Assembly: GCA_049521795.1 (NCBI GenBank)
Contig: JBEKOM010000002.1
Location: 224,940 to 288,939, forward strand
Reading direction: 5' to 3'
From: Candidatus Bathyarchaeia archaeon
GTDB lineage: Archaea; Thermoproteota; Bathyarchaeia; Bathyarchaeales; Bathycorpusculaceae
DNA length: 64,000 bases
The translations under genes and the position numbers were made by a program. Within the stretch, counting starts at the first letter, position 1. The number at the start of each line of letters is the position of its first letter. Shown here in pieces: positions 1 through 64,000 of the stretch. A model generated the notes under the pieces. The model ran no database searches, was not told where the DNA came from, and worked only from the letters and a program-made list of their open reading frames with translations.

Positions 1-371
1 ACGATAGCTTCGGCGATCTGCTGTTTGACTGTATACACGGGGTTCAACGCAGATTTGGGATCCTGAAATATCATGGAAATGTTGTCTCCGCGCACTTTTC
101 TGAGGTAGGCGTCTCTTTGCCGCAGCAGGTTTATCCACTGGTCATCCCTTCGCAGAAGAATTTTTCCGCCTTCTATCTTTCCAGGAGGGGGGACGAGAAC
201 CAGTTCTGAGAGACCCGTTACAGACTTGCCGCAGCCCGTTTCTCCGACCACGCCCAAGGTCTCTCCTTCTTTTATGTACAGATTTACTTCGTCTAACGCT
301 TTGACTACCCCTTCATACGTGTAGAACCTTAGGTCCAACTTTTTTATTCGAAGAAAAGTTTCTTCGCTCGT
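1..371 (-). CDS. dppD: Dipeptide/oligopeptide ABC transporter ATP-binding protein (runs off window; probable non-canonical ACG start)
   Basis: Manual translation: (M)SEETFLRIKKLDLRFYTYEGVVKALDEV...GETGCGKS (Walker A)...ISMIFQDPKSALNPVYTV; follows dppC. Confidence 0.9.
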
Positions 372-372
372 G

Positions 373-1737
373 CTATTTCCTCCTCAACGTTGGGTCGAGT
401 ATGTCTCTCAATGCGTCTCCGAGCAGGTTCCATCCCATGACGAATAGCGATATGAAGGCGCCGGGTATTATGAAAGTGTACCAGTAGAGAAATGGGTTTG
501 ACGGTGGGCCGTATATGTAGTTTTGAGACACGGCAATAATCTGTCCCCAATCCGCGTACCCTTCAGGAGCGCCTAAGCCGAGGAAACTTAGGGCTGCAGC
601 CGCTAAGACTATTGTTCCTATATCCAGTGAAAAAACCACCAGTACTGGGTAGATCGAATTTGGCAGGATGTGTCTGCCAATGATTCTGGCGTCTGAGCAG
701 CCTACGGATTTTGCTGCTTCAACGTAGTCCTCGTTCTTGATCCTCAGTACTTCTCCTCGTATCAGTCTTGCATAACCCGGCCAGCCTACTATGACCATCG
801 CGATCATCACTGCATCCAGACGCGCGAAGCCTATGGGCACAAGAACAACGACCAATGTCATGCACAATATCAGGTACGGAAAAGCAAAAATGATGTCCGT
901 GAACCTCATCAAAACCTCGTCTATCCACCCTCCATAGTAGGAAGCGATGATTCCGATAAGCAGACCTATAATCAGGGAAGAGCCGGCCACGTAGACTCCT
1001 ATACGGAGCGCCGAGCGCGCGCCCCAGATAACCCCGTAATAAATGTCGTACTGGCTGTCCATGGTGCCGAAAGGATGCGCCGCACTTGGAGGCTGTGGCT
1101 TTCCGACTCCCATTATCGCCAGAAGATTGCGGTCAATCGGAATCATGTTTGGGTCGCCTCCCTGAGTCACATCTCCGGGGTGCGCTAGGTAAGGAGCAAG
1201 GATTGCCATCAAAACGAAGAATATGATGATCGAAAGTCCGATGATTGAAAGGGAACTTTTTCTCATGAGCTTCAGGCTGAACCGCAACTCTTTGATCCTA
1301 GGACCTATCTCCGTCCTGAACTTCTGAAAAACGGCGCGCACCGTTCCGCCGCCGAATAGGGGCATCACTGAAGGTCTCGTCAAATAGTAGAGCACTGCAA
1401 AATCTAGGACGACACTTAATGCAAATGGTGTCCAAGAGCCTCCGTAAACGGTCAGCAGCCCAAGTTTCGCGGCCACGTCGATGCCCGAGAAGGCTAAGGC
1501 TGAAACCCATCCGATAGCTTCTCCTCCGCGAAGGTTGTAAAAAACATACAATCCAAGCAGGCCGAAGGCCACTAGGACAAGGCCAGTGTAAAGGCCATTA
1601 ATCGATGGAATAAATGTTTCCAGCGGATTTCCAACTGTGAACAGGAGTACACCAAAGATCAGTTCTGTTAGAGCTATTGCAGCTGAAAGCAGTATGAGCA
1701 GCCTTAATCCTAACGGTCTCTGTTCTGGCATTCTCAT
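373..1737 (-). CDS. dppC: Oligopeptide ABC permease DppC with extra N-terminal 4-TM domain
   Basis: PPSAAHPFGT, YVEAAKSVG EAA loop, HILPNS, LLGDALRDILDP. Confidence 0.92.
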   Translation of the reverse strand: MRMPEQRPLGLRLLILLSAAIALTELIFGVLLFTVGNPLETFIPSINGLYTGLVLVAFGLLGLYVFYNLRGGEAIGWVSALAFSGIDVAAKLGLLTVYGGSWTPFALSVVLDFAVLYYLTRPSVMPLFGGGTVRAVFQKFRTEIGPRIKELRFSLKLMRKSSLSIIGLSIIIFFVLMAILAPYLAHPGDVTQGGDPNMIPIDRNLLAIMGVGKPQPPSAAHPFGTMDSQYDIYYGVIWGARSALRIGVYVAGSSLIIGLLIGIIASYYGGWIDEVLMRFTDIIFAFPYLILCMTLVVVLVPIGFARLDAVMIAMVIVGWPGYARLIRGEVLRIKNEDYVEAAKSVGCSDARIIGRHILPNSIYPVLVVFSLDIGTIVLAAAALSFLGLGAPEGYADWGQIIAVSQNYIYGPPSNPFLYWYTFIIPGAFISLFVMGWNLLGDALRDILDPTLRRK

Positions 1738-2771
1738 CCTAACCTTATCCTGGGGTCGATGTACGCGTACAGCACGTCAACGATCAAGTTTGAGAAAACA
1801 AAAATGACGGCGCTCATGAGCGTGTAGCCAATTACAGGAGGGATGTCAAGTATTTGTGCTGACGTCGCAGCGTATTGTCCTATGCCGCCCATGTTGAAAA
1901 CTGTCTCGGTTATGACGACTCCGGTCAACAACCCTGCAACCATCATGCCAGAGATCGTTATCGCTGGAATCAAAGCGTTTCTCCTGGCGTGTATGTTGAC
2001 GACTTCTTTCCTGCTGAGCCCCTTCGCTTTTGCAGCAGTTATGTAGTCCTTTCCAAGCGCCTCCAACATGCTAGACCGAGTCACCCTTACTAAGAGAGCC
2101 GAATTAAGCAAGACAAGCACAGTCACAGGAAGGACCAGGTGTCTGAGGCCATCCACGAATACCCAAAACTGTCCGTTTATCAGCCCGTCAATGGTAACGA
2201 GGCCAGTGTGCCAGTGCCAACCATTGATCGGATTGCCAATGTAAGTTCCGACTTCCTGCCCCCACCTCCCAGGGGGAAACCATCCTAGGCCAGCGTAAAA
2301 TACTGACAGTAGAACTATACCAAACCAGAATGAGGGGAGAGATGTCCCCATTATTGCAATGACTCTTGAGGCCTGGTCCACGAATTTGTCCCTGTTTGCC
2401 CCGGCAAGCACGCCGAGCGTCAGGCCGACCAAGACTATTAATGGAGCAGAGAACAAAACAATTTCTGCTGTTGCTGGCAACCTCATCATTATGGCTTGAA
2501 AAACAGGCACACCATGACTGTCGAACCCGAGACTGCGGTCGACGAGCAACACGTTCATCCAGTGGTAGAACTGAACGTAAACGGGGTCGTACAGACCGTT
2601 ATCTCTTGCTATTTGTTGAAGGCTTCCCGCGGTCCTTATGTTCGTAATGAACAAAGTTGCCCGAACCAGAGGAGGAATAAACTGTATAACCGCAAAAATG
2701 AAGACCACTGCTCCCAAAAGGACAGGTATGGCTAATAGGAGCCTTCGCAAAACGTATGTTCTCAATCCCAT
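1734..2771 (-). CDS. dppB: Oligopeptide ABC permease DppB
   Basis: YVLRRLL start, RSSMLEALGKDYITAAKAKGL, HARRNAL, NLIVDVLYAYIDPRIR. Confidence 0.93.
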   Translation of the reverse strand: MGLRTYVLRRLLLAIPVLLGAVVFIFAVIQFIPPLVRATLFITNIRTAGSLQQIARDNGLYDPVYVQFYHWMNVLLVDRSLGFDSHGVPVFQAIMMRLPATAEIVLFSAPLIVLVGLTLGVLAGANRDKFVDQASRVIAIMGTSLPSFWFGIVLLSVFYAGLGWFPPGRWGQEVGTYIGNPINGWHWHTGLVTIDGLINGQFWVFVDGLRHLVLPVTVLVLLNSALLVRVTRSSMLEALGKDYITAAKAKGLSRKEVVNIHARRNALIPAITISGMMVAGLLTGVVITETVFNMGGIGQYAATSAQILDIPPVIGYTLMSAVIFVFSNLIVDVLYAYIDPRIRLG

Positions 2772-2902
2772 ATCGGTCGAGTAAGCTTAGCCCAAACTAA
2801 ACATATAACTTTGTCGGAAACGCATAAAACACGGATAAACGTCGTATAATGCGCGAAGGAGTCTCCCAGTCGCCCAAGCCGCTGCAAAGGGCTAGTCGTT
2901 GC

Positions 2903-3553
2903 CTAGTTACGAGTTCTCTTGTGCCTGACCCCTTCTTTTCTAAAGACGCTAACAACGAGTGTGATGCCTCCGAAGATGCCAAGCACTCCGCCTCCAGAAG
3001 CTAGGAGAGTGTAGGTTTCACTGTTCGAGGATACTTCTTGATAGAAAACGAAAAAGTCTGGCGCTGCGTCAATCACCCACCCCTCGTCAAGAACACGAGC
3101 AGTATACGTGCCGCTCTCCTTAACCGAGAAACGTATCTTCCCAGAAGTCGTATCGACGCTTAGACTGTTGTAGTCTGCGTTCTCGTAGATGACATCAACG
3201 ATTGCAGGAGGGGTACCTTGGTGGTAGTACTGGCTACTCGCGGACAAACTGAAAAAGAAGGCTTGCAAACTCGTAACGGCGCCTCCAGGAGAGGTTATCG
3301 TCACATTCACGGGTTGCGCAGCCGTGAACGCACCGTTATCAAAAGGCACACCCCAAGCAGCGTTCGACTCGATATAGACCCAGTACGTATTCCCCCTTGT
3401 CAAGTTACAAGCAAAGTACCACGCGCCCACTTGGGTCTTATTATCCCCAGCGTCAACTGACTTAACGTTTTGCAGGTTAACCGCACCGACAGCTACGCAT
3501 ATTATGCCGAGCAGCAACAGTGTCAACCCGAAATATGATAGCTTCCTCATCAA
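2903..3553 (-). CDS. Hypothetical membrane-anchored protein
   Basis: N-terminal signal/TM, beta-rich middle, C-terminal TM with basic tail. Confidence 0.7.
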   Translation of the reverse strand: MMRKLSYFGLTLLLLGIICVAVGAVNLQNVKSVDAGDNKTQVGAWYFACNLTRGNTYWVYIESNAAWGVPFDNGAFTAAQPVNVTITSPGGAVTSLQAFFFSLSASSQYYHQGTPPAIVDVIYENADYNSLSVDTTSGKIRFSVKESGTYTARVLDEGWVIDAAPDFFVFYQEVSSNSETYTLLASGGGVLGIFGGITLVVSVFRKEGVRHKRTRN

Positions 3554-3858
3554 CTGAAGCTCTCCATGACTTTCGCGACGTTACTCTAGCGTAATACAGC
3601 AAAAACGAATTCATTAACCTTCTGATTATATACGGTGTAACGATGGTTTGCCATTCACGATCAGAAAAGTTAAGACTAAGCCGAAAACCTGTTGCCTAGA
3701 AATACGGCGGAAACGGACAGATCAGAAAGCCACATCAGACGGCTCGGTTTATTTAGAGTCACACATCCTCGGATCAACGTGCTTAAATAATGGAGGCTCA
3801 TCGCATACACAAACAGAGTGTCGAACCTTCAGAAAGAAAAAGAAGCCGGTTAGACTTC

Positions 3859-4410
3859 ATGAGGATTAGCCGTGGCAACGTTGCGACATCGATTGCTTTC
3901 GTTTGCCTAGTCGTTGTTGCTTTTTGGCTTCCTTCTGCCCAAGCGCAGGGTGAAGGAAACGCAAGGCTTACGCAGGTGAAGTATCAAGCAAGAATCCCTT
4001 CAGGCACCCCGGACGCTTGGAGCTTCACAGTGCATAACACAAACTGCTCAGAGAACGATGAAGGCATGGCGCATTTTTTCTTCGAATTCTACGTTGATGA
4101 TTCTTTGTCCTTCGACGAATACAACTCCACGGCGTACAGAACTTGGAACTGCACAAGGGGGCAGACGGTATCCAACAGTTATAGGGTTAATGGCTGGTCC
4201 ACGATCGCGCCTGTGACTTATGATCTTAGAATTGAACTTTACTGGTTTCACAACGGCACGTCCCGTCTTGAAGACACAGCACTGTTTAGGGTCGGGGTCT
4301 CAGTTTTCATGCCTCTGCAAAACATCTACGCAACCAGCTACTTCGCGCTCTACCTGATAGCCTGCTTTTTGCTGCTCATGTACGACTACGTGCTTAGTCT
4401 TGAACAGTGA
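3859..4410 (+). CDS. Hypothetical secreted protein with C-terminal TM
   Basis: Signal peptide ending SAQA after ATG 3859; hydrophobic C-terminus. Confidence 0.65.
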   Translation: MRISRGNVATSIAFVCLVVVAFWLPSAQAQGEGNARLTQVKYQARIPSGTPDAWSFTVHNTNCSENDEGMAHFFFEFYVDDSLSFDEYNSTAYRTWNCTRGQTVSNSYRVNGWSTIAPVTYDLRIELYWFHNGTSRLEDTALFRVGVSVFMPLQNIYATSYFALYLIACFLLLMYDYVLSLEQ

Positions 4411-4525
4411 GGCGAGTTATCAGCAAATTGGGCCTTGTGCGAAACTCTTGCTAAGGAAGATTCTCTCGCGTTTTAAGAATGGCTCGCCGACAGGATTTTA
4501 TCCTCTGGTCTAGTTATGATTTTCT

Positions 4526-5326
4526 GTGAAGCCCATGTCTGCAAGAGCTCGAGTTATCATTTGCTTCATTCTTTTTGCCTTGGCTCTGGGTCTCCATCAG
4601 ACCTCTAATCTAGTCCCAAACAGTAACTCCTCGCTCGGTTGGGTTTCAACCCTAGCCCTTCTTGCGACCGCAATTATCCCGTTTCTCTTTTTAAGAGCTG
4701 AGAAGCTAAGCTTTGGCCAACATGGTTTTGTGACTCCTAAGGGGGCACGAAGGCTGTTGACAATGTCCCTGTTTCTCGCAGTTCTCTACTGTCTGATAAT
4801 TCTCTTCGTGCCTGGAGGTGCTTCAGGGTTTGAAGCCCTTCCAGCCGTGCCCCTGTCTTGGGACCTCTTCTTCGGCGGCTGCAGCATCCTGTTGGCCAGT
4901 ATAGCTGCTGAAACGATCTTTCGAGGCTTCGTTCAAACAGAACTTACGAACGTGTATGAGTTCTTCACAGCCCTGATCGTCGTTTCTGCAATGTTTACGC
5001 TCTACACGCTTCCGATAACGTTGTACTTCACTTCCGATTCAGCGACAATCCTGGGACAGTTGTTACCCGTTTTTGCCGAGAGCGTTTTTCTCTGCTTCCT
5101 CTTTACAGAAACGAAGACTCTGTTGTGCCCGATAGCTTTCTCAGCGACGGTTACGCTGCTGCAAACGTTCACTCCTCTTCAGCTACCGTTTGGCGAATAC
5201 CCGACTGCGGTTGCGGTCATAACTTACGCGGTTCTGGTCCTGGTCATGCAATCCTACGTCTCTCACGTTAAAGAGCATAGTTGGAGACTCGATGAAGCCC
5301 CCGTTGAAGACTCCGATCAGCAGTAG
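4526..5326 (+). CDS. CPBP/Abi (CAAX protease-like) membrane protein with degenerate catalytic motifs
   Basis: Multi-TM; AAETIFRGFVQ at the EExxFRG position; His motifs absent. Confidence 0.7.
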   Translation: MKPMSARARVIICFILFALALGLHQTSNLVPNSNSSLGWVSTLALLATAIIPFLFLRAEKLSFGQHGFVTPKGARRLLTMSLFLAVLYCLIILFVPGGASGFEALPAVPLSWDLFFGGCSILLASIAAETIFRGFVQTELTNVYEFFTALIVVSAMFTLYTLPITLYFTSDSATILGQLLPVFAESVFLCFLFTETKTLLCPIAFSATVTLLQTFTPLQLPFGEYPTAVAVITYAVLVLVMQSYVSHVKEHSWRLDEAPVEDSDQQ

Positions 5327-5432
5327 AGGCCGTGTGTGTGCTTCATAGACGCGTAAATGGCACACCTTGGAAAAGCAACCAACAAGATTTTAAGTATAGA
5401 GCGCGTCATGTATACATAGGGGAGAGGACAAG

Positions 5433-5687
5433 TTGCAGCCGGCCATGTGGGTAGAGATGAGTTGCCCCGACCACGGCTTGGAACGTTTCAAGATAAAAGT
5501 CATCAAGAAGTACAACGTCAACAAAGAGTTGATCGAGCCGAAGTTCAGGACAAAGCCCAAGCATGAACTTGCCGGGGTAGTTGTTGGAAAGAACGTGAGC
5601 CACCGAGAAGTCAGAGACTACCTAATGGAGTACTTCAGAGAAGCAGGAATGATGGACAAAATCCTGAGCATGAGGTTCCAACTCTAG
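5433..5687 (+). CDS. Small hypothetical protein (CPxHG motif)
   Basis: Compact globular-looking ORF with GGAGAGG upstream. Confidence 0.7.
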   Translation: MQPAMWVEMSCPDHGLERFKIKVIKKYNVNKELIEPKFRTKPKHELAGVVVGKNVSHREVRDYLMEYFREAGMMDKILSMRFQL

Positions 5688-5902
5688 CAACCCTGTTCTT
5701 TAGACGTTCAAGAAGAACTTTAAGGTTAACCTGGCTAATGCTCAGAAGCAACAGCAAGATGTCCCACAGGACTTTGTTCCTGACAGTGTTATCTTTTCCC
5801 ACCCAAGCATCATGGGTATGTCTCCACGCAACATTAGATTTGAATTGGCCTTGTGACCCTTCAAAAACTTGCACTACGGGGCGCGGGCTGTTGTGTGCAC
5901 TC

Positions 5903-5930
5903 TAGAGGACAATTCCATAAGTTTTAACTA
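5903..5930 (+). promoter_or_regulatory. Operator A (TAGAR-N5-TTCCA) plus TATA box
   Basis: TAGAG GACAA TTCCA TAA GT TTTAACTA; same spacing at 4 other surface-gene promoters. Confidence 0.65.
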
Positions 5931-5966
5931 TCAGATGAACACTCAGTTTATTGGGAGGGGAGGTAC

Positions 5967-7571
5967 TTGAGAGTGGGCTCATTGAGATTATTGATTCCAG
6001 CAATGATTATGGTCGTTGCTTTGTCCCTGTGCCTTTCCGGTTATGTTGCTCCTGTACACGCTGCGGAGCCTAGCCTCATAGACATCTTCAATCAGCTTGG
6101 CTTCACGAATGTGACCCAGACAGCCATTGAAACCTTTCCAGCAGGAACGTACAACATCACGCTGTACGCCAAGTTCGCTACTTATGTAGCTCTGAATGAG
6201 CTGAGCTATTATCAGGTTAACACAACCACTTTCATCGTTATCTTCGCACCTTCTGAAGGTGGATACGGATATCTCACTCCTCCTATAACAAAGACGTTCG
6301 AGGCAGACTACCAGTTCGGCCTTTCCCTATTCACGTGGCTACAAACCCGTTATTATTCTGAAACGCCACTAAACCCTAACGGCGAACTGCACCACGAGGT
6401 GTACAGAAACCTCAACGATCCCAGCATGCTTCTGATAGGATACGACGAGCGTTCGATCTGCAACCAGAGCGGAGATCAAGACTTCAACGACATGGTCTTT
6501 TCGCTTCAGCTAGAACACTACCTCCAAGTGACTTCGCCTTATGACACTCCGGGCGGCGAGGGATGGTACTATAATGGCACGAACGCGTTTGCCTCCTTGG
6601 CCGACGGCGTTGTTGATTATGGAAATGGAACACGCCGAGTTTTCACTCAGTGGAGCGGCGACGCAACTGGAACGGACTATTCCAAGAGCAACACGATCTA
6701 CATGGACCAAAACAAGACGGCCATGGCCGGCTGGAAGACCCAAAACTACCTGACTGTTAAAACCGACCCAACGGGCATTGCCACTATCCCAGGGCAAGGT
6801 TGGTACGACCAAGGACAAGGAACACCGTTAACGGCTCCGTCGGTTTCAGGCTACTTCTTTGCATACTGGGATGTTGACGGTGTCTCCCAAGGCAACGGGG
6901 TGAACCCGATAACGGTCACTATGAACGGGCCGCACACAGCCACGGCTCACTACAGGCAACCGTACACACTCACAATTCAGACGACGCCAGGCGGATCAAC
7001 AAGCCCGCCTCCGGGAGGCTACAATTACAGCCCAGGCTCATCGGTCCAAGTTACGGCAGTTCCAAGCACAAACTATGTTCTTGACTACTGGTCGCTCGAC
7101 GGTGCGAACGTAGGTTCTGCGAACCCTTACACTGTCTTAATGGATAAGAACCACACTCTAGAGGCAGTGTTCAAGTCCTCCCCTCCAATTGTTGTTTCCA
7201 TAAGCCCCATGTCGAGCAGGGTCTTGTTAGGCCAAGCGGTGGTGTTCACGTCGACAGTATCCGGGGGAATCGCCCCGTACAGCTATCAATGGTACCTTGA
7301 CGGTAGCTCCGTTCCAGGGGCAACGTCAAGCGGCTGGACGTTCACTGCAGCGACAATAGGCATACATTATGTGAAACTCGTAGTGACAGACTCTAAAGGC
7401 AGCACAGGCGAATCAGGCTCCGCACGCGTCGAAGTGACAGCCGTGCCTGTGGGAGGCTACTCAGTCTCAGTGAAGGGGCAGGCAACGGCAAAACCCTTGG
7501 CGACCTACTTATCTTTGCTCGGAGCGTCGACAATAATTCTCACAGCAGTCAAACGCAAACGTCGCAACTAA
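5967..7571 (+). CDS. Cell-surface protein: DUF4114-like domain, beta-sandwich repeats, PKD-like domain, PVGG motif plus TM anchor
   Basis: Signal peptide; DQDFNDMVF; GEGWY/GQGWY repeats; VPVGGYSV then TM and KRKRRN. Confidence 0.8.
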   Translation: MRVGSLRLLIPAMIMVVALSLCLSGYVAPVHAAEPSLIDIFNQLGFTNVTQTAIETFPAGTYNITLYAKFATYVALNELSYYQVNTTTFIVIFAPSEGGYGYLTPPITKTFEADYQFGLSLFTWLQTRYYSETPLNPNGELHHEVYRNLNDPSMLLIGYDERSICNQSGDQDFNDMVFSLQLEHYLQVTSPYDTPGGEGWYYNGTNAFASLADGVVDYGNGTRRVFTQWSGDATGTDYSKSNTIYMDQNKTAMAGWKTQNYLTVKTDPTGIATIPGQGWYDQGQGTPLTAPSVSGYFFAYWDVDGVSQGNGVNPITVTMNGPHTATAHYRQPYTLTIQTTPGGSTSPPPGGYNYSPGSSVQVTAVPSTNYVLDYWSLDGANVGSANPYTVLMDKNHTLEAVFKSSPPIVVSISPMSSRVLLGQAVVFTSTVSGGIAPYSYQWYLDGSSVPGATSSGWTFTAATIGIHYVKLVVTDSKGSTGESGSARVEVTAVPVGGYSVSVKGQATAKPLATYLSLLGASTIILTAVKRKRRN

Positions 7572-7902
7572 GCCTCGATAAATCATAGCGTGCCCCCGCT
7601 TCACTCTGAGTTGCCTAGAGGCGAAAGGCATCGTCTTGGTTACCCTCACTACACTGCCTCCGCCAAGTTCTCAGCTATGATCATTGTTTTTCAAGAGGCT
7701 CCGGTAATGTGGACGAGAAGTATAAGACTTCTCGAGAATCTCATCGATTGTTACACGTCAAGCGCCTACGCACCGGCAAGAACAGATTTATCGGACGAAT
7801 TCTACGAAAGAGGTCTGGTTGAAAAAAGTCGCTGGCCGACTGAGGGAGCGTAAGACTGTTAAGGATTTAACATCCCTGTTTTGGATAGAGGTTTGTGTTT
7901 GA

Positions 7903-7959
7903 GCGCGCGCGCTGAGCAAGTGCATGTGAAGAATCGTTAGCTCTTCTAGAACGCGCGCG
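7903..7959. repeat. Pair of (GC)n palindromes (7903-7912, 7952-7959) flanking 39 bp
   Basis: GCGCGCGCGC and CGCGCGCG read directly. Confidence 0.9.
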
Positions 7960-7967
7960 GATGCGAG

Positions 7968-9380
7968 TCATGGGAAGTGTTGTAGGAAGTGGTTTCCCAG
8001 TATTATCGCGTCTAAGATGTTTACGACGTTGTCGCCGTTGATGTCTGCGTTCGGGTTCCAGTTTGAACTGCTCGGGTTGGAGAGAAAGGCGTTGCCAAGT
8101 TGTATGGCATCCAAAATGTTGACTATGCCGTCGCCGTTGACGTCGCCGGGGATTGTGACTGATACGTACGTGCTGGAATTTTTGTCGGCTGTGTTTATGT
8201 CGTACGGCAATGGAGTGACGTGGGCTAGTAACGTGTAGTTGCCGTAGCTCAGGGTTGAGGTGTTCCATGGGAAGGTCAGGGTTTCGCTGCCTCCGCTGAT
8301 CAAGGCTGTTGTTTGTGTGTCGACGAGGTTTGTGCCGCTTACGTTGCTCACGCTGTAGTATAGCGTTACGTTGAACGTTTCTGTGTCTTGGCCATTGTTT
8401 TTGAGGGACACGGAGACGTTTATTCCACCCAGCGAGTATTCTATCGGTACTGAGGTTCTGTAGGGGCTAACACCGGTTGCGGCTATGTCTCTTGTGCCAA
8501 CGTAGACGCTGAGGCTGATGTTCTTGTCGGATAGGTCCGTTTCGCCCGGAACCAGTGTTGCTGTGGCGTTCAGTGTATACTCTCCTATGGGCATGGATGT
8601 GGTGTCCCACGCATAATATAGGGTTTGACTTCCTCCTGCTGCCAGGTTTAAGACTGTTTGTGTTCCGATGGGGTTGCTATCGTCGAGTAGGGTCACGTCG
8701 AAGGTTTCTGAGACTCCGCCTCTGTTCTCAGCGGTCACGTTGATGTAAGCCATCGAGCCTTGGGGAATGTTTATCGGAGTTGCCAAGTCGCTTACGGTCA
8801 CGTGAACGAGTCCTGCGTAGGCCCAGCCGTCGACCGATGTGAAGGAGATCTCGTTCGGCGGGTGAGCTGAATCTAGGAGCTGGATACCATCCAGGTGCAG
8901 GGTTGAGCCTCCGCTGCCTACGACCACGAAGTCGATGGATGCTACGCTTCCGCTTCCGCTTACTCCTGTCACGTTTTGTCCAATAATGAAACGAGCATCA
9001 GCCAAGAGTATTACGCCGCACGTATCGTTGTAGTTGTTTGTGAAGTTGGCCACGACGAAGAATGTGCTGACCCCTTCCTCTTGGAGGAAGGGCCCTTCAG
9101 TCGCGTTAGCCTCTAGCGTTATTCCGTCGGATCCTAAATGCGTGCCCAAGTTTAGAACTGCCTTTTGAAAGAATAGGCTGAATTGCCAACCCCTCAGGTC
9201 GGTCACGTTTGAAACCGTTACGTTCACCGTGAAGGCGTCGCCGATGTGTAGGCCAGCGACGGCGCCAGGCTCAAAGCCAACCATCGTCGTCGGTGACTGA
9301 AGCCCTGTTCCTTGGCGGAGAGGAAGCAAAAATGATAAGAATATTGTAACGAGTACTACAAGAACGACCTTATTCCACAT
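7968..9380 (-). CDS. Secreted cohesin + 2x CARDB + dockerin protein
   Basis: FTVNVTVSNVTDLRGWQFSL...GSGSVASIDF (cohesin); NVTAENRG..ETFDVTL (CARDB); duplicated GDVNGDGIVNILD / ADINGDNVVNILD (dockerin); start ATG 9380 after GAGGAG. Confidence 0.85.
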   Translation of the reverse strand: MWNKVVLVVLVTIFLSFLLPLRQGTGLQSPTTMVGFEPGAVAGLHIGDAFTVNVTVSNVTDLRGWQFSLFFQKAVLNLGTHLGSDGITLEANATEGPFLQEEGVSTFFVVANFTNNYNDTCGVILLADARFIIGQNVTGVSGSGSVASIDFVVVGSGGSTLHLDGIQLLDSAHPPNEISFTSVDGWAYAGLVHVTVSDLATPINIPQGSMAYINVTAENRGGVSETFDVTLLDDSNPIGTQTVLNLAAGGSQTLYYAWDTTSMPIGEYTLNATATLVPGETDLSDKNISLSVYVGTRDIAATGVSPYRTSVPIEYSLGGINVSVSLKNNGQDTETFNVTLYYSVSNVSGTNLVDTQTTALISGGSETLTFPWNTSTLSYGNYTLLAHVTPLPYDINTADKNSSTYVSVTIPGDVNGDGIVNILDAIQLGNAFLSNPSSSNWNPNADINGDNVVNILDAIILGNHFLQHFP

Positions 9381-9424
9381 ACGCTCCCGTTCTCTCCTCA
9401 ATGCTAAATGTACTCTCTGCACAT

Positions 9425-9452
9425 TATTTAAACGCTGTGGAACTATCCTCTA
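9425..9452 (-). promoter_or_regulatory. Operator A plus TATA box
   Basis: TAGAG GATAG TTCCA CAG CG TTTAAATA on minus strand. Confidence 0.65.
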
Positions 9453-10045
9453 CAGTTTACTTCTCTTTTTCTTAAAATGATGACTAACAAAGTTGAGACT
9501 AAAAACAGTGGTAGAGCCAGGGCGACGGGAAACTCTGGAACCACGGTGACTTCACCGTCGGCTGAAGTGAGAGGGATTGAAGCTGGGGTTGGGTCGCTGA
9601 GTTTTACGTCGTAAAGGTGCAGGATTCTCGGTCCGGTCGTCGCCGTGGATTTGAACGTGGCTGTTGCCAGGGTTCCGCTTCCATTGACGCCCGGTGAGCT
9701 GGTTTCCATGGACAAGCAGACGACGTTTAAGAGGCCGTGTGTAGCGTTGTAGTTGTCTGTGAAGTTAGCCACTGCAAAGACCGTGGTGCCTCCCTTCTTG
9801 AGGAACGGCCCTTCGACCACTTTTGTTCCGTTGAGGACGTCGTTTGGGTAATACAACTTGAACTCGTAGGCATATAAGTTCTCGACGTTCTCAACTGTTA
9901 TGTTTAAGCTGAAGCTAGCGCCTACGTTCGGAACCGTCAGCGATGCTGGGACCACCTTAACCGTGGCCTGCTGCGCGGACGTTCGTGTCACAGTCAAACT
10001 TGCAAGTGCAAGTGCCATAAAAAGCAACAGCATTTTCCCCTTCAA
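9443..10045 (-). CDS. Single-cohesin protein with PEF-CTERM anchor (anchoring scaffoldin-like)
   Basis: FSLNITVENVENLYAYEFKL...GSGTLATATF; C-terminal VPEFP + TM + RKR. Confidence 0.85.
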   Translation of the reverse strand: MKGKMLLLFMALALASLTVTRTSAQQATVKVVPASLTVPNVGASFSLNITVENVENLYAYEFKLYYPNDVLNGTKVVEGPFLKKGGTTVFAVANFTDNYNATHGLLNVVCLSMETSSPGVNGSGTLATATFKSTATTGPRILHLYDVKLSDPTPASIPLTSADGEVTVVPEFPVALALPLFLVSTLLVIILRKREVNCRG

Positions 10046-10212
10046 GTGTTGTCAACCCTTAACGCTTACAAATGTTCTCGTCACCCAAATAAACTTCGCG
10101 TTCCCCATCTGATTTTCAACATGAAAGAGCGATGATCAATATTTAGTTTCTGTGGGTTTTAAACAAAAAAAAGGAGGTTCGTGACTCTGCTAGTCACTAC
10201 AGCTTCTGCTTT

Positions 10213-11610
10213 CTACGGATCTTTGAAGTTCTTCGCGACAGCGACGATGTCGAAGATGTCTACGTTGGCGCCGTTATATGGCGCGGTGTCATAAAACACG
10301 TGCCAGGGCACTGCGTTCCCGTATTGGTCTATTATCAGCATTAGGTCTTTGATGTCAATCGTGCCGTCTTCGTTAAGGTCGTATTTCTTCGGGTTGAAGA
10401 AGTTGCGCATGTCACACGAGTATATCAATGGGAATGTAGATACATAGGCTGGCACGATACCGTTAGCGAGGACGTCTACGTAGTTGTATTGGACAACAAG
10501 TGGATAGTAGTCCGCATATTCTAGGAGCCAAGCCTCGCCTACGCTTATTGAGGTGTTCGCTACGGTTGGAAGACCTAAGGGTAAGTCGGGTGAAATCACG
10601 GTTAAGTCAATTTCGAACGCTTCTGTCTTTGTGCTGCAGATCAATGGTTTGTCTGGCGGCAGTGGTCTAATCACAGTAACATTAACATAGTCAAGCGTCC
10701 CGATTTCTCCGAACACTACGTTCTCGTAGAAGTAGTTCGCTAGTATCCAGTCTGGACCTATCCTCACGTGCTGTATGTCCGTCTCCTTGTATCTCGAGTC
10801 CCAGACGAGCTGGATCATGAATCCGAACGCGTGTGTGATGTCGGACAGGTACACTTTGATCGTGTGCACCACGCCGACGGCTCTTTCAGTCACGACGTAT
10901 ATCGGTGTTCCTGTAGAGTTGTCAAGTATTTGATCGCTGGCGAATAGGTGTATGTCCGACTGTTTTGAGTAGAGGTAGTAGTTGCCATTGTCAATTTCCG
11001 GGGTTAGGGCAACTGGAACTGTTCCGTCTCCGCTCATTGAAACGGAGTGAAGCTCGAACGTTGAATGGAATACGTCGTTGTAAACGGGTTCGTTGTCAAT
11101 GTGGAACGTCAGTGTCACTAGCGAAATGTTGTTGGCCACCAGAATGCCGTGGTCCGGGTACACGTCTGTCGCTGCGAAGTGGAAACCATGCTTGTTCATT
11201 GCCTGAAGCAGGGTGTCCTGGTATACGACTTGCCAGCCTGTTGGAAGATGAGTCGTGATGCCCACGAGGGTTATGTAGCTTGTAGTGTTCGCGGCCCAAT
11301 CGAGGGTGAAGTCGAAAGCGTATACGTCGACCCCGGTTGTGGCGTTGTTGTTCCAGAGTCTCACGTCAACGGGGAAGTTGGTGCTTACCACGCAGGGACC
11401 ATAAACTTTCATGTCACTGGTGAAATTGAGATCACCTGAATGGGAACCAGTCCCGTTGTAGGCTTGCCCAGTGTTGTTCATGTCGACGAACAGAATTGGG
11501 TTACCTTGTGGTGGTGGTGGCGGTATTGGCCAGTCAGCGCGTACAATCGATGTGGCTGCTACAAGTGGCAGTAGAAGCAGAAGAGCAAATATCAATGCTT
11601 TATATTTCAT
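10213..11610 (-). CDS. Secreted protein with two divergent cohesin-like domains and C-terminal dockerin-like domain
   Basis: DVYAFDFTLDW, HAFGFMIQLVWD; YDLNEDGTIDIKDL...VDIFDIVAVAKNF. Confidence 0.75.
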   Translation of the reverse strand: MKYKALIFALLLLLPLVAATSIVRADWPIPPPPPQGNPILFVDMNNTGQAYNGTGSHSGDLNFTSDMKVYGPCVVSTNFPVDVRLWNNNATTGVDVYAFDFTLDWAANTTSYITLVGITTHLPTGWQVVYQDTLLQAMNKHGFHFAATDVYPDHGILVANNISLVTLTFHIDNEPVYNDVFHSTFELHSVSMSGDGTVPVALTPEIDNGNYYLYSKQSDIHLFASDQILDNSTGTPIYVVTERAVGVVHTIKVYLSDITHAFGFMIQLVWDSRYKETDIQHVRIGPDWILANYFYENVVFGEIGTLDYVNVTVIRPLPPDKPLICSTKTEAFEIDLTVISPDLPLGLPTVANTSISVGEAWLLEYADYYPLVVQYNYVDVLANGIVPAYVSTFPLIYSCDMRNFFNPKKYDLNEDGTIDIKDLMLIIDQYGNAVPWHVFYDTAPYNGANVDIFDIVAVAKNFKDP

Positions 11611-11668
11611 ATAGTCCTTTCTCCTTCTCCTTTTGCTTATTCAGCAAGTTAGTTAACCACTTTCTAAC

Positions 11669-11696
11669 TATTTAAGCTTAATGGAAATAAGTTCTA
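11669..11696 (-). promoter_or_regulatory. Operator A plus TATA box
   Basis: TAGAA CTTAT TTCCA TTA AG CTTAAATA on minus strand. Confidence 0.65.
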
Positions 11697-11799
11697 TATT
11701 GGTTAACTAAGCTTAGAACAGTGCGCCACTCACTTGCTTCTATGAAAAACCAGGGTTTAACGTAAGTACATGTTGAGTGTAGAGGGTTGTTCCCAGAGA

Positions 11800-11998
11800 G
11801 CGCGCGCTTCGGAACTGCTTTGTTTATACAGTTCTATGTAGCCGCAGCCAACGCAATAGAAGACTTTAATGTAGTCGCGCGCGCAACTAGCAAAACCTTG
11901 AAGCTTCTCGTCTTGTTTTCATGTAGCTGATGATTGGATTGGCAAAGGTGCGCCCAACCCATAAATACTAATTGATTTAGGGACAAGCCAGCGCGCGC
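11800..11998. repeat. Three (GC)n palindromes (11800-11807, 11876-11884, 11991-11998) separating short unique segments
   Basis: Read directly; inserts of 68 and 106 bp. Confidence 0.9.
11808..11875 (-). pseudogene. C-terminal fragment of a small Zn-ribbon protein
   Basis: Translates DYIKVFYCVGCGYIELYKQ (CxxCGYIELY); bounded by GC runs, no start codon. Confidence 0.6.
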
Positions 11999-12030
11999 CA
12001 TATGCGACGTATAAGCGTGAACGGATGGGG

Positions 12031-12384
12031 CTAAGACGGCGAAGATGAAGGGATGTAACCGTCTGTCCATACCACAGCGTAGTCGACCTTGAAGCTTGGA
12101 TTACCTTCCTGTCCATAGACATATTCGGGACATGTCCAGGAACTCTGAGCTATGCCGCTACCGTAAACAACAGAACCATTATTGTACATATCGTAATATA
12201 TGGCACGAAAAGCGTAGCCTGACGGTGGTGGATTGCCGTCCCAAGCAAGATAAGTCTGTCCTGGATATATCCTCTTTGAATAAGACACGTCCCTTGGCGG
12301 GATTATGAAATGAATCACTACTGCCACTGTGACAGTCACTGCTAGAATCACCGCTACGATTTTACCAACCTTGCGCTCTTTCAT
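12031..12384 (-). CDS. Small membrane-anchored hypothetical protein
   Basis: Basic N-terminus plus TM, Tyr-rich extracellular part. Confidence 0.7.
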   Translation of the reverse strand: MKERKVGKIVAVILAVTVTVAVVIHFIIPPRDVSYSKRIYPGQTYLAWDGNPPPSGYAFRAIYYDMYNNGSVVYGSGIAQSSWTCPEYVYGQEGNPSFKVDYAVVWTDGYIPSSSPS

Positions 12385-12686
12385 CTATTCACTTGAGACT
12401 AGGCGGCAGGCTGTACTATAAATGTGTTCTGCCAGCTCAACAGGCCTACGCGAAGCAGCTCCCAGCGAAGAACCGTCCCCGTCATTCGTTACCCTGCAAG
12501 ACCGATGAAAAGGGTCAAGGACCTCTTCAAAGTTGACAGGAAATTCAGAAGTCACGGACGCTCAGAACTCAAAAGGGCGTGAAGAGCGCACGCCAGCTCA
12601 AGCCGCCCTGAACACTCGCAAACCAGGCTACCCAAGAAGCACCGTAGTCGTAATGTCGTTTAAAACAGAAAAAGGGGATTGTGGAT

Positions 12687-12798
12687 TTACCAGCGTTTCC
12701 TCAACAAACGGCGTGACCCGGCTGCAGCTGCTGCAAGGGCTATTACTAGCAAGGCCAGTGCAACCCATGGAGTGATGACCTGCACGGTGGTTATCGGA
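12687..12798 (-). pseudogene. Orphan C-terminal membrane anchor paralogous to that of 13660..15339
   Basis: APITTVQVITPWVALALL...RRLLRKRW vs APINTLMLLAPWIALG...RRLLKKHW; homology stops at the GC run 12799-12808. Confidence 0.75.
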
Positions 12799-12808
12799 GC
12801 GCGCGCGC

Positions 12809-13307
12809 CTGTCTGGAACACCCTAGGGATGTTATCGGTAACGAAAATGTGCGGAGGGTTTTCGAAAAGGCGGCAGCAGAACCATTCCAAGACGAGGTGG
12901 ATGAGAAGTTGGCTGTATGCCTATCCAGAGCTCTAACTCACCTTGGAGATTCTGCCCAGCATAGTATAGAACGGAAATGGATGTCAGGAAAGCTTCTCCC
13001 GATCCTCTTGAATAATATGAAGAACAGAGACGAGAAAGCTAACGTGTGGTCCATGAAAGAAGCCGTGAAGACAGCAGGTCTGAGCGAGGAATTAAGATTT
13101 CAGGTCAGAAATAAGCTGCTTGAGTTTTGGTTTTCAAAAAAAGTCAAAGCGGACGATAAAGTTGGTACCGAGGTTTGCAAGCAATTGTCGCGTCTCACCT
13201 CAGAAGGCTTGTTTGAGACGGTTAGGGCAAGAATGAAGAGCAAAGATAAAGGGGTCGAAGCGAAAGCTGAACTTCTTCTGAGGGAACTAGGGAAATGTCT
13301 GCTCTAA
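12809..13307 (+). pseudogene. Probable 5'-truncated alpha-helical (HEAT-like) protein
   Basis: Frame is open from the GC run through GTG 12849 to stop 13307; no clear RBS or promoter. Confidence 0.5.
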
Positions 13308-13659
13308 GCTTTAATGAGTAATCAGCATGCGCGCTGAAAAAGCAAGTGATCGAGAGACAGCTTCAGACTTCCAAAAATAGTATATATACTATCTTGATTG
13401 ACATAGGACGTTATTCGAAATCTCTACGTGCTTGGAGAGTAGTACATGAATTGATTCGTTGGACCCCCTCCCACCCCTCTGGTAAAGATGTACGCCAGAA
13501 CTGCTGACAGTGCAAGCTCAAAATCCTAGATAGACTCACAATTCTCCAATTTGAGATTTAGAACAAAAAGGAGGAAGAGGTTAATTTGATTAGCGTGCGC
13601 ACGCACGAGAGCAGCCCTGCTCGGGCGATAAACTTGATAGAAAAAAAGGGATATGAGTT

Positions 13660-15339
13660 TTACCAGTGCTTCTTGAGCAAGCGTCGGTACATGGCGACTG
13701 CAGAGGCCGCGGCAATGAGTCCTAGAGCAATCCATGGAGCCAGTAGCATAAGCGTGTTTATTGGAGCCAGAGTCTGCATTGGGATCGGAGCCCATTCTCC
13801 ACCGACCTTTGAGTTCCACTTCCAAGTCACTGAGGAAGCTGTGGTTATCGTGAAACTCACGCTGTTCCCTCCTCCAGAAGCAGGCGCACTTCCAGTTCCA
13901 GTCCAGCCGATGCTCGAGTAGATGTTGCTACCCACGAGCACAGGAGATGTAACGGAAGACGTCACTAGAGTATTAGGGGCGTACCAGCCCGCTCCAGTCG
14001 GTGTGTCGTAAGGCGATGTTACAGTCAAGAGGAACTGCTCATTCCAGAAGAACTGTATGGTGTGAGGTGCGTTTACAGCCGTGAATTTGTAGCTGGTTCC
14101 AGCAGTGAGAGCTCCACCATCGATCTTGTAGCCTGTGCATACCCACTCGTGACCGGCTGAAACAACGTCCGGACTTGTAACAGAAGCAGTGAAGTCAGTG
14201 CCATCGTCAACCCATGCTGAAGCAGTGTATGGCGCGCCATGAGCGCTGTTAACCGTTATGTACCATTGAGTCTTCCACTGTGCAATCGCTTCTTTAGCCT
14301 TGTCCATTGTTATCGGGTTGCTTTGCAAATAGTTTGTTCCTGAGGCATCCCAAGTCCAAGTGGTGAAGACGTGTTGTTTTCCAACGCCATCTGGAACTGT
14401 TCCAGACGTCAGGCCAGCGTAAGCAGTTGTGCCGTCACCGTACCAGCCCGCGCCAGTAGTAGTACCGTAAGCAGAAGTGACTTTCAAGTAGTAGTTGGTC
14501 GACCCAGTCGCCTGAACACTGTTCCAAGTGATAGTGCCACCGCCGGCGCCAGCACCCCAGTTGCCAACGAATACAAAGGGCTTCACGTTAGTCCAATCAA
14601 AGGTCGGGGCACCTGGGATAACAAAGACGCTTCCCGGAGGAAATGTTGGAAGCCACACCATAGCTGGATAGGAAAATGGATCAGTTGTCGCGTAGACCCG
14701 AATCAATGGAGTGAAGAGGACATCGCCACTTGCCAAGTAGTGGAACGTCAGTTGCATGTCGAAAGTGTCGTAGAGTGGGTTCCCGGTGCAGTGGACTCCA
14801 CCTAATGGCGCGATGACCCCTAGATAGGGGGTGTTGAAGCCTTGTCCGAGAATATTCCCATCCCATGGCGTGCTCTTGTTTTCGTACAAGTTGCTTGCTG
14901 CATCAGTGTATGCCGTCTGTGTTAGGTAATAATCTGAACCAATGGGTCCTCCACCTCCAGCGACGAGAAGGCTAGAGAATGCGGAAGATGATGGATTAAT
15001 CCAAGGCGACCCAAAAGCCGTTTGTTGCGTCACTCCAACCTGTATCCCCGCCACTTCGAGCGGAGCTGGCCATCCAGCGTAGACACCGGGACCAGGTGTG
15101 GGAAACCTGCTCTGTGTCATGTCAATGCCATAAACAGTCACTACCAAGTCTGCCTTTGTAACATCGAAACTCACATGTGTGTCATCGTAGATGGTGCCTG
15201 AACCACCATCCCATGCTCCAAGTCCTGTTGTAACAGAACCACCCGGAAAAACAACAGTGATAGCATGTGCTGCTGGTATAGCTATTACAGCAAATAACAT
15301 TAGGGACAATAGAACGATAGGAACAATTGTCTTTTTCAC
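13660..15339 (-). CDS. Cell-surface protein with GxGWY beta-sandwich repeats and VGG...LLAPW membrane anchor
   Basis: Signal peptide; repeats homologous to those of 5967..7571; C-terminal TM with basic tail. Confidence 0.82.
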   Translation of the reverse strand: MKKTIVPIVLLSLMLFAVIAIPAAHAITVVFPGGSVTTGLGAWDGGSGTIYDDTHVSFDVTKADLVVTVYGIDMTQSRFPTPGPGVYAGWPAPLEVAGIQVGVTQQTAFGSPWINPSSSAFSSLLVAGGGGPIGSDYYLTQTAYTDAASNLYENKSTPWDGNILGQGFNTPYLGVIAPLGGVHCTGNPLYDTFDMQLTFHYLASGDVLFTPLIRVYATTDPFSYPAMVWLPTFPPGSVFVIPGAPTFDWTNVKPFVFVGNWGAGAGGGTITWNSVQATGSTNYYLKVTSAYGTTTGAGWYGDGTTAYAGLTSGTVPDGVGKQHVFTTWTWDASGTNYLQSNPITMDKAKEAIAQWKTQWYITVNSAHGAPYTASAWVDDGTDFTASVTSPDVVSAGHEWVCTGYKIDGGALTAGTSYKFTAVNAPHTIQFFWNEQFLLTVTSPYDTPTGAGWYAPNTLVTSSVTSPVLVGSNIYSSIGWTGTGSAPASGGGNSVSFTITTASSVTWKWNSKVGGEWAPIPMQTLAPINTLMLLAPWIALGLIAAASAVAMYRRLLKKHW

Positions 15340-15403
15340 TTTCTCCCTTTCTCCTTTTATTTAACTATTACCCTTTCGGGTAAACTAAACTTACGGTTTC
15401 TAA

Positions 15404-15431
15404 TATTTAACGTTTATGGAACGCTCTTCTA
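15404..15431 (-). promoter_or_regulatory. Operator A plus TATA box
   Basis: TAGAA GAGCG TTCCA TAA AC GTTAAATA on minus strand. Confidence 0.65.
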
Positions 15432-15630
15432 TAGCCGCTCGGTATCTACGTGAGCAAGGCTTATCAAATGCAAAAAAAAGCGCGCGCGAGACAACGCAAA
15501 AAGCCCTTGTTGCCCATGAGCGTGCCGCTGAATCATGAAGACTAGAACCAGAAGAAAGGATAGGCCTAAATCAGTGTACGCATCTTTCTTCCAATAGAAG
15601 TGAATAGCACGGGAAACGAAGGCTTCTTCA

Positions 15631-16578
15631 GTGAAAAGCGGAAAGACACATAGGACGGAGAAATCCAGAAAGCGCCTGCTTAGGAAGAGAGTTTCCTACG
15701 TCTTCGCCGCCATGGTCGCACTCATACTTGTCGGCGTGCTTGCATACACCTTTCTGAGCCCCAGAAGCCCAACCATCAATGACAGCACTCCGAAGATCGC
15801 CATAGTCGACCAGCTTAGCGCCCAGTGGCCTGACCCAGAGTTCAACCAGACAGTCCAGGGCATCTTGAACCAAACAGGCCTCAAAGTCGACTACTACCCA
15901 AGCCAAGACGTCACCGTTGATTTCTACCGAAACCTACCATCGCAAAATTACAAACTCATAATCTTCAGGGTTCACTCAACAGCTGAAACGGGCGCTAAAG
16001 ACATGCCGCCATGGGTAGTTTTCTTCACATCAGAAAACTACAGCGGCACAGCCCACGTCTCGGAGCAATCGGACATGCGAGTCGTGTACGTCAAATTCCC
16101 CGATGTTGCGCAGTTGTACTTCGGCATAACCCCAACGTTCGTGGAGAACTCAACGGAAGGAAAATTCAACGACACAACGATAATAGCCATGGGCTGCGAC
16201 GGCTTGAATAAGACCAGCATGGCTGAGGCTTTCATTGAAAAGGGAGCAAAAGCCTACATAAGCTGGAACGGGTTCGTATCAGCAGACCACACGGACGAGG
16301 CGACAGAGTGCCTGCTCCGCCATCTCGTCACGGAAAACCAAACCGTTGAAGAGGCCGTGAAGGAAACCATGAACGAGGTGGGCCCCGACCCGACAGACAA
16401 AAGCGTACTGATGTTCTACCCAGACAACGCTGGGCCGAGTTTTCTCCTCCTCAGCGCAGCCACGGCCGCTCCAACAGTCATGGCCACTCCTGCAGTCAGC
16501 GCGCCCGGTCTCGTCAACGCAACTGTCGCCACCCCGACAGTTAGGACAGCAAGGAAGAACACCAACCAAAAAGACTGA
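15631..16578 (+). CDS. Membrane-anchored protein, possible caspase/gingipain-like fold
   Basis: N-terminal TM; IIFRVHS and IIAMGC resemble a His/Cys dyad; MAEAFIEKGAKAYISW. Confidence 0.65.
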   Translation: MKSGKTHRTEKSRKRLLRKRVSYVFAAMVALILVGVLAYTFLSPRSPTINDSTPKIAIVDQLSAQWPDPEFNQTVQGILNQTGLKVDYYPSQDVTVDFYRNLPSQNYKLIIFRVHSTAETGAKDMPPWVVFFTSENYSGTAHVSEQSDMRVVYVKFPDVAQLYFGITPTFVENSTEGKFNDTTIIAMGCDGLNKTSMAEAFIEKGAKAYISWNGFVSADHTDEATECLLRHLVTENQTVEEAVKETMNEVGPDPTDKSVLMFYPDNAGPSFLLLSAATAAPTVMATPAVSAPGLVNATVATPTVRTARKNTNQKD

Positions 16579-16600
16579 AACTCGCGCGCGCTAGTTGAAA

Positions 16601-16628
16601 TAGAACTCTATTCCATAACCCTTATACT
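16601..16628 (+). promoter_or_regulatory. Operator A plus TATA box
   Basis: TAGAA CTCTA TTCCA TAA CC CTTATACT. Confidence 0.65.
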
Positions 16629-16654
16629 GTCTTTTCTGATTCATACTTGAAAAG

Positions 16655-19339
16655 ATGCGTTCAGAACAGATGATAGGTAGTAGAATCTTGAAACGCGCAG
16701 CAAGCATATTTGTCATGGTAATAATAGTGTTTGCCAGTCTGTCAACGCCGTTCGCTCGGTCCGAACAGACAATGACAAGCCGTAGCCTGGGAATTAGGCC
16801 CCAACTGGAACGTAAAGACACGTACATGCTGGATCTCCAATACCCCTTATCTGGACCGGACGCCTGGGACATACCACATAATAACACAAGCTCGGACGAC
16901 GAAATCCGTGGTATGAAGGCAGTGGCATCCATGATAGCCTCGTACTATGGTGGAAACCTGAGTCAAGACCGCATTGCATACTACGTGTACTACGATTATC
17001 TCCGCTACCCGTCTCCGGAAGACGACCTCGGCGATGGATCTGGCATTATCCAAGGTATTAACATCCTTGACATACTTCACTGGGAGTTAAACGGGGCCTT
17101 ATTCACCCGTTTCATGGACGCGAGACCCGGTTTTTCCGAGATAGAGTACTGGATAGATTCCAACATTCCGATCATCGTAGACCAAGGAGGCAACAACCAC
17201 CTCCTAGCGATAATCGACGGCTACGACACAAACGGTGAGATGGTTTATGTCCTTGACCCCTTATTAGGAAATGAAACCAAGATCCCATACGATAGCTTGA
17301 GCATATTTGTCGTGTGGATTGTCACGGGCGACCATATAACGGCCCGGTCGGATGAACCTACGATTTGGATGGATTCCGACGGTGACGGAGTGGTCGACTT
17401 TGACGAGATCAACAGATTTCATACCGACCCTTACAATAACGACACATATGGTCTCGGAATAAGCGACAAGACGTGGATAGAACTCACCTATATGGGTAAA
17501 CTCACCTATCCGACAGCGACGTTCACATGTTCCCCAGAAACGCCGTTAATCAATGAACAAATAACGTTCGATGCCTCAAAAAGCATCGGAAACATAACGG
17601 CATACAAATGGAATTTCGGAGACAACAACGCGACTACGACAGCGGCACCAACGACAACCCATGCTTATGCCCAGCCGGAAACCTACAACGTGACTCTGAC
17701 AGTGGATGATAGCAACGGTCTTTGGAACACTACCACATTCTCGGTGACCGTGGGCGAGAGTGAAACTCAGAGCGGGAGTGAGTATGTTTCCGAAGCGGCC
17801 TTCTACCGACAGTCTCTTGACCGAAAGGGGTATGCGCCCACGGAAGGCCCTGAAACGCCCGATCTCCTCTGGACAACGTACCTTAATGATTCGGTGACAA
17901 CGTCACCTGTAGTGGCTGACGGAAAAGTTTTCATTGGTACCTCAGGTGGAAAGTTCTACGCGTTAGACGCAACCAGCGGCGGGATCATCTGGACATTTGA
18001 TGCCGGAAGCCCTGTTTCCTCATCGCCAGCTTTCCAGAACGGAGTGGTTTTTTTCGGCACCGAAAACCCTGGAAACATATACGCTCTTGACGCATCCACC
18101 GGCCTTCCTATCTGGCAATACCAAGTTGGCACGACGGCTGCACTGCCCTCTTCCCCTGGAGTTATCGACAACAAGGTCATTATGGGTACCTCTGATGGCA
18201 AACTTCTCTGCCTAAACGAATCGGAAGGCCAGTTACTGTGGAATACTCAGCTGGGCGCAGGACCTCTTTCCTCACCGGCTATACAGAACGGCACGATCTT
18301 TATCACGTCAACCCTAGGGGTTGACGCAGTTGACTTGCAGACCGGAACATCTATTTGGGAATTTGCAACAAGCTGGCCAGTCACTTCAACCCCCGCGGTT
18401 GCCGACGGCCTGGTCCTTGTTGGAACCGAAAACAATGACCACGTATACGCTCTAGACCAGAGCACCGGAAGTCCCGTATGGAACTATTTCACAAGCGGCT
18501 GGCTCACTTCACCAGCGGTGGACACCTCTGCACAGCTCGTGATCGTTGGATCGAAAGACTACAAGCTCTATGCCTTTAATGAGCAAACAGGCCTTCTCGA
18601 ATGGAGGTACTTTAACGGCCCAAACTACCTAACAGCATCAGCAATAAGCGCGAACGGGTTGGTGTACGTAGGAACCTTTGACGGAAACCTGCATTGCGTC
18701 AACGAGACCACTGGCGAGGAAATCTGGAACTACAGCGTGACTGCACCAATAGTTTCTTCACCAACCATCATTTATGAGCACGTTTTGGTGGGAGCGCAGG
18801 ATGGGAGCATTTACTGTTTCGGCCCGCCCTTTATAGTCCACAAAATCGCAGTTTCAAACCTAATCGAGTCCAGTTCTGAGGTGGGACAAGGATACAGCTT
18901 GAACGTGAACGTAACCGCCGAGAATCAGGGCGATTCTTTGGAAACCTTCAACGTGACACTCTACGCAAACGGAACCGCAATCAAAACAGAGCAGATAGTC
19001 CTGATGAACTCAAGCTTTACAACCATAACCTTTGAATGGAACACCACAGGCTTTGCCTATGGCAACTACACGATAAGCGCCTATGCAACGCCGGTTCCAG
19101 GCGAAACAAACACGACAGACAACACACTAGTCGGCGGCTTGATAGTCGTGACCATCCCAGGAGACATAAACGGCGACGCCACTGTGAACATCCTCGACGC
19201 AATAGCGCTGGCCAACTCCTTCAACAGCCACCCAGGCGATCCAAACTGGAACCCCAACGCAGACATAAACAGTGATGGCGTCGTAAACATCTTAGACGCT
19301 ATAATACTGGCAAACCACTTCTTAGAACACTACCTATAA
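16655..19339 (+). CDS. Secreted multidomain protein: C39-like peptidase domain, PKD, PQQ-like beta-propeller, CARDB, dockerin
   Basis: SMIASYYGGNLSQDRI; YKWNFGD; repeated YALDAxTGxxxW; PGDINGDATVNILD / ADINSDGVVNILD. Confidence 0.85.
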   Translation: MRSEQMIGSRILKRAASIFVMVIIVFASLSTPFARSEQTMTSRSLGIRPQLERKDTYMLDLQYPLSGPDAWDIPHNNTSSDDEIRGMKAVASMIASYYGGNLSQDRIAYYVYYDYLRYPSPEDDLGDGSGIIQGINILDILHWELNGALFTRFMDARPGFSEIEYWIDSNIPIIVDQGGNNHLLAIIDGYDTNGEMVYVLDPLLGNETKIPYDSLSIFVVWIVTGDHITARSDEPTIWMDSDGDGVVDFDEINRFHTDPYNNDTYGLGISDKTWIELTYMGKLTYPTATFTCSPETPLINEQITFDASKSIGNITAYKWNFGDNNATTTAAPTTTHAYAQPETYNVTLTVDDSNGLWNTTTFSVTVGESETQSGSEYVSEAAFYRQSLDRKGYAPTEGPETPDLLWTTYLNDSVTTSPVVADGKVFIGTSGGKFYALDATSGGIIWTFDAGSPVSSSPAFQNGVVFFGTENPGNIYALDASTGLPIWQYQVGTTAALPSSPGVIDNKVIMGTSDGKLLCLNESEGQLLWNTQLGAGPLSSPAIQNGTIFITSTLGVDAVDLQTGTSIWEFATSWPVTSTPAVADGLVLVGTENNDHVYALDQSTGSPVWNYFTSGWLTSPAVDTSAQLVIVGSKDYKLYAFNEQTGLLEWRYFNGPNYLTASAISANGLVYVGTFDGNLHCVNETTGEEIWNYSVTAPIVSSPTIIYEHVLVGAQDGSIYCFGPPFIVHKIAVSNLIESSSEVGQGYSLNVNVTAENQGDSLETFNVTLYANGTAIKTEQIVLMNSSFTTITFEWNTTGFAYGNYTISAYATPVPGETNTTDNTLVGGLIVVTIPGDINGDATVNILDAIALANSFNSHPGDPNWNPNADINSDGVVNILDAIILANHFLEHYL

Positions 19340-19356
19340 TCCTCATGGTCTGTTAC

Positions 19357-19534
19357 AAGGAGAAAGGAGAATACTGTCAATATTGATAATCGATGTTTTG
19401 TGTTTGTTAATGTTCTCTGCCCTTGCGTCTCAAGTAAAGGCGAAACAGACTACACTCTTTCAGGACCATCTTGAAAGCCTCGCGGTGAGCACTTTGAGCG
19501 CGCCGGCAACGGTCTTCGTGGATCCTGCGCGCGC
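19357..19534 (+). pseudogene. Chimeric remnant: RBS plus signal peptide start joined to a cohesin N-terminal scrap
   Basis: AAGGAGAAAGGAGA; LCLLMFSALASQVKA...TLFQDHLES; GC run; PATVFVDP; GC run. Confidence 0.55.
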
Positions 19535-19786
19535 TAGTTCATATTCGTTGTGTAGATGTCTTCTATAGGAATTCTCTAGAATGCAAAATTCATGAAAGCT
19601 GTACTGATGCTCACTTGAAGATGGAGAATGAAACACCGCGCAAACCATAAAAAAGGTCATTGCGCGCCGGAGGCACTACGGAGAAAGGAGAAAGGACTAC
19701 CCTGTAGTATCACCAGTCGCGCTCTGTCTTCTATAATAAACATCTACGATATTTAAAACTCCTCAATCTTTACGATGCAATCAGCA

Positions 19787-19822
19787 TTAACCATAAGGGA
19801 AACAACTTAACGATCAGGTAAA
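19787..19822. promoter_or_regulatory. Tandem operator B sites (TTAACC-N4-GGTTAA type)
   Basis: TTAACC ATAA GGGAAA and TTAACG ATCA GGTAAA just upstream of a TATA-like TATTTAAC. Confidence 0.5.
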
Positions 19823-19850
19823 TATTTAACTACCAAAACATTAAAATCAT

Positions 19851-20417
19851 TTGAGCTTAGACTATCTGAGGGTGCCCAAGCTGAGTAGCCCAAAGTCAGA
19901 AGTCGATTCCTGGAGGGTCTTGCGCGTCTTTGCTAATGAAGTTAGAGTGGCAGTGGTGAGATTGTTGGCACAATTTGAATGGAGATCTCTATCAGAGATT
20001 GCTGAAAAACTAGAAAGTGATTATGGTTGGAAAATGACGTTGCCAGGACTGCTCAAACACATGAAAGAATTGGAAGATGCTGGAATAGTGCACCATGAGT
20101 CCGGCGTCTTCGCGAAAGTGTCGGACGCGAGAAAAACCATCTACACATTGCAAGGAAAAGAAAGAGTTGAGAAAATACTGAAACAACTGGAGGACAACGT
20201 AGCAAATCCATTAGAAGCCGGACTGATATTCAGCGAAACCGCTAAACTGGCGCGTGAAGTTGAAGGTGTAGGAGCGACGGTGACCACAGAAGGACAAAGA
20301 CATCTTGAATCCTTACTTGCTAAATGTGAATCACAAAAAATCTCCGGCTATCTCACAGAAGACGAGAAGAAGAAAGTGAAGCTCTGGAGAATGATGCTGA
20401 AGATTATGAAAGAATGA
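19851..20417 (+). CDS. Winged-helix (ArsR-like) transcription regulator (start may be GTG 19872)
   Basis: FANEVRVAVVRLL...LSEIAEKL...LLKHMKELEDAGIV. Confidence 0.8.
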   Translation: MSLDYLRVPKLSSPKSEVDSWRVLRVFANEVRVAVVRLLAQFEWRSLSEIAEKLESDYGWKMTLPGLLKHMKELEDAGIVHHESGVFAKVSDARKTIYTLQGKERVEKILKQLEDNVANPLEAGLIFSETAKLAREVEGVGATVTTEGQRHLESLLAKCESQKISGYLTEDEKKKVKLWRMMLKIMKE

Positions 20418-20433
20418 TAGCGCGCGTAGATGC

Positions 20434-21231
20434 TTAGAGTTTTGATGGTTGAATCAGGTCTTGAATGAACTTTGCGACATTTTCTTTTTCAGGTTTTGGA
20501 AACTCACCAAGCAGCAGATTCGCTATTTCCTGAAGGCTTTTGGCAAACTGACTTTCGGGGAATCTCCGATAGGCCAAAAAGGATTCTTCAGACCTCACTC
20601 CCCCATAAGACTTTGAAACATTCGAGTCTTCTCTAACTTGAGCTATGCAGGGGACCTCGAGAAGACCCTCAACGTCTTTAACGAAGTCTTTCGTGAACTT
20701 CTCAGGCGTCTTAATCCTGTTCAACACGAAGCCAAGCGGGACACATTTCAGCAAATATCTGCCCAACCGAATCGTATCTATGGCCGATTCAACACACAAG
20801 ACAAACTCATCCTCCGTCAAGATAAGAACAAAGTATTCACATACGCCAAGCGACAAAAACGCTGCCCTACCAAGAGGAAACGGAGCGTCGACGAGCATGA
20901 AATCCGCTTTTACGCCTAGGAGCTTCTTTGCAAAATTGACCGGGTCCATTTCAAAATAATCCTGCAACGAAACCCCAGATGGCACCAGAAACAGATTGTT
21001 AACACCCGTGGGGTATACTGCGTTCTCAATCTCAATATCTTTTTTCACGACTTCGTCAAGCTTGAAACCAGAAGAGGTGTTGATGCCAAGAATCGTCTGC
21101 AGGGGCCTATTGGGGTCTCCCTCAACCAGAACCACCTTCTTACCGCTCTCAGCTAGAGCGGCGCCAACATTCGCCGTCAGGAGCGACTTACCCACACCGC
21201 CCTTTGACACGGCAAAAGTAATTGACCTCAT
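20434..21231 (-). CDS. MinD/ParA family ATPase
   Basis: SKGGVGKS deviant Walker A; VVLVEGD; LGFVLNR. Confidence 0.85.
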   Translation of the reverse strand: MRSITFAVSKGGVGKSLLTANVGAALAESGKKVVLVEGDPNRPLQTILGINTSSGFKLDEVVKKDIEIENAVYPTGVNNLFLVPSGVSLQDYFEMDPVNFAKKLLGVKADFMLVDAPFPLGRAAFLSLGVCEYFVLILTEDEFVLCVESAIDTIRLGRYLLKCVPLGFVLNRIKTPEKFTKDFVKDVEGLLEVPCIAQVREDSNVSKSYGGVRSEESFLAYRRFPESQFAKSLQEIANLLLGEFPKPEKENVAKFIQDLIQPSKL

Positions 21232-21280
21232 TGGACATCAACAAGTGTGTAGACAATAGAGTCTAAATGGAGGCAGATAC

Positions 21281-21296
21281 TTAACCCAACGGTTAA
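21281..21296. promoter_or_regulatory. Operator B palindrome upstream of the MinD-like gene
   Basis: Perfect TTAACC CAAC GGTTAA. Confidence 0.5.
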
Positions 21297-21299
21297 GGT

Positions 21300-23147
21300 T
21301 TAACTTTTCTCGTCCTTTTCCTTCTTTTCAAAGCTTCCAATAACGTCCTGCAAAGTGTCTCGCGGCTGAATCTTGATACCATATTTCTTCTCGAATTCTC
21401 TGATTTTCAGGTCACGCCTCTCAACATCAGTCTCGAAAAGTGCTTGCGCAACCACAAGAGGGTTGAACGCCTGGAGAAGTCGCCTCTGCTCAACAATCTT
21501 TCGACGGTATTTGATGGTAAACACTCCTAGAACAGCCTCAACTAACACCATCCCGGCTATCCCCCAGAACCACCACTGAGACCATACGGACATTCCTGGA
21601 GACACAACAGACGCTACTGTTACCTCATGTTCCCCGTGGAGACTTGTGAAGTAGACCCACGTGTGCGTTCCGTTTGTGCTAATCACACTGTATGAAACCG
21701 AAGCATGGTCCACCGTGACTGCGAACGGAGGCGCGATCAGTACACTAGGGATTAGGATGCGGGAGAAACCCTTGTTCCCGGTCGCATTAACGTTGAAGCT
21801 TAACGTGCCAGTTTTGTTGTCTGGACTACGATTGTACTGCAATCCTGAAATCGTAGAATTGCTGATAACAGCAACAATGCAAGATTGGTTTTCGATGTCG
21901 ATGCTAAACTGCAAATACTGGCCCATCAGAGGATAGCTATCCTGGCTGTACACTCCCAGCCACCCTCTATCATCGACGATGTATGGCTTGTCTCCGATCC
22001 CGCTCGTATGCGTGTCAGCACCACCGTAGTCTCCCCAGAAGTTGCCTTGGGCGCCATCATCCCAGAAATTACCGAAAGAATCGTTGCTCGGTTGTTCGAC
22101 GTTCCTAATCAAGTTGTCAATGAAGTTGTTGTCAAAAAACCTGTTATTGCTGGAATTCCAGAGGCGAACTCCAAACTGATCGTTTGCCGAGATGTTGTTG
22201 CCTGAAATTCCGTTCCCGCCGGAATTGATGAACCATATTCCAAAAGTGTTATTGGAGACGTCGTCACCATTGAAGGCGTTGTCCGCAGAATCAAAGAGAA
22301 GTATTCCATACTCGTTGTTAAAAGATGCCGTGCTATCATCGAGGGTGTTGCCGCCAGAACCGTAAAAGTATATTCCGTACCCGTTCCTTGAAAAGTCGTT
22401 GCTTTGAAGAGTGTTGTTGAAAGAATACTGGAGCCCAATTCCGCGGCCTTGGTTTGAGACGACAAGGTTGCCCGAAAGGGTGTTGTTGCTCGAACCGTAT
22501 GAATATATCCCGTTCCAGCCGCTCGATGAAACATTGTTATCTGCAAGAACGTTATTTCTAGAAACGTCAAGATGAATTCCGTTCATGTTACCTGAGGCAA
22601 CGTTATCCGAAACACTGATGTTGGCAGAACCGTAGAGGTGTACCCCATATTCGTTGCCTAAAACATCGTTGTCTTCAACAATGCTGTCGTTAGACCCATA
22701 CAAGTATATACCATTATAGTTGTCTTTCACGATGTTGCCGCTTATGTTGTTATCACTTGATTGGTACACTTGTATGCCACTGTAACCAAACATGCTGTTT
22801 CGTACAGTCAAACCTGTGACACTGACGTTGTCAGCCGTTATTCGAATAACGCTGCCCAATGCACGACCGTCAATAATAGTGCTGAGCACATTATCCCCTA
22901 TAAGGGACACCGACTTGTTCACTACAACGTTTTCATAGTACGTTCCCGAATTCACTCGAATCGTGTGTCCACTCAAAGTTGCATCAGCATCTATGGCCTC
23001 CTGAATCGTCGCATACCCCAGCCCTGTATCAATGTTAAGAACTGGCAACGTGGTTTCTGCCAGCACATTGAAAGACATTGCAGCGGTCAAGAGCGAGGCC
23101 AATAGTAAAACAAGAATAGCGGTGAGAAGAGCTCTGCCCAATTTCAT
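21300..23147 (-). CDS. NosD/CASH right-handed beta-helix surface protein with C-terminal TM and cytoplasmic tail
   Basis: YATIQEAIDA, GTYYENVVVNKS, many GIxLxxSxNN repeats, GNFWGDYGG, DSYPLMG. Confidence 0.85.
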   Translation of the reverse strand: MKLGRALLTAILVLLLASLLTAAMSFNVLAETTLPVLNIDTGLGYATIQEAIDADATLSGHTIRVNSGTYYENVVVNKSVSLIGDNVLSTIIDGRALGSVIRITADNVSVTGLTVRNSMFGYSGIQVYQSSDNNISGNIVKDNYNGIYLYGSNDSIVEDNDVLGNEYGVHLYGSANISVSDNVASGNMNGIHLDVSRNNVLADNNVSSSGWNGIYSYGSSNNTLSGNLVVSNQGRGIGLQYSFNNTLQSNDFSRNGYGIYFYGSGGNTLDDSTASFNNEYGILLFDSADNAFNGDDVSNNTFGIWFINSGGNGISGNNISANDQFGVRLWNSSNNRFFDNNFIDNLIRNVEQPSNDSFGNFWDDGAQGNFWGDYGGADTHTSGIGDKPYIVDDRGWLGVYSQDSYPLMGQYLQFSIDIENQSCIVAVISNSTISGLQYNRSPDNKTGTLSFNVNATGNKGFSRILIPSVLIAPPFAVTVDHASVSYSVISTNGTHTWVYFTSLHGEHEVTVASVVSPGMSVWSQWWFWGIAGMVLVEAVLGVFTIKYRRKIVEQRRLLQAFNPLVVAQALFETDVERRDLKIREFEKKYGIKIQPRDTLQDVIGSFEKKEKDEKS

Positions 23148-23283
23148 CCCAGTACAATATATTGTTAAGATGAAGCGACTTCTTTTATGCGTATTGGTAG
23201 CGCGCGCTGGTAGCAAACTGAAACCTGGTATCTAAGACCAGAACAGGTAAATACGAGGGTCACCATAATTAAATTGATCCGCT

Positions 23284-24360
23284 TTGAGAAACGGAAAGGC
23301 AAGTTTGCTTGCTCTAATAATTCTAGCGTTATTTGTGGGTATATATCCACTAGGTAAAGCGACGCCCGGAACCGTAGTGGCCGTTGATCCAACGGCAAGC
23401 ACAGTCAAATTGGGACAGACCTTTGGAATCAATATCAACATTACCGATGTTACAGGGCTTCTGGGGTTTGACTTCCAGCTGTCGTATGACGCTACTGTTT
23501 TGAAGCTCGTAGACATTCAGCAAGGGTCCTTCCTGAAGAGCGTCGGATCCACTCTCGTAATCAATCTCACAACCAATGGGGTCATTTGGTTGGCTGTGGC
23601 TGTCTACAGCCCTCAACCGCTGTCATCGGCCAATGGAAGCGGCGTTCTCGCCACAGCAACCTTTAAAGCGGTAGCGGCAGGCGAATCCTTGCTAGACTTA
23701 TATTCTAAAGACCCCTACACGCCAGACGAAGTTAAACTTGTAAGCGATCCTCCGCCAGACAGCGTGGCAGCGATTCCCAATGTGGCCGCCGACGGACACG
23801 TATTCGTTTCGTCTGATCCCGCAGACCCACCAGACCCACCGCCAAACCCTCCGCCGCCAACAACCCCTGCGCTGACAGCGCACGCGCTTGCTCCCAAAAC
23901 TGTTGTCGGACAAGGCTACAAGCTACCCATAAGTGTAACGACCGCGAATCAGGGAGACCTCACCGAGACCTTCAGCGTCGCCAGTTACGCAAACACTGCT
24001 GAAATAGGAGAACAAACCCTAACCCTGTCAAATGGAAGCTCCACCACCGTCTCTTTTGTCTGGAACACTAATGGCTTTGCTTACGGCAACTACTCCGTAA
24101 CTGCTCAGGCTTTCGTTCCAGGGCAAACGAGCACGGCTAGCGACACTGTCGTTGATGCCTTCGTGATCGTAACAATTCCAGGTGATCTTAGCGGTGACTT
24201 CAAGGTTAACATAAGCGATGCCATTCTGCTATCATCGGCCTTCAATTCTAAACCGGGCAGCTCACACTGGAACCCCAACGCAGACATAAACGGCGACGGC
24301 GTCGTAAACATCCTTGACTCCATAATACTGGCAAACCACTTCCTCGAACACTACCCTTAA
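23284..24360 (+). CDS. Secreted cohesin + Pro linker + CARDB + dockerin protein
   Basis: FGININITDVTGLLGFDFQLSYD...GSGVLATATF; PPDPPPNPPPP; PGDLSGDFKVNISD / ADINGDGVVNILD. Confidence 0.87.
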   Translation: MRNGKASLLALIILALFVGIYPLGKATPGTVVAVDPTASTVKLGQTFGININITDVTGLLGFDFQLSYDATVLKLVDIQQGSFLKSVGSTLVINLTTNGVIWLAVAVYSPQPLSSANGSGVLATATFKAVAAGESLLDLYSKDPYTPDEVKLVSDPPPDSVAAIPNVAADGHVFVSSDPADPPDPPPNPPPPTTPALTAHALAPKTVVGQGYKLPISVTTANQGDLTETFSVASYANTAEIGEQTLTLSNGSSTTVSFVWNTNGFAYGNYSVTAQAFVPGQTSTASDTVVDAFVIVTIPGDLSGDFKVNISDAILLSSAFNSKPGSSHWNPNADINGDGVVNILDSIILANHFLEHYP

Positions 24361-24562
24361 CCCCGCGTTTCTCGGCGACACTCCGCGGTTTCTGACCAAA
24401 GCGACAATGCGTAAATAAGTAGGCTATTCGCGCGCGCTCGTAAGAGACGCTGTGAGAAGATTCTTGGAGCGGTATGGTTATTACCCGGGAATCAAGCGGA
24501 GGTCGAACACAGTTGAAACTTGTGCACCAACACTAGGATTCGACAACGATCCGTAGCTACTA

Positions 24563-24878
24563 GTGCGCTAGCGTGTTTCTGAATTCTTTGGGGAAGTGGC
24601 TTGTGCGGCTCATTCTGCTCCCTAACCATATTTGGCTCCAAATATGCATGATACATTGAAACCGAGGAGGGGTACCAGACGCCGCCCCACGTTCATGCGC
24701 ATGTAAAGAAGACTCTGCTGCGTCGCGGACAAATACAACGTTGGGTCATATAGCATACCCGGGGGGAGGGTGTGAGTGTGAGCACGCAAACACCCAGTCC
24801 GAACCATGACAGTAACCATCGACCATCGGAAAACGCTATGCCTGCTCTTGAACGGAATTCAGGAACAAGCATGCGCGC
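24563..24878. mobile_element. MITE-like element copy A (316 bp, imperfect 24-bp terminal inverted repeats ending in GCGCGC)
   Basis: GTGCGCTAGCGTGTTTCTGAATTC ... GAATTCAGGAACAAGCATGCGCGC (19/24 match); homologous in reverse to 51237-51443. Confidence 0.65.
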
Positions 24879-24906
24879 TCCGAGAAGGAACTTCAAGGTA
24901 CGCCTG

Positions 24907-26670
24907 TCAAGTTTCGGTTATCTTCTTGAGTTGATTGCGGTACATCTCCAGTATTTCCGCGGATGTCGTTGCGTCTTCTGGCGCTTTGTCAACCCTATAG
25001 TTCCCTGTAAACCTTGGAAAACGAATTGCAAGCCCACTGCCCTCGCGCACAGAATCCATGGCGCATGTGTGAATTGGGCTGAGCGTGATCTCTGCGCCCA
25101 AGACTTCGATCACGACAACAGGTTCAAACCACACGTCCGCTTTAAGCAGCGAATCAACCCTAGGATGCCTGTGTTGAATAACATGTTTCTGCAACATGCT
25201 TGGAAGCTTCGCTAAATCTTGGTCTGTGAAGCCTGTGCCACACTTTGTGACGGTCTCAAATGTGTCATCTTCAGCATTGTATGCTGCCAGAAGGAGAGCG
25301 CCGTACTTTCCAGCCCTCTTTCCCCTTCCGTGAAAAGCTCCAACGACAACCAAGTCTACGGTGTCGTGCATCTCGCTCTTGTAGTCGCGCTTGTACTTTA
25401 TCCACAGCCAGCCTCTAGCTCCTGCTTGGTACACGGAATCCTTGGCGATTGACTTGCACACTAAGCCCTCGCAACCGTTCTGAATAGCTTCTAAAAAGAA
25501 CTTTTCAAGGTCAGCCGCATTATCGGTTATCGTGCGGTCGGCGAGCTTCACACGGTCGCTTTCTCTTATGGTTTTTTCGAGAATCTTCCTCCTTAAAGGA
25601 TACGGTTCTAGAGTCAAGTCTTTTCCATCAACATAAAGTGCCTCAAACATGAAGAGCGAAACAGGATAGTCCTCAATGGCCTTGTCAATGCCGTACTTGC
25701 GTCTGCGATGCATAAGCTCCTGGAACGGCCTTAACTCACCAGTGTCAGGGTCCACCGCAACGCATTCACACTCAAGAATGGCCTCCTTCGCCTTAACATT
25801 CTGCTTAAACAGCTTAACAGCATCTGGATACTGACTTGAAATGTTCTCCAGACGACGAGAAAAAAGAGTTAAATCGTCCCCACGTTTATGAGCCTGGAGG
25901 CGCTCACCGTCATACTTGTACTCGGCTGCGCATTTTCCTCCGAGTTTCTCAAGGATCTCCTCAGGAGACGAAAGCCGCTCAGCCAGCATCGGCCTAATAG
26001 GCTCGCCGATCGAAACTTGAAAACTCTTGATGCCTTCAAGACCCTTTTCAACAAGTGTCTTGGCCACTCTTCCAAGGTCAGAACAGATGTTATAAGCACG
26101 TTCAACGTGTTCTCGGGCTTCCTTGCCACCGCCGTAGGCTATGGCCAGAGCATCGAGAACCGTCATGTCTGCTATTCCTAGGCGAAGGTTCCCAGTCACG
26201 GTCCTTAAGATGTACTTCGCTTCACTGGGGGACGCCGCAGCTAATAAGCCAGCTAAGAGCGCCATCTTCGTGTCAACGGCACCCGTTCCGGATGATTTAG
26301 CCATTTTGTCAAGCGTCTCATAGACTTTTTCAACCGTCAATGCTTGCTGAGAAAAGGTCACTTGCTTCTTGGTGGCTATGAACTTTCGACCTGTTTCACC
26401 GACGTCTCCACTCTTCTTAATGTCCTCTTCGATCTGGCTTTCCCTGCTCCCGGTAGTTCTCGCCAAGGCCTTCACTGCGAGCTTTTCAGCCACTCCGATC
26501 TCTATTCCCACAAAATCAGGGTATATCCTGCCCTGAGTAAGGTATGCAACTTTGTCTATGACTTCTCTCGGAGTGACTTTGAAAAGGTCAACAAGCAGAT
26601 CTGTCATCTCTAACCGTTTCGTCGTCCCCTCAATCCGTTCATAAGCCTCAGCAATCATGCTGTACTTCAA
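24907..26670 (-). CDS. lig: ATP-dependent DNA ligase
   Basis: EYKYDGER, EGLVCK, WIKYKRDY, AIRFPRF motifs. Confidence 0.97.
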   Translation of the reverse strand: MKYSMIAEAYERIEGTTKRLEMTDLLVDLFKVTPREVIDKVAYLTQGRIYPDFVGIEIGVAEKLAVKALARTTGSRESQIEEDIKKSGDVGETGRKFIATKKQVTFSQQALTVEKVYETLDKMAKSSGTGAVDTKMALLAGLLAAASPSEAKYILRTVTGNLRLGIADMTVLDALAIAYGGGKEAREHVERAYNICSDLGRVAKTLVEKGLEGIKSFQVSIGEPIRPMLAERLSSPEEILEKLGGKCAAEYKYDGERLQAHKRGDDLTLFSRRLENISSQYPDAVKLFKQNVKAKEAILECECVAVDPDTGELRPFQELMHRRRKYGIDKAIEDYPVSLFMFEALYVDGKDLTLEPYPLRRKILEKTIRESDRVKLADRTITDNAADLEKFFLEAIQNGCEGLVCKSIAKDSVYQAGARGWLWIKYKRDYKSEMHDTVDLVVVGAFHGRGKRAGKYGALLLAAYNAEDDTFETVTKCGTGFTDQDLAKLPSMLQKHVIQHRHPRVDSLLKADVWFEPVVVIEVLGAEITLSPIHTCAMDSVREGSGLAIRFPRFTGNYRVDKAPEDATTSAEILEMYRNQLKKITET

Positions 26671-26783
26671 TCGTGAAGCCCCACGTTAAGGTGCAGTTGG
26701 GAAGATATTAAGACTCACGCAAAGAGTTTTGGCAGACACACAGCTTGTTTGACTGTGAACTTGCAGTTTCAAGTCTCTTTCCT

Positions 26784-27305
26784 TTAGAAGGTTTCGTGGT
26801 GAACGACGTGGTCCATGGGCTTCTTGCTTCTGGGCGAAGCGGACTCGGCGGCATAACCAACGGGGACTATAGCAACGGGTCTTATTCCTTGCGGAACGTT
26901 CAGTATCTGTCTTACGTCTTGCTCCTTGAACGCACCGATCCAGCATGTGCCTAGACCGAGAGAGTAGGCGGCCAAGTGAATGTTCTGGATGGCCGCAGCC
27001 GTGTCTTGTATGCAGTACAGCGATTTTCCCCGATCACCGTAGCGTCGCGAAGAAAGATTCTCGTTTGCACACACAACGATCACGACGTCGGCTTCCTCGA
27101 TGAAAGACTGTTCCCAAGCTACCTCAACAAGTCTTCTTTTGACGTCTGGCTTTCTTATGATCACGAATTCCCACGGTTGAATGTTTCCAGCAGAGGGGGC
27201 CCAAATTGCCGCGTCAATGAGCTTCGCAACGTCTTCATCTGAAACGTCGCGTCTCTTGAAGGCCCTTATGCTTCTCCTTCCTTTTATTGCTTCAATTAGG
27301 TCCAT
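26784..27305 (-). CDS. Nitroreductase family protein
   Basis: RRSIRAF, APSAGNIQPW, GLGTCWIG. Confidence 0.92.
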   Translation of the reverse strand: MDLIEAIKGRRSIRAFKRRDVSDEDVAKLIDAAIWAPSAGNIQPWEFVIIRKPDVKRRLVEVAWEQSFIEEADVVIVVCANENLSSRRYGDRGKSLYCIQDTAAAIQNIHLAAYSLGLGTCWIGAFKEQDVRQILNVPQGIRPVAIVPVGYAAESASPRSKKPMDHVVHHETF

Positions 27306-27383
27306 GATTTCAACCCGCCTTTCAGCACATGCAAACGTTCTCACAGCACAAAAGCCTTAAGCTTTTTCACACCTCACTTGTTC

Positions 27384-27449
27384 GTGGATGATGAGTCTGA
27401 GAGTCAATAGAGCGTATGCTGTGATGTGACTCGACGGGCGAACTGACAC
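27384..27449 (+). ncRNA. Box C/D sRNA, predicted guide for 16S C1402 (E. coli numbering) 2'-O-methylation
   Basis: C box ATGATGA 27388, C'-like TGATGT, D box CTGA 27443, GTG/CAC terminal stem; guide CGACGGGCG complementary to CGCCCGUCG. Confidence 0.7.
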
Positions 27450-27543
27450 TTTCTTATAGGGAAAACTTATCAACGAAAATCACTGTTGAAAAAAGAGAAA
27501 TTACGATGCATCAATTTGAGTAGCAGCAGGGAAAAGGGAAAAC

Positions 27544-29217
27544 TTGTCGACAAAGAGAATCATCGAAGTTCTAGACGCCGCATCATCGAGAAGAACGGTA
27601 AAATACGCAGTGTACTTGATTGCGATTATCCTCTTTCTTGCTTTGATTCTGCTTCCTCCCATACTTGGAATAGCCCTCAAGTGGGGCGCGATCGGTGGAG
27701 TTCTTAACGATGCGCCGCTCATGAATCGTGCTTTGAACGCTATAGCGAACAGCTTCACGATAGCCTTGTTCGTTGCGTCAATCGACCTCGTAGTGGGAAT
27801 TCCTATGGCATGGCTCATAGCTCGGAAAAGGACAAGAGCGTCAAACGTTCTTGATACGCTGTCGGACATACCGTTTATTGTTCCAACCGCGGTGCTTGGT
27901 TATTCACTTCTGCTTTTCTGGAACGGCCCCACTGGAATATCGGCTCTCTTCACTGGACCGCTTGTTTCAGAGGGGTGGCTTCTCATAATACTCCTTCACT
28001 TCGCTTTTTCGTTTCCTGTCGTTGTCAGAGTTGTGGTCGGAGCATTGCTCGACTACAAGCGAGAGTTCGAGAATGCATCCAGAACGCTTGGTGCCCCACC
28101 GTTTACTGCCGCAAGAACCGTTACGTTGCCAATAATAAAGCCATCATTAATAGCCGCCTTCATACTTGCCTTTTCAAGGTCAGTCTCAGAGACAGGCGCA
28201 ACTTTTGTCGTTGCAGGAGCTTTCGAGAACGGTTCAATCTTCCTGCAGAACGTAAAAAACACGTTCGGACCCACGGATCCGACGTATTACGGGGCCACTG
28301 TTTTTGCGAGTTTCATTCTCATTGCAGTCTCGGTAGCAATCTTCATAACAATTCGTGCGGTGGGTCCGAGGTTGAAGCTGCCTGTTAGACGAATTTGGCC
28401 GTCTTTTGAAAGAAAACTCAGCTATTCGAAAGCAGAATCTTCGAGGAACGCTGTTACACTCGCCATCTTTCTAGTCATCGTCCTAATACCATCTCTTTTC
28501 GTCGCCCTTCCAGCGTTCCAAGCAATGTTCACTAACACGGTGAGTGAGTCCCTTCGAGGTTCTGGCATCTGGGGAGACTATTGGCAAGGCCTACTTCTTT
28601 CATATGGCCTCGCCGCAACAGTCACCTTGCTTAACATAGTCATAGGATTACCCATGGCTATTGCAATCGCAAGGAGAAAATTCGGTAGGTTCCAATCAGC
28701 AGTTCTGGATATTCTCGTCAACATCCCCCTCGTTGTGCCCTCAATCGCACTAGGCTTCTCATTGGGAATTTTTTGGACACGGATCTTCACTTCCATACCG
28801 GAGCTTCTTCTGCTGATCTTTGCTCATCTTGCAATCACGTATCCGTACTTCGTGAGATCAATGTCTGCCGCCGTTGAAAGGATCAGCATGGAGATGGAAG
28901 AGGCTTCAAGAACTCTGGGAGCTAAACCATTAGGAGTCTTCAGGACCATCGTTCTGCCGCTGACTAAGTACTCTATACTTTCAGGGGCGATACTTGTCTT
29001 CACACGAAGCGTAAGCGAAACTGGCGCGACTCTGGCAGTGTCGAAGACCCTCAGAACTGTGCCGGTGGTGCTCGTGAACTGGATAAAACCCTCAAACCCT
29101 CTGGCACCGCACCCTACTACGTTACAGATAGGGTTAGGAAGCGGTTTCCTGATACTGTTCTCGTTCATCATTCTCCTAGCACTGAGACTGACTGTGAAAG
29201 AGAAAGGAAGATACTAA
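27544..29217 (+). CDS. ABC permease with two BPD domains (FbpB/ThiP-like)
   Basis: Two EAA motifs (FENASRTLGA, MEEASRTLGA) and two RSVSETGAT. Confidence 0.88.
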   Translation: MSTKRIIEVLDAASSRRTVKYAVYLIAIILFLALILLPPILGIALKWGAIGGVLNDAPLMNRALNAIANSFTIALFVASIDLVVGIPMAWLIARKRTRASNVLDTLSDIPFIVPTAVLGYSLLLFWNGPTGISALFTGPLVSEGWLLIILLHFAFSFPVVVRVVVGALLDYKREFENASRTLGAPPFTAARTVTLPIIKPSLIAAFILAFSRSVSETGATFVVAGAFENGSIFLQNVKNTFGPTDPTYYGATVFASFILIAVSVAIFITIRAVGPRLKLPVRRIWPSFERKLSYSKAESSRNAVTLAIFLVIVLIPSLFVALPAFQAMFTNTVSESLRGSGIWGDYWQGLLLSYGLAATVTLLNIVIGLPMAIAIARRKFGRFQSAVLDILVNIPLVVPSIALGFSLGIFWTRIFTSIPELLLLIFAHLAITYPYFVRSMSAAVERISMEMEEASRTLGAKPLGVFRTIVLPLTKYSILSGAILVFTRSVSETGATLAVSKTLRTVPVVLVNWIKPSNPLAPHPTTLQIGLGSGFLILFSFIILLALRLTVKEKGRY

Positions 29218-29293
29218 AATGCTTAATAAACAACTCTCAGCCTATCACGTTCAATCAACCTTTCGAACGTCCGAAGGGGAGGTTACCTGACGG

Positions 29294-30397
29294 ATGCCGG
29301 ATGTCCGCATAGAAAACGTTACTAAGAAATTTGGGAAACTCGTCGCAGTGGACGATGTGAGCCTTCACGTCCATGAAAAAGAATACTTCGCTCTGCTAGG
29401 ACCGAGCGGATGCGGAAAAACAACGCTTCTAAGGCTTATTGCAGGATTGATTAAGCCTGACAGAGGAGAAATATTCATCGGGGACAGACTCGTCAACGAT
29501 GTCCCGCCGGAAGACCGAGACATAGGTTTCGTCTTTCAAACGTTCGCTCTGTTTCCCCACATGGACGCTTGGAACAACGTCACCTATGGGCCAAGAGTGA
29601 AGGGCTTTGACATGAAGAAAGCAGACACGATTGGACATGAGGTGCTTGAAATGGTCAGACTGCATGAAAGGTTGAACGCTTTTCCAAGCGAGCTCAGCGG
29701 GGGAATGATGCAGAGAGTAGCGGTTGCGAGGGCGCTGGCAGCTGGCGCTAAGCTGCTGCTTCTAGATGAGCCGCTCGGGCAGTTGGACGCAAAGGTGAGG
29801 AACGACCTCAGGTATGAAATCAGAAAAATGACGAAGGACCTTGGTTTGACGGCTATACACGTCACGCATGACCAGTCTGAGGCCATGGCGATCTCCGACA
29901 GAATTGCAGTCATGAAGAAGGGAAACATCAAACAGGTGGGAACTCCAAGCGAGCTCTACATGTCACCGAAAAACCTTTTCGTGGCCAACTTCATAGGAGA
30001 ATCAAACTTCCTGGAAGGGTACGCTGCAGAGTCTGAGAACAAAGAAACGTTAATAGAGCTTCGTGGCGGTATAAGGGTTCAAGCCGTTAGAAACGAAGTG
30101 AAAAAGGGTGAAAGAGTGGTTTTGGCCGTGAGACCTGAGACCTTAAGCGTTGAAGATGGAAGAAGAGAAGGCACAAACTCGATAAGTGGCACGGTTGAGA
30201 GAGTGACTTTTGAGGGAACAAACATACGGTACGACGTAATGCTTGAGAACGAGGACCACATCGTCATAGTCAAGCCTTCAATGATCGGGGAGTGGTTCAG
30301 GGTCGATGAACATGTGACTGTCAGCTTCTCTCCGGACAAGGCTCACGTGTTCAGGTATCCAGAAACGGGACTCAAGGAGGAATTGGCTGTTGAGTGA
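29294..30397 (+). CDS. ABC ATPase, PotA/FbpC-like with TOBE domain
   Basis: GPSGCGKT, LSGGMMQR, LLLDEP, HVTHD. Confidence 0.92.
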   Translation: MPDVRIENVTKKFGKLVAVDDVSLHVHEKEYFALLGPSGCGKTTLLRLIAGLIKPDRGEIFIGDRLVNDVPPEDRDIGFVFQTFALFPHMDAWNNVTYGPRVKGFDMKKADTIGHEVLEMVRLHERLNAFPSELSGGMMQRVAVARALAAGAKLLLLDEPLGQLDAKVRNDLRYEIRKMTKDLGLTAIHVTHDQSEAMAISDRIAVMKKGNIKQVGTPSELYMSPKNLFVANFIGESNFLEGYAAESENKETLIELRGGIRVQAVRNEVKKGERVVLAVRPETLSVEDGRREGTNSISGTVERVTFEGTNIRYDVMLENEDHIVIVKPSMIGEWFRVDEHVTVSFSPDKAHVFRYPETGLKEELAVE

Positions 30398-31049
30398 ACT
30401 GATAAAGTGGTTCGCGAAGCGACAGGAAACAAAGGCACTGTCCTCAGTTCAACGCCATCTAGCCTTGACAACCGGCATAGTTGAAGACTTGGAGAAGGCG
30501 ATAAGAGCAGCAATCGAATGCGACTTGAAAGAGATGAAAAGGTGCATCGACAGAGTTGCCAGCAGCGAAAAGGAGGCAGATTCGCTTCGCAGAAAGGTCA
30601 TGTCCGAGATATCAACCGGGGAGCTCTCGCCCACAGACAGGGAGGACCTGATGGACCTCGTGAAGAGGGTGGACATGGTCGCCGACTGGAGCAGAGAATC
30701 CACACGGATCCTCGGTGCGATACCGATGGAGCACGTTCCACCTTCGATCAAGAATGCGTTGATAGAGATGGTGCTCAGCGTGAAACAGTGCGCTGTTTCT
30801 CTACAGACATGCGTGAACAGAATGATGAAGAAAACAGAGGAGGCTCTTCAAGCCGCGGACGCGGTGGAACGGGAAGAGGAAAAAGTCGACGATATACACG
30901 AGAAGGCCCGAATCCTCCTCGGGAAAGAAGACTTGCCTAGGGCCGGCGTGGCCATACTGGTAAGCGAGCTTTTCGAGTCAATGGAAATGATCGCTGACTC
31001 ATGTGAGGACGCTTGCGACCAGGTCAGAGTGATAATCGTTAGAAAATGA
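30390..31049 (+). CDS. DUF47 / PhoU-like protein
   Basis: EKEADSLRRK, DREDLMDLVKRVD, EEEKVDDI, IADSCEDACD. Confidence 0.88.
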   Translation: MSELIKWFAKRQETKALSSVQRHLALTTGIVEDLEKAIRAAIECDLKEMKRCIDRVASSEKEADSLRRKVMSEISTGELSPTDREDLMDLVKRVDMVADWSRESTRILGAIPMEHVPPSIKNALIEMVLSVKQCAVSLQTCVNRMMKKTEEALQAADAVEREEEKVDDIHEKARILLGKEDLPRAGVAILVSELFESMEMIADSCEDACDQVRVIIVRK

Positions 31050-31060
31050 GGTGAAAACAT

Positions 31061-31345
31061 ATGTCAGAAGCAAGAATCAACATAAATGAACTGAAGAGTG
31101 AAGGAAGCGACTTGATAAAAGAGCTGACGACTTTCCTGAAAGAAAAGACCAACGCCAAAGTTGAGGCTGGAACAGACGAGCTTGTCGTCAAGGGGGAAGA
31201 GACAAACGTTTCAAGAACATACCTGCGAGTTCTACTGAGAAAGTTCCTTCACAAGAAGGAGCTAAAAAACTACTTCAGAGTGATAGGCGGCAAAGAAAAC
31301 ACGCTGATCGTCAAGGGCAAGAAGGCACCTGAAGAAGAAGAGTAG
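31061..31345 (+). CDS. rpl22e: Ribosomal protein eL22-like
   Basis: SRTYLRVLLRKFLHKKELKNYFRVI matches the eL22 SKRYLKYLTKKYLKK..LRDWLRVV pattern. Confidence 0.72.
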   Translation: MSEARININELKSEGSDLIKELTTFLKEKTNAKVEAGTDELVVKGEETNVSRTYLRVLLRKFLHKKELKNYFRVIGGKENTLIVKGKKAPEEEE

Positions 31346-31574
31346 CTCTCACTTCCTGACACCTCAGTTCTCCTCTTTAACTCTCACGTGACAGTCCAGA
31401 CCGCTTGCAGTGTCCTCAGTAAACGCCACGATGCACTTCATAATGCCCGTGGCCCTTGAAAGCCGGGTGAGTAGGCGCGTTAGAAGAGGCAAGACGCGAA
31501 ACAGGGAATGTTAAACTGCCCTTATAACAGATGCGTGAGAACGCAAAAACAGCAGAAATTCAATGTGTGCGATG

Positions 31575-32639
31575 TTATATTACTCCTGTCACTTTCGCAA
31601 GGTGCTCATAGGCGTCCCTGTTCAAGCTCAGCTTGTTCAAAATCGTAAACCTTTCAGGTCTCAATGTTGCGGCCAACTCTAAGGCATTCAAAACGTCGTT
31701 CCGTTCTACACCAAGCTCTTCAGCACTCGTCGGGGCTCCTAGCTTCTTCAGCACCTCTCTAATCCGCTTCCAATTAGCACCGTGCAGGTAGGCCATCATC
31801 ACGGTCCCGACTCCGCAACGTTCACCGTGCAAGGCGCAGTTAGGCTTAATCATTTCAAGCGCGTGGCTGAAAAGATGCTCTGAACCGCTGCAAGGATGGC
31901 TGCTTCCAGCGATGCTCATAGAAACACCGCAGCTTATCAAAGCCTCTAACAGAACTCGCAAACCTTCCTCGCTCTTGTCCTTCACTAGTTGCACGTTGAA
32001 CATAACATGCTTTGCGCTCATCAGAGCCAGACTTGCAGCGTATCCCCCGAAATACTCGTTCCTTTCCACGTGAGCCAGCTTCCAATCCTTAACCGCCGTG
32101 AACTTTGCAACAACATCTTCATAGCCGCTTACTGCCAGCCGCCAAGGAGCCTGCATTATGATTTTCGTGTCCGCTATTATGGCCAAGGGTGCCTGAGCCA
32201 TCACTGAATACGGTTTTTCCGAGCCCTTGACCGAAGACAGAGGACTGGCTATTCCGTCATGCGATGCTGTCGTTGGAACGCTGATGAACGGAACCTCTGA
32301 CCGCGCAGAGCTGCACTTCGCGACGTCTATTTTAGTTCCGCCGCCAACTCCGAGGACAATCTGAGGCTTGAACGCTCTTATACTCTCTTCAACGCGGTCG
32401 ACATCTTTGATCGTAGCAGCTTCAACGAGCAAAGTCTCGACTGTCATTCCGCTCTGCTCCAGAAGCTCTCTGACTCTCTTTCCCGCAATATCGTTCGTCT
32501 TTGAACCTGCTATCACGAGCGCCGACAGGTTAAACCCTAATCTTCTAGTGACTTCAGCAACTCGTTCCACTGCGCCATTTCCAACGATAACCTCTCTAGG
32601 AAACTGCATCCTATGATGTTTCAAGTGCACACAAACCAC
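31575..32639 (-). CDS. egsA: sn-glycerol-1-phosphate dehydrogenase
   Basis: GVGGGTKIDVAK, PTTASHDGIAS, SGSEHLFSHAL, LHGERCG. Confidence 0.95.
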   Translation of the reverse strand: MVCVHLKHHRMQFPREVIVGNGAVERVAEVTRRLGFNLSALVIAGSKTNDIAGKRVRELLEQSGMTVETLLVEAATIKDVDRVEESIRAFKPQIVLGVGGGTKIDVAKCSSARSEVPFISVPTTASHDGIASPLSSVKGSEKPYSVMAQAPLAIIADTKIIMQAPWRLAVSGYEDVVAKFTAVKDWKLAHVERNEYFGGYAASLALMSAKHVMFNVQLVKDKSEEGLRVLLEALISCGVSMSIAGSSHPCSGSEHLFSHALEMIKPNCALHGERCGVGTVMMAYLHGANWKRIREVLKKLGAPTSAEELGVERNDVLNALELAATLRPERFTILNKLSLNRDAYEHLAKVTGVI

Positions 32640-32883
32640 TGTTGGCTTCTATCTTTTTCTTTCATAGCGATGTGTAATCAGGCATTAAAAAGAGTTGCTT
32701 CTCCGGCTTGACGACGCCTTCTGAATCTCTCAAAGAACTCCGTCAAGGACACGCATTGAAAAGAAGCCTCGCGGAAGGAAAGATCGAAATCGCCCTTGCA
32801 TTTGCTGATTCTTGTGGTCCAAATAGATTTAAGGCTGTTAACGATCCAAAGCATTGTCAAGTTCACGCTGACGATTCGGTGTT

Positions 32884-33381
32884 TTAAACATCCGCTCGTT
32901 CGAGGTACCTGAAGGAAAACGGCTTAACGGCCAGCTCTGGCCTGTTCATGCTTAGGATGAAGCTCTGCGTGTCTTTAAGATTAGGCTGCCAATCTTGCCT
33001 GAGAGTGGTGATCAGCTTCGAAAAGCTAGCATAGTTCTTGTGCGCAGAAACAATAATGCTGTTCATTCCCACGCCTTCGCCATCTGACGCAAAAATGATG
33101 TTCGGCTGCTTCCTGCACCATTCACGTGCCCTTTCCAGTAGTTCTGGGGTCGATTCCGTGAAGGCAAGAAAGGTGAACGCAATGATTTCAAAACCAATTC
33201 TTGCAAGGTTGGGCACAATCGTGTACTCTTCTATGAGTCCTTCCATTTCTAAACGTGTTCTCTTCCGCGTTACTGTTGGCTGGGAGATTTTCAGAGCCTT
33301 CGCAAGTTCTCTGTCGCTTCTTCTTGCACCCTTTATCAATTCGAATAGGAGTTTCATCCTCTCTTTTTCTTTCTCACTCAC
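32884..33381 (-). CDS. Lrp/AsnC family regulator
   Basis: ARRSDRELAKALKISQPTVTRKRTRLE. Confidence 0.87.
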   Translation of the reverse strand: MSEKEKERMKLLFELIKGARRSDRELAKALKISQPTVTRKRTRLEMEGLIEEYTIVPNLARIGFEIIAFTFLAFTESTPELLERAREWCRKQPNIIFASDGEGVGMNSIIVSAHKNYASFSKLITTLRQDWQPNLKDTQSFILSMNRPELAVKPFSFRYLERADV

Positions 33382-33696
33382 CTGACGCCACCCTTTTTAT
33401 TATTCATTGTCTTCGTCTAATAATCCTTGCGATTGAAAGATTCCGGCCAAGCGTCGAAGGGCAACTCATCCAATGGTATTTGCTTGAAGAAAAAGCCCAT
33501 GAAATAGGTGGAGAATGTTCTTCTGTTGATTAGGACTACTATTCCTTGATTTGACGTATGAATTAGAGGGCAATTGCGCAACCCTTTCCAGAAATTTCAA
33601 GGCGCAATATTAATAAACACCCTAGCAATGATAACATGATGCTGCTTCCTCGCGAAGTAATTTGCCGATATCATCGAGTTTTAGGAGAGAAACAAG

Positions 33697-34335
33697 ATGG
33701 CAAATAACGATGAGATAAATCGACTAACACTAAAAGGAACGACGACCGTAGGAGTTGTCTGTAAAGACGGAGTAATAATGGCCTCGGATACGCGCGTTAC
33801 TATGGGATTTTACGTGGCACACAAGCATGGGAAGAAGGTATATCAGATAGACGATCACCTAGCGATGACCATTGCCGGAAGCCTGGCTGATGCTCAAAAA
33901 GCTGTTGATATACTGACGACCAATGCCAAACTGTACAAGATTGAACTTGGCAGACCTTTGCCGATCAGTTCAGCGGCAAGATTGCTGGCGAACCTTCTTT
34001 TCTCAGCAAGATACGTGCCTTTGCTGGCACAGGTTCTCGTCGGCGGCTTAGACGATACAGGTCCACACATATTTTCAATAGACCCGTTTGGCAGCCTGAC
34101 GGAGGAGAAATACGTGTCTACAGGTTCAGGTTCACCAGTAGCATACGGCATTCTAGAGGAAAAGTACAAGGACGGTGTTCCTGTTAGAGAGATGCTACCA
34201 GTGATAGTCAAAGCGGTCAACGCTGCGATGAAACGCGACGCCGCAAGTGGAGACAGTTTCAACGTTGCGGTCATCGATGCCAAGGGCTATAGAGACCTGA
34301 CCGACAAGGAGAAAAAGCAACTTCTCGTAGATTGA
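33697..34335 (+). CDS. psmB: Proteasome beta subunit
   Basis: Propeptide then KG/TTTVG; STGSGS; RDAASG. Confidence 0.96.
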   Translation: MANNDEINRLTLKGTTTVGVVCKDGVIMASDTRVTMGFYVAHKHGKKVYQIDDHLAMTIAGSLADAQKAVDILTTNAKLYKIELGRPLPISSAARLLANLLFSARYVPLLAQVLVGGLDDTGPHIFSIDPFGSLTEEKYVSTGSGSPVAYGILEEKYKDGVPVREMLPVIVKAVNAAMKRDAASGDSFNVAVIDAKGYRDLTDKEKKQLLVD

Positions 34336-34348
34336 GGAAGTTAAAAGA

Positions 34349-36268
34349 GTGCCTTCAAATTCTGACAAGGAAAAGGTCGAAATCAGTCAATACATTCTGC
34401 AGCATGTCCCAAAAGAAGCTGAAGTAACCAGGATAGAGTATGAAGCTTCAACACTGGCGGTGTACACCAAGAGACCAGAAGTCTTGGTCGACCAGAGCAA
34501 CGTCATAGCCAACATAGTCAACGTCATAAGAAAACGAATCGTCATTCGCTCTGACCCTTCAGTAAGGCTTCACGAAGTTGAGGCTGAGAAGATTGCTAAG
34601 GACATAATTCCAGCTGAGGCAGAAGTGACAGACATCAATTTCGACCCAAGTCTGGGCGAAATAATAATAGACGCAAAGAAGCCTGGGCTTGTGATCGGAA
34701 AGAACGGAACAGTCCTGCAGGAGATAATCAGACAGACAAAGTGGCGCCCCCACGTTTTAAGAAGCCCCCCATTACGGTCAAAGATAGTAACTCACATGCG
34801 GCATTATCTTCATTCTGAGAGCAAAGAAAGAGAACGAATACTTCGTACAATAGGGGAAAGGATCTTCAGACCTAAAGCCTTCGAAGTTGGAGACGTTAGG
34901 ATCACAGCGCTCGGAGGAGTTCAGGAAGTCGGAAGATCTGCCTTCCTCGTTCAAACCCGAGAAAGCAGCGTACTGCTGGACTGCGGTGTGAACCCAGGTT
35001 CCTCGAGGCCCTTTGAGGCCTTTCCCAGGCTGGACAACCCGGCGTTTGAGCTTGAATCTTTGGACGCTGTCATCATAAGTCATGCTCATCTTGACCATTG
35101 TGGTCTCGTACCTTTCCTTTACAAGTATGGATACGACGGACCAGTCTACTGCTCGGCTCCCACTTCAAACATGATGACACTGCTTCAGCTTGACTATTTA
35201 GATGTCGCTGGCAAGCAGGGCACAACTCCGTTTTATGACCAGAAAGATGTCCGCGAATGCGTTCTGCACACGATTCCCTCAAGGTATGGGGTTGTCACCG
35301 ACATAGCTCCTGACGTGCGCTTAACTCTCCACAACGCTGGGCACATTCTAGGGTCTTCAATGGTTCACCTTCACATCGGCGAGGGTCTACACAACGTTGT
35401 TTACACCGGTGACTACAAGTATTCAAGGACGATGCTTCTGGAAGCAGCGACGACAGAGTTTCCAAGGGTTGAGACCGTCATAACTGAAAGCACGTATGGA
35501 GGGCCGGATGATGTCATGCCGTCGCGCGTGGAAGCTGAGGAACGGTTGACCGCACTTGTGAATGAAACGTTGGAACGCAAAGGCAAGGTTCTGATCCCAG
35601 TCCCAGCGGTTGGCAGAGCTCAGGAGATAATGCTCGTGCTGGACGGCTACATGAAGCGTGGAATGATGAAGGAGGCTCCTGTCTTCATAGAGGGAATGAT
35701 TTCAGAGGCCACAGCAATTCACACCGCATATCCTGAGTACTTAGGGCGAGAAGTCCGCAACAGCATACTCCATGATGGAGTTAATCCTTTTCAGTCAGAC
35801 TACTTCACCATCGTTGAGCATCCAAGCGTGCGCCAAGAAATAGTTGAGGGCGAACCGTGCATTATCATGGCGACTTCAGGAATGCTTGAAGGTGGCCCAG
35901 TAATAGAGTACTTCAAAAGCTTGGCCGACAACGAGAACAACGCGATTATTTTTGTCAGTTACCAGATCGAAGGCACTATGGGAAGAAGAGTCCAGAAAGG
36001 CCTGAACGAGGTTACACTCATGACTTCAGATGGCAAAATGGATGTCGTTAAGGTTAGGCTGCGCGTGGAGTCAATAGAAGGCTTCTCCGGGCATTCGGAT
36101 AGACGACAGATATTCAACTACATAACTCACCTAAGGCCTAAGCCTGAAAGAGTCGTCGTGTGCCACGGTGAAAGAGCAAAGTGTCTCAGCATGGCTAACT
36201 TCATAGAAAGAAGATGTGAAGTTCGCTCCTTCGCCCCAGCCTTGATGGAGACCTTTAGGCTGCTGTAG
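34349..36268 (+). CDS. Beta-CASP ribonuclease aCPSF1 (FttA) with KH domains
   Basis: KPGLVIGKNG, SHAHLDH, AGHILGS, FSGHSD; conserved psmB linkage. Confidence 0.96.
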   Translation: MPSNSDKEKVEISQYILQHVPKEAEVTRIEYEASTLAVYTKRPEVLVDQSNVIANIVNVIRKRIVIRSDPSVRLHEVEAEKIAKDIIPAEAEVTDINFDPSLGEIIIDAKKPGLVIGKNGTVLQEIIRQTKWRPHVLRSPPLRSKIVTHMRHYLHSESKERERILRTIGERIFRPKAFEVGDVRITALGGVQEVGRSAFLVQTRESSVLLDCGVNPGSSRPFEAFPRLDNPAFELESLDAVIISHAHLDHCGLVPFLYKYGYDGPVYCSAPTSNMMTLLQLDYLDVAGKQGTTPFYDQKDVRECVLHTIPSRYGVVTDIAPDVRLTLHNAGHILGSSMVHLHIGEGLHNVVYTGDYKYSRTMLLEAATTEFPRVETVITESTYGGPDDVMPSRVEAEERLTALVNETLERKGKVLIPVPAVGRAQEIMLVLDGYMKRGMMKEAPVFIEGMISEATAIHTAYPEYLGREVRNSILHDGVNPFQSDYFTIVEHPSVRQEIVEGEPCIIMATSGMLEGGPVIEYFKSLADNENNAIIFVSYQIEGTMGRRVQKGLNEVTLMTSDGKMDVVKVRLRVESIEGFSGHSDRRQIFNYITHLRPKPERVVVCHGERAKCLSMANFIERRCEVRSFAPALMETFRLL

Positions 36269-36602
36269 GTATCGGCTCATTCGAAACCGGAACTTTCTCT
36301 CGCCAGATCTTCACGTTCGGAGGGCATACAACCACTCTCTCCTCGCCCAACCTTGCAATATCTCCTCCGACGGATTGAGCAAATTCGCACAGCTCGTTTA
36401 CGGCACGCTTAACGTCGTCAACACTCTTATTCGCAAGAGGCGTTATCCTCAGAATCAGGATGTTTCCAGATTTGACTTCTGCCTTTACAGAGTCCAAATC
36501 GGACAAGTCCCGAAGAGGCATTGCTTTCAAATAAGTCTTGCCAGAATCACTTCTAATCTTAACCTCCTTCTTTGATTTGCGGAGTATGCTCAATCCCGGC
36601 AA
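36255..36602 (-). CDS. sepF: SepF/DUF552 family protein
   Basis: VKAEVKSGNILIL...GGDIARLGEERVVVCP. Confidence 0.82.
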   Translation of the reverse strand: MPGLSILRKSKKEVKIRSDSGKTYLKAMPLRDLSDLDSVKAEVKSGNILILRITPLANKSVDDVKRAVNELCEFAQSVGGDIARLGEERVVVCPPNVKIWREKVPVSNEPIPTAA

Positions 36603-36714
36603 GCTTGTCCTCTCTTACACGTTTATTTGCATTTCAAGAGTTTAAGTTTTTCTTAATTTCACGTATAGATTCATAGTATAGATTGCATGATTAAAAGGTT
36701 TATGAATTCAACGT

Positions 36715-37245
36715 TCATCGAATCTTCGCTCGGCTAGGGGCTACTTCCTTAAGTAGGTTCCACGTTTTATCTCCGACGTAGTAAAGGTTCCTGACAACAG
36801 TGCCCTTTCTGACTTTCTTTATCTTTTCATCGTCAAAAAGGATTTCCCCTATGGCGATAGGTCTGCTATGCCTCTCATCAACCACAATGACAATGTCATT
36901 CTCCTTGAATTGACCCTCAAAGCGTCTGATTCCAGGTGCCATAACGTTCGCGCCCTTGCATACATAGGGAACGGCCCCCATGTCCACGACAACTTTGGGA
37001 GCTCTTTGAAGAAACTCATCGAACACTAGCGTTGGATAAATATCTTCGTCAGCTTTAACCAGCAACGGCTTTGCGTTGATGAGAAAGATCTCAGCTGATT
37101 CTGTTTCAAAGACCTCAACGTTAACCTTGTCTTTGAAGAGTAGACCCAAGTCAGTCTTGAGCTTTTCCGAAGCCTTTGCAATAAGGGCTTTAGATTCTTT
37201 CGCCTTTAAGAAATATCGCCTGTTCTTTTCAGGCATTCTGCCCAT
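36715..37245 (-). CDS. PUA-domain RNA-binding protein (DUF1947/MCT-1-like)
   Basis: VVVDMGAVPYVCKGANVMAPGI, YYVGDKTW. Confidence 0.9.
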   Translation of the reverse strand: MGRMPEKNRRYFLKAKESKALIAKASEKLKTDLGLLFKDKVNVEVFETESAEIFLINAKPLLVKADEDIYPTLVFDEFLQRAPKVVVDMGAVPYVCKGANVMAPGIRRFEGQFKENDIVIVVDERHSRPIAIGEILFDDEKIKKVRKGTVVRNLYYVGDKTWNLLKEVAPSRAKIR

Positions 37246-37314
37246 CTCTTAGATAGGTTTAAATGTGTAAGCTTAAGTATAAAAGGCATAATAATTTGGG
37301 TCCGAGGGTCAAAA

Positions 37315-37542
37315 ATGAGCGAAATGACCACTGAAATCCTTGAGCAAAACCTTGGGAAAATCGTGCTTGTAAGGCTGAAAGGTGGAAAGAGCCTACGTGG
37401 AAGACTCAAAGGATTTGACCAGCATCTAAACTTGGTTCTAGAGGAAACAGAAGACACCACTTCTTCAGAAAACGTCAGGAAACTCGGGGTCATAATCGTC
37501 CGAGGAGACAACGTGGTTCTGATCTCTCCGCCTCCTAGGTGA
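37315..37542 (+). CDS. lsm: Sm-like archaeal protein
   Basis: GRLKGFDQHLNLVL, IIVRGDNVVLISP. Confidence 0.95.
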   Translation: MSEMTTEILEQNLGKIVLVRLKGGKSLRGRLKGFDQHLNLVLEETEDTTSSENVRKLGVIIVRGDNVVLISPPPR

Positions 37543-37736
37543 CATCTTTGGGAAAGGGGACACCCTCATTTGGCAAACGCCAAGGAAAAACGGTTCATAT
37601 AAAATGCAGACGGTGTGGAAGAAGGTCATACAACGTGACTAAGAAGCGATGTTCCGCCTGCGGCTACGGAGAGACAGCGGTCATGAAAACGTATTCATGG
37701 CGGACTAAAAGCCTGCATAGAGAAAGGACTCGCTAA
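37539..37736 (+). CDS. rpl37e: 50S ribosomal protein eL37
   Basis: GKGTPSFGKR, CRRCG, CSACG; follows lsm. Confidence 0.95.
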   Translation: MTSLGKGTPSFGKRQGKTVHIKCRRCGRRSYNVTKKRCSACGYGETAVMKTYSWRTKSLHRERTR

Positions 37737-37749
37737 GAATTGTCTCGTT

Positions 37750-38391
37750 CTACTGCGTTGATTGATAGTACCCCTTATCGACCTTGACGAAGATCAACGG
37801 GCCCTTGCTCTGCGTCAGTTCCCTTGCCTTTTTCAAAGCGTTGTTAACAACGTTCACCATTTGCTCTTTGTCGTTCGCGTATGTTTTCTTTTCACTGCCC
37901 AACTCCATCTTCAAGAGGTTTTCGGCAAGGATTGAGGTGCCACAAATCTCCCCGTTCTTGATCAACGTGGAAGTCACGATATCTTCCATTTCCTGGTGAC
38001 AAGAGAGCCCTCGCCATATCGGTTCAGCGTTGTTGAGGATCCTCGTGACGTTGTTCCACCTCTTTGAGTTGTCATTACCTATGAGAAGTTTGACTCGCTC
38101 GTTCCACTTCTTGAACCAAATCCCCGTCCAAACACCCAAGAATTCTTCCAGCTCTTTCGAGTTCTCCTCGAAGGTTCTCTCAAGCTCTTCTACAACGTCA
38201 CATTGACTTGCTTCTTTTCCAATGAGATCCCAATGGACTTTGAGGTAGTTCGTCAGGTCTTGACATGCTATTTGGAGCACCTTGCGATCAGCGACCAACA
38301 CGTCGATGAGGGGATTCTTCTCTAACAGTTTCTCAGACAACAATGTTTCGATGAAGTTCACAGGTACTCCTTCTCGAAGCCTTCTCCACAT
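37750..38391 (-). CDS. Hypothetical protein
   Basis: Long helical ORF filling the gap between known genes. Confidence 0.7.
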   Translation of the reverse strand: MWRRLREGVPVNFIETLLSEKLLEKNPLIDVLVADRKVLQIACQDLTNYLKVHWDLIGKEASQCDVVEELERTFEENSKELEEFLGVWTGIWFKKWNERVKLLIGNDNSKRWNNVTRILNNAEPIWRGLSCHQEMEDIVTSTLIKNGEICGTSILAENLLKMELGSEKKTYANDKEQMVNVVNNALKKARELTQSKGPLIFVKVDKGYYQSTQ

Positions 38392-38507
38392 CTAAAACTA
38401 TCCTTTGGCCTTTTAATAAGCTTTATTCGTGATCGCTTCTATAACACTGTTCACTAATTTTCAGCTATATTTCCTCTCTAGAAATATTCTAAAGCTTCAT
38501 TTTGGCC

Positions 38508-39167
38508 CTATTCCAGGAAATCCGGCAATTCTTTGACACTTGCCAGGATCAAGTCTGGTTTTTGTTCCTTCAGCTCGTCGCGAGAGAAAATTCCAGACAA
38601 GACTGCGACTGTCTTGGCTCCTGCACGCCTTCCTGCCTCTACGTCAACGATCGAGTCTCCAACGACTGCACATTCGCTTGTGCTTATGCCCAGCTTTCTT
38701 GAGCATTCTACAAGGGCTTCGGGAGAAGGTTTTGGACTGAACTTATCGCATGCTGTTACCACAGCTTGGAAATATCCTTCTAGACCAAATTCTTTCAGCT
38801 GTCCAATGACGACTTTGTTTGGGACTTTACGTCTTGTTGTTAATGCAAGTTTCGCCTTTTTTGAAAGCTTCCTGAGGCTGTTCGCAATGTCAGGAAACGG
38901 TTTCGCCATCGTGCCTACTGCCTCGTAATACGCCCTTAGGTATATTCGTCGGAACTTCTTCACGTCTACCCCGCGCAATAGGTCATCGAGCGGAATGCCC
39001 TGTTCAAACCTCTTTGGAATTTCTATGGCCATTTTGTTGCTGACTGTTTGTTGTCCTACTGCGGAAAAAGCTGTTCTTGCCGCTTCCAAGTAAGCTTGCG
39101 TTGAATCTACCAGTGTGCCGTCCAAATCTAGAATTATCCCTTTAACGTGAAGCTTCGTGTTTTTCAT
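38508..39167 (-). CDS. HAD family hydrolase
   Basis: DLDGTLVDS, PKPSP, VGDSIVD. Confidence 0.9.
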   Translation of the reverse strand: MKNTKLHVKGIILDLDGTLVDSTQAYLEAARTAFSAVGQQTVSNKMAIEIPKRFEQGIPLDDLLRGVDVKKFRRIYLRAYYEAVGTMAKPFPDIANSLRKLSKKAKLALTTRRKVPNKVVIGQLKEFGLEGYFQAVVTACDKFSPKPSPEALVECSRKLGISTSECAVVGDSIVDVEAGRRAGAKTVAVLSGIFSRDELKEQKPDLILASVKELPDFLE

Positions 39168-39291
39168 GGTCTGCCTGCCCTAGGCTCGATCTGCTGCTTT
39201 TTTGCTTCGATAGGTTTTTATTTGCGGTTAATTGTCTAAGGTAGATACCCGATAAATCTGTTTAGGAGTAGAGCTTTGGGATTGATGGGCG

Positions 39292-39600
39292 ATGGTTAGG
39301 AAAGCACGTATACGCTTGACAAGTACGGACTATGGGAAACTGGAAGAAGTATGTGAGGAGCTGAAAGTCATCGCCCAGAAAACAGGGGTTAAGATCAACG
39401 GGCCCGTTCCTTTGCCCACTAAGCGACTGAGAGTTCCAGTTCTTAAGTCGCCCTGTGGTGAGGGGACCTCAACTTGGGACAAGTGGGAAATGAGAATTCA
39501 CAAACGCCTCATAGACATAGACGCTGAAGAACGTGTCATGCGTCGAATCATGCGCATACGTGTTCCTGAAGAAGTTCATGTGACCATAGAACTTCTGTAG
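39292..39600 (+). CDS. rps10: 30S ribosomal protein uS10
   Basis: [29 protein letters not shown]. Confidence 0.97.
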
Positions 39601-39900
39601 GGCGTGCTACGGGAACAAGCGTTTCATCTTTCTGAAGCACGTTTGAAAAGTGGGCGTCTGGCATCGCAGTTAGATTATGTCAATTGCCTGATGTGCAGGA
39701 GGAATCCAATGTGATGTTGAAGATCCTGCCACAAGAAAGACGTTGTCCTACAAGACGAACAAAAGTTACTATCCACCAAAAGGAATAATTAGAGACGCTC
39801 ATCCATTAAAGTGTGAAAACTGAAGGATAATCGAACTTTGAAATTGGCAAATGCCAAGAGACTGCGAGATGTTAATGCAGAACCCTGTGAGTGGCGGGAT

Positions 39901-41523
39901 ATGAAGGAAAAGGCGATTATCGTATTGATCTTATTTCTGGTATCGAGTTGTCTCTTTCATGGGAATTTGGGTTACGTCGGCGTGGAAGCTTCGGACACGT
40001 ATCCTGTACATAACGTCAATACGGGTCTAAACTATTCGTCTATTCAAGCAGCAATAGATGCCCCTCAGACCGTCAACGGGAACACAATTCTGGTCGATGC
40101 AGGAACGTACAACACGACTTTTGTTGTTGACAAATCTTTAGCGATAATCGGAAGTGGAAGAGAAAACACTGTCGTTGACGGAGGAGGAGGATACTCCGTA
40201 GTCTGGGTGGATGCCAACGACGTTCTATTTGAAGGGTTCACGGTGAAGGGTGGCCTCGTTGGAATATACGTTGACCATTCTGACAACTGTGTCTTGCGAG
40301 AAAACAGCTTGACTGACATGACCGATTACTACGCCATTTGGGCTGTTTACTCTGGCAACCTGACCATAGATCAGAACATCGTTGGGCCTAATTCTTGTTC
40401 TGGTATTCTCGTCTCAAACTCGCTGGGCTTCCAGGTTATGGACAACGATGTGCACAACAATGGAGGACAGGGCTACGGGATCAACGCCAACGCTTCGTTC
40501 AACGGAGTTATCGCAGGAAACAATGTTTATCAGAACGCTTACGATGGAATCGGGTTGTCAAAAGGTTCCCGAAACGTCACCATATCAAAGAGCACCATCA
40601 GAGATAACGTGCTTTTCGGCGTCGACATTATTGATCCTGACTGTGAGGACAATCTCATCTACGACAACAATATCATAAACAACACTAAGCAGGCATCGGT
40701 GTTTTCTCCTAATCGCTGGGACAACGGCCTTGAGGGAAACTACTGGAGTGACTACGTTGGCGTTGACCAGGATCAAGATGGTATAGGTGACACGCCGTAC
40801 CTTGTGAGTGGGAACAACACGGACAACTATCCCTTAATGGGTGTGTTTTCTGTCTTTAAGACTTCGTTAGGCTATGACGTGGACGTGATCTCTAACTCGT
40901 CGATAGCTTCCTTCGCCTATTTTGCGTCCAACGGCACAATTGCGATGCAAGTTCTGAGCAACGTATTATCACATACGACGAGTTTCTGCAGGGTTCGCAT
41001 TCCTCACGGCTTGATGACTGAACCGTACAATGTCACTGTGGACGGAGCCAGTCCGCTGTACTGGAACTACACGGTCTACGACGACGGGAAAAGTAGGTGG
41101 ATTTATTTCGAGTATCAACGCTCGGCGCGTGGGGTGGTGATTCTGGGTCTTCCTCCGCCGCCTACTGTTTCTATAGTTTTGCCAGAGAACAAGACGTACA
41201 CGGTCAGCGATGTCCCGTTGACGTTCACGGTCGACGAGGAGACTTTCTCCGTGACTTATAGCTTGGATGGGCAGAGTAACGTGACAATTGATGGTAACAC
41301 TACGCTGCCTGGCGTTTCGAACGGGACGCATGTGCTTGTCGTCTATGCTCGAAACGATTTTGGAGAAACGGGGGCCTCGAACCCTGTGTACTTCAGTGTA
41401 AGTGCAGTGGGTTCAGGACTTTTTCTGGTCTGGGTTTCAGTTGCGGCGGTGGCGCTAGCAGTGACTGTGGTTCTGGTCTATTTTAGGGTGCTGAAGAGAA
41501 AGAAGCGAGAGAAGAACGGCTAG
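39901..41523 (+). CDS. NosD-type beta-helix surface protein with C-terminal TM
   Basis: YSSIQAAIDA, GNYWSDYVG, DNYPLMG; paralog of 21300..23147. Confidence 0.85.
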   Translation: MKEKAIIVLILFLVSSCLFHGNLGYVGVEASDTYPVHNVNTGLNYSSIQAAIDAPQTVNGNTILVDAGTYNTTFVVDKSLAIIGSGRENTVVDGGGGYSVVWVDANDVLFEGFTVKGGLVGIYVDHSDNCVLRENSLTDMTDYYAIWAVYSGNLTIDQNIVGPNSCSGILVSNSLGFQVMDNDVHNNGGQGYGINANASFNGVIAGNNVYQNAYDGIGLSKGSRNVTISKSTIRDNVLFGVDIIDPDCEDNLIYDNNIINNTKQASVFSPNRWDNGLEGNYWSDYVGVDQDQDGIGDTPYLVSGNNTDNYPLMGVFSVFKTSLGYDVDVISNSSIASFAYFASNGTIAMQVLSNVLSHTTSFCRVRIPHGLMTEPYNVTVDGASPLYWNYTVYDDGKSRWIYFEYQRSARGVVILGLPPPPTVSIVLPENKTYTVSDVPLTFTVDEETFSVTYSLDGQSNVTIDGNTTLPGVSNGTHVLVVYARNDFGETGASNPVYFSVSAVGSGLFLVWVSVAAVALAVTVVLVYFRVLKRKKREKNG

Positions 41524-41558
41524 ACGTTCGTTCAAGTCTGCGGTTTGAGGGTTTTCGT

Positions 41559-42461
41559 GTGCAGGGAAGGACGCGGCAGCAGGCTTTGGCGGAGGGCGTT
41601 ACAGCTGGCGTTTTCTTTGGAACGGCGGCAGTATTCGTGCGGCTTGTGCAGGGTCTGGACTCGTTCTCCATAGTGTTCTGGCGTCTCGTAATAGGTTGCG
41701 CCGCGCTGGCTACTGCTCTTGTGGTCTTCAGCCATTCGTTTCAGTTCAATCTTGTCAAGAAAAAGCTAAAGGAGCTTTTGAGTCTCAGTCTTTTCCTGGG
41801 TCTTCACTTCGTTCTTTTCACTTTTTCCGTGCGGGACACGACGATCTTGAACGCGACGGTTCTGGTCAGCACAACGCCGATTTTTTCCATGTTTGTTTCA
41901 AGCTTGGTCTTCAAAGCTAAGCCGTCTCGCTTCGCGACCGTGAGCTTGATGATTTCTTTTCTGGGCGTGTGTCTCATCGCCTTCGGTGAGGCGACGGCTG
42001 CGAAGACTGTTGGCCAGGGTGTTTCGGCGACTTTGAAGGGCGACTTGGAAGCTGTCGGCGCAGCGGTGGTTGAGGCTTTCTACCTCAACTTCGCAGTGAG
42101 AGTTAGGAAGCAACTAAGTCTCTTGTCGGCGATGTCGTCGATTTACGCGTTTTCAGCCATAATAGTTGCAGTAATCTATGTGCCCGCTGGAAACGTGGCT
42201 TCACCACTGCCGCTTATTGCGCAAAATGCTCTTCCGCTGGTTGGGCTTGGACTTCTTCCAACGGCGGTCGCTCACACGCTGTATTTTTCTTCTTTGTCAA
42301 ACCTGAAATCGTTTGAGACGGCTACTTTGTCTCTTTTGGAGCCTGTGGGCGCAACGATTCTAGGCATAGCTGCCTTTCAAGAGGTTCCTGCTCCAATCTT
42401 TGCCTTCGGCGCAGGGCTAGTTTTAGCGGGCATATTCTTCATCGTTAAGCAGAGTAGGTGA
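41559..42461 (+). CDS. DMT/EamA family transporter
   Basis: About 10 TM; LVSTTPIF, LLEPVGATILG. Confidence 0.88.
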   Translation: MQGRTRQQALAEGVTAGVFFGTAAVFVRLVQGLDSFSIVFWRLVIGCAALATALVVFSHSFQFNLVKKKLKELLSLSLFLGLHFVLFTFSVRDTTILNATVLVSTTPIFSMFVSSLVFKAKPSRFATVSLMISFLGVCLIAFGEATAAKTVGQGVSATLKGDLEAVGAAVVEAFYLNFAVRVRKQLSLLSAMSSIYAFSAIIVAVIYVPAGNVASPLPLIAQNALPLVGLGLLPTAVAHTLYFSSLSNLKSFETATLSLLEPVGATILGIAAFQEVPAPIFAFGAGLVLAGIFFIVKQSR

Positions 42462-42720
42462 GGAACTGGTGCAGGCCTGATGGAAACCTGTTTTGCTTGA
42501 ATAGTTCGCAGTCTCAAGTTTCGAGAAAGCCTTGCCGAACCTTCTAGAGGCAGTTTCTGCAAGAATTAGAGCATTCCCGGGTTCGCGTTTTGCCTCGTCT
42601 AACACGCCTACGTACCCTCTCTCTAAAGTTTTCAGCGCGAGTCCTTTGAAAGGCTTTTCATAGTTGCTTAAACGGTTGGCCGAGTGGGCTTGGTCGGTTC
42701 CCCAGGCTAGCGCTGTTGGC

Positions 42721-43473
42721 CTAGGTCGTCGCTTTCACTTCAGTTGTGGGTCCTGCTTCTTTCTCAGGTTTGATTTCAGCTTTCTTGGGTTCAACCTTGA
42801 AAGTTTCAGTGAACTTGACGGAGGTTGTTCCTGGGAAGAATCTTTGTATGTCATTGGCTGTGCCTCTTTTGGCTACTTGAACGCCTTCGACGTAGAATGC
42901 TTCTTCCGGCATTTCAACGTTGACCACGTTGGTCTTCACTGTGAACTCAAACTTGTTTTCTTCCACAGCGGGCATTCTTCTGTGGATAAGGGCCGCGATC
43001 TTTTCTTTCTTTGTCTCGAGTTTCTTCTTCAGCGTTACCTCGTAGACCAAGGTTTTTCCTGCCAGTGGAGGGTTAAAATCAAGCAGAACTCGCCCAGCTC
43101 CAATCGCTCGAACGGTGGCACTCTTGCCGCCGTATTCAATTCGCAATCCAACGCTTGGAGTGATGTCTCTTGCCAGTAACTGTTTCAGCGCGACGCGCTT
43201 GACTTTCTCTGCGTCTCTTTGTCCGAACGCTTTTTCAGGCGGTATTTCAACAGCAGCGGGTTTGCCAACCTCCATTGTCGTTAGGCTGTCATCCAGCGCC
43301 TTCAGGACCCATCCTTCGCCTATGACCACAAGTTTAGACTCGCATATGTCGCCTTCTTTGAAAAGATGCTCCTTTTTAGCTGTCTCTTCAATCGTTGTGT
43401 CGAAGATCTCCCCTGTCTCCTTCACCTTTGCAACATAGTCAATTAGTATGAAGTCACCCTTTTGCAAACTCAT
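42721..43473 (-). CDS. slyD: Long-type FKBP peptidyl-prolyl isomerase
   Basis: GDFILIDY, FDTT, IPPEKAFG, DFNPPLAGK. Confidence 0.92.
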   Translation of the reverse strand: MSLQKGDFILIDYVAKVKETGEIFDTTIEETAKKEHLFKEGDICESKLVVIGEGWVLKALDDSLTTMEVGKPAAVEIPPEKAFGQRDAEKVKRVALKQLLARDITPSVGLRIEYGGKSATVRAIGAGRVLLDFNPPLAGKTLVYEVTLKKKLETKKEKIAALIHRRMPAVEENKFEFTVKTNVVNVEMPEEAFYVEGVQVAKRGTANDIQRFFPGTTSVKFTETFKVEPKKAEIKPEKEAGPTTEVKATT

Positions 43474-44173
43474 TGTGCATCATCCTTTCCAAAGCATTGG
43501 CAAACTAGGTCTTAAACCGCAATAAAGCTTTCGCCGTTATAACTGCGTTCCGGATCAGCTGATGGACAATTCAGACCTGCTATCTTTCTTATTTTGTCTA
43601 AAGTATGGTCTGATGTCTGCGACAACCAGACTGCGGCATCGGGGAGCTTGACGCGCCGCGCCAAACATGCCAGAATTTAACAGAAAGAATGAGCAAGGGT
43701 GTTTTGGAGTTCTACACTTCATTAAGAAGGTTTATTAAGTCTTAATACATATATTAATGCCTGTCTGCTCCCGCAGGTGAATCCAAGACGAAGAAAACCA
43801 GCCTTGCCCGAAAAGAATCATCTTCTCTTTTGAGCCAGAAGAACAGGCAAAAGGAGGAGCCCAACTTGGAAGTAACTGTTTTGCTACCAGATTCGCCCCT
43901 TGAATTGAGGAAGCGAGAGGCAAGTAAGCCGCTCTATCTCACTCGATACGAGTAGAAAATGTTTGAGAAGCAGGCTGAAGACATGGACTTCAGGTAAATT
44001 CTCAGTTATTTTTTCCAACTGCCTGACGTGAAATTCGTTGCGTCTGATTCACTTTCTCTGCAGACGTTTACGATCGACCTTTTCCTTCTTCAGTTGCATG
44101 ATGACAAGAATTAAATAGTATCTTCTAGTAGTGCTTACTTCTTTAACTTGGAATGTAATCGAGGTGATAACAA

Positions 44174-44386
44174 ATGGTCAGTGAGGGAAAAGGTCGCCTT
44201 TTCAGGAGGAAAGACGGAAAGTACCTGCTATACATACCGGTGGACTTGGCTGAGGACAGCATGTTTCCATTCAAAGAGTACAAGAAGACTAAGAGGGGAA
44301 CTGACGCCATTCCCGTAAGAGTTGCTTTCAAGCAGGGAGAGAAGAGGCTGCTAATTGAAAAATGGAATGAACCTGTTGAAGAGTAG
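44174..44386 (+). CDS. Small hypothetical protein (AbrB-like?)
   Basis: GAGGTGA RBS; YLLYIPVDLAEDSMFPF. Confidence 0.7.
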   Translation: MVSEGKGRLFRRKDGKYLLYIPVDLAEDSMFPFKEYKKTKRGTDAIPVRVAFKQGEKRLLIEKWNEPVEE

Positions 44387-44471
44387 GAGCAAGCATATCA
44401 CCTTGGGCAGATGCCACGACCAAACCTAAAAAGGCTTGCTAGTTTGGCAACAAACGTGGCTCTCACAAACT

Positions 44472-44852
44472 TTAGCTTCTTTTCCTTTCCTCAGTTAGTC
44501 CTTCAAGGATTTCATCGGCTGTTCTGATGGTGATTTTCCTGTTCTTTAGTTTCGTTGATTTTTCGATCTGACTTAGGTGCCAAGACCTTTGTCTGTCGTA
44601 GTTGATGACCAGAATGAACCCTGCCAACAGTATGGAAAAACCAGAAAGAGTCAGGATCAGTCCCAGGGTAGCGGATTGACTTAGAGGTTGTTGAAGCATA
44701 AGTGGAAAAAGATTCAGCTGGCCTACAGCCATGATGGTGACGATGAGGCCCCCTATCAGCAAGTTCATGCCAAGGATCATCATCAAGAAAGCTAGGATTT
44801 CGCTGTGAGCGTTCTGCTCTGCTTTTCTGTAGAGAAAGTCTTCATAGGACAA
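44472..44852 (-). CDS. Two-TM hypothetical membrane protein
   Basis: Two hydrophobic helices. Confidence 0.7.
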   Translation of the reverse strand: MSYEDFLYRKAEQNAHSEILAFLMMILGMNLLIGGLIVTIMAVGQLNLFPLMLQQPLSQSATLGLILTLSGFSILLAGFILVINYDRQRSWHLSQIEKSTKLKNRKITIRTADEILEGLTEERKRS

Positions 44853-45246
44853 TTGCTACCACTCAACGCTCTTCAATTTACGCAAAATAGTGTTGGACAA
44901 GAATAGTAAAGTTTGTGATTTTCTGATAAGGATTCAAAATACAATTTTTCAATGTTGAGAACATTGCCTACAAGTTGCAACGCATTTGGCAGACAAGTCC
45001 TGCGAGATGCCGAATTCCAATTCTTCAACAACTAGGTTGACATGTGCCAGAGAGGCCATCGGCGCTAATGCTGAGATTTCCATAAAACGCAAGTGTTCCA
45101 CCCGGCCTTCCTGAGAAGCCATGACCGTTGACTCGAGCAGCAGACGTGATTTTCGATGTCTGCTGACTCCATGATTGCCCAGCAGCTACTCATTCTATCA
45201 ACGGCGCGCTCCAACAAAGTGAGGATCGAAATCTTGCTGTCTAAGC

Positions 45247-45480
45247 TCAACTGTGGATGGTTCTGGAAGTGTCTGACGCGCCGGTCTTCGAATCCTCTGC
45301 CTCCTTGTCAGACGTTAAACGCGACCTCTTAGGAAGGTCATGAGGGTGTGGTTTCAATCGCACTCGATTATGACAGTAAGGGCACATTTTGCGACTTGAA
45401 CTGTCAAATGCCAAAGCTGTTCTCGCGATCCAGCGCTCGCAATGGCCACAGTAGGCACTATGTTCATATTTCCTGTTCAT
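45247..45480 (-). CDS. Small Zn-finger protein
   Basis: CGHC...CPYC. Confidence 0.5.
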   Translation of the reverse strand: MNRKYEHSAYCGHCERWIARTALAFDSSSRKMCPYCHNRVRLKPHPHDLPKRSRLTSDKEAEDSKTGASDTSRTIHS

Positions 45481-45500
45481 CGTGATCGCTCGCTTGGCAC

Positions 45501-46760
45501 TTATGCTGGTGGCGGTCGCGTTCCCAGCGTCAGCGACAAAGTCAGATTCTCGTCGTTTCTAACCACCACTACACTGATCGTTTGGCCTGGTGAAGTTGAC
45601 TCTTCCAAGCAAGTTGAGAGATCGTCCGTGTTCTTGATTCTCGTGTTGTTGATTGCTATCAAGATGTCTCCTCCTATTGTCACCGACGTTCCAGACGCAG
45701 GGTCCTGAAATGGGTTCGCGCCGCTTCGAAGACCAGCTTTATCCGCTGGCCCACCGCTTGTGACCTGAGTGATTAGCACACCGTAGGTTACGTTTGTGCT
45801 CATCGCTTGTGCAATCGCATAACCCATGTTTATTCCGGACGTTCCTAACCAAGGATGACTGTTATAAGAACCGGTTGTGATCAAAGACTCTGTTTCTCGC
45901 AGTATCATGCTCGAAGGGATTGCTAGCCCCAACCCTTGAGCAGCCACTCCTTGGGAAGTGACCGCGACATAAGAGGTCATGCCGACGACTTCACCTTCGT
46001 AGTTCAGAAGTGGTCCTCCAGAATTACCCGGGTTTATCGGCGTCGTAGTCTGTATGCAATCAGCTATATCATAGCTGGACCAGGACACCGAGACTGTCCT
46101 GCCCAGGGCGCTGACTATTCCCGAAGTCATTGATCCTGTGTATCCCAAGGGATTACCGACGGCGAACACGGGATCCCCAACGTTTAAGGTTGATGAACTC
46201 GTGATTCCAAGGGCCTTGTACTCGTACTGTGGCGCCTTTGCTGAAAGCACTGCAAGATCCGCGTAAGGATCTGTACCGGTCACGTTAGCTGCGTAAGTGT
46301 CTCCGTCAGCGAACGTTACGGTAACGTTGATTGCGCTTTCGACAACGTGGTAGTTTGTGATTATGACAAATTGTCCAGTCAAGTTGGAGACAAAGCCTGA
46401 GCCCTCAACCCCTGCGTAGTAGGGATTACCGAAAAAGCCGTATTCTACTAATATTCCTTGAACCATGACAACAGAGTCTTTGACCTGCTTGTACAATTGA
46501 GACAGCGAACCATTGTCTCCTAGAAGGTAAGTGTTGTTCGCGTAGGTCACGTTATCGGAGGACGAGTCTTGTGTCGACTGGAGGTTTGTAACCTGTTTTT
46601 CAAGAGTTGACACTTCGCTTTGGAGGCTGCTGATTTGGCCAGAAGTGGTCAAGCTACTCATGCCATAGCCGAATATTCCTCCTATCAACACGCTTATGAT
46701 GACCGTCGCGATCAAAGCCGCGAACAAATGCGGGGTTTTTGGTTTTTCAGGCAATTCCAA
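45501..46760 (-). CDS. HtrA/DegP-like serine protease with PDZ domain
   Basis: TNYHVV, ADLAVL, PGNSGGPL; GPADKAGL. Confidence 0.93.
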   Translation of the reverse strand: MELPEKPKTPHLFAALIATVIISVLIGGIFGYGMSSLTTSGQISSLQSEVSTLEKQVTNLQSTQDSSSDNVTYANNTYLLGDNGSLSQLYKQVKDSVVMVQGILVEYGFFGNPYYAGVEGSGFVSNLTGQFVIITNYHVVESAINVTVTFADGDTYAANVTGTDPYADLAVLSAKAPQYEYKALGITSSSTLNVGDPVFAVGNPLGYTGSMTSGIVSALGRTVSVSWSSYDIADCIQTTTPINPGNSGGPLLNYEGEVVGMTSYVAVTSQGVAAQGLGLAIPSSMILRETESLITTGSYNSHPWLGTSGINMGYAIAQAMSTNVTYGVLITQVTSGGPADKAGLRSGANPFQDPASGTSVTIGGDILIAINNTRIKNTDDLSTCLEESTSPGQTISVVVVRNDENLTLSLTLGTRPPPA

Positions 46761-46779
46761 TTACGATCCTCCTTAATCA

Positions 46780-47562
46780 TCATAGTCTTTTTCTGCAACT
46801 GGGACATCTTTCGTCTTCAGGCTGAATCTTGGTTCCACAATGTGGACACATGAGCTTCTTCCTTACTAGATGAAGACCCTGCTTTTCCTTTGTGATTTTT
46901 CCATCCTGCAGAAGGAGCATTCTCTCAGTGTGTGACGCTACTTGACTATCGTGTGTTACCATTATGATCGTGGTTCCTCGGTTAATGTTCAGGTTTGCGA
47001 GCAATCTAACAATTTCATACTTGTTCTTTGTATCCAGATTTCCAGTGGGTTCATCAGCCAGAATTATGGCTGGATCATTTGCCAGAGCACGTGCTATCGC
47101 CACTCTTTGCTGCTCACCAGCGCTCAACCGCTGTGGCCTGTGCTCTTCTCTTCCTCCCAGCCCTACTAATTCCAGTAATTTGCGAGCTTTTTCTCTTCTC
47201 TCAGTTTTGGATTTTCTAGTGCATTCCATGGGTAGTTCCACGTTTTCGGCAGCGCTTAGGTATGGCAAAAGGTTGAAAGTCTGGAAGATAAACCCAATTT
47301 TGTTCCTTCTGATGCTGCAGAGTTGTCTATCGGGCAGCTTTGCAACATCGACTTCGTCCAGGACCATTTTTCCACTAGTTGGCTTGTCAAGACAGCCTAA
47401 AACATTCAGCAGTGTTGTCTTGCCTGAACCAGAAGGTCCCATGATCGCAACAAACTCACCTTTGTTCACTTGAAGGTTCACGCCGGAAAGGGCAGGGATC
47501 TTGCGCTTGTTCAGGGTGTAGATTTTCGACAGGCCTTCTGCCTTAAGAATGACGTCACTCAT
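46780..47562 (-). CDS. ABC ATPase (LolD/MacB type) with C-terminal Zn ribbon
   Basis: GPSGSGKT, ADEPTGNLD; CPHC...CPSC. Confidence 0.9.
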   Translation of the reverse strand: MSDVILKAEGLSKIYTLNKRKIPALSGVNLQVNKGEFVAIMGPSGSGKTTLLNVLGCLDKPTSGKMVLDEVDVAKLPDRQLCSIRRNKIGFIFQTFNLLPYLSAAENVELPMECTRKSKTERREKARKLLELVGLGGREEHRPQRLSAGEQQRVAIARALANDPAIILADEPTGNLDTKNKYEIVRLLANLNINRGTTIIMVTHDSQVASHTERMLLLQDGKITKEKQGLHLVRKKLMCPHCGTKIQPEDERCPSCRKRL

Positions 47563-48946
47563 ACCTCATCGCCTCTGCAGGTCTTGTTCTTGACGCTCTC
47601 CAAGCCGGGTACAGACTGCCTAGGGCTCCTAGCAACACAGCCGCCCCGATCGCGATCATCATTGTCTGAAGAGAAGGCGCCACCGTGACGGTTGATGCGC
47701 CCAATACTCCAAAGTTAGCAAAGTTGCCGCCGCCCGTGGTTCCTGGACGGAACTGAGAGTTGCCGCTTGAACCGGTTATTTGGGGAAGCAGAATCCCAGA
47801 CAGAAAAGGGGCTCCAACGGTTCCTATCGCTATGCCCACGACGCCGGCTACGAAACTCAGCAGCATTCCTTCGAGCATAAACTGGCTCATCACGTTCCAG
47901 TTGCCGAAGCCTATCGCCTTGAGCGTACCGATCTCCTTGGTCCTCTCACGCACAGTATACAACATGACGAACAGGACTATCAAGCAAGTTGCCACGACTG
48001 CAATGACGATTTCTTGAGTTGCGACCGTCTCCGTCTGGCTGAGGGTTGCCTGAGCATTCGTCAACGTCTGGGTGTACATGGTCTGCATGTTGTCGAGCTG
48101 GCTCAGGCGATCCTTGTACGTCGTAACCTGAAGACTTGTGTATGCTGCTCCTATCGCCTCGGCTATACTATCCACATCGGAAACATCCTCCGCGTACACA
48201 TCGAGCCTGGTCAAGTTCCCTGTAAGGCCCGTTGCCGTCTGTGCATCAGTAACGTTCATGTACGCACTTCTTGTTTCCATGCTTCCTTGACCCGACGCGT
48301 CATAGACCCCGACAACCGTGAAGGACGTGCCGTAGATTTCCACCTTGTCACCGACTCCGACTCCAAAATAGGTTGTGAGATTCGAGCTCAAAAGAACGAC
48401 CCCGCTGTCTCCCTCGCGCAGGTTCCTCCCCGCTGTTATGTTCGTTGGCAAAATGGAATAGTCGTCGATGAAAGAGGAATTCAGGGTAACACCTGTAAAC
48501 GTATAGACAGGCCTAGAGATCGTGAAGCTTCTTCCCTCAGGTCCGCTTATGGTTTCCGATGTTGTCTCACTGGACGACGCCGTGAGGAAGCCTACAACGT
48601 CCTTGACACCGCTAATAGTACTAATTCCGTTAGCAACGGATTCGTTCACATAGGTTTGCTGTCGCTCCGACCCTCCGAACGGAAATCCGGATGATCCTCC
48701 CGGGAACATGCCTTGTCCAGAAGTCTGACATTCTATCAGCGTAGCAGTCTTGTTGATCTGTCCTTGCATGGCTATCATCGTACTGTTGAAATCCGTGGTC
48801 ATGGATTGCGCGGCCGCCTGATTTGCCACGATGCCCGCAGGAATCGAAACCATGATTGCCATAGAAAAGCCCAAGGCAATGATCACCAACAACGCTCTCA
48901 TTTTCCTTCTCGACAAGTTCCTAACTGCTCTAGTCAAGGCACCCAT
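47555..48946 (-). CDS. MacB/FtsX-like ABC permease
   Basis: RNLSRRKMR, VRERTKEIGTLKAIG, YPAWRAS..PAEAMRYE. Confidence 0.92.
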   Translation of the reverse strand: MGALTRAVRNLSRRKMRALLVIIALGFSMAIMVSIPAGIVANQAAAQSMTTDFNSTMIAMQGQINKTATLIECQTSGQGMFPGGSSGFPFGGSERQQTYVNESVANGISTISGVKDVVGFLTASSSETTSETISGPEGRSFTISRPVYTFTGVTLNSSFIDDYSILPTNITAGRNLREGDSGVVLLSSNLTTYFGVGVGDKVEIYGTSFTVVGVYDASGQGSMETRSAYMNVTDAQTATGLTGNLTRLDVYAEDVSDVDSIAEAIGAAYTSLQVTTYKDRLSQLDNMQTMYTQTLTNAQATLSQTETVATQEIVIAVVATCLIVLFVMLYTVRERTKEIGTLKAIGFGNWNVMSQFMLEGMLLSFVAGVVGIAIGTVGAPFLSGILLPQITGSSGNSQFRPGTTGGGNFANFGVLGASTVTVAPSLQTMMIAIGAAVLLGALGSLYPAWRASRTRPAEAMRYE

Positions 48947-49107
48947 ATCGTTCACCGCCTCAAAAAACGCCGCGTCAGATCCAAAAAAGAGGGATGGCAA
49001 ACAGTCAATTTTGGCATCGTTCCACCCAGACGGGGATTAAGGTTTTGAAACTGTTTCACTGCTGCCATCTCCTCGCTTTGTTCGCAATTCTCTTCAACCA
49101 CAGTAGG

Positions 49108-49141
49108 TTATTAAACCGTTTTTCAGAATTATACCCAAATC
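49108..49141 (-). promoter_or_regulatory. Conserved promoter/operator C, copy 1
   Basis: TTATTAAACCGTTTTTCAGAATTATACCCAAATC on plus strand. Confidence 0.7.
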
Positions 49142-49514
49142 CGCCCCAAATTGGAACGTGCGCTGTTGTCGGCCACCACAGCAGAAACTCAAGGACGTAG
49201 TCGATATCGAAGTTCTCTAAACCGTTTGATTTAGCGGCTTTAGAACTCAGGTGTTGCTTCCATACTGGCCTCGTCTAAACTAATAGCAACATTGTTGAAA
49301 TCACACATTTGTTAGAATCCTTACTCAGCCTATGATGCTTACTTGGTACCGTGCCTTGTGTAATGGCCAACGATGCAAAGCTGCACGATTTGCACAGAGC
49401 CATAAACCACAATTCAAGACAATAACTCCTGCCAAACGATAGCATTCAACACATGGATCCGAGGCATCATCCGTTCATCAAGAAAGTGACTCGCCTTTTG
49501 GCGCCGTCTTTCAT

Positions 49515-49826
49515 TCAGTCCTCCGAGTTCTCCATTCCATACAGTTTAAGCACGGATCGAAAATCCTTGGCGGAATGCAGAAAAATCATGACTCTGAGCA
49601 CATGAACTGCGTCTTGCCCAGCCCTTGCAACTTCCTTGTTAACCTTCCGGATAAAGCGTTTCTCAGCATCAACTGTGCTTTTGAATTTCATAGTCACGGA
49701 ACCATCTTGATCAACACTTCTTCCTCCTGCGCCTACCCTCAAGAAAGTCGAACGAAATGTTGCGACTTTCGTCATTGTCGCCACCAACAACGAGGCAAAT
49801 ATCTCGCATTTGTCTAATGTACCCAT
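49515..49826 (-). CDS. Hypothetical protein or remnant
   Basis: ATG with AGGAAGGA upstream; no recognisable motif. Confidence 0.35.
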   Translation of the reverse strand: MGTLDKCEIFASLLVATMTKVATFRSTFLRVGAGGRSVDQDGSVTMKFKSTVDAEKRFIRKVNKEVARAGQDAVHVLRVMIFLHSAKDFRSVLKLYGMENSED

Positions 49827-50006
49827 CTTCCTTCCTATTTCTCTCGTCTGTTCTTCTTGGGTTCTCGCTGAGGTCCAGAGAGGCTGAAAGGAGAAAGGAG
49901 AGAAGGGAAAAATGATATTCAGCTTTTCTGGGCCTTCACGAGTCCTTCTCGAAGAATAGGTTTTGCAGACTTGTTCTCAACCTCCAAACTGGTCATGGTC
50001 TGCGGA

Positions 50007-50041
50007 TTATTAAGGCGTTTTTCAGAATTTTACCCAATTCC
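50007..50041 (-). promoter_or_regulatory. Conserved promoter/operator C, copy 2
   Basis: TTATTAAGGCGTTTTTCAGAATTTTACCCAATTC. Confidence 0.7.
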
Positions 50042-50159
50042 AGCCCTAATCTGACCTTAATCTCCCGCAGATCTGACGACAAGGATTTAGGGACATATTT
50101 ATTACCTTAGTTCAAATAGGTTTAGCGAAAAACTCCTTGATGTGTGCGGAGCGATATGG

Positions 50160-50462
50160 ATGTCTGCTAGTGCGCGCCCTTTCAAGTATTTGCTCGGATG
50201 GTTAATCGCGGGCACCAGAGGCGGCCCGACCCGCGCCAGAATAATCCAGACCTTGAAGGAAACTCCGCAAAACGCGAATCAGTTGGCAAACAAGCTTGGG
50301 ATGGATTATAGGACGATAAGGCATCATCTCGAAGTGCTTGAGAAAAACAGAATAATCACATCTGTCGGAGAAGGGTATGGTACCACATATTTCTTGTCTC
50401 CAGCAATGGAGGAGAATTACGCCCAGTTCGAGGAGATTTTGAAGAAAATCTGGAAAAAGTAG
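50160..50462 (+). CDS. Winged-helix ArsR-like regulator
   Basis: GTRGGPTRARII, PQNANQLA, DYRTIRHHLEVL, YGTTYFLS. Confidence 0.9.
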   Translation: MSASARPFKYLLGWLIAGTRGGPTRARIIQTLKETPQNANQLANKLGMDYRTIRHHLEVLEKNRIITSVGEGYGTTYFLSPAMEENYAQFEEILKKIWKK

Positions 50463-50479
50463 AAAAGGGGGCAAGACAA

Positions 50480-50935
50480 ATGAGGAGTCGCATGAACAAA
50501 AACGTTAGAAACGGGTTATTACTGGCAACGTTGATAGTGGTAGTGGTGGCTATCTGGGCAGCACTTTGGGCGGAATCCGTCTCTTGGTTTCCTCGTAATC
50601 CTTTTGGACCTCGCCCAATACCCCCGTATGGCAACATTCGTTACGACTTAGAGCTTTTCTACACAGTGGAAACAGTAGTCTCCGCGGTCAATGTGACGCT
50701 TTCAGCCATCCTATTGCTCATGTACGTTGGTATATACCGGAGGACGCGGTCGGAGTTCACGATTGGGCTAATCATATTTTCAGCAGTCCTGCTTCTACAT
50801 GCTTTTGTATCTTTTCCCTTGCTGAGCCGCGCTTTTGGTTTCTATCCTATTGGTCTCGGCCCGTTTGCCATGTTGCCAGACTTGTTCACATGCCTTGCGC
50901 TAGGAGTTCTGCTATATCTGACCTTCAAATATTAG
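50480..50935 (+). CDS. Four-TM membrane protein co-transcribed with the regulator
   Basis: RSEFTIGLIIF; hydrophobic helices. Confidence 0.8.
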   Translation: MRSRMNKNVRNGLLLATLIVVVVAIWAALWAESVSWFPRNPFGPRPIPPYGNIRYDLELFYTVETVVSAVNVTLSAILLLMYVGIYRRTRSEFTIGLIIFSAVLLLHAFVSFPLLSRAFGFYPIGLGPFAMLPDLFTCLALGVLLYLTFKY

Positions 50936-51236
50936 GAATACCATCTGCAAAATGACGTAATAGCTCTCGCAAGACTGAGGTAACCAAAGACAAGCTGTCT
51001 TCTTGCATGGGAATGAGATGTCTGCGGAGGAACGGTAATTGTCGCGCGCCTTCAATAGTTCTTCACTGCATGCTTTCACATTGAACCTTGGTGATTTGCG
51101 CTCTTGGCCTTCGACCCTTCGAGTTGGAACCATTTGATTTTTCCCCGCCTATTTACGTTCTCATTAATGGCTGTGTCACTATATCTCACCGTTGATTGCT
51201 GGAAAGCGAGGTTGAACTCTCTTGTCTTTAATTGGT

Positions 51237-51443
51237 GCACGCATGCTCGTTCTTGAATTCTGTTCAAGAGGCAGGCATGGTGTTTTCCAAGGGTCGATGG
51301 TCACTGTCGCGGTTCGAGCTGGGTGCTCTCTTGCTCTCACGCCCCCCCCCCCCCGGGTATCCTATATGACCCACATATGGTTGAAGCGCAAGGCGAGCAG
51401 CACAAGCTGCTTCCCAAAAGAATTCAGGAACACACTGACGCGC
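51237..51443. mobile_element. MITE-like element copy B (207 bp)
   Basis: GCACGCATGCTCGTTCTTGAATTC ... GAATTCAGGAACACACTGACGCGC; inverted homolog of copy A lacking about 110 bp internally. Confidence 0.65.
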
Positions 51444-51687
51444 CAGTCCGCGATCATGCCTTGGGAGGCTCTCGGATTTGATATTTTGACTCACATTGTA
51501 ATTGAGCTCGCCAAGTCAAAAATGTTGGACCACATCCCATACTGTTGTTTCGTCATGTTTCCTGTGAGCAGAAGCATAGGAATTAGGCTGTTACCGAGCT
51601 GAGTATATGAGCTGCAAATATGATGAAACTTGAATGCTGGTATCTTATTCCGCTTGGGCAAGTGTCGTTGCTTCACAGGTTCACAAA

Positions 51688-52512
51688 TCACGAAGGGCTT
51701 TCGGGTTTGAAGACTTTTGCTCGTTGGGGAAAATGTTGTAGTAAAAAGGGAAGGAGTTTCTCCGCCAAAAAGAAAGCGCATGTTCCATAAATGACGCCGC
51801 CGATCACGTCTATTACGTAATGTTCGCCAAGATAGACTGCGCTGAACCAAACCCCGATTGGAAACAACAGTATCGGTAACGCTTTTGCCTTCTTGATTTT
51901 GAATGCGTAAAGTGAAATCAGCCAAGGATACATTGCGTGAAGACTAGGAAATGCCGCATTTTTGTTAGCTGAGACGAAATCGAAGAGGGTGCGATAGAAG
52001 GGGATACCGATGCTTTGATCCACTCGCAACAGAATTCGAGTTGCTCCGACCCCCAACCACGGAGGCGCAACCGGATATAACAGAAATGTTACTAGGGCGC
52101 TGTAGGTGCCGATCGCAAGGGCTAAAATGTATCCCCTGTAGTTTTCGGGGCGGTACTTCCACAACAAGAAGGCGAAAACTGTTGGAGCTATGAAATGCAG
52201 AGAATAAAAAAAGGCACCAAGATAGTCCAAAAAGGGATACCTGTAAAACTGTTGAAGCACAAGAGTCGGGATCGAACCGAACAGTCGCAAGTCGACACTT
52301 ATAGGCTCGCTAACGTGCGCAATTCGTCCAAGGCTGCCAACCACCCCATTCATGGCTTCGTAACTCAGGAACAACGACACAAATGGAAACCAGTCTCTTA
52401 CAAAACGGCGACTCCACTTGTTGTACGCAGCGTAAATCAAGAAACATAACACTATCAACTCAGGCCCTGGAAAAACACTGTACGCTAGACAGAAAGCAGC
52501 TAATACTGCCAC
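51688..52512 (-). CDS. PAP2 / Aur1-like (inositol phosphorylceramide synthase family) membrane protein; true start probably further upstream
   Basis: YSLHF, PVAPPW, AAFPSLH, YLGEHYVIDVIGG. Confidence 0.87.
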   Translation of the reverse strand: MAVLAAFCLAYSVFPGPELIVLCFLIYAAYNKWSRRFVRDWFPFVSLFLSYEAMNGVVGSLGRIAHVSEPISVDLRLFGSIPTLVLQQFYRYPFLDYLGAFFYSLHFIAPTVFAFLLWKYRPENYRGYILALAIGTYSALVTFLLYPVAPPWLGVGATRILLRVDQSIGIPFYRTLFDFVSANKNAAFPSLHAMYPWLISLYAFKIKKAKALPILLFPIGVWFSAVYLGEHYVIDVIGGVIYGTCAFFLAEKLLPFLLQHFPQRAKVFKPESPS

Positions 52513-52658
52513 ATAGACAGCGGGGAACGCAACTCCTAAGATGCGTGAAGAACGATAGTCGGACTTCGCATCAAGTTTTGATCCAACTTTGTCTACCGTA
52601 GGTATTCCCTTACCCCGCTCCGACGCACGTGTTATAGTGCGTCCTCAAGAACTGTGCA

Positions 52659-52691
52659 TTATTTAACGTTTTTCAGAATTAGACCCGATTC
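52659..52691 (-). promoter_or_regulatory. Conserved promoter/operator C, copy 3
   Basis: TTATTTAACGTTTTTCAGAATTAGACCCGATTC. Confidence 0.7.
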
Positions 52692-52779
52692 TATTTCTAT
52701 TCTGCCAATCGCCGAGGCAATTAATGCATACAGAGGTCCGTAAAAACGGCGCAAAAAGCAAGAATTCGCATCCTGGAAA

Positions 52780-52879
52780 TGGTAGCCCGGGAGAGATTCG
52801 AACTCTCGTCGGCGGGTCCAAAGCCCGCTATGCTTGTCCACTACAATCGGCGGAAAGGTGTTCTTCCCTCCACCGGGCT
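52780..52879 (-). tRNA. tRNA-Gln(UUG) with encoded CCA and a 24-nt intron at position 10/11 (52846-52869)
   Basis: AGCCCGG/CCGGGCT acceptor stem, GCGGG-CTTTGGA-CCCGC anticodon arm, GAGAG-TTCGAAT-CTCTC T arm. Confidence 0.93.
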
Positions 52880-53302
52880 TCTCCGGGCCACTCAGATAGA
52901 CATTTTACCCTCCTAATAAGTCTCCCATTAACTTTTTCACAGGTTTTCTCATCCATAGCGGTGGAGATGGCGAAGACCCCAGCACTTCATGATAAAAGAT
53001 GAAATTAACATCAGCCCTTTGAGCTGCAGGCAAACTCGTATGCACGCTAACGCGTTCCTAAATTCGCTTTTTCAGGCGTGGCGAGTTAGTCATATCCTAC
53101 TGGCGACACTTCGCGCCCTAATGGTCACACAGTCATCCACGGACCAACAGAGCCCTATAACAAAAACCCGTTCACAAATGAATTTGGGAACGAATCCCTG
53201 TGAATAGCTCTCTACGTAGCGTTGCTGGCTCCGTCCATTTTTGAAAGGGCAAGCGCGCGAAAAAGCCAAGATTGCATTGGAAGTGACTGATACTGAGACT
53301 GG

Positions 53303-53692
53303 TCATCGGTGAAGTTTGGGTCTGTATCTGTTTCTTTCGGAGAAGAAGTCAATAACTCTGGATTTTGTCAAGAACCTTGCATAGTGTCTTGCTTGGGCAG
53401 GAATGACGTATTCATCGCCTTTCTCGCAGATTCTGGGCTTGCCTTCGATGATCAATTCCATTTTTCCTTCTATCATGATTCCCCATTGAGAATAGTCGTG
53501 ACTGTGCTCCGGAACTTTTGCAGAGAGTTCCATTTCGAAGAAAACCAGCTGTTGTTTCTCCCCTTGTAAGATCCATGCTCTGACTCCTTTGAGTTGAATG
53601 TCCGCTTCAGGTAGACGCGTTATAACTTCTGGAAAATCTCGCCCACGCTGACCCTTAGACTCGTCCAAACGTTCCACCGAGACAGAACACAC
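53303..53692 (-). CDS. Cupin domain protein (start uncertain)
   Basis: VPEHSH..QWG, GDEYVIPAQARH. Confidence 0.85.
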   Translation of the reverse strand: MCSVSVERLDESKGQRGRDFPEVITRLPEADIQLKGVRAWILQGEKQQLVFFEMELSAKVPEHSHDYSQWGIMIEGKMELIIEGKPRICEKGDEYVIPAQARHYARFLTKSRVIDFFSERNRYRPKLHR

Positions 53693-54139
53693 TGGGAAGA
53701 AGTATTAATGTTTGCGCACCTGAGCGCCATCTCAGATCGTGCGACTCTATCTTCTAAAATGTGGTATTCGTTGCAGTGAGCGGCGAACGCTTTTGCTTCC
53801 GCATTAATCTCCTGGTTTATGGGCGATAACGTGACCTATGACGGCGGCAGCTTCATGTGGATCGCAAAACCACACTTTGCGACCTGGTAAAGGGAATTCG
53901 CGAACACGTTTACGCTAGATGCATATACGCAAAGTATTGATAGAAGCTCCATTCATTTTTTGAATCAATATGCTCTGTAGAGATTCGAGGTCAGTGGGCC
54001 GAATATTCTTGAGAGGACCACAAAGCTTATATATTAAAACATGTCATGTGGATAGCTACGCGGAACCGAACGTTCTGTTTTCTGAACAATGATGAAGAAT
54101 CACGACGGTTCTACGAAAAAATGCTCGAGGCGAGATGGA

Positions 54140-55078
54140 TTGAGTAAGAAAGAAGGCGCAGTTCGCCAACGCCTAATCGACAAGTGCCCGGAATGTGGTA
54201 GCTCAAACCTTGTCCATGATTATGACACCGGTGAAACAGTTTGTGGTGATTGTGGACTCGTTTTGTACGAGCAGATGATGGACAAGGGACCAGAATGGCG
54301 TGCCTTCACTCAGGAAGAGAAGGCATCCAGAAGCCGCGTTGGAGTGCCAACGTCCTATTCCGTTCATGATAAGGGCTTGTCAACGGCCATAAGCCAGGTT
54401 GACCGAGATGCCTTTGGGAGAAAACTTCCGCTTTCAACCCGCCTACAGATGTGGCGTCTCAGAAAATGGCAGATAAGGTCAAGAGTGCACTCTTCGATCG
54501 ACAGAAACTTGGCGCAAGCAATGGCAGAACTTGACCGACTGTCAGATAAGGTGTACATTCCACCGCCGACAAAAGAGAAGGCGGCGGTGACCTACCGTAA
54601 GGCCCTCGATAAAGGCTTGGTCCGTGGCAGGTCAATCGCAGCTATCGCTGCAGCCGCGCTCTACGCGGCGTGCCGTGGAAGCGGAACGCCAAGAACCCTA
54701 CGTGAAATCGCGGAGGCGAGCCTAGTCGACAAGAAAGACGTTGCGCGATGTTACCGGCTGCTGCTTCGCGAGCTTGAAGTGCACATGCCAATCGCGGATC
54801 CCCTGACATACGTTTCGAAGATAGCTGAGAGAACCGGAATATCCGGTAAGACTCAGGGAATCGCTATACAGATCCTGCGGGAAGCCAGAAAGAGAAGAGC
54901 TGCTGCAGGGAAAGACCCGATGGGGTTAGCAGCTGCGTCATTGTACATTGCATGTTTGAAGAACAACGAAAAGAAGACACAGAAAGACATAGCCGAGGCG
55001 GCAGGCGTCACCGAAGTTACGGTAAGAAACCGTTACAAAAGCTTGAAGAAACAGCTGAACTTAGAGGTACCAGATTAG
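54140..55078 (+). CDS. tfb: Transcription initiation factor IIB
   Basis: CPEC...CGDC Zn ribbon, GPEWRAF, two cyclin repeats, TEVTVRNRY. Confidence 0.97.
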   Translation: MSKKEGAVRQRLIDKCPECGSSNLVHDYDTGETVCGDCGLVLYEQMMDKGPEWRAFTQEEKASRSRVGVPTSYSVHDKGLSTAISQVDRDAFGRKLPLSTRLQMWRLRKWQIRSRVHSSIDRNLAQAMAELDRLSDKVYIPPPTKEKAAVTYRKALDKGLVRGRSIAAIAAAALYAACRGSGTPRTLREIAEASLVDKKDVARCYRLLLRELEVHMPIADPLTYVSKIAERTGISGKTQGIAIQILREARKRRAAAGKDPMGLAAASLYIACLKNNEKKTQKDIAEAAGVTEVTVRNRYKSLKKQLNLEVPD

Positions 55079-55104
55079 CCGAGAGCATACGGGGTCGGCT
55101 AGCC

Positions 55105-55302
55105 CTATTCTTTTTCTAGTTCCATGATCAACAGGCCATGATATCCGCATTGGTTACAAACGTATTTTTTCGGCGTTAACCAGTAATCCGTGCCGCTGGA
55201 CAAGTGGATCTCAGGACTTCCGCATCTCGGGCAGTATATCTTTGAGGGTCGTCGACGCTTCATGGTCTTAAATAGTTCACCTATGTCTCGCAGCTTTCCC
55301 AT
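55105..55302 (-). CDS. Small Zn-ribbon protein
   Basis: CPRCGS...YVCNQCGY. Confidence 0.75.
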   Translation of the reverse strand: MGKLRDIGELFKTMKRRRPSKIYCPRCGSPEIHLSSGTDYWLTPKKYVCNQCGYHGLLIMELEKE

Positions 55303-55329
55303 ATTGCGCCTGCACACCCGCCTATGCTA

Positions 55330-55638
55330 TTATTGAAGCTCTATGTTCTCCTGCGGATATCCCTTGCGTATCAAGAACTGGCGAACTCTTTCTCGATGGT
55401 CTCCTTGAAGCATGATCTGACCATTTTTCGCCGTTCCACCGCATGCACAGAAGCCTTTCAACTCCTTGGCAATTTCCGGCAGGTTGTTGTTTTTCTCGTC
55501 TATGCCGTCAACTATCGTCGTTGGCTTCCCAAACTTGCGAGTTTCGAGGCGTATACGGATTCGCAGTTGTTCCTTCTCGATTTCACCACAAGCGCATAAG
55601 TCCTTCGGCAGCCCGCATGTGGAACAGATTTCAGCCAT
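55330..55638 (-). CDS. sui1: Translation initiation factor SUI1 (aIF1)
   Basis: CSTCGLPKDLC, ACGGT, LQGDHR. Confidence 0.95.
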   Translation of the reverse strand: MAEICSTCGLPKDLCACGEIEKEQLRIRIRLETRKFGKPTTIVDGIDEKNNNLPEIAKELKGFCACGGTAKNGQIMLQGDHRERVRQFLIRKGYPQENIELQ

Positions 55639-55830
55639 TTCGCTCAGCTGTACAGTTGTTTTGGGGGTATATAAAACTTTCAAATCATTGCTCTATAAGC
55701 TAGCTCTATGCGGCATAACCATTTTGCCAATTGGAAACTCACATTTCTTTCAAGAATGCATCATTCTGCAATAGAGCCTTAACGTTTGGTGCGAAAGTCT
55801 TTAATCAAAAACTTCAGTGAAAGTAAGCTC

Positions 55831-56979
55831 ATGAGGGTACTAGTTCTAGGTTCTGGAAACATAGGCTCAACAGCAGCATGGGACATGGCCAAGAACATGA
55901 GTTCCTGCGACATCGTTATCGCTGACCGGGACGCAAGGAGAGCAAAGGATGTTGCTGATCGAATCGGTGAAAGCAACGTTTCATGGGTTCATCTGGACGC
56001 AGCAAATCATGGTCAACTGCTTCGCACACTGAAGGACTGTGACCTAGCCATGGGTTTTCTGCCTGGAAACCTCGGGTATGGTTTGATGAAAGCGTGCATC
56101 GAAGCACGAAAGGATCTGGTTGACGTTTCTTACATGGCCGAAAACCCGGTTAGACTTCATCAAGCCGCAGCAAGTGCTGGCATAACTATTGTGCCAGACT
56201 GCGGATTGGCCCCTGGCATCAGCAATCTCTTCGTGGGACACAGCTTTCAAAAGCTGGACAAAACAAAGGCTGTTCACGTGATGGTCGGCGGGCTGCCAGA
56301 AAAACCAGTTCCGCCTCTGGGATACATTGTCACTTGGTCTCCGGAAAGCCTGATCGACGAGTACACAAGAAAAGCGATAATAGTCAAGCAAGGCCGCAGG
56401 GTTCAGGTTGAAGCTCTGAGTGGGATAGAAAGTATCGAGTTTCCAGGAGTCGGAAAGCTCGAAGCCTTTTTCACTGACGGACTCAGAACGCTCCTGTACA
56501 CGATGGATGGTGTTGGAGACATGTGGGAGAAAACACTCAGATATCCTGGGCACGCTGAGAAGATAAAACTACTTGAAGCCATGGGCTTGTTTAGAAAGGA
56601 GAAGATCAAGGTTGAAGGTCTAGAGGTTTCGCCTAGAAAACTCATGGTAAAGCTTCTTCAGCAGACACTGCGGAAGCCTGAGGTTAAAGACTTCGTGGCC
56701 CTGAAGGTCGAAGTCTACGGGGTCAACAATGGCGAAAGAACGGGCTACACCTATCACATGCTGGACAATTGCGATAGAAGGCGCGGAATAACTGCCATGG
56801 CCAGAACAACAGCCTATCCAATGTCGATTGTTGCCCAGTTGATACTGGGCGGGGCCATCAAAGAGAAAGGCATAGTTCCTCCTGAAAGGTTAGGCATGGA
56901 AGACCGTGTCTTCAGAATGTTCTGGGAGGGTTTAGAGAAGCGAGGAATACAGATCAACGAAAAGACGCAGGGTTGCTAG
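55831..56979 (+). CDS. Saccharopine dehydrogenase / lysine 6-dehydrogenase family
   Basis: LGSGNIG, DCGLAPGISN, EKTLRYPGH, AMARTTAY. Confidence 0.9.
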   Translation: MRVLVLGSGNIGSTAAWDMAKNMSSCDIVIADRDARRAKDVADRIGESNVSWVHLDAANHGQLLRTLKDCDLAMGFLPGNLGYGLMKACIEARKDLVDVSYMAENPVRLHQAAASAGITIVPDCGLAPGISNLFVGHSFQKLDKTKAVHVMVGGLPEKPVPPLGYIVTWSPESLIDEYTRKAIIVKQGRRVQVEALSGIESIEFPGVGKLEAFFTDGLRTLLYTMDGVGDMWEKTLRYPGHAEKIKLLEAMGLFRKEKIKVEGLEVSPRKLMVKLLQQTLRKPEVKDFVALKVEVYGVNNGERTGYTYHMLDNCDRRRGITAMARTTAYPMSIVAQLILGGAIKEKGIVPPERLGMEDRVFRMFWEGLEKRGIQINEKTQGC

Positions 56980-57105
56980 ACATACCCTGCCTTAACATGA
57001 AGACCATCAAGGAACCGACTTTTTTGAGGCTTCCTGTAGACAAACGGTAAACTTAAAAGCCATCATGAAAAGGATATTTGCTAATTGACGACGAGGAGCA
57101 TTGTA

Positions 57106-58308
57106 ATGCAAAACCGTCCAGCAATAGTTGCTGCTGGAAGAACAAGATTCGGAGAGCACTATGAAAAAGAGCCTGAAAAGCTTATTGAAGAAGCCTGGCT
57201 TAAGGCTTCTGCGGAGACAAACATAGAACGCAAAGACCTAGAAGCCTGCTATCTTTCAGACTACTTTCTCCCGATCACCAACAAGCTCGGTCTAGAAGAA
57301 GGCTTTCTGTCAGAGCTAACCGAGCTCCACACTCCTATGGAAGTAACCCGCTCCTTCAGCTCTGCTCTCTCAAACGCGTGCAATGCCATCCAAGCTGGAA
57401 AGCACACCATGGTCTTGGTAGGCGGAATAGAGAAAATGACAGACCGCTGGGACAAGATACGCGACGACCTTATGCTCCTTGAGGACCCGTGGAGCTACTA
57501 CGCGGGGTGTACGCCGGAAGCAAACCATGAACTGATGCTGAGGGCCTACATTAAAAAATACGGCTTAGCTGGAGCCAACTTGGAGAAGCTCAACACCGCT
57601 TTGGCCCAAATTTCAGTCAAGAACCACTTGCACGGGTCAAGAAACGAAAACGCGCAATACCAAAGAAAGATATCCGTTGAACAAGTGTTGAACGCCAGAA
57701 AAGAGGCACACAAACCATTGGGGCTTTATGACTATGCACCTATTTCTGACGGTGCAGCCATACTCATCTTGGCCAGCGAAGAGGTTGCGAAGAAGTGTAC
57801 CGATAAACCGGTCTACATCTTGGGATCTTCTTCAGCAACAGACTTCCTAACCTACCCGGCAAGAGCGGATATGACCCACTTTTTGGTGACCAGAAATTCC
57901 ATGAAGAACGCTCTCAAAACGGCTGGAAGAACCCTGTGGGACATCCAGGTTGTTGAACTTTACGATCAATCCACGGTCATGGAAATGGTTTCGCTTGAGG
58001 ACATGGGTTTCTGCGAACCTGGAACCGCTTGGAGGAGCATACTCGAAAGCTGTATGGACTACAAGGGTTACTACGAGATGGACGGTCACAAACTTTTCGT
58101 GAACATGAACGGCGGATTGAAGGCAGACGGAAATCCTCTAGGAGCGACGGGCGGCGCCCAAACCTTTGAGGTCGTAAAGCAGCTAAGAGGCGAGGCCTGT
58201 GAACGCCAAGTGAAAAGCGATGAAGAGCTTAAGTACGGCTGTGTGCTTGAGCTTGAGGGCTTCGGAACCAAGGGCTACGTCTACATTCTGGGGAGAGACT
58301 CGAAATGA
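57106..58308 (+). CDS. Archaeal thiolase homolog lacking catalytic residues
   Basis: GGIEKMTD, PISDGAA, GGLKADGNPLGATG; no ACAS Cys, and HDCF replaced by YDQS. Confidence 0.85.
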   Translation: MQNRPAIVAAGRTRFGEHYEKEPEKLIEEAWLKASAETNIERKDLEACYLSDYFLPITNKLGLEEGFLSELTELHTPMEVTRSFSSALSNACNAIQAGKHTMVLVGGIEKMTDRWDKIRDDLMLLEDPWSYYAGCTPEANHELMLRAYIKKYGLAGANLEKLNTALAQISVKNHLHGSRNENAQYQRKISVEQVLNARKEAHKPLGLYDYAPISDGAAILILASEEVAKKCTDKPVYILGSSSATDFLTYPARADMTHFLVTRNSMKNALKTAGRTLWDIQVVELYDQSTVMEMVSLEDMGFCEPGTAWRSILESCMDYKGYYEMDGHKLFVNMNGGLKADGNPLGATGGAQTFEVVKQLRGEACERQVKSDEELKYGCVLELEGFGTKGYVYILGRDSK

Positions 58309-59813
58309 GCAGCGAACCGATAGAGAGAAGAGTTTCTTACCTTGGAGACAGGCTGAGGGGTAACCGTTGTCTGATATGCGGAAAAGAATACTTTGAGATC
58401 AGAGACTACTGCGGAAACTGTGGAAGAAAAAGCTACGGCAAGATGGAGGAAAACGACCTCTTCTACGAAAAGGGCAAACTCGAAGTCTGCACACTCATCA
58501 ACGAGCCCACAAACAAGTTCTCCAAGCTCGGAAACTACATCTACGGCATAGTTTCATTCCACGATGGAAGGATACGCGTCCCAGGGCGCATCACGGACCG
58601 AACGCCGAAATGCAACGAGAACGTTGATTTTTCAACCCTTGAGGAACGAACCGTCGTCCCGAGGTTCCGGAGACGCTACTCGGTTGACAGAAACGATGTC
58701 GTTCCGACGATCTCTCTGGCGTTCACGTTTGCCGACGAGTATTATCCACACCAAGAATACAAAGTGGCAAAGCCGAGGAAAGAATACGATTCGCCTGGCA
58801 TCGTCGGCTACGGCGTTTACACTTCAAAGTTCAGAATAAAGGAAGGAAACATCGAACGCTCAGTCCCATTCATAGACGAGGACTCCATAACCGCTGCGGT
58901 CGAGGCTGGAAAGCTCGCGCTCATTCACGCTAGAGTCGGCAGCAATCATATCGGCAAGATCTACGTAGGGTCGGAGTCGAACCCCTACGCCGTCAAGCCC
59001 ATAGCGTCAAAGGTTGCGCAGGTATTGAAGCTAGGAGAAGAAGATGAAGACGTGCAGGGAGTTGATGCCGTGGACACGGAGTTCGCTTGCAAAGCGGCCA
59101 CTAGCATGTTCAAGGATGCAACTTCACTGGTCAACTATCCAAAATCAAACATTGAGTACGCCATGGTAACCGGCACCGACAACGCACAAGCAGCGCCAAG
59201 AGACTGCGCTGGCGGAGAACTGGATCTATTCGTAGGGTATGGTGCAGCATCATTCATATTCGGAAAGTGTGACGTCATTGCTGAGATTGAAGGGTGGTAC
59301 TCTTGCACCTCAGACACTCCTGACTTCTGGCGAAGGGACGGTGAACCGTATCCGATGCATGGTGGAAGGTTCACAGGAGACCCAGCCTATTTTAAGCACG
59401 TAAGAAAGTCGGCTAAGAAACTGATGGAACGGCTCAACCTGCAGGTTGCTGACGTGAACTATTTTGTCGCCCACCAGCCTAACCTTCAATTTCCAGTGCG
59501 AATTGCGAAAGAACTGGGCTTCAAAGAAGAACAGTACCTGCCCATGCTTCAAGTAGCAAAATTCGGCAACACGTACTCGGGCGCTTCGCCAGTCGGTCTA
59601 GCAGCCGTGCTTGACATCGCCAAGCCAGATGAACGAATCGTTATTGCAAGCTACGGTTCAGGAGCGGGAAGCGACGCTTACTCGCTAATGGCGACGAACC
59701 AGATACTTGAAAAAAGGCAGAATCAAAAGCTCACAGTCAGGTATCAAGCAGAAAACCCCTTCGTAGAGTACGTGGACTACACGACTTACAGGCGATTGAA
59801 AGGCGGAATGTAG
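58305..59813 (+). CDS. DUF35 (Zn ribbon/OB)-HMG-CoA synthase fusion
   Basis: N-terminal CLIC/CGNC plus OB; GSES, EFACKA, HQPN, GNTYSG, SYGSGAGSD. Confidence 0.9.
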   Translation: MSSEPIERRVSYLGDRLRGNRCLICGKEYFEIRDYCGNCGRKSYGKMEENDLFYEKGKLEVCTLINEPTNKFSKLGNYIYGIVSFHDGRIRVPGRITDRTPKCNENVDFSTLEERTVVPRFRRRYSVDRNDVVPTISLAFTFADEYYPHQEYKVAKPRKEYDSPGIVGYGVYTSKFRIKEGNIERSVPFIDEDSITAAVEAGKLALIHARVGSNHIGKIYVGSESNPYAVKPIASKVAQVLKLGEEDEDVQGVDAVDTEFACKAATSMFKDATSLVNYPKSNIEYAMVTGTDNAQAAPRDCAGGELDLFVGYGAASFIFGKCDVIAEIEGWYSCTSDTPDFWRRDGEPYPMHGGRFTGDPAYFKHVRKSAKKLMERLNLQVADVNYFVAHQPNLQFPVRIAKELGFKEEQYLPMLQVAKFGNTYSGASPVGLAAVLDIAKPDERIVIASYGSGAGSDAYSLMATNQILEKRQNQKLTVRYQAENPFVEYVDYTTYRRLKGGM

Positions 59814-59860
59814 AAAACCATTAATAAGCCTTCAGTAACTTAAGAGCGGAGCGCAAGGCA

Positions 59861-61033
59861 TTGAAGATTCCTAACCTACTCAAAGTCATTTACGCCCCGC
59901 ACAAAGCAGTCAAAGAGATAGCTGCAAACCCGACTTACTTGGGTCCCCTCCTCATAATAGTTCTTTTTGTCGCAGCAAACGTGGGGTTCGTTTACATAAG
60001 CTCATCCAAGACTTACTTTGAGCAGACATTGCCCAACGGATTGAACCATGACGAATGGACTGAGAACGCGACGTTCTGGACATCGAATGCCAACGTCAAC
60101 GAGAGCAGTGATGCTGTCACCGTAAGCTACCCCGCAAACGTGCGCCAATACTATGGAACCATGAGCATATCCTTTTCGATAAACAGCAGTGAGGTCTGGA
60201 TGGAGTTGAACAACATAGGGCCCATCAACTGCTCCATGCCAGATGGCTACAGCAAACTCGATTTCAGAGTGAAACAGCTCAGCCCACAGAACAACACCGT
60301 CAACGCCACCATATACCTCTTCTCAACAACCCCTTCTAACTACTCTTATTACGATCTGACTCAAAACTTCTCAAGCTCCACCCTTAATGAATGGAACAAC
60401 CTGACGGACATCCAGCTCGTTTCAGGATGGAATAAGACAGGTGCTGGCGCAGACTGGAGCAACATCACTGGTCTCAAGCTGGACCTCACGTGGCCAGCCG
60501 TTTCGAACATTTCCTTGCTGGTGGATGGTCTCTTTTTCCACGGTCCGTACGAATCTTCATTGCAAAGCGTAGGCAACTCTTACGTGTTCAGCGTTGCCTT
60601 TTCATACGCTTTGCAGTTTGTCATTACATGGGTTATCCTCGGAGGAATACTCTACTTGCTTTCAAAAGCGCTAGGTGCAAAGCTCGTCTGGAAACCGTTA
60701 TTAATCGTGATCGGATGCATCCTTATCACCATGATCGTCCAAGCGATTGTGAACGCAGCCGCATGGGGAACCCTGTCTAACGTCAACGTGCCCTTTGCGC
60801 TGAGCGGCGGCGTCCCTGGCGAAGGTCAAGCTGCCTACAACGCGATTTCAAGTCAAACCTACTTTGTTTCTCTCACAGGAACGGTCACTCAGATAGCGAT
60901 GTACATTTGGACCATTGCACTAGCTGGACTCGCTGTTCATCTGCTCGGCGGGCTCGGTTGGTCAAGGAGCTTTCTAGCTGCAACAGTAGCATACTTTGTA
61001 ACCTTGTTCATTGGAAGCTTCTTGTTCGGATAA
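59861..61033 (+). CDS. Yip1-like membrane protein with inserted extracellular domain
   Basis: VIYAPHKAVKEI start; NxS/T-rich insert; C-terminal TMs. Confidence 0.72.
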   Translation: MKIPNLLKVIYAPHKAVKEIAANPTYLGPLLIIVLFVAANVGFVYISSSKTYFEQTLPNGLNHDEWTENATFWTSNANVNESSDAVTVSYPANVRQYYGTMSISFSINSSEVWMELNNIGPINCSMPDGYSKLDFRVKQLSPQNNTVNATIYLFSTTPSNYSYYDLTQNFSSSTLNEWNNLTDIQLVSGWNKTGAGADWSNITGLKLDLTWPAVSNISLLVDGLFFHGPYESSLQSVGNSYVFSVAFSYALQFVITWVILGGILYLLSKALGAKLVWKPLLIVIGCILITMIVQAIVNAAAWGTLSNVNVPFALSGGVPGEGQAAYNAISSQTYFVSLTGTVTQIAMYIWTIALAGLAVHLLGGLGWSRSFLAATVAYFVTLFIGSFLFG

Positions 61034-61431
61034 GAACCCTGAAGCAGACCTTAAAAGAAAAAGAAGCACGCGCTTTCGTTTCTTATGGACTAGCCCACCT
61101 TCTTCTGTCAAGCCGCATTCAGCCTCAAGAGCAGTGCACTGTTTGTCCGTAATCCCGAGACGCATACCTGTCACAGTGACTCCTGTGTTTTCGCTTGAAT
61201 GGACAATAGTTGCGATTGTGTTCGCATTGTTTGTCTGCATAGACTGTGGTCCTTGCCCGCAAGGAAAACTATGCTGAACCCTTCGGAAGCGGCGTGTTAT
61301 GAATAGTTCGCAAAATTTATATGGCTGAAGGACTTTTCTGCATCTAACCGGCCTTAACCGAGGCTCAAGTGTCAGAGTTTGGCACGATGGGTTTTTGTGG
61401 AAGAAGGCTGGTTCCGCGAATAGGACGAAAA

Positions 61432-61722
61432 ATGAAGATGCCAAGACGGCTACCAGAAAAAACCAAGAACGCACCAAGCAAGCCTCGAAGGTTCGGAAGT
61501 CAAAGCAGGTATCGTGCGAGCAGACCGTTCTTGCAGTCAAGGCCAGTGAAGGAGAATCAGGAGATGGAAGTCGTCATCGACGACATAGGAAGCAGAGGCG
61601 ATGGAATAGCCAAGATAGAAGGCTACCTCATCTTTGTTCCGCGCAGCAAGATCGGAGAACGGGTCAAGGTCAAGATCAGGTCAGTGGGAGAGAAGTTCGC
61701 CCTCGCGGAAAAACTAGCATGA
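61432..61722 (+). CDS. Single TRAM domain protein
   Basis: IDDIGSRGDGIAKIEGYLIFVP. Confidence 0.9.
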   Translation: MKMPRRLPEKTKNAPSKPRRFGSQSRYRASRPFLQSRPVKENQEMEVVIDDIGSRGDGIAKIEGYLIFVPRSKIGERVKVKIRSVGEKFALAEKLA

Positions 61723-61737
61723 ATGGAGTGGACAAGC

Positions 61738-62028
61738 TTGAAAATCAATGAACTGCACGACGGAATGAAACGCGTTAACGTTCAAGCCCGAGTCACAGAA
61801 AAATCAGACCCCCGCGAAGTCGTTTCTCGCTTCAAAGATCAAACATACCGAGTCGCCACGGCCACGATCTCAGACGAAACGGGCACTGTGAAGCTGACGC
61901 TTTGGAACGACCAGATCGAGTTAGTTAACGTCAACGACACAGTAAGAGTTGAAAACGGCTACGTCACAAGCTTCAGAGGCGAGATCCAGCTCAACGCTGG
62001 AAAATACGGCACACTGACAGTTGAGTAA
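61738..62028 (+). CDS. ssb: Single-OB single-stranded DNA-binding protein
   Basis: KINEL..GMKRVNV, DETGTVKLTLWND, ENGYVTSFRG. Confidence 0.9.
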   Translation: MKINELHDGMKRVNVQARVTEKSDPREVVSRFKDQTYRVATATISDETGTVKLTLWNDQIELVNVNDTVRVENGYVTSFRGEIQLNAGKYGTLTVE

Positions 62029-62080
62029 GTTCATCTGTAGGTGGGTCAGTATCCATCCGCAAGTGTGAGAGGTGAAGTGA

Positions 62081-62362
62081 ATGGAAGAAAGAAGATTCGG
62101 ATCTAGAAGAGGAGGATTCGGAAGACGTGAAAGAGGCGGGTTCACACCAAAACCCGTTGAGGCTGGCAAAGAATACGAGGTAAACATTGAAGAGCTCAGC
62201 AGCCGGGGAGAAGGAATAGCCAGAGTGCAGGGCTTAGTGATATTCGTGCCGAACACGAAGCAGGGTGAACACGTGAAAATCAGGGTTACGAGGATAAGCA
62301 GAAGGTTTGCAGAAGCCGAGGTTGTTGGAAAACCAGAAGCTGGAAGCGAACAAGAAGAGTAG
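62081..62362 (+). CDS. Single TRAM domain protein with RG-rich N-terminus
   Basis: KPVEAGKEYEV..LSSRGEGIARVQGLVIFVP; GAGGTGA RBS. Confidence 0.92.
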   Translation: MEERRFGSRRGGFGRRERGGFTPKPVEAGKEYEVNIEELSSRGEGIARVQGLVIFVPNTKQGEHVKIRVTRISRRFAEAEVVGKPEAGSEQEE

Positions 62363-62616
62363 GCTGACAAAAGAACAGCCCGCGCGAATCCCCGATCGAC
62401 TGGCATTCGTTCGCGGCTATGTATTTTGTCTCTATGACTATAATAAGCTTCTGAAACCTTGTTCTATGATAAGAAATGTCTCAACTTCTGAAAAATCTGA
62501 ATCACTTTACACTTGTAGTGCAGCGTCCTCCGTCTAGTCTTAGTGCGACAGGAGGTGGCCAAGCTCGATTTTATTTAATGCCTAAGCCCCGAAGAAGGGG
62601 GCGCTTCCTGGAAAAA

Positions 62617-63057
62617 TCATTTTTTCTTGAAGAATAACCAGTTCTGCTTACCCTTTAGCTTGACGAGGACGTAGGACCCCCGTAGCTTTTCGCCGTTTAT
62701 TTCCACGATGAGTTTGTCCTCCTTCCTGTCCATCAACTTGTACGTTCCCTTATCCCAGATCTCCACCGTTCCAGCGCCGTATTCGCCCTTAGGAATTGTT
62801 CCTTGAAAAGTGGCGTATGGTATGGGGTGGTCCTCAACCTGGACCGCGAGTCTTTTGACACCCAGGTCGATGGGCGGCTCTTTCGGGATTGCCCAGCTTT
62901 TCAGCGTGCCGTCCATTTCCAAGCGCAGGTCGTAGTGCAGATGTGTTGCAGCGTGTTTCTGAACAACGTAGATGCAGCCCTGTCCTTCTCGTAGCTGGCC
63001 TTTAGGCTCCGCTGTCTTGTCGAAGTTTCTCTTGTTCTTATGCTCCCTCAAGTTCAA
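62617..63057 (-). CDS. Stand-alone LigD 3'-phosphoesterase (NHEJ)
   Basis: [43 protein letters not shown]. Confidence 0.92.
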
Positions 63058-63277
63058 ACAGCGATTCTCCTCTCACACGAACCTCTATCTGCTCGGATGT
63101 TTTTGGCTCTAGGAGGAATTCTCTGAGGTCAGCGTTGGACATACCCGCTTTGCCACTGATCTTCTAGCGCGCGCTAGCCACGCCTTTCACATGTGGCATG
63201 TCATCCTTGAGTTTCAGTCTTCCGGCCTGCGTCACTCTGTTCGATGTCTTGGCAATTAAACTTTCCCAGCGTAGTGC

Positions 63278-63465
63278 CTAGAAAGGAGAGCTGGTTTGGA
63301 GGTTAAAAAAGAGAGGGATTACTCTAGGAGTGTTTTTTGACGATGCTTTATATATTTGCTCCCGTAGAGTTGTGAAGGTGTCGTGGTGGTCTTTCTCGTC
63401 TTTCAGTATCTCCATGAAGAGGAAGGCGGTTGTCTCCTCGCTCTCTTTGCGGGCGGCCTCGATAA
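63278..63465 (-). pseudogene. C-terminal fragment of a ferritin-like protein
   Basis: IEAARKESEETTAFLFMEILKDEKDHHDTFTTL; begins at GCGCACGC junction. Confidence 0.7.
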
Positions 63466-63473
63466 GCGTGCGC

Positions 63474-63608
63474 CATGAAATCACAGATTAAACTCGGTTT
63501 TCCCTCTGCAATATTGTGCAGAAAACCAAGATAAGGTTCAAGCTTAGCTTTAATCAGAGCATGATGCACTTTCCACGACAGCCTTTCATAAGCCAAATTG
63601 AAAACATA
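63474..63608 (-). pseudogene. cas1: Internal fragment of a Cas1-family integrase
   Basis: VFNLAYERLSWKVHHALIKAKLEPYLGFLH..EGKPSLICDFM matches the Cas1 N.Y...GLDP..GFLH...PSL..D motif. Confidence 0.8.
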
Positions 63609-63722
63609 GCGCTTGCTAACCTAAACAGTGACTACGACGGTGATGGCGACTAATATTTTCGCGCGCCAAAAAATCTTATATCTAAGTAATTGCTCCTTTC
63701 TGAATAGAAGTTGTGATTATTC

Positions 63723-64000
63723 ATGGCTGTTAAAACAACAACAGGATATATAGACTTGCTAAACAAAGCTGTTGAGCGTGAAATTGCCGTTTCACTTCAG
63801 TATATGCTTCAACATGCAAAAATGGAAAAGCTCGTGCGCAGAACAATCCCTGAAAACGTCCTTCTGGACAAAACCACCTATGACGCCGTTGGAAAATTCC
63901 TAAGAGAAATTGCCATCCAAGAAATGAAACATGCCGCAAGCATAATAGCGCGTATTTACTATCTTGGAGGGAAAGCAACCACTAAATCCGGCAAACCTAA
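63723..64000 (+). CDS. Ferritin-like/bacterioferritin protein (runs off window)
   Basis: Manual translation: IDLLNKAVEREIAVSLQYMLQH...EIAIQEMKHAASIIARIYYLGG. Confidence 0.88.
   Translation, partial: MAVKTTTGYIDLLNKAVEREIAVSLQYMLQHAKMEKLVRRTIPENVLLDKTTYDAVGKFLREIAIQEMKHAASIIARIYYLGGKATTKSGKP

What the first reader, a model, noticed from the sequence alone, without database searches (positions are those of the whole stretch)
7903..24878. (GC)n palindromes punctuate the surface-protein island like cassette junctions: candidate undescribed DNA shuffling system
Seen: alternating GC runs of 6-10 bp at 7903, 7952, 11800, 11876, 11991, 12799, 13329, 15480, 16583, 19498, 19527, 19662, 20420, 23200, 24429 and 24873. 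Degenerate purine/pyrimidine-alternating variants occur at 12586 (GCGCACGC) and 13593 (GCGTGCGCACGC). By eye, 11 runs of at least 8 bp lie outside intact genes in this 17 kb; the only such run I found inside an intact CDS is at 1015 in dppC, and I found none in the 25-43 kb core block. They delimit units of one to three genes in mixed orientation, and flanks are not conserved. More runs occur in other accessory patches (45204, 51043, 53253, 62381, 63167, 63660). Inference: GCGCGC is a recombination or joining core for integron-like assembly of surface-gene cassettes. Possible mechanisms are site-specific recombination, a transposon target/footprint, cut-and-religate of GCGC ends, or Z-DNA fragility. 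No catalysing enzyme is intact in the window.
Basis: partly seen in the sequence, partly recalled or inferred. Interest (0 to 1): 0.9.

Follow-up and report, generated by a model that had tools for sequence, protein, structure and literature searches.

The report
GC-repeat scars at DNA rearrangement junctions
Short GCGCGCGC stretches in this peat archaeon sit exactly where pieces of DNA have been deleted, inserted or reshuffled, which points to an undescribed way of joining broken DNA that leaves a fixed signature.

Summary
All 16 listed runs exist, and GCGCGCGC occurs 14 times in the window against 0.9 expected. It is not island-specific. GCGCGCGC is the commonest 8-mer of the 2.44-Mb genome: 417 against 34.5 expected. 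It is about 16-fold enriched between genes. Run length is capped at 10 bp. The word is abundant in all 10 congeners searched and in several other lineages of the class.

Against a sister genome, 81% of runs lie in the 38% of DNA that does not align. Runs peak sharply at homology breakpoints: 164 of 1859 ends against 41 at a control offset. In all 6 polarisable cases a run arose de novo at a derived deletion junction. Runs also end IS5-family MITEs and bound reshuffled modules. They evolve near-neutrally.

Best reading: they are self-complementary joint scars of break-and-join events, later reused as microhomology. The enzyme is unidentified. Ku, PolX, a C5 methylase and the IS5 transposase do not track the motif across 301 genomes. 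The integron-like reading is only partly supported.

The parts
7903..7912 (.). (GC)5 run in the convergent intergenic region between ORFs 7590-7853(+) and 7968-9422(-)
   Evidence: spanned by contigs of other samples
7952..7959 (.). (CG)4 run, 8 bp from the stop of the dockerin/CARDB protein ORF
11800..11807 (.). (GC)4 run, the first of three in the 420-bp gap 11611-12030
11876..11884 (.). 9-bp run
11991..11998 (.). (GC)4 run. One contig of sample X3 follows the window up to 11997 and then continues with unrelated sequence.
   Evidence: one contig only
12799..12808 (.). (GC)5 run
15480..15488 (.). 9-bp run in a divergent intergenic region
16583..16591 (.). 9-bp run, 4 bp after the stop of ORF 15631-16578
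19527..19534 (.). (GC)4 run, with 6-mers at 19498 and 19662 in the same gap
20420..20426 (.). 7-bp run filling the 16-bp convergent gap between the HTH_20 and ParA/MinD-like ORFs
23200..23207 (.). (GC)4 run at the 5' edge of the NosD/beta-helix ORF, in a divergent region
24429..24437 (.). 9-bp run
24569..24872 (.). MITE-A copy of 304 bp (TIR TAGCGTGTTTCTGAATTC ... GAATTCAGGAACAAGCAT), carrying an internal insert of about 100 bp from another repeat. It is flanked by GCGC on the left and by GCGCGC (24873-24878) on the right.
24873..24878 (.). GCGCGC that forms the right terminus/flank of the MITE-A copy
45204..45209 (.). GCGCGC at the right end of a 113-115-bp segment that is present here and absent from G001
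51234..51447 (.). Second copy of the MITE family in the window
62381..62386 (.). CGCGCG at the left edge of a replaced segment. Three different sequences occupy this place in G000, G001 and G002, and G001 has GCGCGCGC at the right edge.
63167..63174 (.). TAGCGCGCGCTAG exactly where homology to G001 ends. G002 has about 2.95 kb at this place.
1015..1022 (.). (GC)4 run inside the OppC/DppC-type permease ORF 373-1737(-). It is the only run of at least 8 bp in the window that lies well inside a coding frame.

Best explanation
The (GC)4-5 runs are joint scars. They are short self-complementary GC tracts, 8-10 bp long, usually read (T)A-(GC)n-T(A). They are written into the DNA when two ends are joined, at deletions and at insertions of foreign or mobile DNA. 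They then persist as nearly neutral sequence, mostly between genes in the fast-turnover part of the genome. Because every scar is the same palindrome, scars can later serve as dispersed, orientation-free microhomology. Modules bounded by them are therefore deleted, inserted, inverted and reordered, and the window's surface-protein island is one such mosaic.

Shown: the position at breakpoints, the de novo origin at deletions, the arrival with insertions, the near-neutral evolution and the module reshuffling.

Inferred: 3' ends that finish in A receive a short alternating G/C tail or a unit-length oligonucleotide from a primase-polymerase-type activity. The tails of two ends anneal because (GC)n pairs with itself, and the joint is filled and ligated. 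The enzyme is not identified. An IS5-family IS/MITE family carries the same GCGCGC at its termini and is part of the traffic, but it cannot be the only source.
For: 1. Breakpoints. Of 1859 homology ends between G000 and the sister genome G001, 4.1% have a run of at least 8 bp at offset 0. The figure is 0.3-0.9% at 20-300 bp outside the alignment and 0.02-0.1% inside it. (GC)4 lies within -8..+10 bp of 164 of 1859 ends, against 41 of 1859 at +50..+68. Four control word pairs give 5/2, 1/2, 2/2 and 11/12.

2. De novo origin. Twelve simple indels have a run in the short allele and none in the long allele. Six could be polarised with G002. Distances support the tree ((G001,G002),G000): G002-G001 92.7%, G002-G000 90.2%, G000-G001 89.2%. 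All six are derived deletions in G001, of 295, 499, 634, 1132, 1645 and 2935 bp, with a new (GC)n at the joint. None polarised the other way.

3. Arrival with insertions. G001-specific insertions of 13.4 kb and 13.1 kb and a MITE entered sites that carry no run in G000 or G002, and they bring runs at or near their ends.

4. Both 13-kb insertions hold 16 runs of at least 7 bp each. The 13.4-kb one is a mosaic of modules found scattered, reordered or inverted in G000. HSP ends lie within 15 bp of a run in 7 of 34 cases (1.3 expected) and 2 of 12 cases (0.5 expected).

5. Accessory bias. 317 of 389 runs in G000 and 351 of 455 in G001 lie in unaligned DNA, which is 38% and 37% of the genome.

6. 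Near-neutral evolution. 14 of 34 runs that lie well inside alignments are identical in G001, against 0.34 expected from 87.4% intergenic identity. Seven of the 34 have an indel at the run. One-mismatch decay products are about as many as perfect copies.

7. Bounded length. G000 has 219, 107, 56 and 3 runs of 8, 9, 10 and 11 bp. G001 has 267, 130, 56 and 2.

8. The two flanks prefer A and T independently of each other, as expected of two separately made ends.

9. Plausibility from passages read. The archaeal primase PriSL anneals strands that share as few as two GC pairs, has terminal-transfer activity and mediates MMEJ (PMC12019639). The NHEJ polymerase PolDom holds two 3' overhangs by four G:C pairs and adds G or C after realignment (PMC3898472).
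Against: No enzyme tracks the motif. Sixteen genomes of the 301-genome class sample are motif-rich (at least 25 AGCGCGCGCT). Ku is found in 4 of these 16 against 89 of 301 overall. PolX palm is not found in G000. A C5 methylase is found in 2 of 16 against 39 of 301. The replicative primase is universal in archaea (from general knowledge, not from a call), so it does not explain why only some lineages carry the motif.

No end-joining system is known to me that writes a constant filler; this statement is from recall and the four literature searches listed under Tried and rejected.

The preference for A before and T after the run is also the outer context of the MITE ends, which fits a transposon origin.

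Only 19 of 106 simple indels have a run of at least 8 bp at a junction, and 71 of 106 have no run of at least 6 bp. Most indels are therefore made without it.

Polarity rests on three genomes, a distance tree and parsimony. Recombination between lineages could mislead it. Three further events were ambiguous, one fell on a contig break and two were not tested. Gene calls are crude longest ORFs.
Confidence: 0.5

Rival explanations
1. The runs derive entirely from one transposon superfamily. IS5-family (DDE_Tnp_1) elements and their MITEs have GCGCGC termini and insert at TA. Solo runs are then excision footprints (terminal nucleotides of both ends left behind) and/or preferred targets. The deletions are excision-associated or IS-mediated adjacent deletions.
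For: MITE-A copies read [TA]GCGCGC-TIR...TIR-GCGCGC[T] in 22 paired copies. A 1068-bp element in G001 with the same ends encodes DUF772 plus DDE_Tnp_1 in two ORFs. A G001-derived MITE insertion carries GCGCGC at both ends at a site without a run in G000 and G002. The A/T flanks of solo runs equal the outer flanks of the MITEs. The same site holds MITE-A in G001 and MITE-B in G000. A TIR-bounded 1750-bp cargo element entered an ancestral 8-bp run. Homologues of the transposase are weakly enriched among motif-rich genomes: 6 of 16 against 42 of 301, uncorrected for kinship. In E. coli an AEP polymerase (IEE) promotes IS excision and MMEJ (PMC9943667, abstract read).
Against: The TIR word is found 22, 56, 71 and 13 times in G000, G001, G002 and G004. 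It is found 0-1 times in G009, G008, G005, G003 and G006, which still hold 359, 254, 128, 75 and 29 copies of GCGCGCGC. No transposase homologue was found in G005, G008, G010 or G003, nor in 10 of the 16 motif-rich genomes of the class sample, including all four motif-rich genomes of family f35. Near-neutral decay means the runs need a current source in those lineages. Only about 15 of 2248 run flanks in G000 carry the TIR. The six deleted segments show no element in the ancestral allele. Fusing residual termini can only give even lengths, yet 9-bp runs are about 7-fold over expectation (inference). T at -2 and A at +2 do not co-occur as a shared duplication would predict.
Confidence: 0.2
2. 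A dedicated site-specific recombinase uses the (GC)n palindrome as a core site to insert, excise and invert gene cassettes, as in an integron but without orientation.
For: Modules bounded by runs at both ends recur at other places and orientations in the sister genome. An ancestral 8-bp run became 6 + 8 bp on either side of an inserted element. Different elements occupy the same run-flanked site. Islands have a run in nearly every intergenic gap.
Against: Runs arise at junctions where neither parental end had a site, in 6 of 6 polarised deletions. Empty sites of derived insertions lack a run. Only 8-10 bp are conserved; from general knowledge, not from a call, that is too short for known tyrosine or serine recombinase sites. 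No conserved flank exists. Conservation of runs is no better than neutral. No recombinase was identified, though integrase families were not searched.
Confidence: 0.08
3. The runs are functional cis elements kept by selection, such as a protein-binding palindrome, a Z-DNA former or a 3'-end signal. They lie near breakpoints only because they are fragile or because both features are intergenic.
For: The motif is hyper-abundant and palindromic, like HIP1 or REP (PMC5861425, seen as a search listing and abstract start only). Density is highest in convergent gaps (1.10 per kb), then tandem (0.84), then divergent (0.60). Twenty-six run-to-stop distances are under 10 bp.
Against: There is no fixed distance to starts or stops. 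Conservation is near neutral, 14 of 34 against 0.34 expected. Density is about 5-fold lower in conserved than in variable intergenic DNA (43 runs in 46% of intergenic DNA against 239 in 54%). Runs are absent from most genera of the same family, which share the same basic gene set. De novo origin at deletion joints, two of them inside genes, is not what a regulatory site does. The control position at +50..+68 in the same unaligned DNA has 4-fold fewer runs.
Confidence: 0.07
4. The runs are an assembly or library artefact, that is, chimeric joins.
For: The genome is a 69-contig assembly from a metagenome.
Against: An independent assembler's contig covers 7001-20132 without a difference, and contigs from other samples span several runs. 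A single-contig sister genome shows the same pattern. Fourteen of 34 runs are at the same orthologous place in two genomes.
Confidence: 0.01

Closest known systems
HIP1 (GCGATCGC), the highly iterated palindrome of cyanobacteria
   Same: An 8-bp palindrome that is the most over-represented word of a genome and is lineage-specific (PMC5861425, search listing and abstract start only; here).
   Different: By that abstract and my recall, HIP1 is under selection and is common inside genes. Here the word is about 16-fold intergenic, near-neutral, tied to breakpoints and not linked to a C5 methylase.
REP/BIME elements and their RAYT transposases
   Same: Hundreds of extragenic palindromes per genome, with a lineage-specific spread (recall; PMC2817692 seen as a search listing only).
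   Different: By recall, REPs are 20-40-nt imperfect hairpins with a conserved tetranucleotide. Here the motif is only 8-10 bp, too short to fold on its own. RAYT (Y1) genes were not searched.
Filler or N-nucleotide additions and microhomology in end joining (Ku/LigD NHEJ; archaeal PriSL MMEJ)
   Same: Extra nucleotides at deletion joints, and G:C microhomology of 2-4 bp held by AEP polymerases (PMC3898472; PMC12019639). G000 has a Prim-Pol, Ku and ligase-PE operon.
   Different: By recall, known fillers are short and variable. Here the filler is a constant self-complementary 8-10-mer. Ku does not track the motif (4 of 16 motif-rich genomes against 89 of 301 overall).
IS5-family (IS427/ISL2-like) insertion sequences with MITEs, and transposon excision footprints (Tc1/mariner, PIF/Harbinger)
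   Same: TIR elements of 120-300 bp with a DDE_Tnp_1 autonomous partner, and insertion next to TA/A. Footprints built from terminal nucleotides are a known kind (recall).
   Different: The element family is confined to a sub-clade while the runs are genus-wide and beyond. The deleted ancestral segments hold no element.
Integron gene cassettes with attC sites
   Same: Arrays of 1-3-gene units separated by a recurrent palindromic mark, with units found in other orders elsewhere.
   Different: There is no attC-like 60-140-bp structure (size from recall), orientation is mixed, marks arise de novo at deletions, and no integrase was identified.

Membership tests
Integron / attC cassette array | attC: an imperfect inverted repeat of about 57-141 bp with conserved core sites at each cassette end (sizes from recall) | tested here: not met
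   Only the 8-10-bp run plus A/T is shared. Flanks are unrelated.
Integron / attC cassette array | Cassettes co-oriented downstream of an intI integrase and attI | tested here: not met
   ORFs in the island are in mixed orientation. No integrase is seen among the island ORFs scanned. Genome-wide integrase families were not searched.
Integron / attC cassette array | Recombination between pre-existing sites | tested here: not met
   In 6 of 6 polarised deletions, the run is gained where neither ancestral end had one.
HIP1-type hyper-abundant palindrome | An octamer palindrome many-fold over-represented genome-wide | tested here: met
   417 observed against 34.5 expected (first order); it is the top 8-mer.
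HIP1-type hyper-abundant palindrome | Maintained by selection (conserved above the neutral rate) | tested here: not met
   14 of 34 identical, against 0.34 expected.
HIP1-type hyper-abundant palindrome | A cognate DNA methyltransferase co-occurs | tested here: not met
   PF00145 is found in 2 of 16 motif-rich genomes against 39 of 301 overall. N4/N6 methylases were not tested.
MITE / IS5 family (for the elements at 24569-24872 and 51234-51447) | Terminal inverted repeats, small size, no coding capacity, multiple copies | tested here: met
MITE / IS5 family (for the elements at 24569-24872 and 51234-51447) | An autonomous partner with the same TIRs that encodes a DDE transposase | tested here: met
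   G001:389086-390153 encodes DUF772 plus DDE_Tnp_1, split into two ORFs. Open frames of 329-341 aa exist in G004 and G009.
MITE / IS5 family (for the elements at 24569-24872 and 51234-51447) | Target-site duplication of fixed length | tested here: inconclusive
   One clean derived insertion suggests TA or A. Other sites give 1, 2 or 6 bp of GC.
Transposon excision footprint (for the solo runs) | The element was present at the site in the ancestor | tested here: not met
   The long alleles of the six deletions carry no TIR element.
Transposon excision footprint (for the solo runs) | Footprints co-occur with the element family across genomes | tested here: not met
   G009, G008 and G005 have 359, 254 and 128 runs with 0-1 TIRs. 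10 of 16 motif-rich genomes have no transposase homologue.
Ku/LigD NHEJ scars | Ku, ligase, Prim-Pol and phosphoesterase are encoded | tested here: met
   G000 C5:41155-44209.
Ku/LigD NHEJ scars | The signature follows the presence of the pathway | tested here: not met
   Ku is found in 4 of 16 motif-rich genomes against 89 of 301 overall. Many Ku-positive genomes have 0-3 motifs, and G016 has the operon with 1 AGCGCGCGCT (7 GCGCGCGC).
Dinucleotide microsatellite (slippage) | Open-ended length distribution with a geometric tail | tested here: not met
   Run counts stop sharply at 10 bp: 56 then 3 in G000, and 56 then 2 in G001. Two 2-bp slippage differences were seen.
REP/RAYT | An imperfect hairpin of 20-40 nt and an associated Y1 transposase gene (from recall) | not tested
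   The length criterion is visibly not met. PF01797 was not searched.

The most novel reading that the evidence does not exclude
Some Bathyarchaeia-type lineages have a joining chemistry that writes a fixed, self-complementary (GC)4-5 linker onto or between broken DNA ends, for instance a primase-type unit-length oligonucleotide or a measured G/C tail on 3'-A ends. The accumulated linkers then act as universal, orientation-free connectors. Through them, gene modules such as surface proteins, toxin-antitoxin genes and IS elements are deleted, captured and reshuffled. This would be a sequence-tagged, recombinase-free form of cassette exchange.
Probability: 0.3. Interest if true: 0.95.

Novelty: new variant of a known kind. 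Interest (0 to 1): 0.8.

Why it matters
If the reading holds, structural change in these uncultured peat archaea leaves a readable tag. Every (GC)4-5 run would record a past break-and-join event. Insertions, deletions and module exchanges could then be counted and dated directly from sequence. Hypervariable islands, here cohesin/dockerin surface proteins, could be read as stacks of tagged events.

It would also make an open question testable: how archaea that mostly lack classical NHEJ join DNA ends. The motif predicts a specific biochemical activity, namely alternating G/C addition limited to 4-5 nt per end. That activity can be assayed with recombinant primase or Prim-Pol.

The patchy spread of the same decamer across several families of the class gives natural replicates for finding the responsible gene by phyletic profiling. 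If the source turns out to be a transposon family, the finding still documents unusually abundant fixed footprints and an IS5-type element with palindromic GC termini.

Tried and rejected
Ku-dependent NHEJ as the writer. This looked good within 31 relatives: Ku in 8 of 11 genus genomes plus 1 of 20 others, and Prim-Pol in 9 of 11 plus 1. It failed in the class sample: 4 of 16 motif-rich genomes against 89 of 301 overall.

PolX/TdT-like polymerase. No match in G000, and the family sits mostly in the motif-poor family f24.

C5 methylase / HIP1-like link. Found in 2 of 16 motif-rich genomes against 39 of 301 overall.

The IS5 transposase as the sole source. See the first rival.

An IS6-like, SWIM-finger transposase (C1:586185 and C1:93223). 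The two copies are 68% alike and have no MITE TIRs nearby.

P-nucleotide (hairpin-opening) origin. Left and right flanks are not complementary beyond their independent A and T preferences: 138 observed against 126 expected at +/-1, and 76 against 75 at +/-2.

Pairs of runs as hairpin stems. The spacing distribution shows no preferred distance. This was not pursued.

tRNA genes. None in the window.

The island has no DNA-level counterpart in five congeners, apart from paralogous dockerin/cohesin modules and MITEs. Its proteins have only 32-63% partial matches in G001. Breakpoints inside the island itself could therefore not be mapped.

Reads. No joints were seen in the other samples. There was one loose end at 11997 in one low-depth contig. 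Parts without cover prove nothing.

Literature. Four searches found no report of this motif: 'GCGCGCGC' + archaea (11 papers, none relevant by listing); 'highly iterated palindrome' / intergenic / archaea; PolDom / terminal transferase / NHEJ / archaea; Bathyarchae* / palindrom* / intergenic / overrepresented. Supplementary files were not opened. Subscription journals are not covered.

The organism's name was not checked. Runs holding the stretch are labelled peat metagenomes.

Limits. Gene calls are greedy longest ORFs of at least 80 aa, without a gene finder. The script stopped with an error after printing its first block.

Full report
OBSERVATION. GCGCGCGC occurs 14 times in the window against 0.90 +/- 1.07 in dinucleotide-preserving shuffles, and 0 of 100 shuffles reach 14. 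Eleven runs of at least 8 bp lie in 7903-24878. Ten are intergenic by crude ORF calls, and the eleventh (23200) sits in the first 16 nt of a TTG-extended frame. The island encodes cohesin, dockerin, CARDB, PKD, beta-propeller and NosD-type surface proteins, an HTH protein and a ParA-like ATPase. It abuts an ATP-dependent DNA ligase gene. An independent assembler's contig from the probable source sample covers 7001-20132 without a difference. Contigs of other peat samples span several of the runs. The sequence is therefore not a chimeric assembly.

SCALE. The window is G000:C2:224940-288939 of a 2,439,145-bp, 69-contig genome. GCGCGCGC is the most frequent of all 8-mers in that genome, at 417 copies, and CGCGCGCG has 217. 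A first-order model expects 34.5.

Maximal runs number 543, 198, 219, 107, 56, 3, 3 and 1 for lengths 6 to 13. In the sister genome G001 they number 510, 186, 267, 130, 56 and 2 for lengths 6 to 11. The excess is thus confined to 8-10 bp and stops sharply, which is not what slippage gives. The base before the run is A in 57% of cases and the base after it is T in 62%. AGCGCGCGCT occurs 92 times and TAGCGCGCGCTA is the top 12-mer, at 17 copies. The two flanks choose A and T independently of each other.

With greedy longest-ORF calls (2487 ORFs, 84.9% of the genome), runs of at least 8 bp split into 99 inside ORFs, 8 on an edge and 282 intergenic. There is no fixed distance to starts or stops. 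Density falls from convergent (1.10 per kb) through tandem (0.84) to divergent gaps (0.60). Runs are patchy.

All 10 other genomes of the genus hold 29-464 copies. Eight other genera of the family hold 0-14. In a sample of 301 genomes of the class, the decamer AGCGCGCGCT is also abundant in other lineages: family f35 has 94, 131, 42 and 65; f26 has 119, 106, 63 and 44; f36 has 83; and three other genera of the same family have 30-40. The reversed control word stays at 0-5 in these genomes.

COMPARISON WITH A SISTER GENOME. I fetched the single 2.35-Mb contig of G001 and aligned it to G000 with blastn. HSPs of at least 300 bp cover 62% of G000 at a mean identity of 89%. They cover 46% of intergenic and 65% of ORF sequence.

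Of the 389 runs, 317 lie wholly in unaligned DNA, 57 in aligned DNA and 15 on an edge. In G001 the figures are 351, 70 and 34 of 455, with 63% of that genome aligned.

The window itself aligns from 24913 onward, starting at the ligase gene, with one inversion whose ends carry no run. The island has no counterpart. In the aligned part, homology breaks fall at the runs at 45204, 62381 and 63167.

Genome-wide, 4.1% of 1859 homology ends have a run of at least 8 bp at offset 0. The figure is 0.3-0.9% at 20-300 bp outward and 0.02-0.1% inward. (GC)4 lies within -8..+10 bp of 164 ends, against 41 at +50..+68. Four control word pairs give 5/2, 1/2, 2/2 and 11/12. Of 106 simple indels, 35 have a run of at least 6 bp at the joint and 19 have a run of at least 8 bp. 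Seventy-one have none.

DIRECTION OF CHANGE. G002 is closer to G001 (92.7% over 112 kb) than to G000 (90.2% over 98 kb), and G000-G001 is 89.2%. G000 is therefore the outgroup of the pair.

Twelve indels have a run exactly in place of a longer segment whose ends carry no run. In six of them G001 has the short allele, while G000 and G002 share the homologous long allele:
- C3:137111 (634 bp)
- C3:142652 (295 bp)
- C2:141251 (499 bp)
- C2:162986 (1645 bp)
- C6:82333 (2935 bp)
- C8:13546 (1132 bp)

These are derived deletions in G001 with a new (GC)n at the joint. Base-level alignments of two of them show that the deletions cut into genes and that the long alleles have no run at either boundary. 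In two others (C2:141251, C6:82333) the long allele has a partial GC word (GCGC, GCACGCG) at the left break. In all six the base before the run is A. Three further events are ambiguous because of tree position, one fell on a contig break and two were not tested. None polarised the other way.

Conversely, several G001-specific insertions entered sites that are empty and run-free in both G000 and G002. A 13.4-kb insertion starts with GCGCGCGCG. A 13.1-kb insertion has runs 6 bp and 25 bp from its ends. A 204-bp MITE has GCGCGC at both ends. Two other G001-specific insertions, of 1750 bp and 1912 bp, lie in or beside a run (8 bp in G000) that G000 and G001 share; the G002 allele matches G000 in length only and was not read.

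NATURE OF THE RUNS ONCE MADE. Of 34 runs that lie well inside alignments, 14 are identical in G001. Intergenic identity of 87.4% predicts 0.34 for an 8-mer. The differences are transitions, 2-bp slippage and, in 7 cases, indels at the run. In intergenic DNA there are 305 perfect copies, against 179 copies of the six internal transition variants and 198 of the twelve internal transversion variants. That is roughly the ratio a neutral birth-and-decay process would give (my inference). The runs thus behave as scars, not as conserved sites.

MOBILE ELEMENTS. A repeat at 24561-24879 led to a MITE family. Its structure is [TA]GCGCGC-(TAGCG|ATGCT)TGTTCCTAAATTC ... GAATTTAGGAACA...-GCGCGC[T], about 190 bp long, with 22 paired copies in G000 plus G001. 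The run at 24873 is the right flank of the copy at 24569-24872, and a second copy lies at about 51234-51447.

A 1068-bp element in G001 with the same ends encodes DUF772 plus DDE_Tnp_1 in two ORFs, so it belongs to the IS5 family. Other TIR pairs enclose cargo genes. However, the TIR word occurs 22, 56, 71 and 13 times in G000, G001, G002 and G004. It occurs 0-1 times in G009, G008, G005, G003 and G006, which hold 359, 254, 128, 75 and 29 runs. No transposase homologue was found in four genus members, nor in 10 of the 16 motif-rich genomes of the class sample. Only about 15 of 2248 run flanks in G000 carry the TIR. The elements are part of the traffic, but they are not its only source.

RESHUFFLED MODULES. 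Both 13-kb G001-specific insertions hold 16 runs of at least 7 bp each. The 13.4-kb insertion is a mosaic. Pieces of it match G000 at C4:120128-125643 in another order, with one piece inverted, and further pieces match C1 and C2. Seven of 34 HSP ends lie within 15 bp of a run (1.3 expected), and one module is bounded by runs at both ends. In the 13.1-kb insertion, 2 of 12 ends do so (0.5 expected), again with one module bounded by runs on both sides. The same run-flanked site holds MITE-A in G001 and MITE-B in G000.

WHICH ENZYME? G000 has a Prim-Pol, Ku and ligase-phosphoesterase operon (C5:41155-44209). Within 31 relatives it matched the motif well. In the class sample it does not. Ku is found in 4 of the 16 motif-rich genomes against 89 of 301 overall, and many Ku-positive genomes have 0-3 motifs. 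PolX is not found in G000. A C5 methylase is found in 2 of 16 against 39 of 301. IS5 transposase homologues are found in 6 of 16 against 42 of 301, uncorrected for kinship. The writer is therefore unknown.

Passages I read make a primase-polymerase mechanism conceivable. PriSL anneals strands that share only two GC pairs, has terminal-transfer activity and mediates MMEJ (PMC12019639). PolDom bridges two 3' overhangs by four G:C pairs and adds G or C after realignment (PMC3898472). An AEP polymerase promotes IS excision and MMEJ in E. coli (PMC9943667, abstract). That such an enzyme writes a measured (GC)4-5 is my inference.

VERDICT. They are, however, a lineage-wide signature that is created at joints, not the att sites of an island-specific integron. 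I know of no described system that writes a constant palindromic filler, and four literature searches found none. The conservative alternative is footprints and targets of transposons with GC termini. It explains a minority of the data and fails on distribution.

Noticed in passing
window 24569-24872 (and 24639-24740 inside it): This MITE-A copy is interrupted by about 100 bp of a second short repeat. That repeat has its own copies elsewhere (C3:119386, C1:44196, C10:11277), so one element is nested in another.
   Followed up: partly
window 31471-42440: An 11-kb inversion relative to G001. Neither breakpoint carries a GC run in the window, so not every rearrangement leaves the mark.
   Followed up: partly
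window 7968-9422, 9443-10045, 16655-19339, 23284-24360: Cohesin and dockerin type I domains, with CARDB, PKD and beta-propeller modules, in an archaeon. This suggests a cellulosome-like surface scaffold. The dockerin modules are multi-copy across the genus.
   Followed up: no
G000 C5:41155-44209 (outside the window): A complete bacterial-type NHEJ operon (LigD Prim-Pol, Ku, ligase fused to a 3'-phosphoesterase). Ku was found in 89 of 301 genomes of the class sample. That is far more common than the 'very few archaeal species' stated in PMC12019639. In G001 and G005 the Prim-Pol frame is split.
   Followed up: partly
G001:1559002-1560753 (L088/L089): A TIR-bounded 1750-bp element carries two non-transposase ORFs (284 aa and a 107-aa zinc-ribbon-like protein). 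MITE-type ends are here mobilising cargo genes. Other TIR pairs enclose a cupin gene and PIN-domain genes.
   Followed up: partly
G000 C1:586185-587297 and C1:93223-94356: Two diverged (68%) copies of a 370-aa transposase-like protein with an N-terminal SWIM-type zinc finger. By eye it looks IS6-like; it was not scanned against Pfam.
   Followed up: partly
G000 C10:30362-33953: A 3.6-kb segment directly after a tRNA 3' end is present in G000 and G001 and absent from G002. This is a classical tRNA-adjacent integration spot, without a run at the G002 joint.
   Followed up: no
G000 C6:18719-19702: The only C5 cytosine methyltransferase match in the genome lies in a 683-aa open frame, about twice the usual length. 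It may be a fusion.
   Followed up: no
G024 (another family of the order), e.g. C8:28423-28436 and C25:70055-70066: Its 53 GCGCGCGC matches include longer arrays, (GC)6-7, and it has no AGCGCGCGCT. This looks like ordinary microsatellites, unlike the capped 8-10-bp runs here.
   Followed up: no

Follow-up and report, generated by a model that had tools for sequence, protein, structure and literature searches.

We examined the right-hand end of the window, by which we mean the whole 64,000-nucleotide stretch of DNA analysed. The window belongs to an assembly (G000) of 69 contigs with a completeness of 98.75%; other G numbers denote comparison genomes. Positions 62617 to 64000 carry the following features:

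62617..63057, minus strand: intact, stand-alone LigD 3'-phosphoesterase gene (PF13298, E 4.2e-40)
63058..63163, minus strand: C-terminal remnant of a putative 2-oxoacid:ferredoxin oxidoreductase beta-like gene (minus-frame peptide match to G004)
63164..63174, no strand: A(GC)4 joint, replacing ~2.95 kb that G002 retains
63175..63289, minus strand: first ~8 codons of a small Cys-rich ORF, with spacer, in ancestral position
63307..63463, minus strand: tail (last ~38 codons) of a ferritin-like gene, with downstream DNA (local alignment to G004)
63464..63477, no strand: 14-nt joint between the ferritin tail and the Cas1 piece (between the homology ends of the alignments)
63478..63607, minus strand: 130-nt Cas1 piece (residues ~199-241 of ~345)
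63608..63619, no strand: ~12-nt joint, AGCGCTTGCTAA, between the Cas1 piece and an element end (comparison with relatives)
63620..63659, plus strand: degraded end of a second element, comprising a (CCCAAA)n inverted-repeat remnant and ~37 nt of subterminal GACTACGAC-type sequence
63660..63666, no strand: decayed copy of a shared TAGCGCGCGCTA motif (CGCGCGC in G000)
63723..64000, plus strand: 5' part of a 326-aa tandem ferritin-like gene, continuing on contig C8

The LigD 3'-phosphoesterase, which belongs to an end-joining repair family and neighbours the debris interval, is syntenic in G001 at 89% identity. The peptide encoded at 63058..63163 matches the C terminus of a 321-aa ORF upstream of the same gene in G004, and its oxidoreductase name is our reading of that protein. 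Homology of the window to G001 and G002 ends at 63163/63165, where G002 retains two large ORFs and most of the 45-48-aa Cys-rich ORF. The latter is intact in G001 (45 aa) and G004 (48 aa), and the remaining 63175..63289 segment is 82-83% identical to G001 and G002. The GC motifs reported in the initial annotation all lie where it placed them: CTAGCGCGCGCTAG at 63164-63177; GCGTGCGC, a (GC)4 altered by a single C-to-T change, at 63466-63473 within the 14-nt joint; AGCGCT at 63608-63613 within the ~12-nt joint; and CGCGCGC at 63660, occupying 63660-63666. The TAGCGCGCGCTA motif is complete at the orthologous place in G001 and carries point changes in G000 and G002.

The ferritin tail alone scores below the PF00210 cut-off (E 0.004, 17.5 bits versus 24.5 bits). 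Its nucleotide identity is 81% to the 3' end of a 139-aa gene that is intact in G004 (PF00210, E 2.7e-29). In G004 the ferritin gene is followed by the Cys-rich ORF, the two large ORFs and the LigD 3'-phosphoesterase gene, and in G008 and G018 a homolog of the tail lies 3.3-4.2 kb past the end of the LigD match. Because the same gene order is kept in G004, alignment and synteny together show the tail to be an in-place remnant of the ancestral 139-aa gene. Splicing of a ferritin piece from elsewhere, as first proposed, is therefore not what happened here: the tail is a resident remnant of a gene that relatives keep intact. The Cas1 and ferritin sequences do adjoin, with the 14-nt joint lying between them rather than a direct fusion. 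The ferritin paralog starts at 63723, as originally called, is cut by the contig end, and reads through a 95-nt overlap with contig C8 to give the 326-aa tandem ferritin-like protein, which has a 326-aa ORF counterpart in G001. We rejected this gene as cargo of the adjoining element: a matching right end was not found downstream, and a shared GC motif interrupts the element end some 50 nt in.

The minus-strand segment 63348-63620 gives a significant PF01867 match in a Cas1 profile search (E 3.1e-9, 36.8 bits against a cut-off of 22.3), covering 43 of the 283 profile positions (192-234) and aligning to residues ~199-241 of a 346-aa Bathyarchaeia Cas1. The GFLH and PSLICD signatures singled out at the outset are present, and DNA alignment (63478-63607) sets the length of the piece at 43 codons, not 45. 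The piece retains the GFLH histidine and the first aspartate (CDF) but neither the glutamate upstream nor the residue following CDF (equivalents of E163 and E243), leaving the catalytic set of four incomplete. It is 91% identical in nucleotides to a longer, stop-interrupted fragment (G001:C1:862715-862844). Its nearest protein is P0093 (28 of 31 residues) and, more broadly, the P0001-like proteins of an array-free Cas1 family. The piece is non-functional debris. That the two overlapping minus-strand ORFs (82 and 68 aa) form a working small gene, or a regulatory RNA, as a chimera of Cas1 and ferritin parts is scarcely credible, as the parts lie in different frames, the interval is unrelated DNA in the two closest relatives, and the catalytic set is broken. 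The scrap itself is junk; the interest lies in the transposon family from which such debris derives and in the GC joints.

A Cas1 family carried on a mobile element

The family to which the scrap belongs consists of proteins of ~345 aa, almost all from Bathyarchaeia. An intact relative (L048:9903-10946) matches PF01867 at E 9e-45 and TIGR00287 at 149 bits, against a cut-off of 71.7. Residues E163, H228, D240 and E243 (P0001 numbering) are invariant in 22 of 22 intact members and, as we read the alignment, would correspond to E141, H208, D218 and D221 of the E. coli protein.

A k-mer scan of the 69 G000 contigs found no CRISPR arrays of at least three repeats, in agreement with the initial annotation. 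CRISPR arrays often go unassembled. Profile searches of the G000 assembly returned no matches to Cas2, DevR/Cas7 or Cas4, and no intact cas1 was found in it. Across the family, an array-like repeat lies within 10 kb in only one of 78 loci, with three copies only, and Cas2 and Cas4 gave no Pfam matches among the cas1 neighbours scanned. These observations support a CRISPR-independent Cas1 family. The scrap does match general Cas1 models, and a canonical array-Csa1-Cas1-Cas2 locus exists in a relative (G004:C24). However, its closest proteins, P0093 and the P0001-like group, are those of the array-free family, the canonical Cas1 proteins of relatives score E-73 to E-77 with Pfam versus E-45 to E-51 for that family, and neither cas2, cas4, cas7 nor an array was found in G000, making in-place decay of an ordinary CRISPR-cas adaptation operon extremely improbable.

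Among the 41 loci with enough flanking sequence for a generic inverted-repeat scan, cas1 is flanked by exact inverted arms of at least 14 nt in 20; the scan found no such arm in the other 21. A strict scan for (CCCAAA)n ends was positive in only 3 of the 41. At least eight loci combine terminal inverted repeats with flanking, perfect or near-perfect AT-rich direct repeats of 12-13 bp, matching at 12/12 positions in L080, L089, L093, L097, L115 and L116 and at 13/13 in L059 and L078. These features show that the Cas1 family is carried on a mobile element, and they bear out the earlier proposal that a solo-Cas1 element circulates in this lineage. The duplications at these insertions are AT-rich 12-13-mers, not GC.

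The bounded elements span 2.8-8.5 kb and, according to their ORF maps, contain no ORF above about 400 aa. The conserved partner proteins of cas1 are 100-370 aa in length. One, F3, has the fold of an MCM AAA+ domain (pLDDT 73; Foldseek E 6e-7, probability 1.0), an identity that comes from the fold search, since sequence-profile searches of F1 and F3 against PDB sequences returned nothing significant. The other, F1, is a small DxD..YH protein with weak PrimPol/RepB-like fold matches (probability 0.5-0.7). With an MCM-like ATPase aboard but no ORF of polymerase size, the bounded elements look like casposons without PolB.

Casposons are Cas1-encoding self-synthesising transposons (Krupovic et al. 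2014, PMC4046053). They resemble the Bathyarchaeia family in having a stand-alone Cas1 that is not linked to CRISPR, inverted repeats at their termini, target-site duplications about a dozen bases long, insertions that adjoin one another or recur, and four conserved acidic/histidine positions (PMC4046053). The Bathyarchaeia elements differ in their small size, in the telomere-like (CCCAAA)n repeats of part of the family, and in having, instead of a family-B polymerase (none, since no ORF is large enough), the MCM-like ATPase and the small DxD..YH protein. Profile scores to PDB chains, the sole measure by which we set the family against casposase and CRISPR Cas1, place it nearer the archaeal CRISPR Cas1 4n06 (E 4e-28) than 6opm (E 1.5e-18), which we take to be the solved casposase, its structure file saying only Cas1. 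The Cas1-solo group 1 of Methanomicrobiales, described in the same paper as lacking the full active-site set and showing no sign of transfer (PMC4046053), is likewise a stand-alone cas1 without CRISPR, whereas the Bathyarchaeia family has all four positions together with transposon hallmarks.

Our literature search found no report of a polymerase-less, MCM-bearing Cas1 transposon family in Bathyarchaeia, and such a casposon family would be previously undescribed. This Cas1-bearing family is widespread in Bathyarchaeia. Should its Cas1 prove to be the integrase, the known casposon-type elements would no longer be limited to self-synthesising ones, and the family provides a data point on how the Cas1 integrase travelled before or beside CRISPR.

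Whereas the boundary features of a casposon are found in the loci of relatives, the window retains only a degraded end. The element interior at this end (63620..63659) points right. At the same site, G001 and G002 keep TAAACTTTA followed by a CCCAAACCCAAAC-type repeat, which matches the ends of elements of this kind, and similar subterminal words occur beside other ends in G000. G000 further contains 17 end-like repeats of the element and 5'-truncated cas1 3' pieces, one long (C10) and four short. Profile searches for F1 and F3 gave no matches in G000, while the F3 profile finds G002 at E 2e-98. G000 holds only debris of the element.

GC runs are enriched at homology breakpoints

In G000, GCGCGCGC occurs 417 times against 29.5 expected, a 14-fold excess that ranks it first among the 256 octamer palindromes, ahead of an unrelated one at 3.8-fold in second place. 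By comparison, GCGTGCGC is 2-fold up (66 observed, 31 expected) and AGCGCT is not unusual (516 observed, 561 expected). The palindrome is largely intergenic, with 18% of sites inside long ORFs, which together account for 81% of the genome, and across the 41 genomes searched GCGCGCGC is mostly restricted to the genus of G000.

In cyanobacteria, the highly iterated octamer palindrome HIP1, GCGATCGC (Elhai 2015, PMC4390886; Xu et al. 2018, PMC5861425), is similarly a single 8-10-bp palindrome many-fold over-represented in one lineage. GCGCGCGC shows the HIP-type pattern of one short palindrome standing far above both expectation and all others. The Bathyarchaeia palindrome differs in being A(GC)4T, in its largely intergenic location, in its enrichment at indel and replacement joints, and in being new sequence at a deletion in two cases. 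HIP1 sites reportedly mark a deletion in Synechococcus, according to older literature.

Collinear alignment of G000 and G001 places (GC)>=3 within 10 nt of an end at 20 of 46 junctions. Similarly, 19 of 80 (GC)>=4 sites in G001 lie within 10 nt of a homology end, compared with 5.5 +/- 2.1 for random non-ORF positions (200 draws, maximum 13), showing that GC runs are enriched at homology breakpoints. In two of four deletions that could be polarised, the GC run is new sequence at the joint and the long state is ancestral: window 63164, where neither G002 breakpoint has a GC run, and G001 545.08 kb. At the G001 683.6 kb deletion the junction run partly pre-exists in the ancestral flank, and the one at G000 C4:75.0 kb is a simple deletion by CAG microhomology, next to a GC-rich word that was already there.

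Three sources of the GC runs were considered and rejected. REP/RAYT-type spread fails because the Y1 transposase (PF01797), present in 1 of 41 genomes, is absent from G000 and from 10 of 10 genus relatives. Generic microsatellite slippage fails because only GC/CG repeats are enriched, other dinucleotide repeats standing at 0.1-2-fold for n = 3-4. The runs are not termini of repeated elements either, as the flanks of 1130 sites are unconserved beyond A at -1 and T at +1; the ends of two inspected multi-copy families are not GC runs. Restriction-ligation at GCGCGC was set aside, intact cas1 being without such a site at the fragment end points. Ku as the determinant correlates imperfectly with the runs: it turned up in G000 and in 7 of the 10 genus relatives, and is present in G016 (7 sites) and G040 (1 site) and not found in G024 (227 sites).

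The solo-element Cas1 had itself been put forward as catalyst of the GC joints. Many Cas1 fragments of the genus are bounded by GC runs (6 of 16 ends in one survey, more in another), and 2 of 17 element ends in G000 abut them. However, motif abundance does not track intact cas1, which leaves Cas1 unsupported as joint-maker: GCGCGCGC counts are 417 and 464 in G000 and G001, without intact cas1, and 3 in G014 (an intact family member), 14 in G012, 2 in G015, 0 in G025 and 1 in G034, all with it. Further, element insertions duplicate an AT-rich 12-13-mer rather than GC, non-Cas1 fragments and plain deletions are also flanked by GC runs, and outside the GC-rich lineage 9 of 10 truncated cas1 copies have no GC run at the 5' truncation point. 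We regard catalysis of the joints by Cas1 as very unlikely.

Origin of the Cas1 scrap

The initial observation is confirmed, and its interpretation holds for a mobile, CRISPR-independent Cas1 though not for ferritin splicing or Cas1-made joints. While the identities and limits of the pieces are shown by the alignments, the sequence of events, and the choice between in-place decay of the scrap and its capture from another locus, are matters we can only infer. The scrap is probably internal cas1 debris of the CRISPR-independent transposon, lying between the in-place ferritin tail and the end of another copy. Most likely, one or two elements would have inserted between the ferritin and tandem-ferritin genes in the ancestor of G000, G001 and G002. 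Successive deletions would then have taken nearly the whole element, along with two thirds of the ferritin gene. Many deletion and replacement joints in the genus contain a short A(GC)nT palindrome, intact or decayed, and the joints described here belong to this type.

Several observations sit uneasily with this account. The neighbouring element end has its interior facing away from the scrap and does not include it, so that in-place decay needs a second, oppositely oriented copy and two deletions. The joints flanking the scrap are only GC-like, one having a mismatch to (GC)4 and the other consisting of AGCGCT, which occurs at chance frequency. Two of the four polarised deletions involve a partly pre-existing run or CAG microhomology, and the armless 21 of 41 family loci also count against it. 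Finally, the fillers that G001 (150 bp) and G002 (180 bp) carry in this interval are without similarity to element proteins, a point against shared decay of one element in the three genomes. The G002 filler instead matches, at 76% identity, the 3' end of an unrelated ORF of 460 aa on G000 contig C14, which fits capture of a stray fragment better than shared decay.

An alternative, possible though less probable, is that the scrap was excised or duplicated from another locus and joined as filler into a double-strand break by an end-joining pathway that adds a GC run at each joint. The break would also have removed the 5' part of the ferritin gene, and this account differs from in-place debris only in how the scrap arrived. 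Three unrelated fillers occupy the same interval in G000, G001 and G002, and those of G001 and G002 are each flanked on both sides by perfect (GC)3-4. The match of the G002 filler to an unrelated ORF also favours capture, and at G001:806.8 kb a 66-nt Cas1 scrap lies between two perfect (GC)4 runs in an otherwise syntenic intergenic gap. The occurrence of Ku in the genus and the adjacent LigD 3'-phosphoesterase gene are also consistent with capture. Against it, no donor with matching end points was found, to our knowledge no enzyme adds alternating GC, Ku presence and site counts are mismatched in G016, G040 and G024, and the element end lies 12 nt from the scrap, which makes a local origin plausible.

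It is conceivable, if rather unlikely, that a repair pathway, perhaps of the Ku/LigD type, adds self-complementary A(GC)n tails to DNA ends, in which case the palindromes would be scars of deletions, captures and the whittling-down of the element. Such tails would let any two ends pair, and hundreds of A(GC)nT palindromes would form a permanent, countable record of genome erosion. More generally, the concentration of a lineage-specific GC palindrome of 10 bp where deletions and replacements were joined would be a readable marker of that erosion, and if the runs are truly added at repair, they point to new end-joining chemistry in archaea.

Ku-dependent end-joining junctions can contain filler DNA and short non-templated insertions. 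The Bathyarchaeia joints resemble them in the short extra sequence at deletions and the capture of unrelated fragments, and Ku and LigD-type genes are present in the genus of G000. They differ in the imperfect correlation of Ku with GC sites and in the nature of the insert, which here is a defined self-complementary repeat, made by no enzyme known to us, rather than random or templated bases.

The Cas1 piece and its ferritin neighbor

The initial annotation had described a 45-codon Cas1 piece in this interval. A match to Pfam PF01867 (36.8 bits against a cut-off of 22.3; E 3.1e-9; profile positions 192-234 of 283) upholds its identity, with the length revised by alignment to 43 residues. Its counterpart in a 346-aa Bathyarchaeia Cas1 is residues ~199-241, at about 70-75% identity. 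The four GC motifs named alongside it all lie where they had been placed, and AGCGCT alone occurs at chance frequency (516 seen versus 561 expected). The interval contains the following features.

62617-63057, minus strand: intact stand-alone LigD 3'-phosphoesterase (LigD-PE; profile match), adjoining the finding
Between LigD-PE and the run at 63164: remnant of a 321-aa gene (C-terminal ~100 nt), in the order seen in related genome G004
63164-63174: A(GC)4 run, then the first codons of a Cys-rich ORF
63307-63463, minus strand: tail of a ferritin-like gene and downstream DNA, 81% nucleotide identity to G004
63464-63477: 14-nt joint between ferritin tail and Cas1 scrap, containing GCGTGCGC
63478-63607, minus strand: Cas1 scrap, 43 residues, PF01867

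The ferritin tail and the Cas1 scrap read in different frames. The ferritin piece had been thought to be spliced in, a view contradicted by G004, which keeps the ancestral gene order with the tail in place: a 139-aa ferritin-like gene (intact; PF00210, E 2.7e-29), a 48-aa Cys-rich ORF, ORFs of 640 and 321 aa, and LigD-PE. The window retains this order in ruined form, and the ferritin piece belongs to this locus rather than having come from elsewhere. Genome G002 retains 2.9 kb between both breakpoints and has a GC run at neither; therefore, CTAGCGCGCGCTAG at 63164 is new sequence at a separate ~2.95-kb deletion. The lost 640-aa and 321-aa ORFs look like 2-oxoacid:ferredoxin oxidoreductase subunits. 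The same operon is gone from G001 through a different, smaller deletion that spared the Cys-rich ORF, which is 45-48 aa in relatives. Compared at 63164-63177 with loci L018 (G002:C19) and L019 (G004:C137), the window's assembly (G000) is without the ~2.95-kb operon and most of the Cys-rich ORF.

The interval around the scrap is hypervariable: G001, whose flanking genes are 89-96% identical, has an unrelated filler there, and so has G002. Fillers of about 150 bp (G001) and about 180 bp (G002) are mutually unrelated and unlike the scrap, and each has perfect (GC)3-4 on both sides. The sole match of the G001 filler is an element-end repeat, that is, a terminal inverted repeat of the Cas1-bearing transposon; that of G002 corresponds, at 76% identity, to the final 194 nt of an unrelated ORF of 460 aa on G000 contig C14. 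Orthologous to window 63608-63632, both G001 and G002 carry TAAACTTTA, then a repeat of the CCCAAACCCAAAC type and, subterminally, sequence of the GACTACGAC type. The G000 version of this element end is degraded, and the interior faces the side opposite the scrap. All three genomes have a TAGCGCGCGCTA-type motif in common about 50 nt farther along, intact in G001 only and decayed in G000 and G002. G001 also retains GGGG directly left of the AT-rich word, which we infer to be the final bases of another element end abutting the first.

The feature is dead DNA: a scrap of a transposon cas1 that GC-type joints connect with the resident remnant of the ferritin gene on one side and with an element end on the other. 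As to how the scrap arrived, decay in place and capture are about equally likely; we lean toward decay in place because the element end adjoins the scrap.

The low-GC (44.5%) contig C14 holds, at 6228-11742 (L136), the 460-aa ORF, which has an HxHxDH-type motif, together with a 506-aa ORF and others that by eye are methyltransferase-like and nuclease-like; the region may be a defense island. In G002, the filler at the scrap locus consists of the 3' end of an ORF related to this 460-aa one. The window is the terminal 64 kb of contig C2, and at its end 95 identical bases overlap between contigs C2 and C8 (window 63906-64000 = G000:C8:1-95). These contigs are neighbors, since gene order runs on as in G001, and a tandem ferritin-like gene bridges the gap.

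A mobile Cas1 family

No intact cas1 was found in G000 (2.44 Mb, 69 contigs). Contig C10 carries a 142-residue C-terminal Cas1 fragment with one frameshift, 96% identical to the full-length family protein P0001; besides this and the scrap there are two sub-threshold matches, and C4, C5, C7, and C11 hold four shorter cas1 3'-terminal pieces. Cas2, Cas4, DevR/Cas7, and CRISPR arrays were not found in the assembly. Across 26 related genomes, cas1 matches are mostly fragments retaining the 3' part of the gene, with 5' truncation points in the loci read at residues 113, 148, 181, 199, 206, 215, and 217.

Scanning a representative genome for each species yielded 78 family loci, nearly all labeled Bathyarchaeia; a single locus has array-like repeats within 10 kb, three repeats only. 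An intact member scores 149 bits against the general Cas1 model TIGR00287 (cut-off 71.7). The putative catalytic E/H/D/E positions, which we mapped ourselves onto the E. coli residues (numbers from PMC4046053), are invariant across 22 full-length members. The conserved partners of cas1, none with a significant match in Pfam or NCBIfam, are as follows.

~160 aa (F1), DxD...SS..YH.VF pattern: 19 of 53 loci
~130 aa: 12 loci
~300 aa (F3), P-loop: 11 loci
Alternative partner pair: 10 and 9 loci
~200 aa: directly upstream of cas1
~115 aa: directly downstream of cas1

The predicted structure of the ~300-aa partner (pLDDT 73) resembles MCM AAA+ domains (Foldseek E 6e-7, probability 1.0), and that of the ~160-aa partner (pLDDT 90) gives weak PrimPol or RepB-like matches.

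Inverted repeats, often (CCCAAA)n/(TTTGGG)n, surround the module in five of the six loci first examined, with AT-rich 12-13-mer direct repeats outside them. Among the 41 loci whose flanks were long enough, a systematic scan found exact inverted arms of 14-291 nt in 20; six of these 20 have flanking direct repeats matching at 12/12, and L059 and L078 at 13/13. The bounded elements span 2.8-8.5 kb, and their ORF maps contain no ORF above about 400 aa. They have the layout of casposons but are without a polymerase, and no description of such a Cas1 element was found in the partial texts that a literature search returned. These repeats, the 78 loci, and the near absence of arrays bear out the earlier proposal that a solo-Cas1 element circulates in this lineage. 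G000 has 17 end-like repeats; F1 and F3 profile searches of it gave no match, and the same F3 profile detects G002 at E 2e-98.

Directly downstream of an intact element, L048 (G002:C28) encodes at 11901-15598 ubiquitin-like, proteasome-like, and ThiF/E2 fusion proteins, which looks like a ubiquitin-type defense set. Family members or fragments also occur on contigs labeled Sulfotelmatobacter (L122), Levybacteria (L094), Aenigmatarchaeota (L081), Methanophagales (L101), and Jordarchaeum (L130), which suggests mis-binning or transfer; at L122 the GC joint and the break point are the same as in a G001 scrap. Several copies (G000:C10:62122 onward, C5:75422-75539, C11:103223-103312, L048:10947-10980) have a conserved palindrome of the GGAGATATCTCC type 15-25 nt past the stop codon of cas1; it may act as a terminator or belong to the element end. 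Locus L022 (G001:C1:858000-868000) is a 10-kb mosaic composed of about 15 short stretches whose homologs all lie on different G000 contigs; it also contains a Cas1 fragment.

GC runs at breakpoints

When 400 kb of G001 was compared with G000, a GC run lay no more than 10 nt from one of the four ends at 20 of the 46 collinear junctions. Of 80 GC sites, 19 are 10 nt or less from a homology end, versus 5.5 ± 2.1 for random non-ORF positions. The GC motifs hold up as the joint markers they had been taken for. Inside aligned blocks, GC motif variation is mostly point changes. Four cases could be polarized.

Window 63164: deletion; new GC run
G001 545.08 kb: 1.1-kb deletion; new GC run
G001 683.6 kb: 2.9-kb deletion; adjoining run partly pre-exists in the ancestral flank
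G000 C4:75.0 kb: 2.1-kb deletion with CAG microhomology; adjoins a pre-existing GC-rich word

GC additions are therefore clear in two of the four. Perfect (GC)n of at least four units lies within 10 nt of 6 of 16 Cas1 fragment ends in the genus, and the four short G000 cas1 pieces start at (GC)5 (two), a (GC)3-holding word (one), and a weaker GC word (one). Among 10 C-terminal Cas1 fragments from other lineages, just one has such a run at its 5' end, and one further fragment abuts an element end.

The palindrome GCGCGCGC tops all octamer palindromes in G000 (417 seen versus 29.5 expected), with A at -1 in 58% and T at +1 in 64% of 361 sites. ORFs of at least 120 aa make up 81% of the genome and hold 74 of the 417 sites. 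Density is about twice as high in convergent as in divergent intergenic regions, and distances of 30 nt or less number 59 of 297 from site to stop and 19 of 263 from site to start. Genus relatives have 29-464 sites per genome and most other family or order members 0-7, the rich exceptions outside the genus being G024 (227), G030 (53), G019 (30), and G039 (19). A search on HIP-type palindromes and GCGCGCGC found no description of the GC palindrome in the partial texts consulted.

Cas1 had been put forward as the agent of the GC joints. This is not supported: intact cas1 and motif abundance are uncoupled, the latter not following the former across genomes. No Y1 transposase was found in the genus. 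Ku occurs in G000, in 7 of its 10 genus relatives, and in only 2 of 30 more distant genomes searched, both GC-poor; no Ku was found in G024, which is GC-rich. At the boldest, the data would allow the GC runs to be read as additions made during end joining.

In G001, G002, G008, and G009, another LigD-PE-like match is found at a distance of 1-1.5 kb from Ku; the G000 coordinates that go with these Ku and LigD-PE observations are C5:42081-42620 and the window LigD-PE (62617-63057). Within the window, 21 of 30 sites of at least (GC)3 cluster in the 17 kb at 7900-24900, which suggests that this region is heavily rearranged. A multi-copy family of ~190-230 nt, which may represent a MITE, an RNA gene, or an intron piece, is conserved in its CCCTAGGGGGAGGGGG core and in its 3' part (G000:C1:74789-74978, C9:9684-9909, C5:49192-49416, and at least six more), and one copy is flanked on both sides by TA(GC)4TA.
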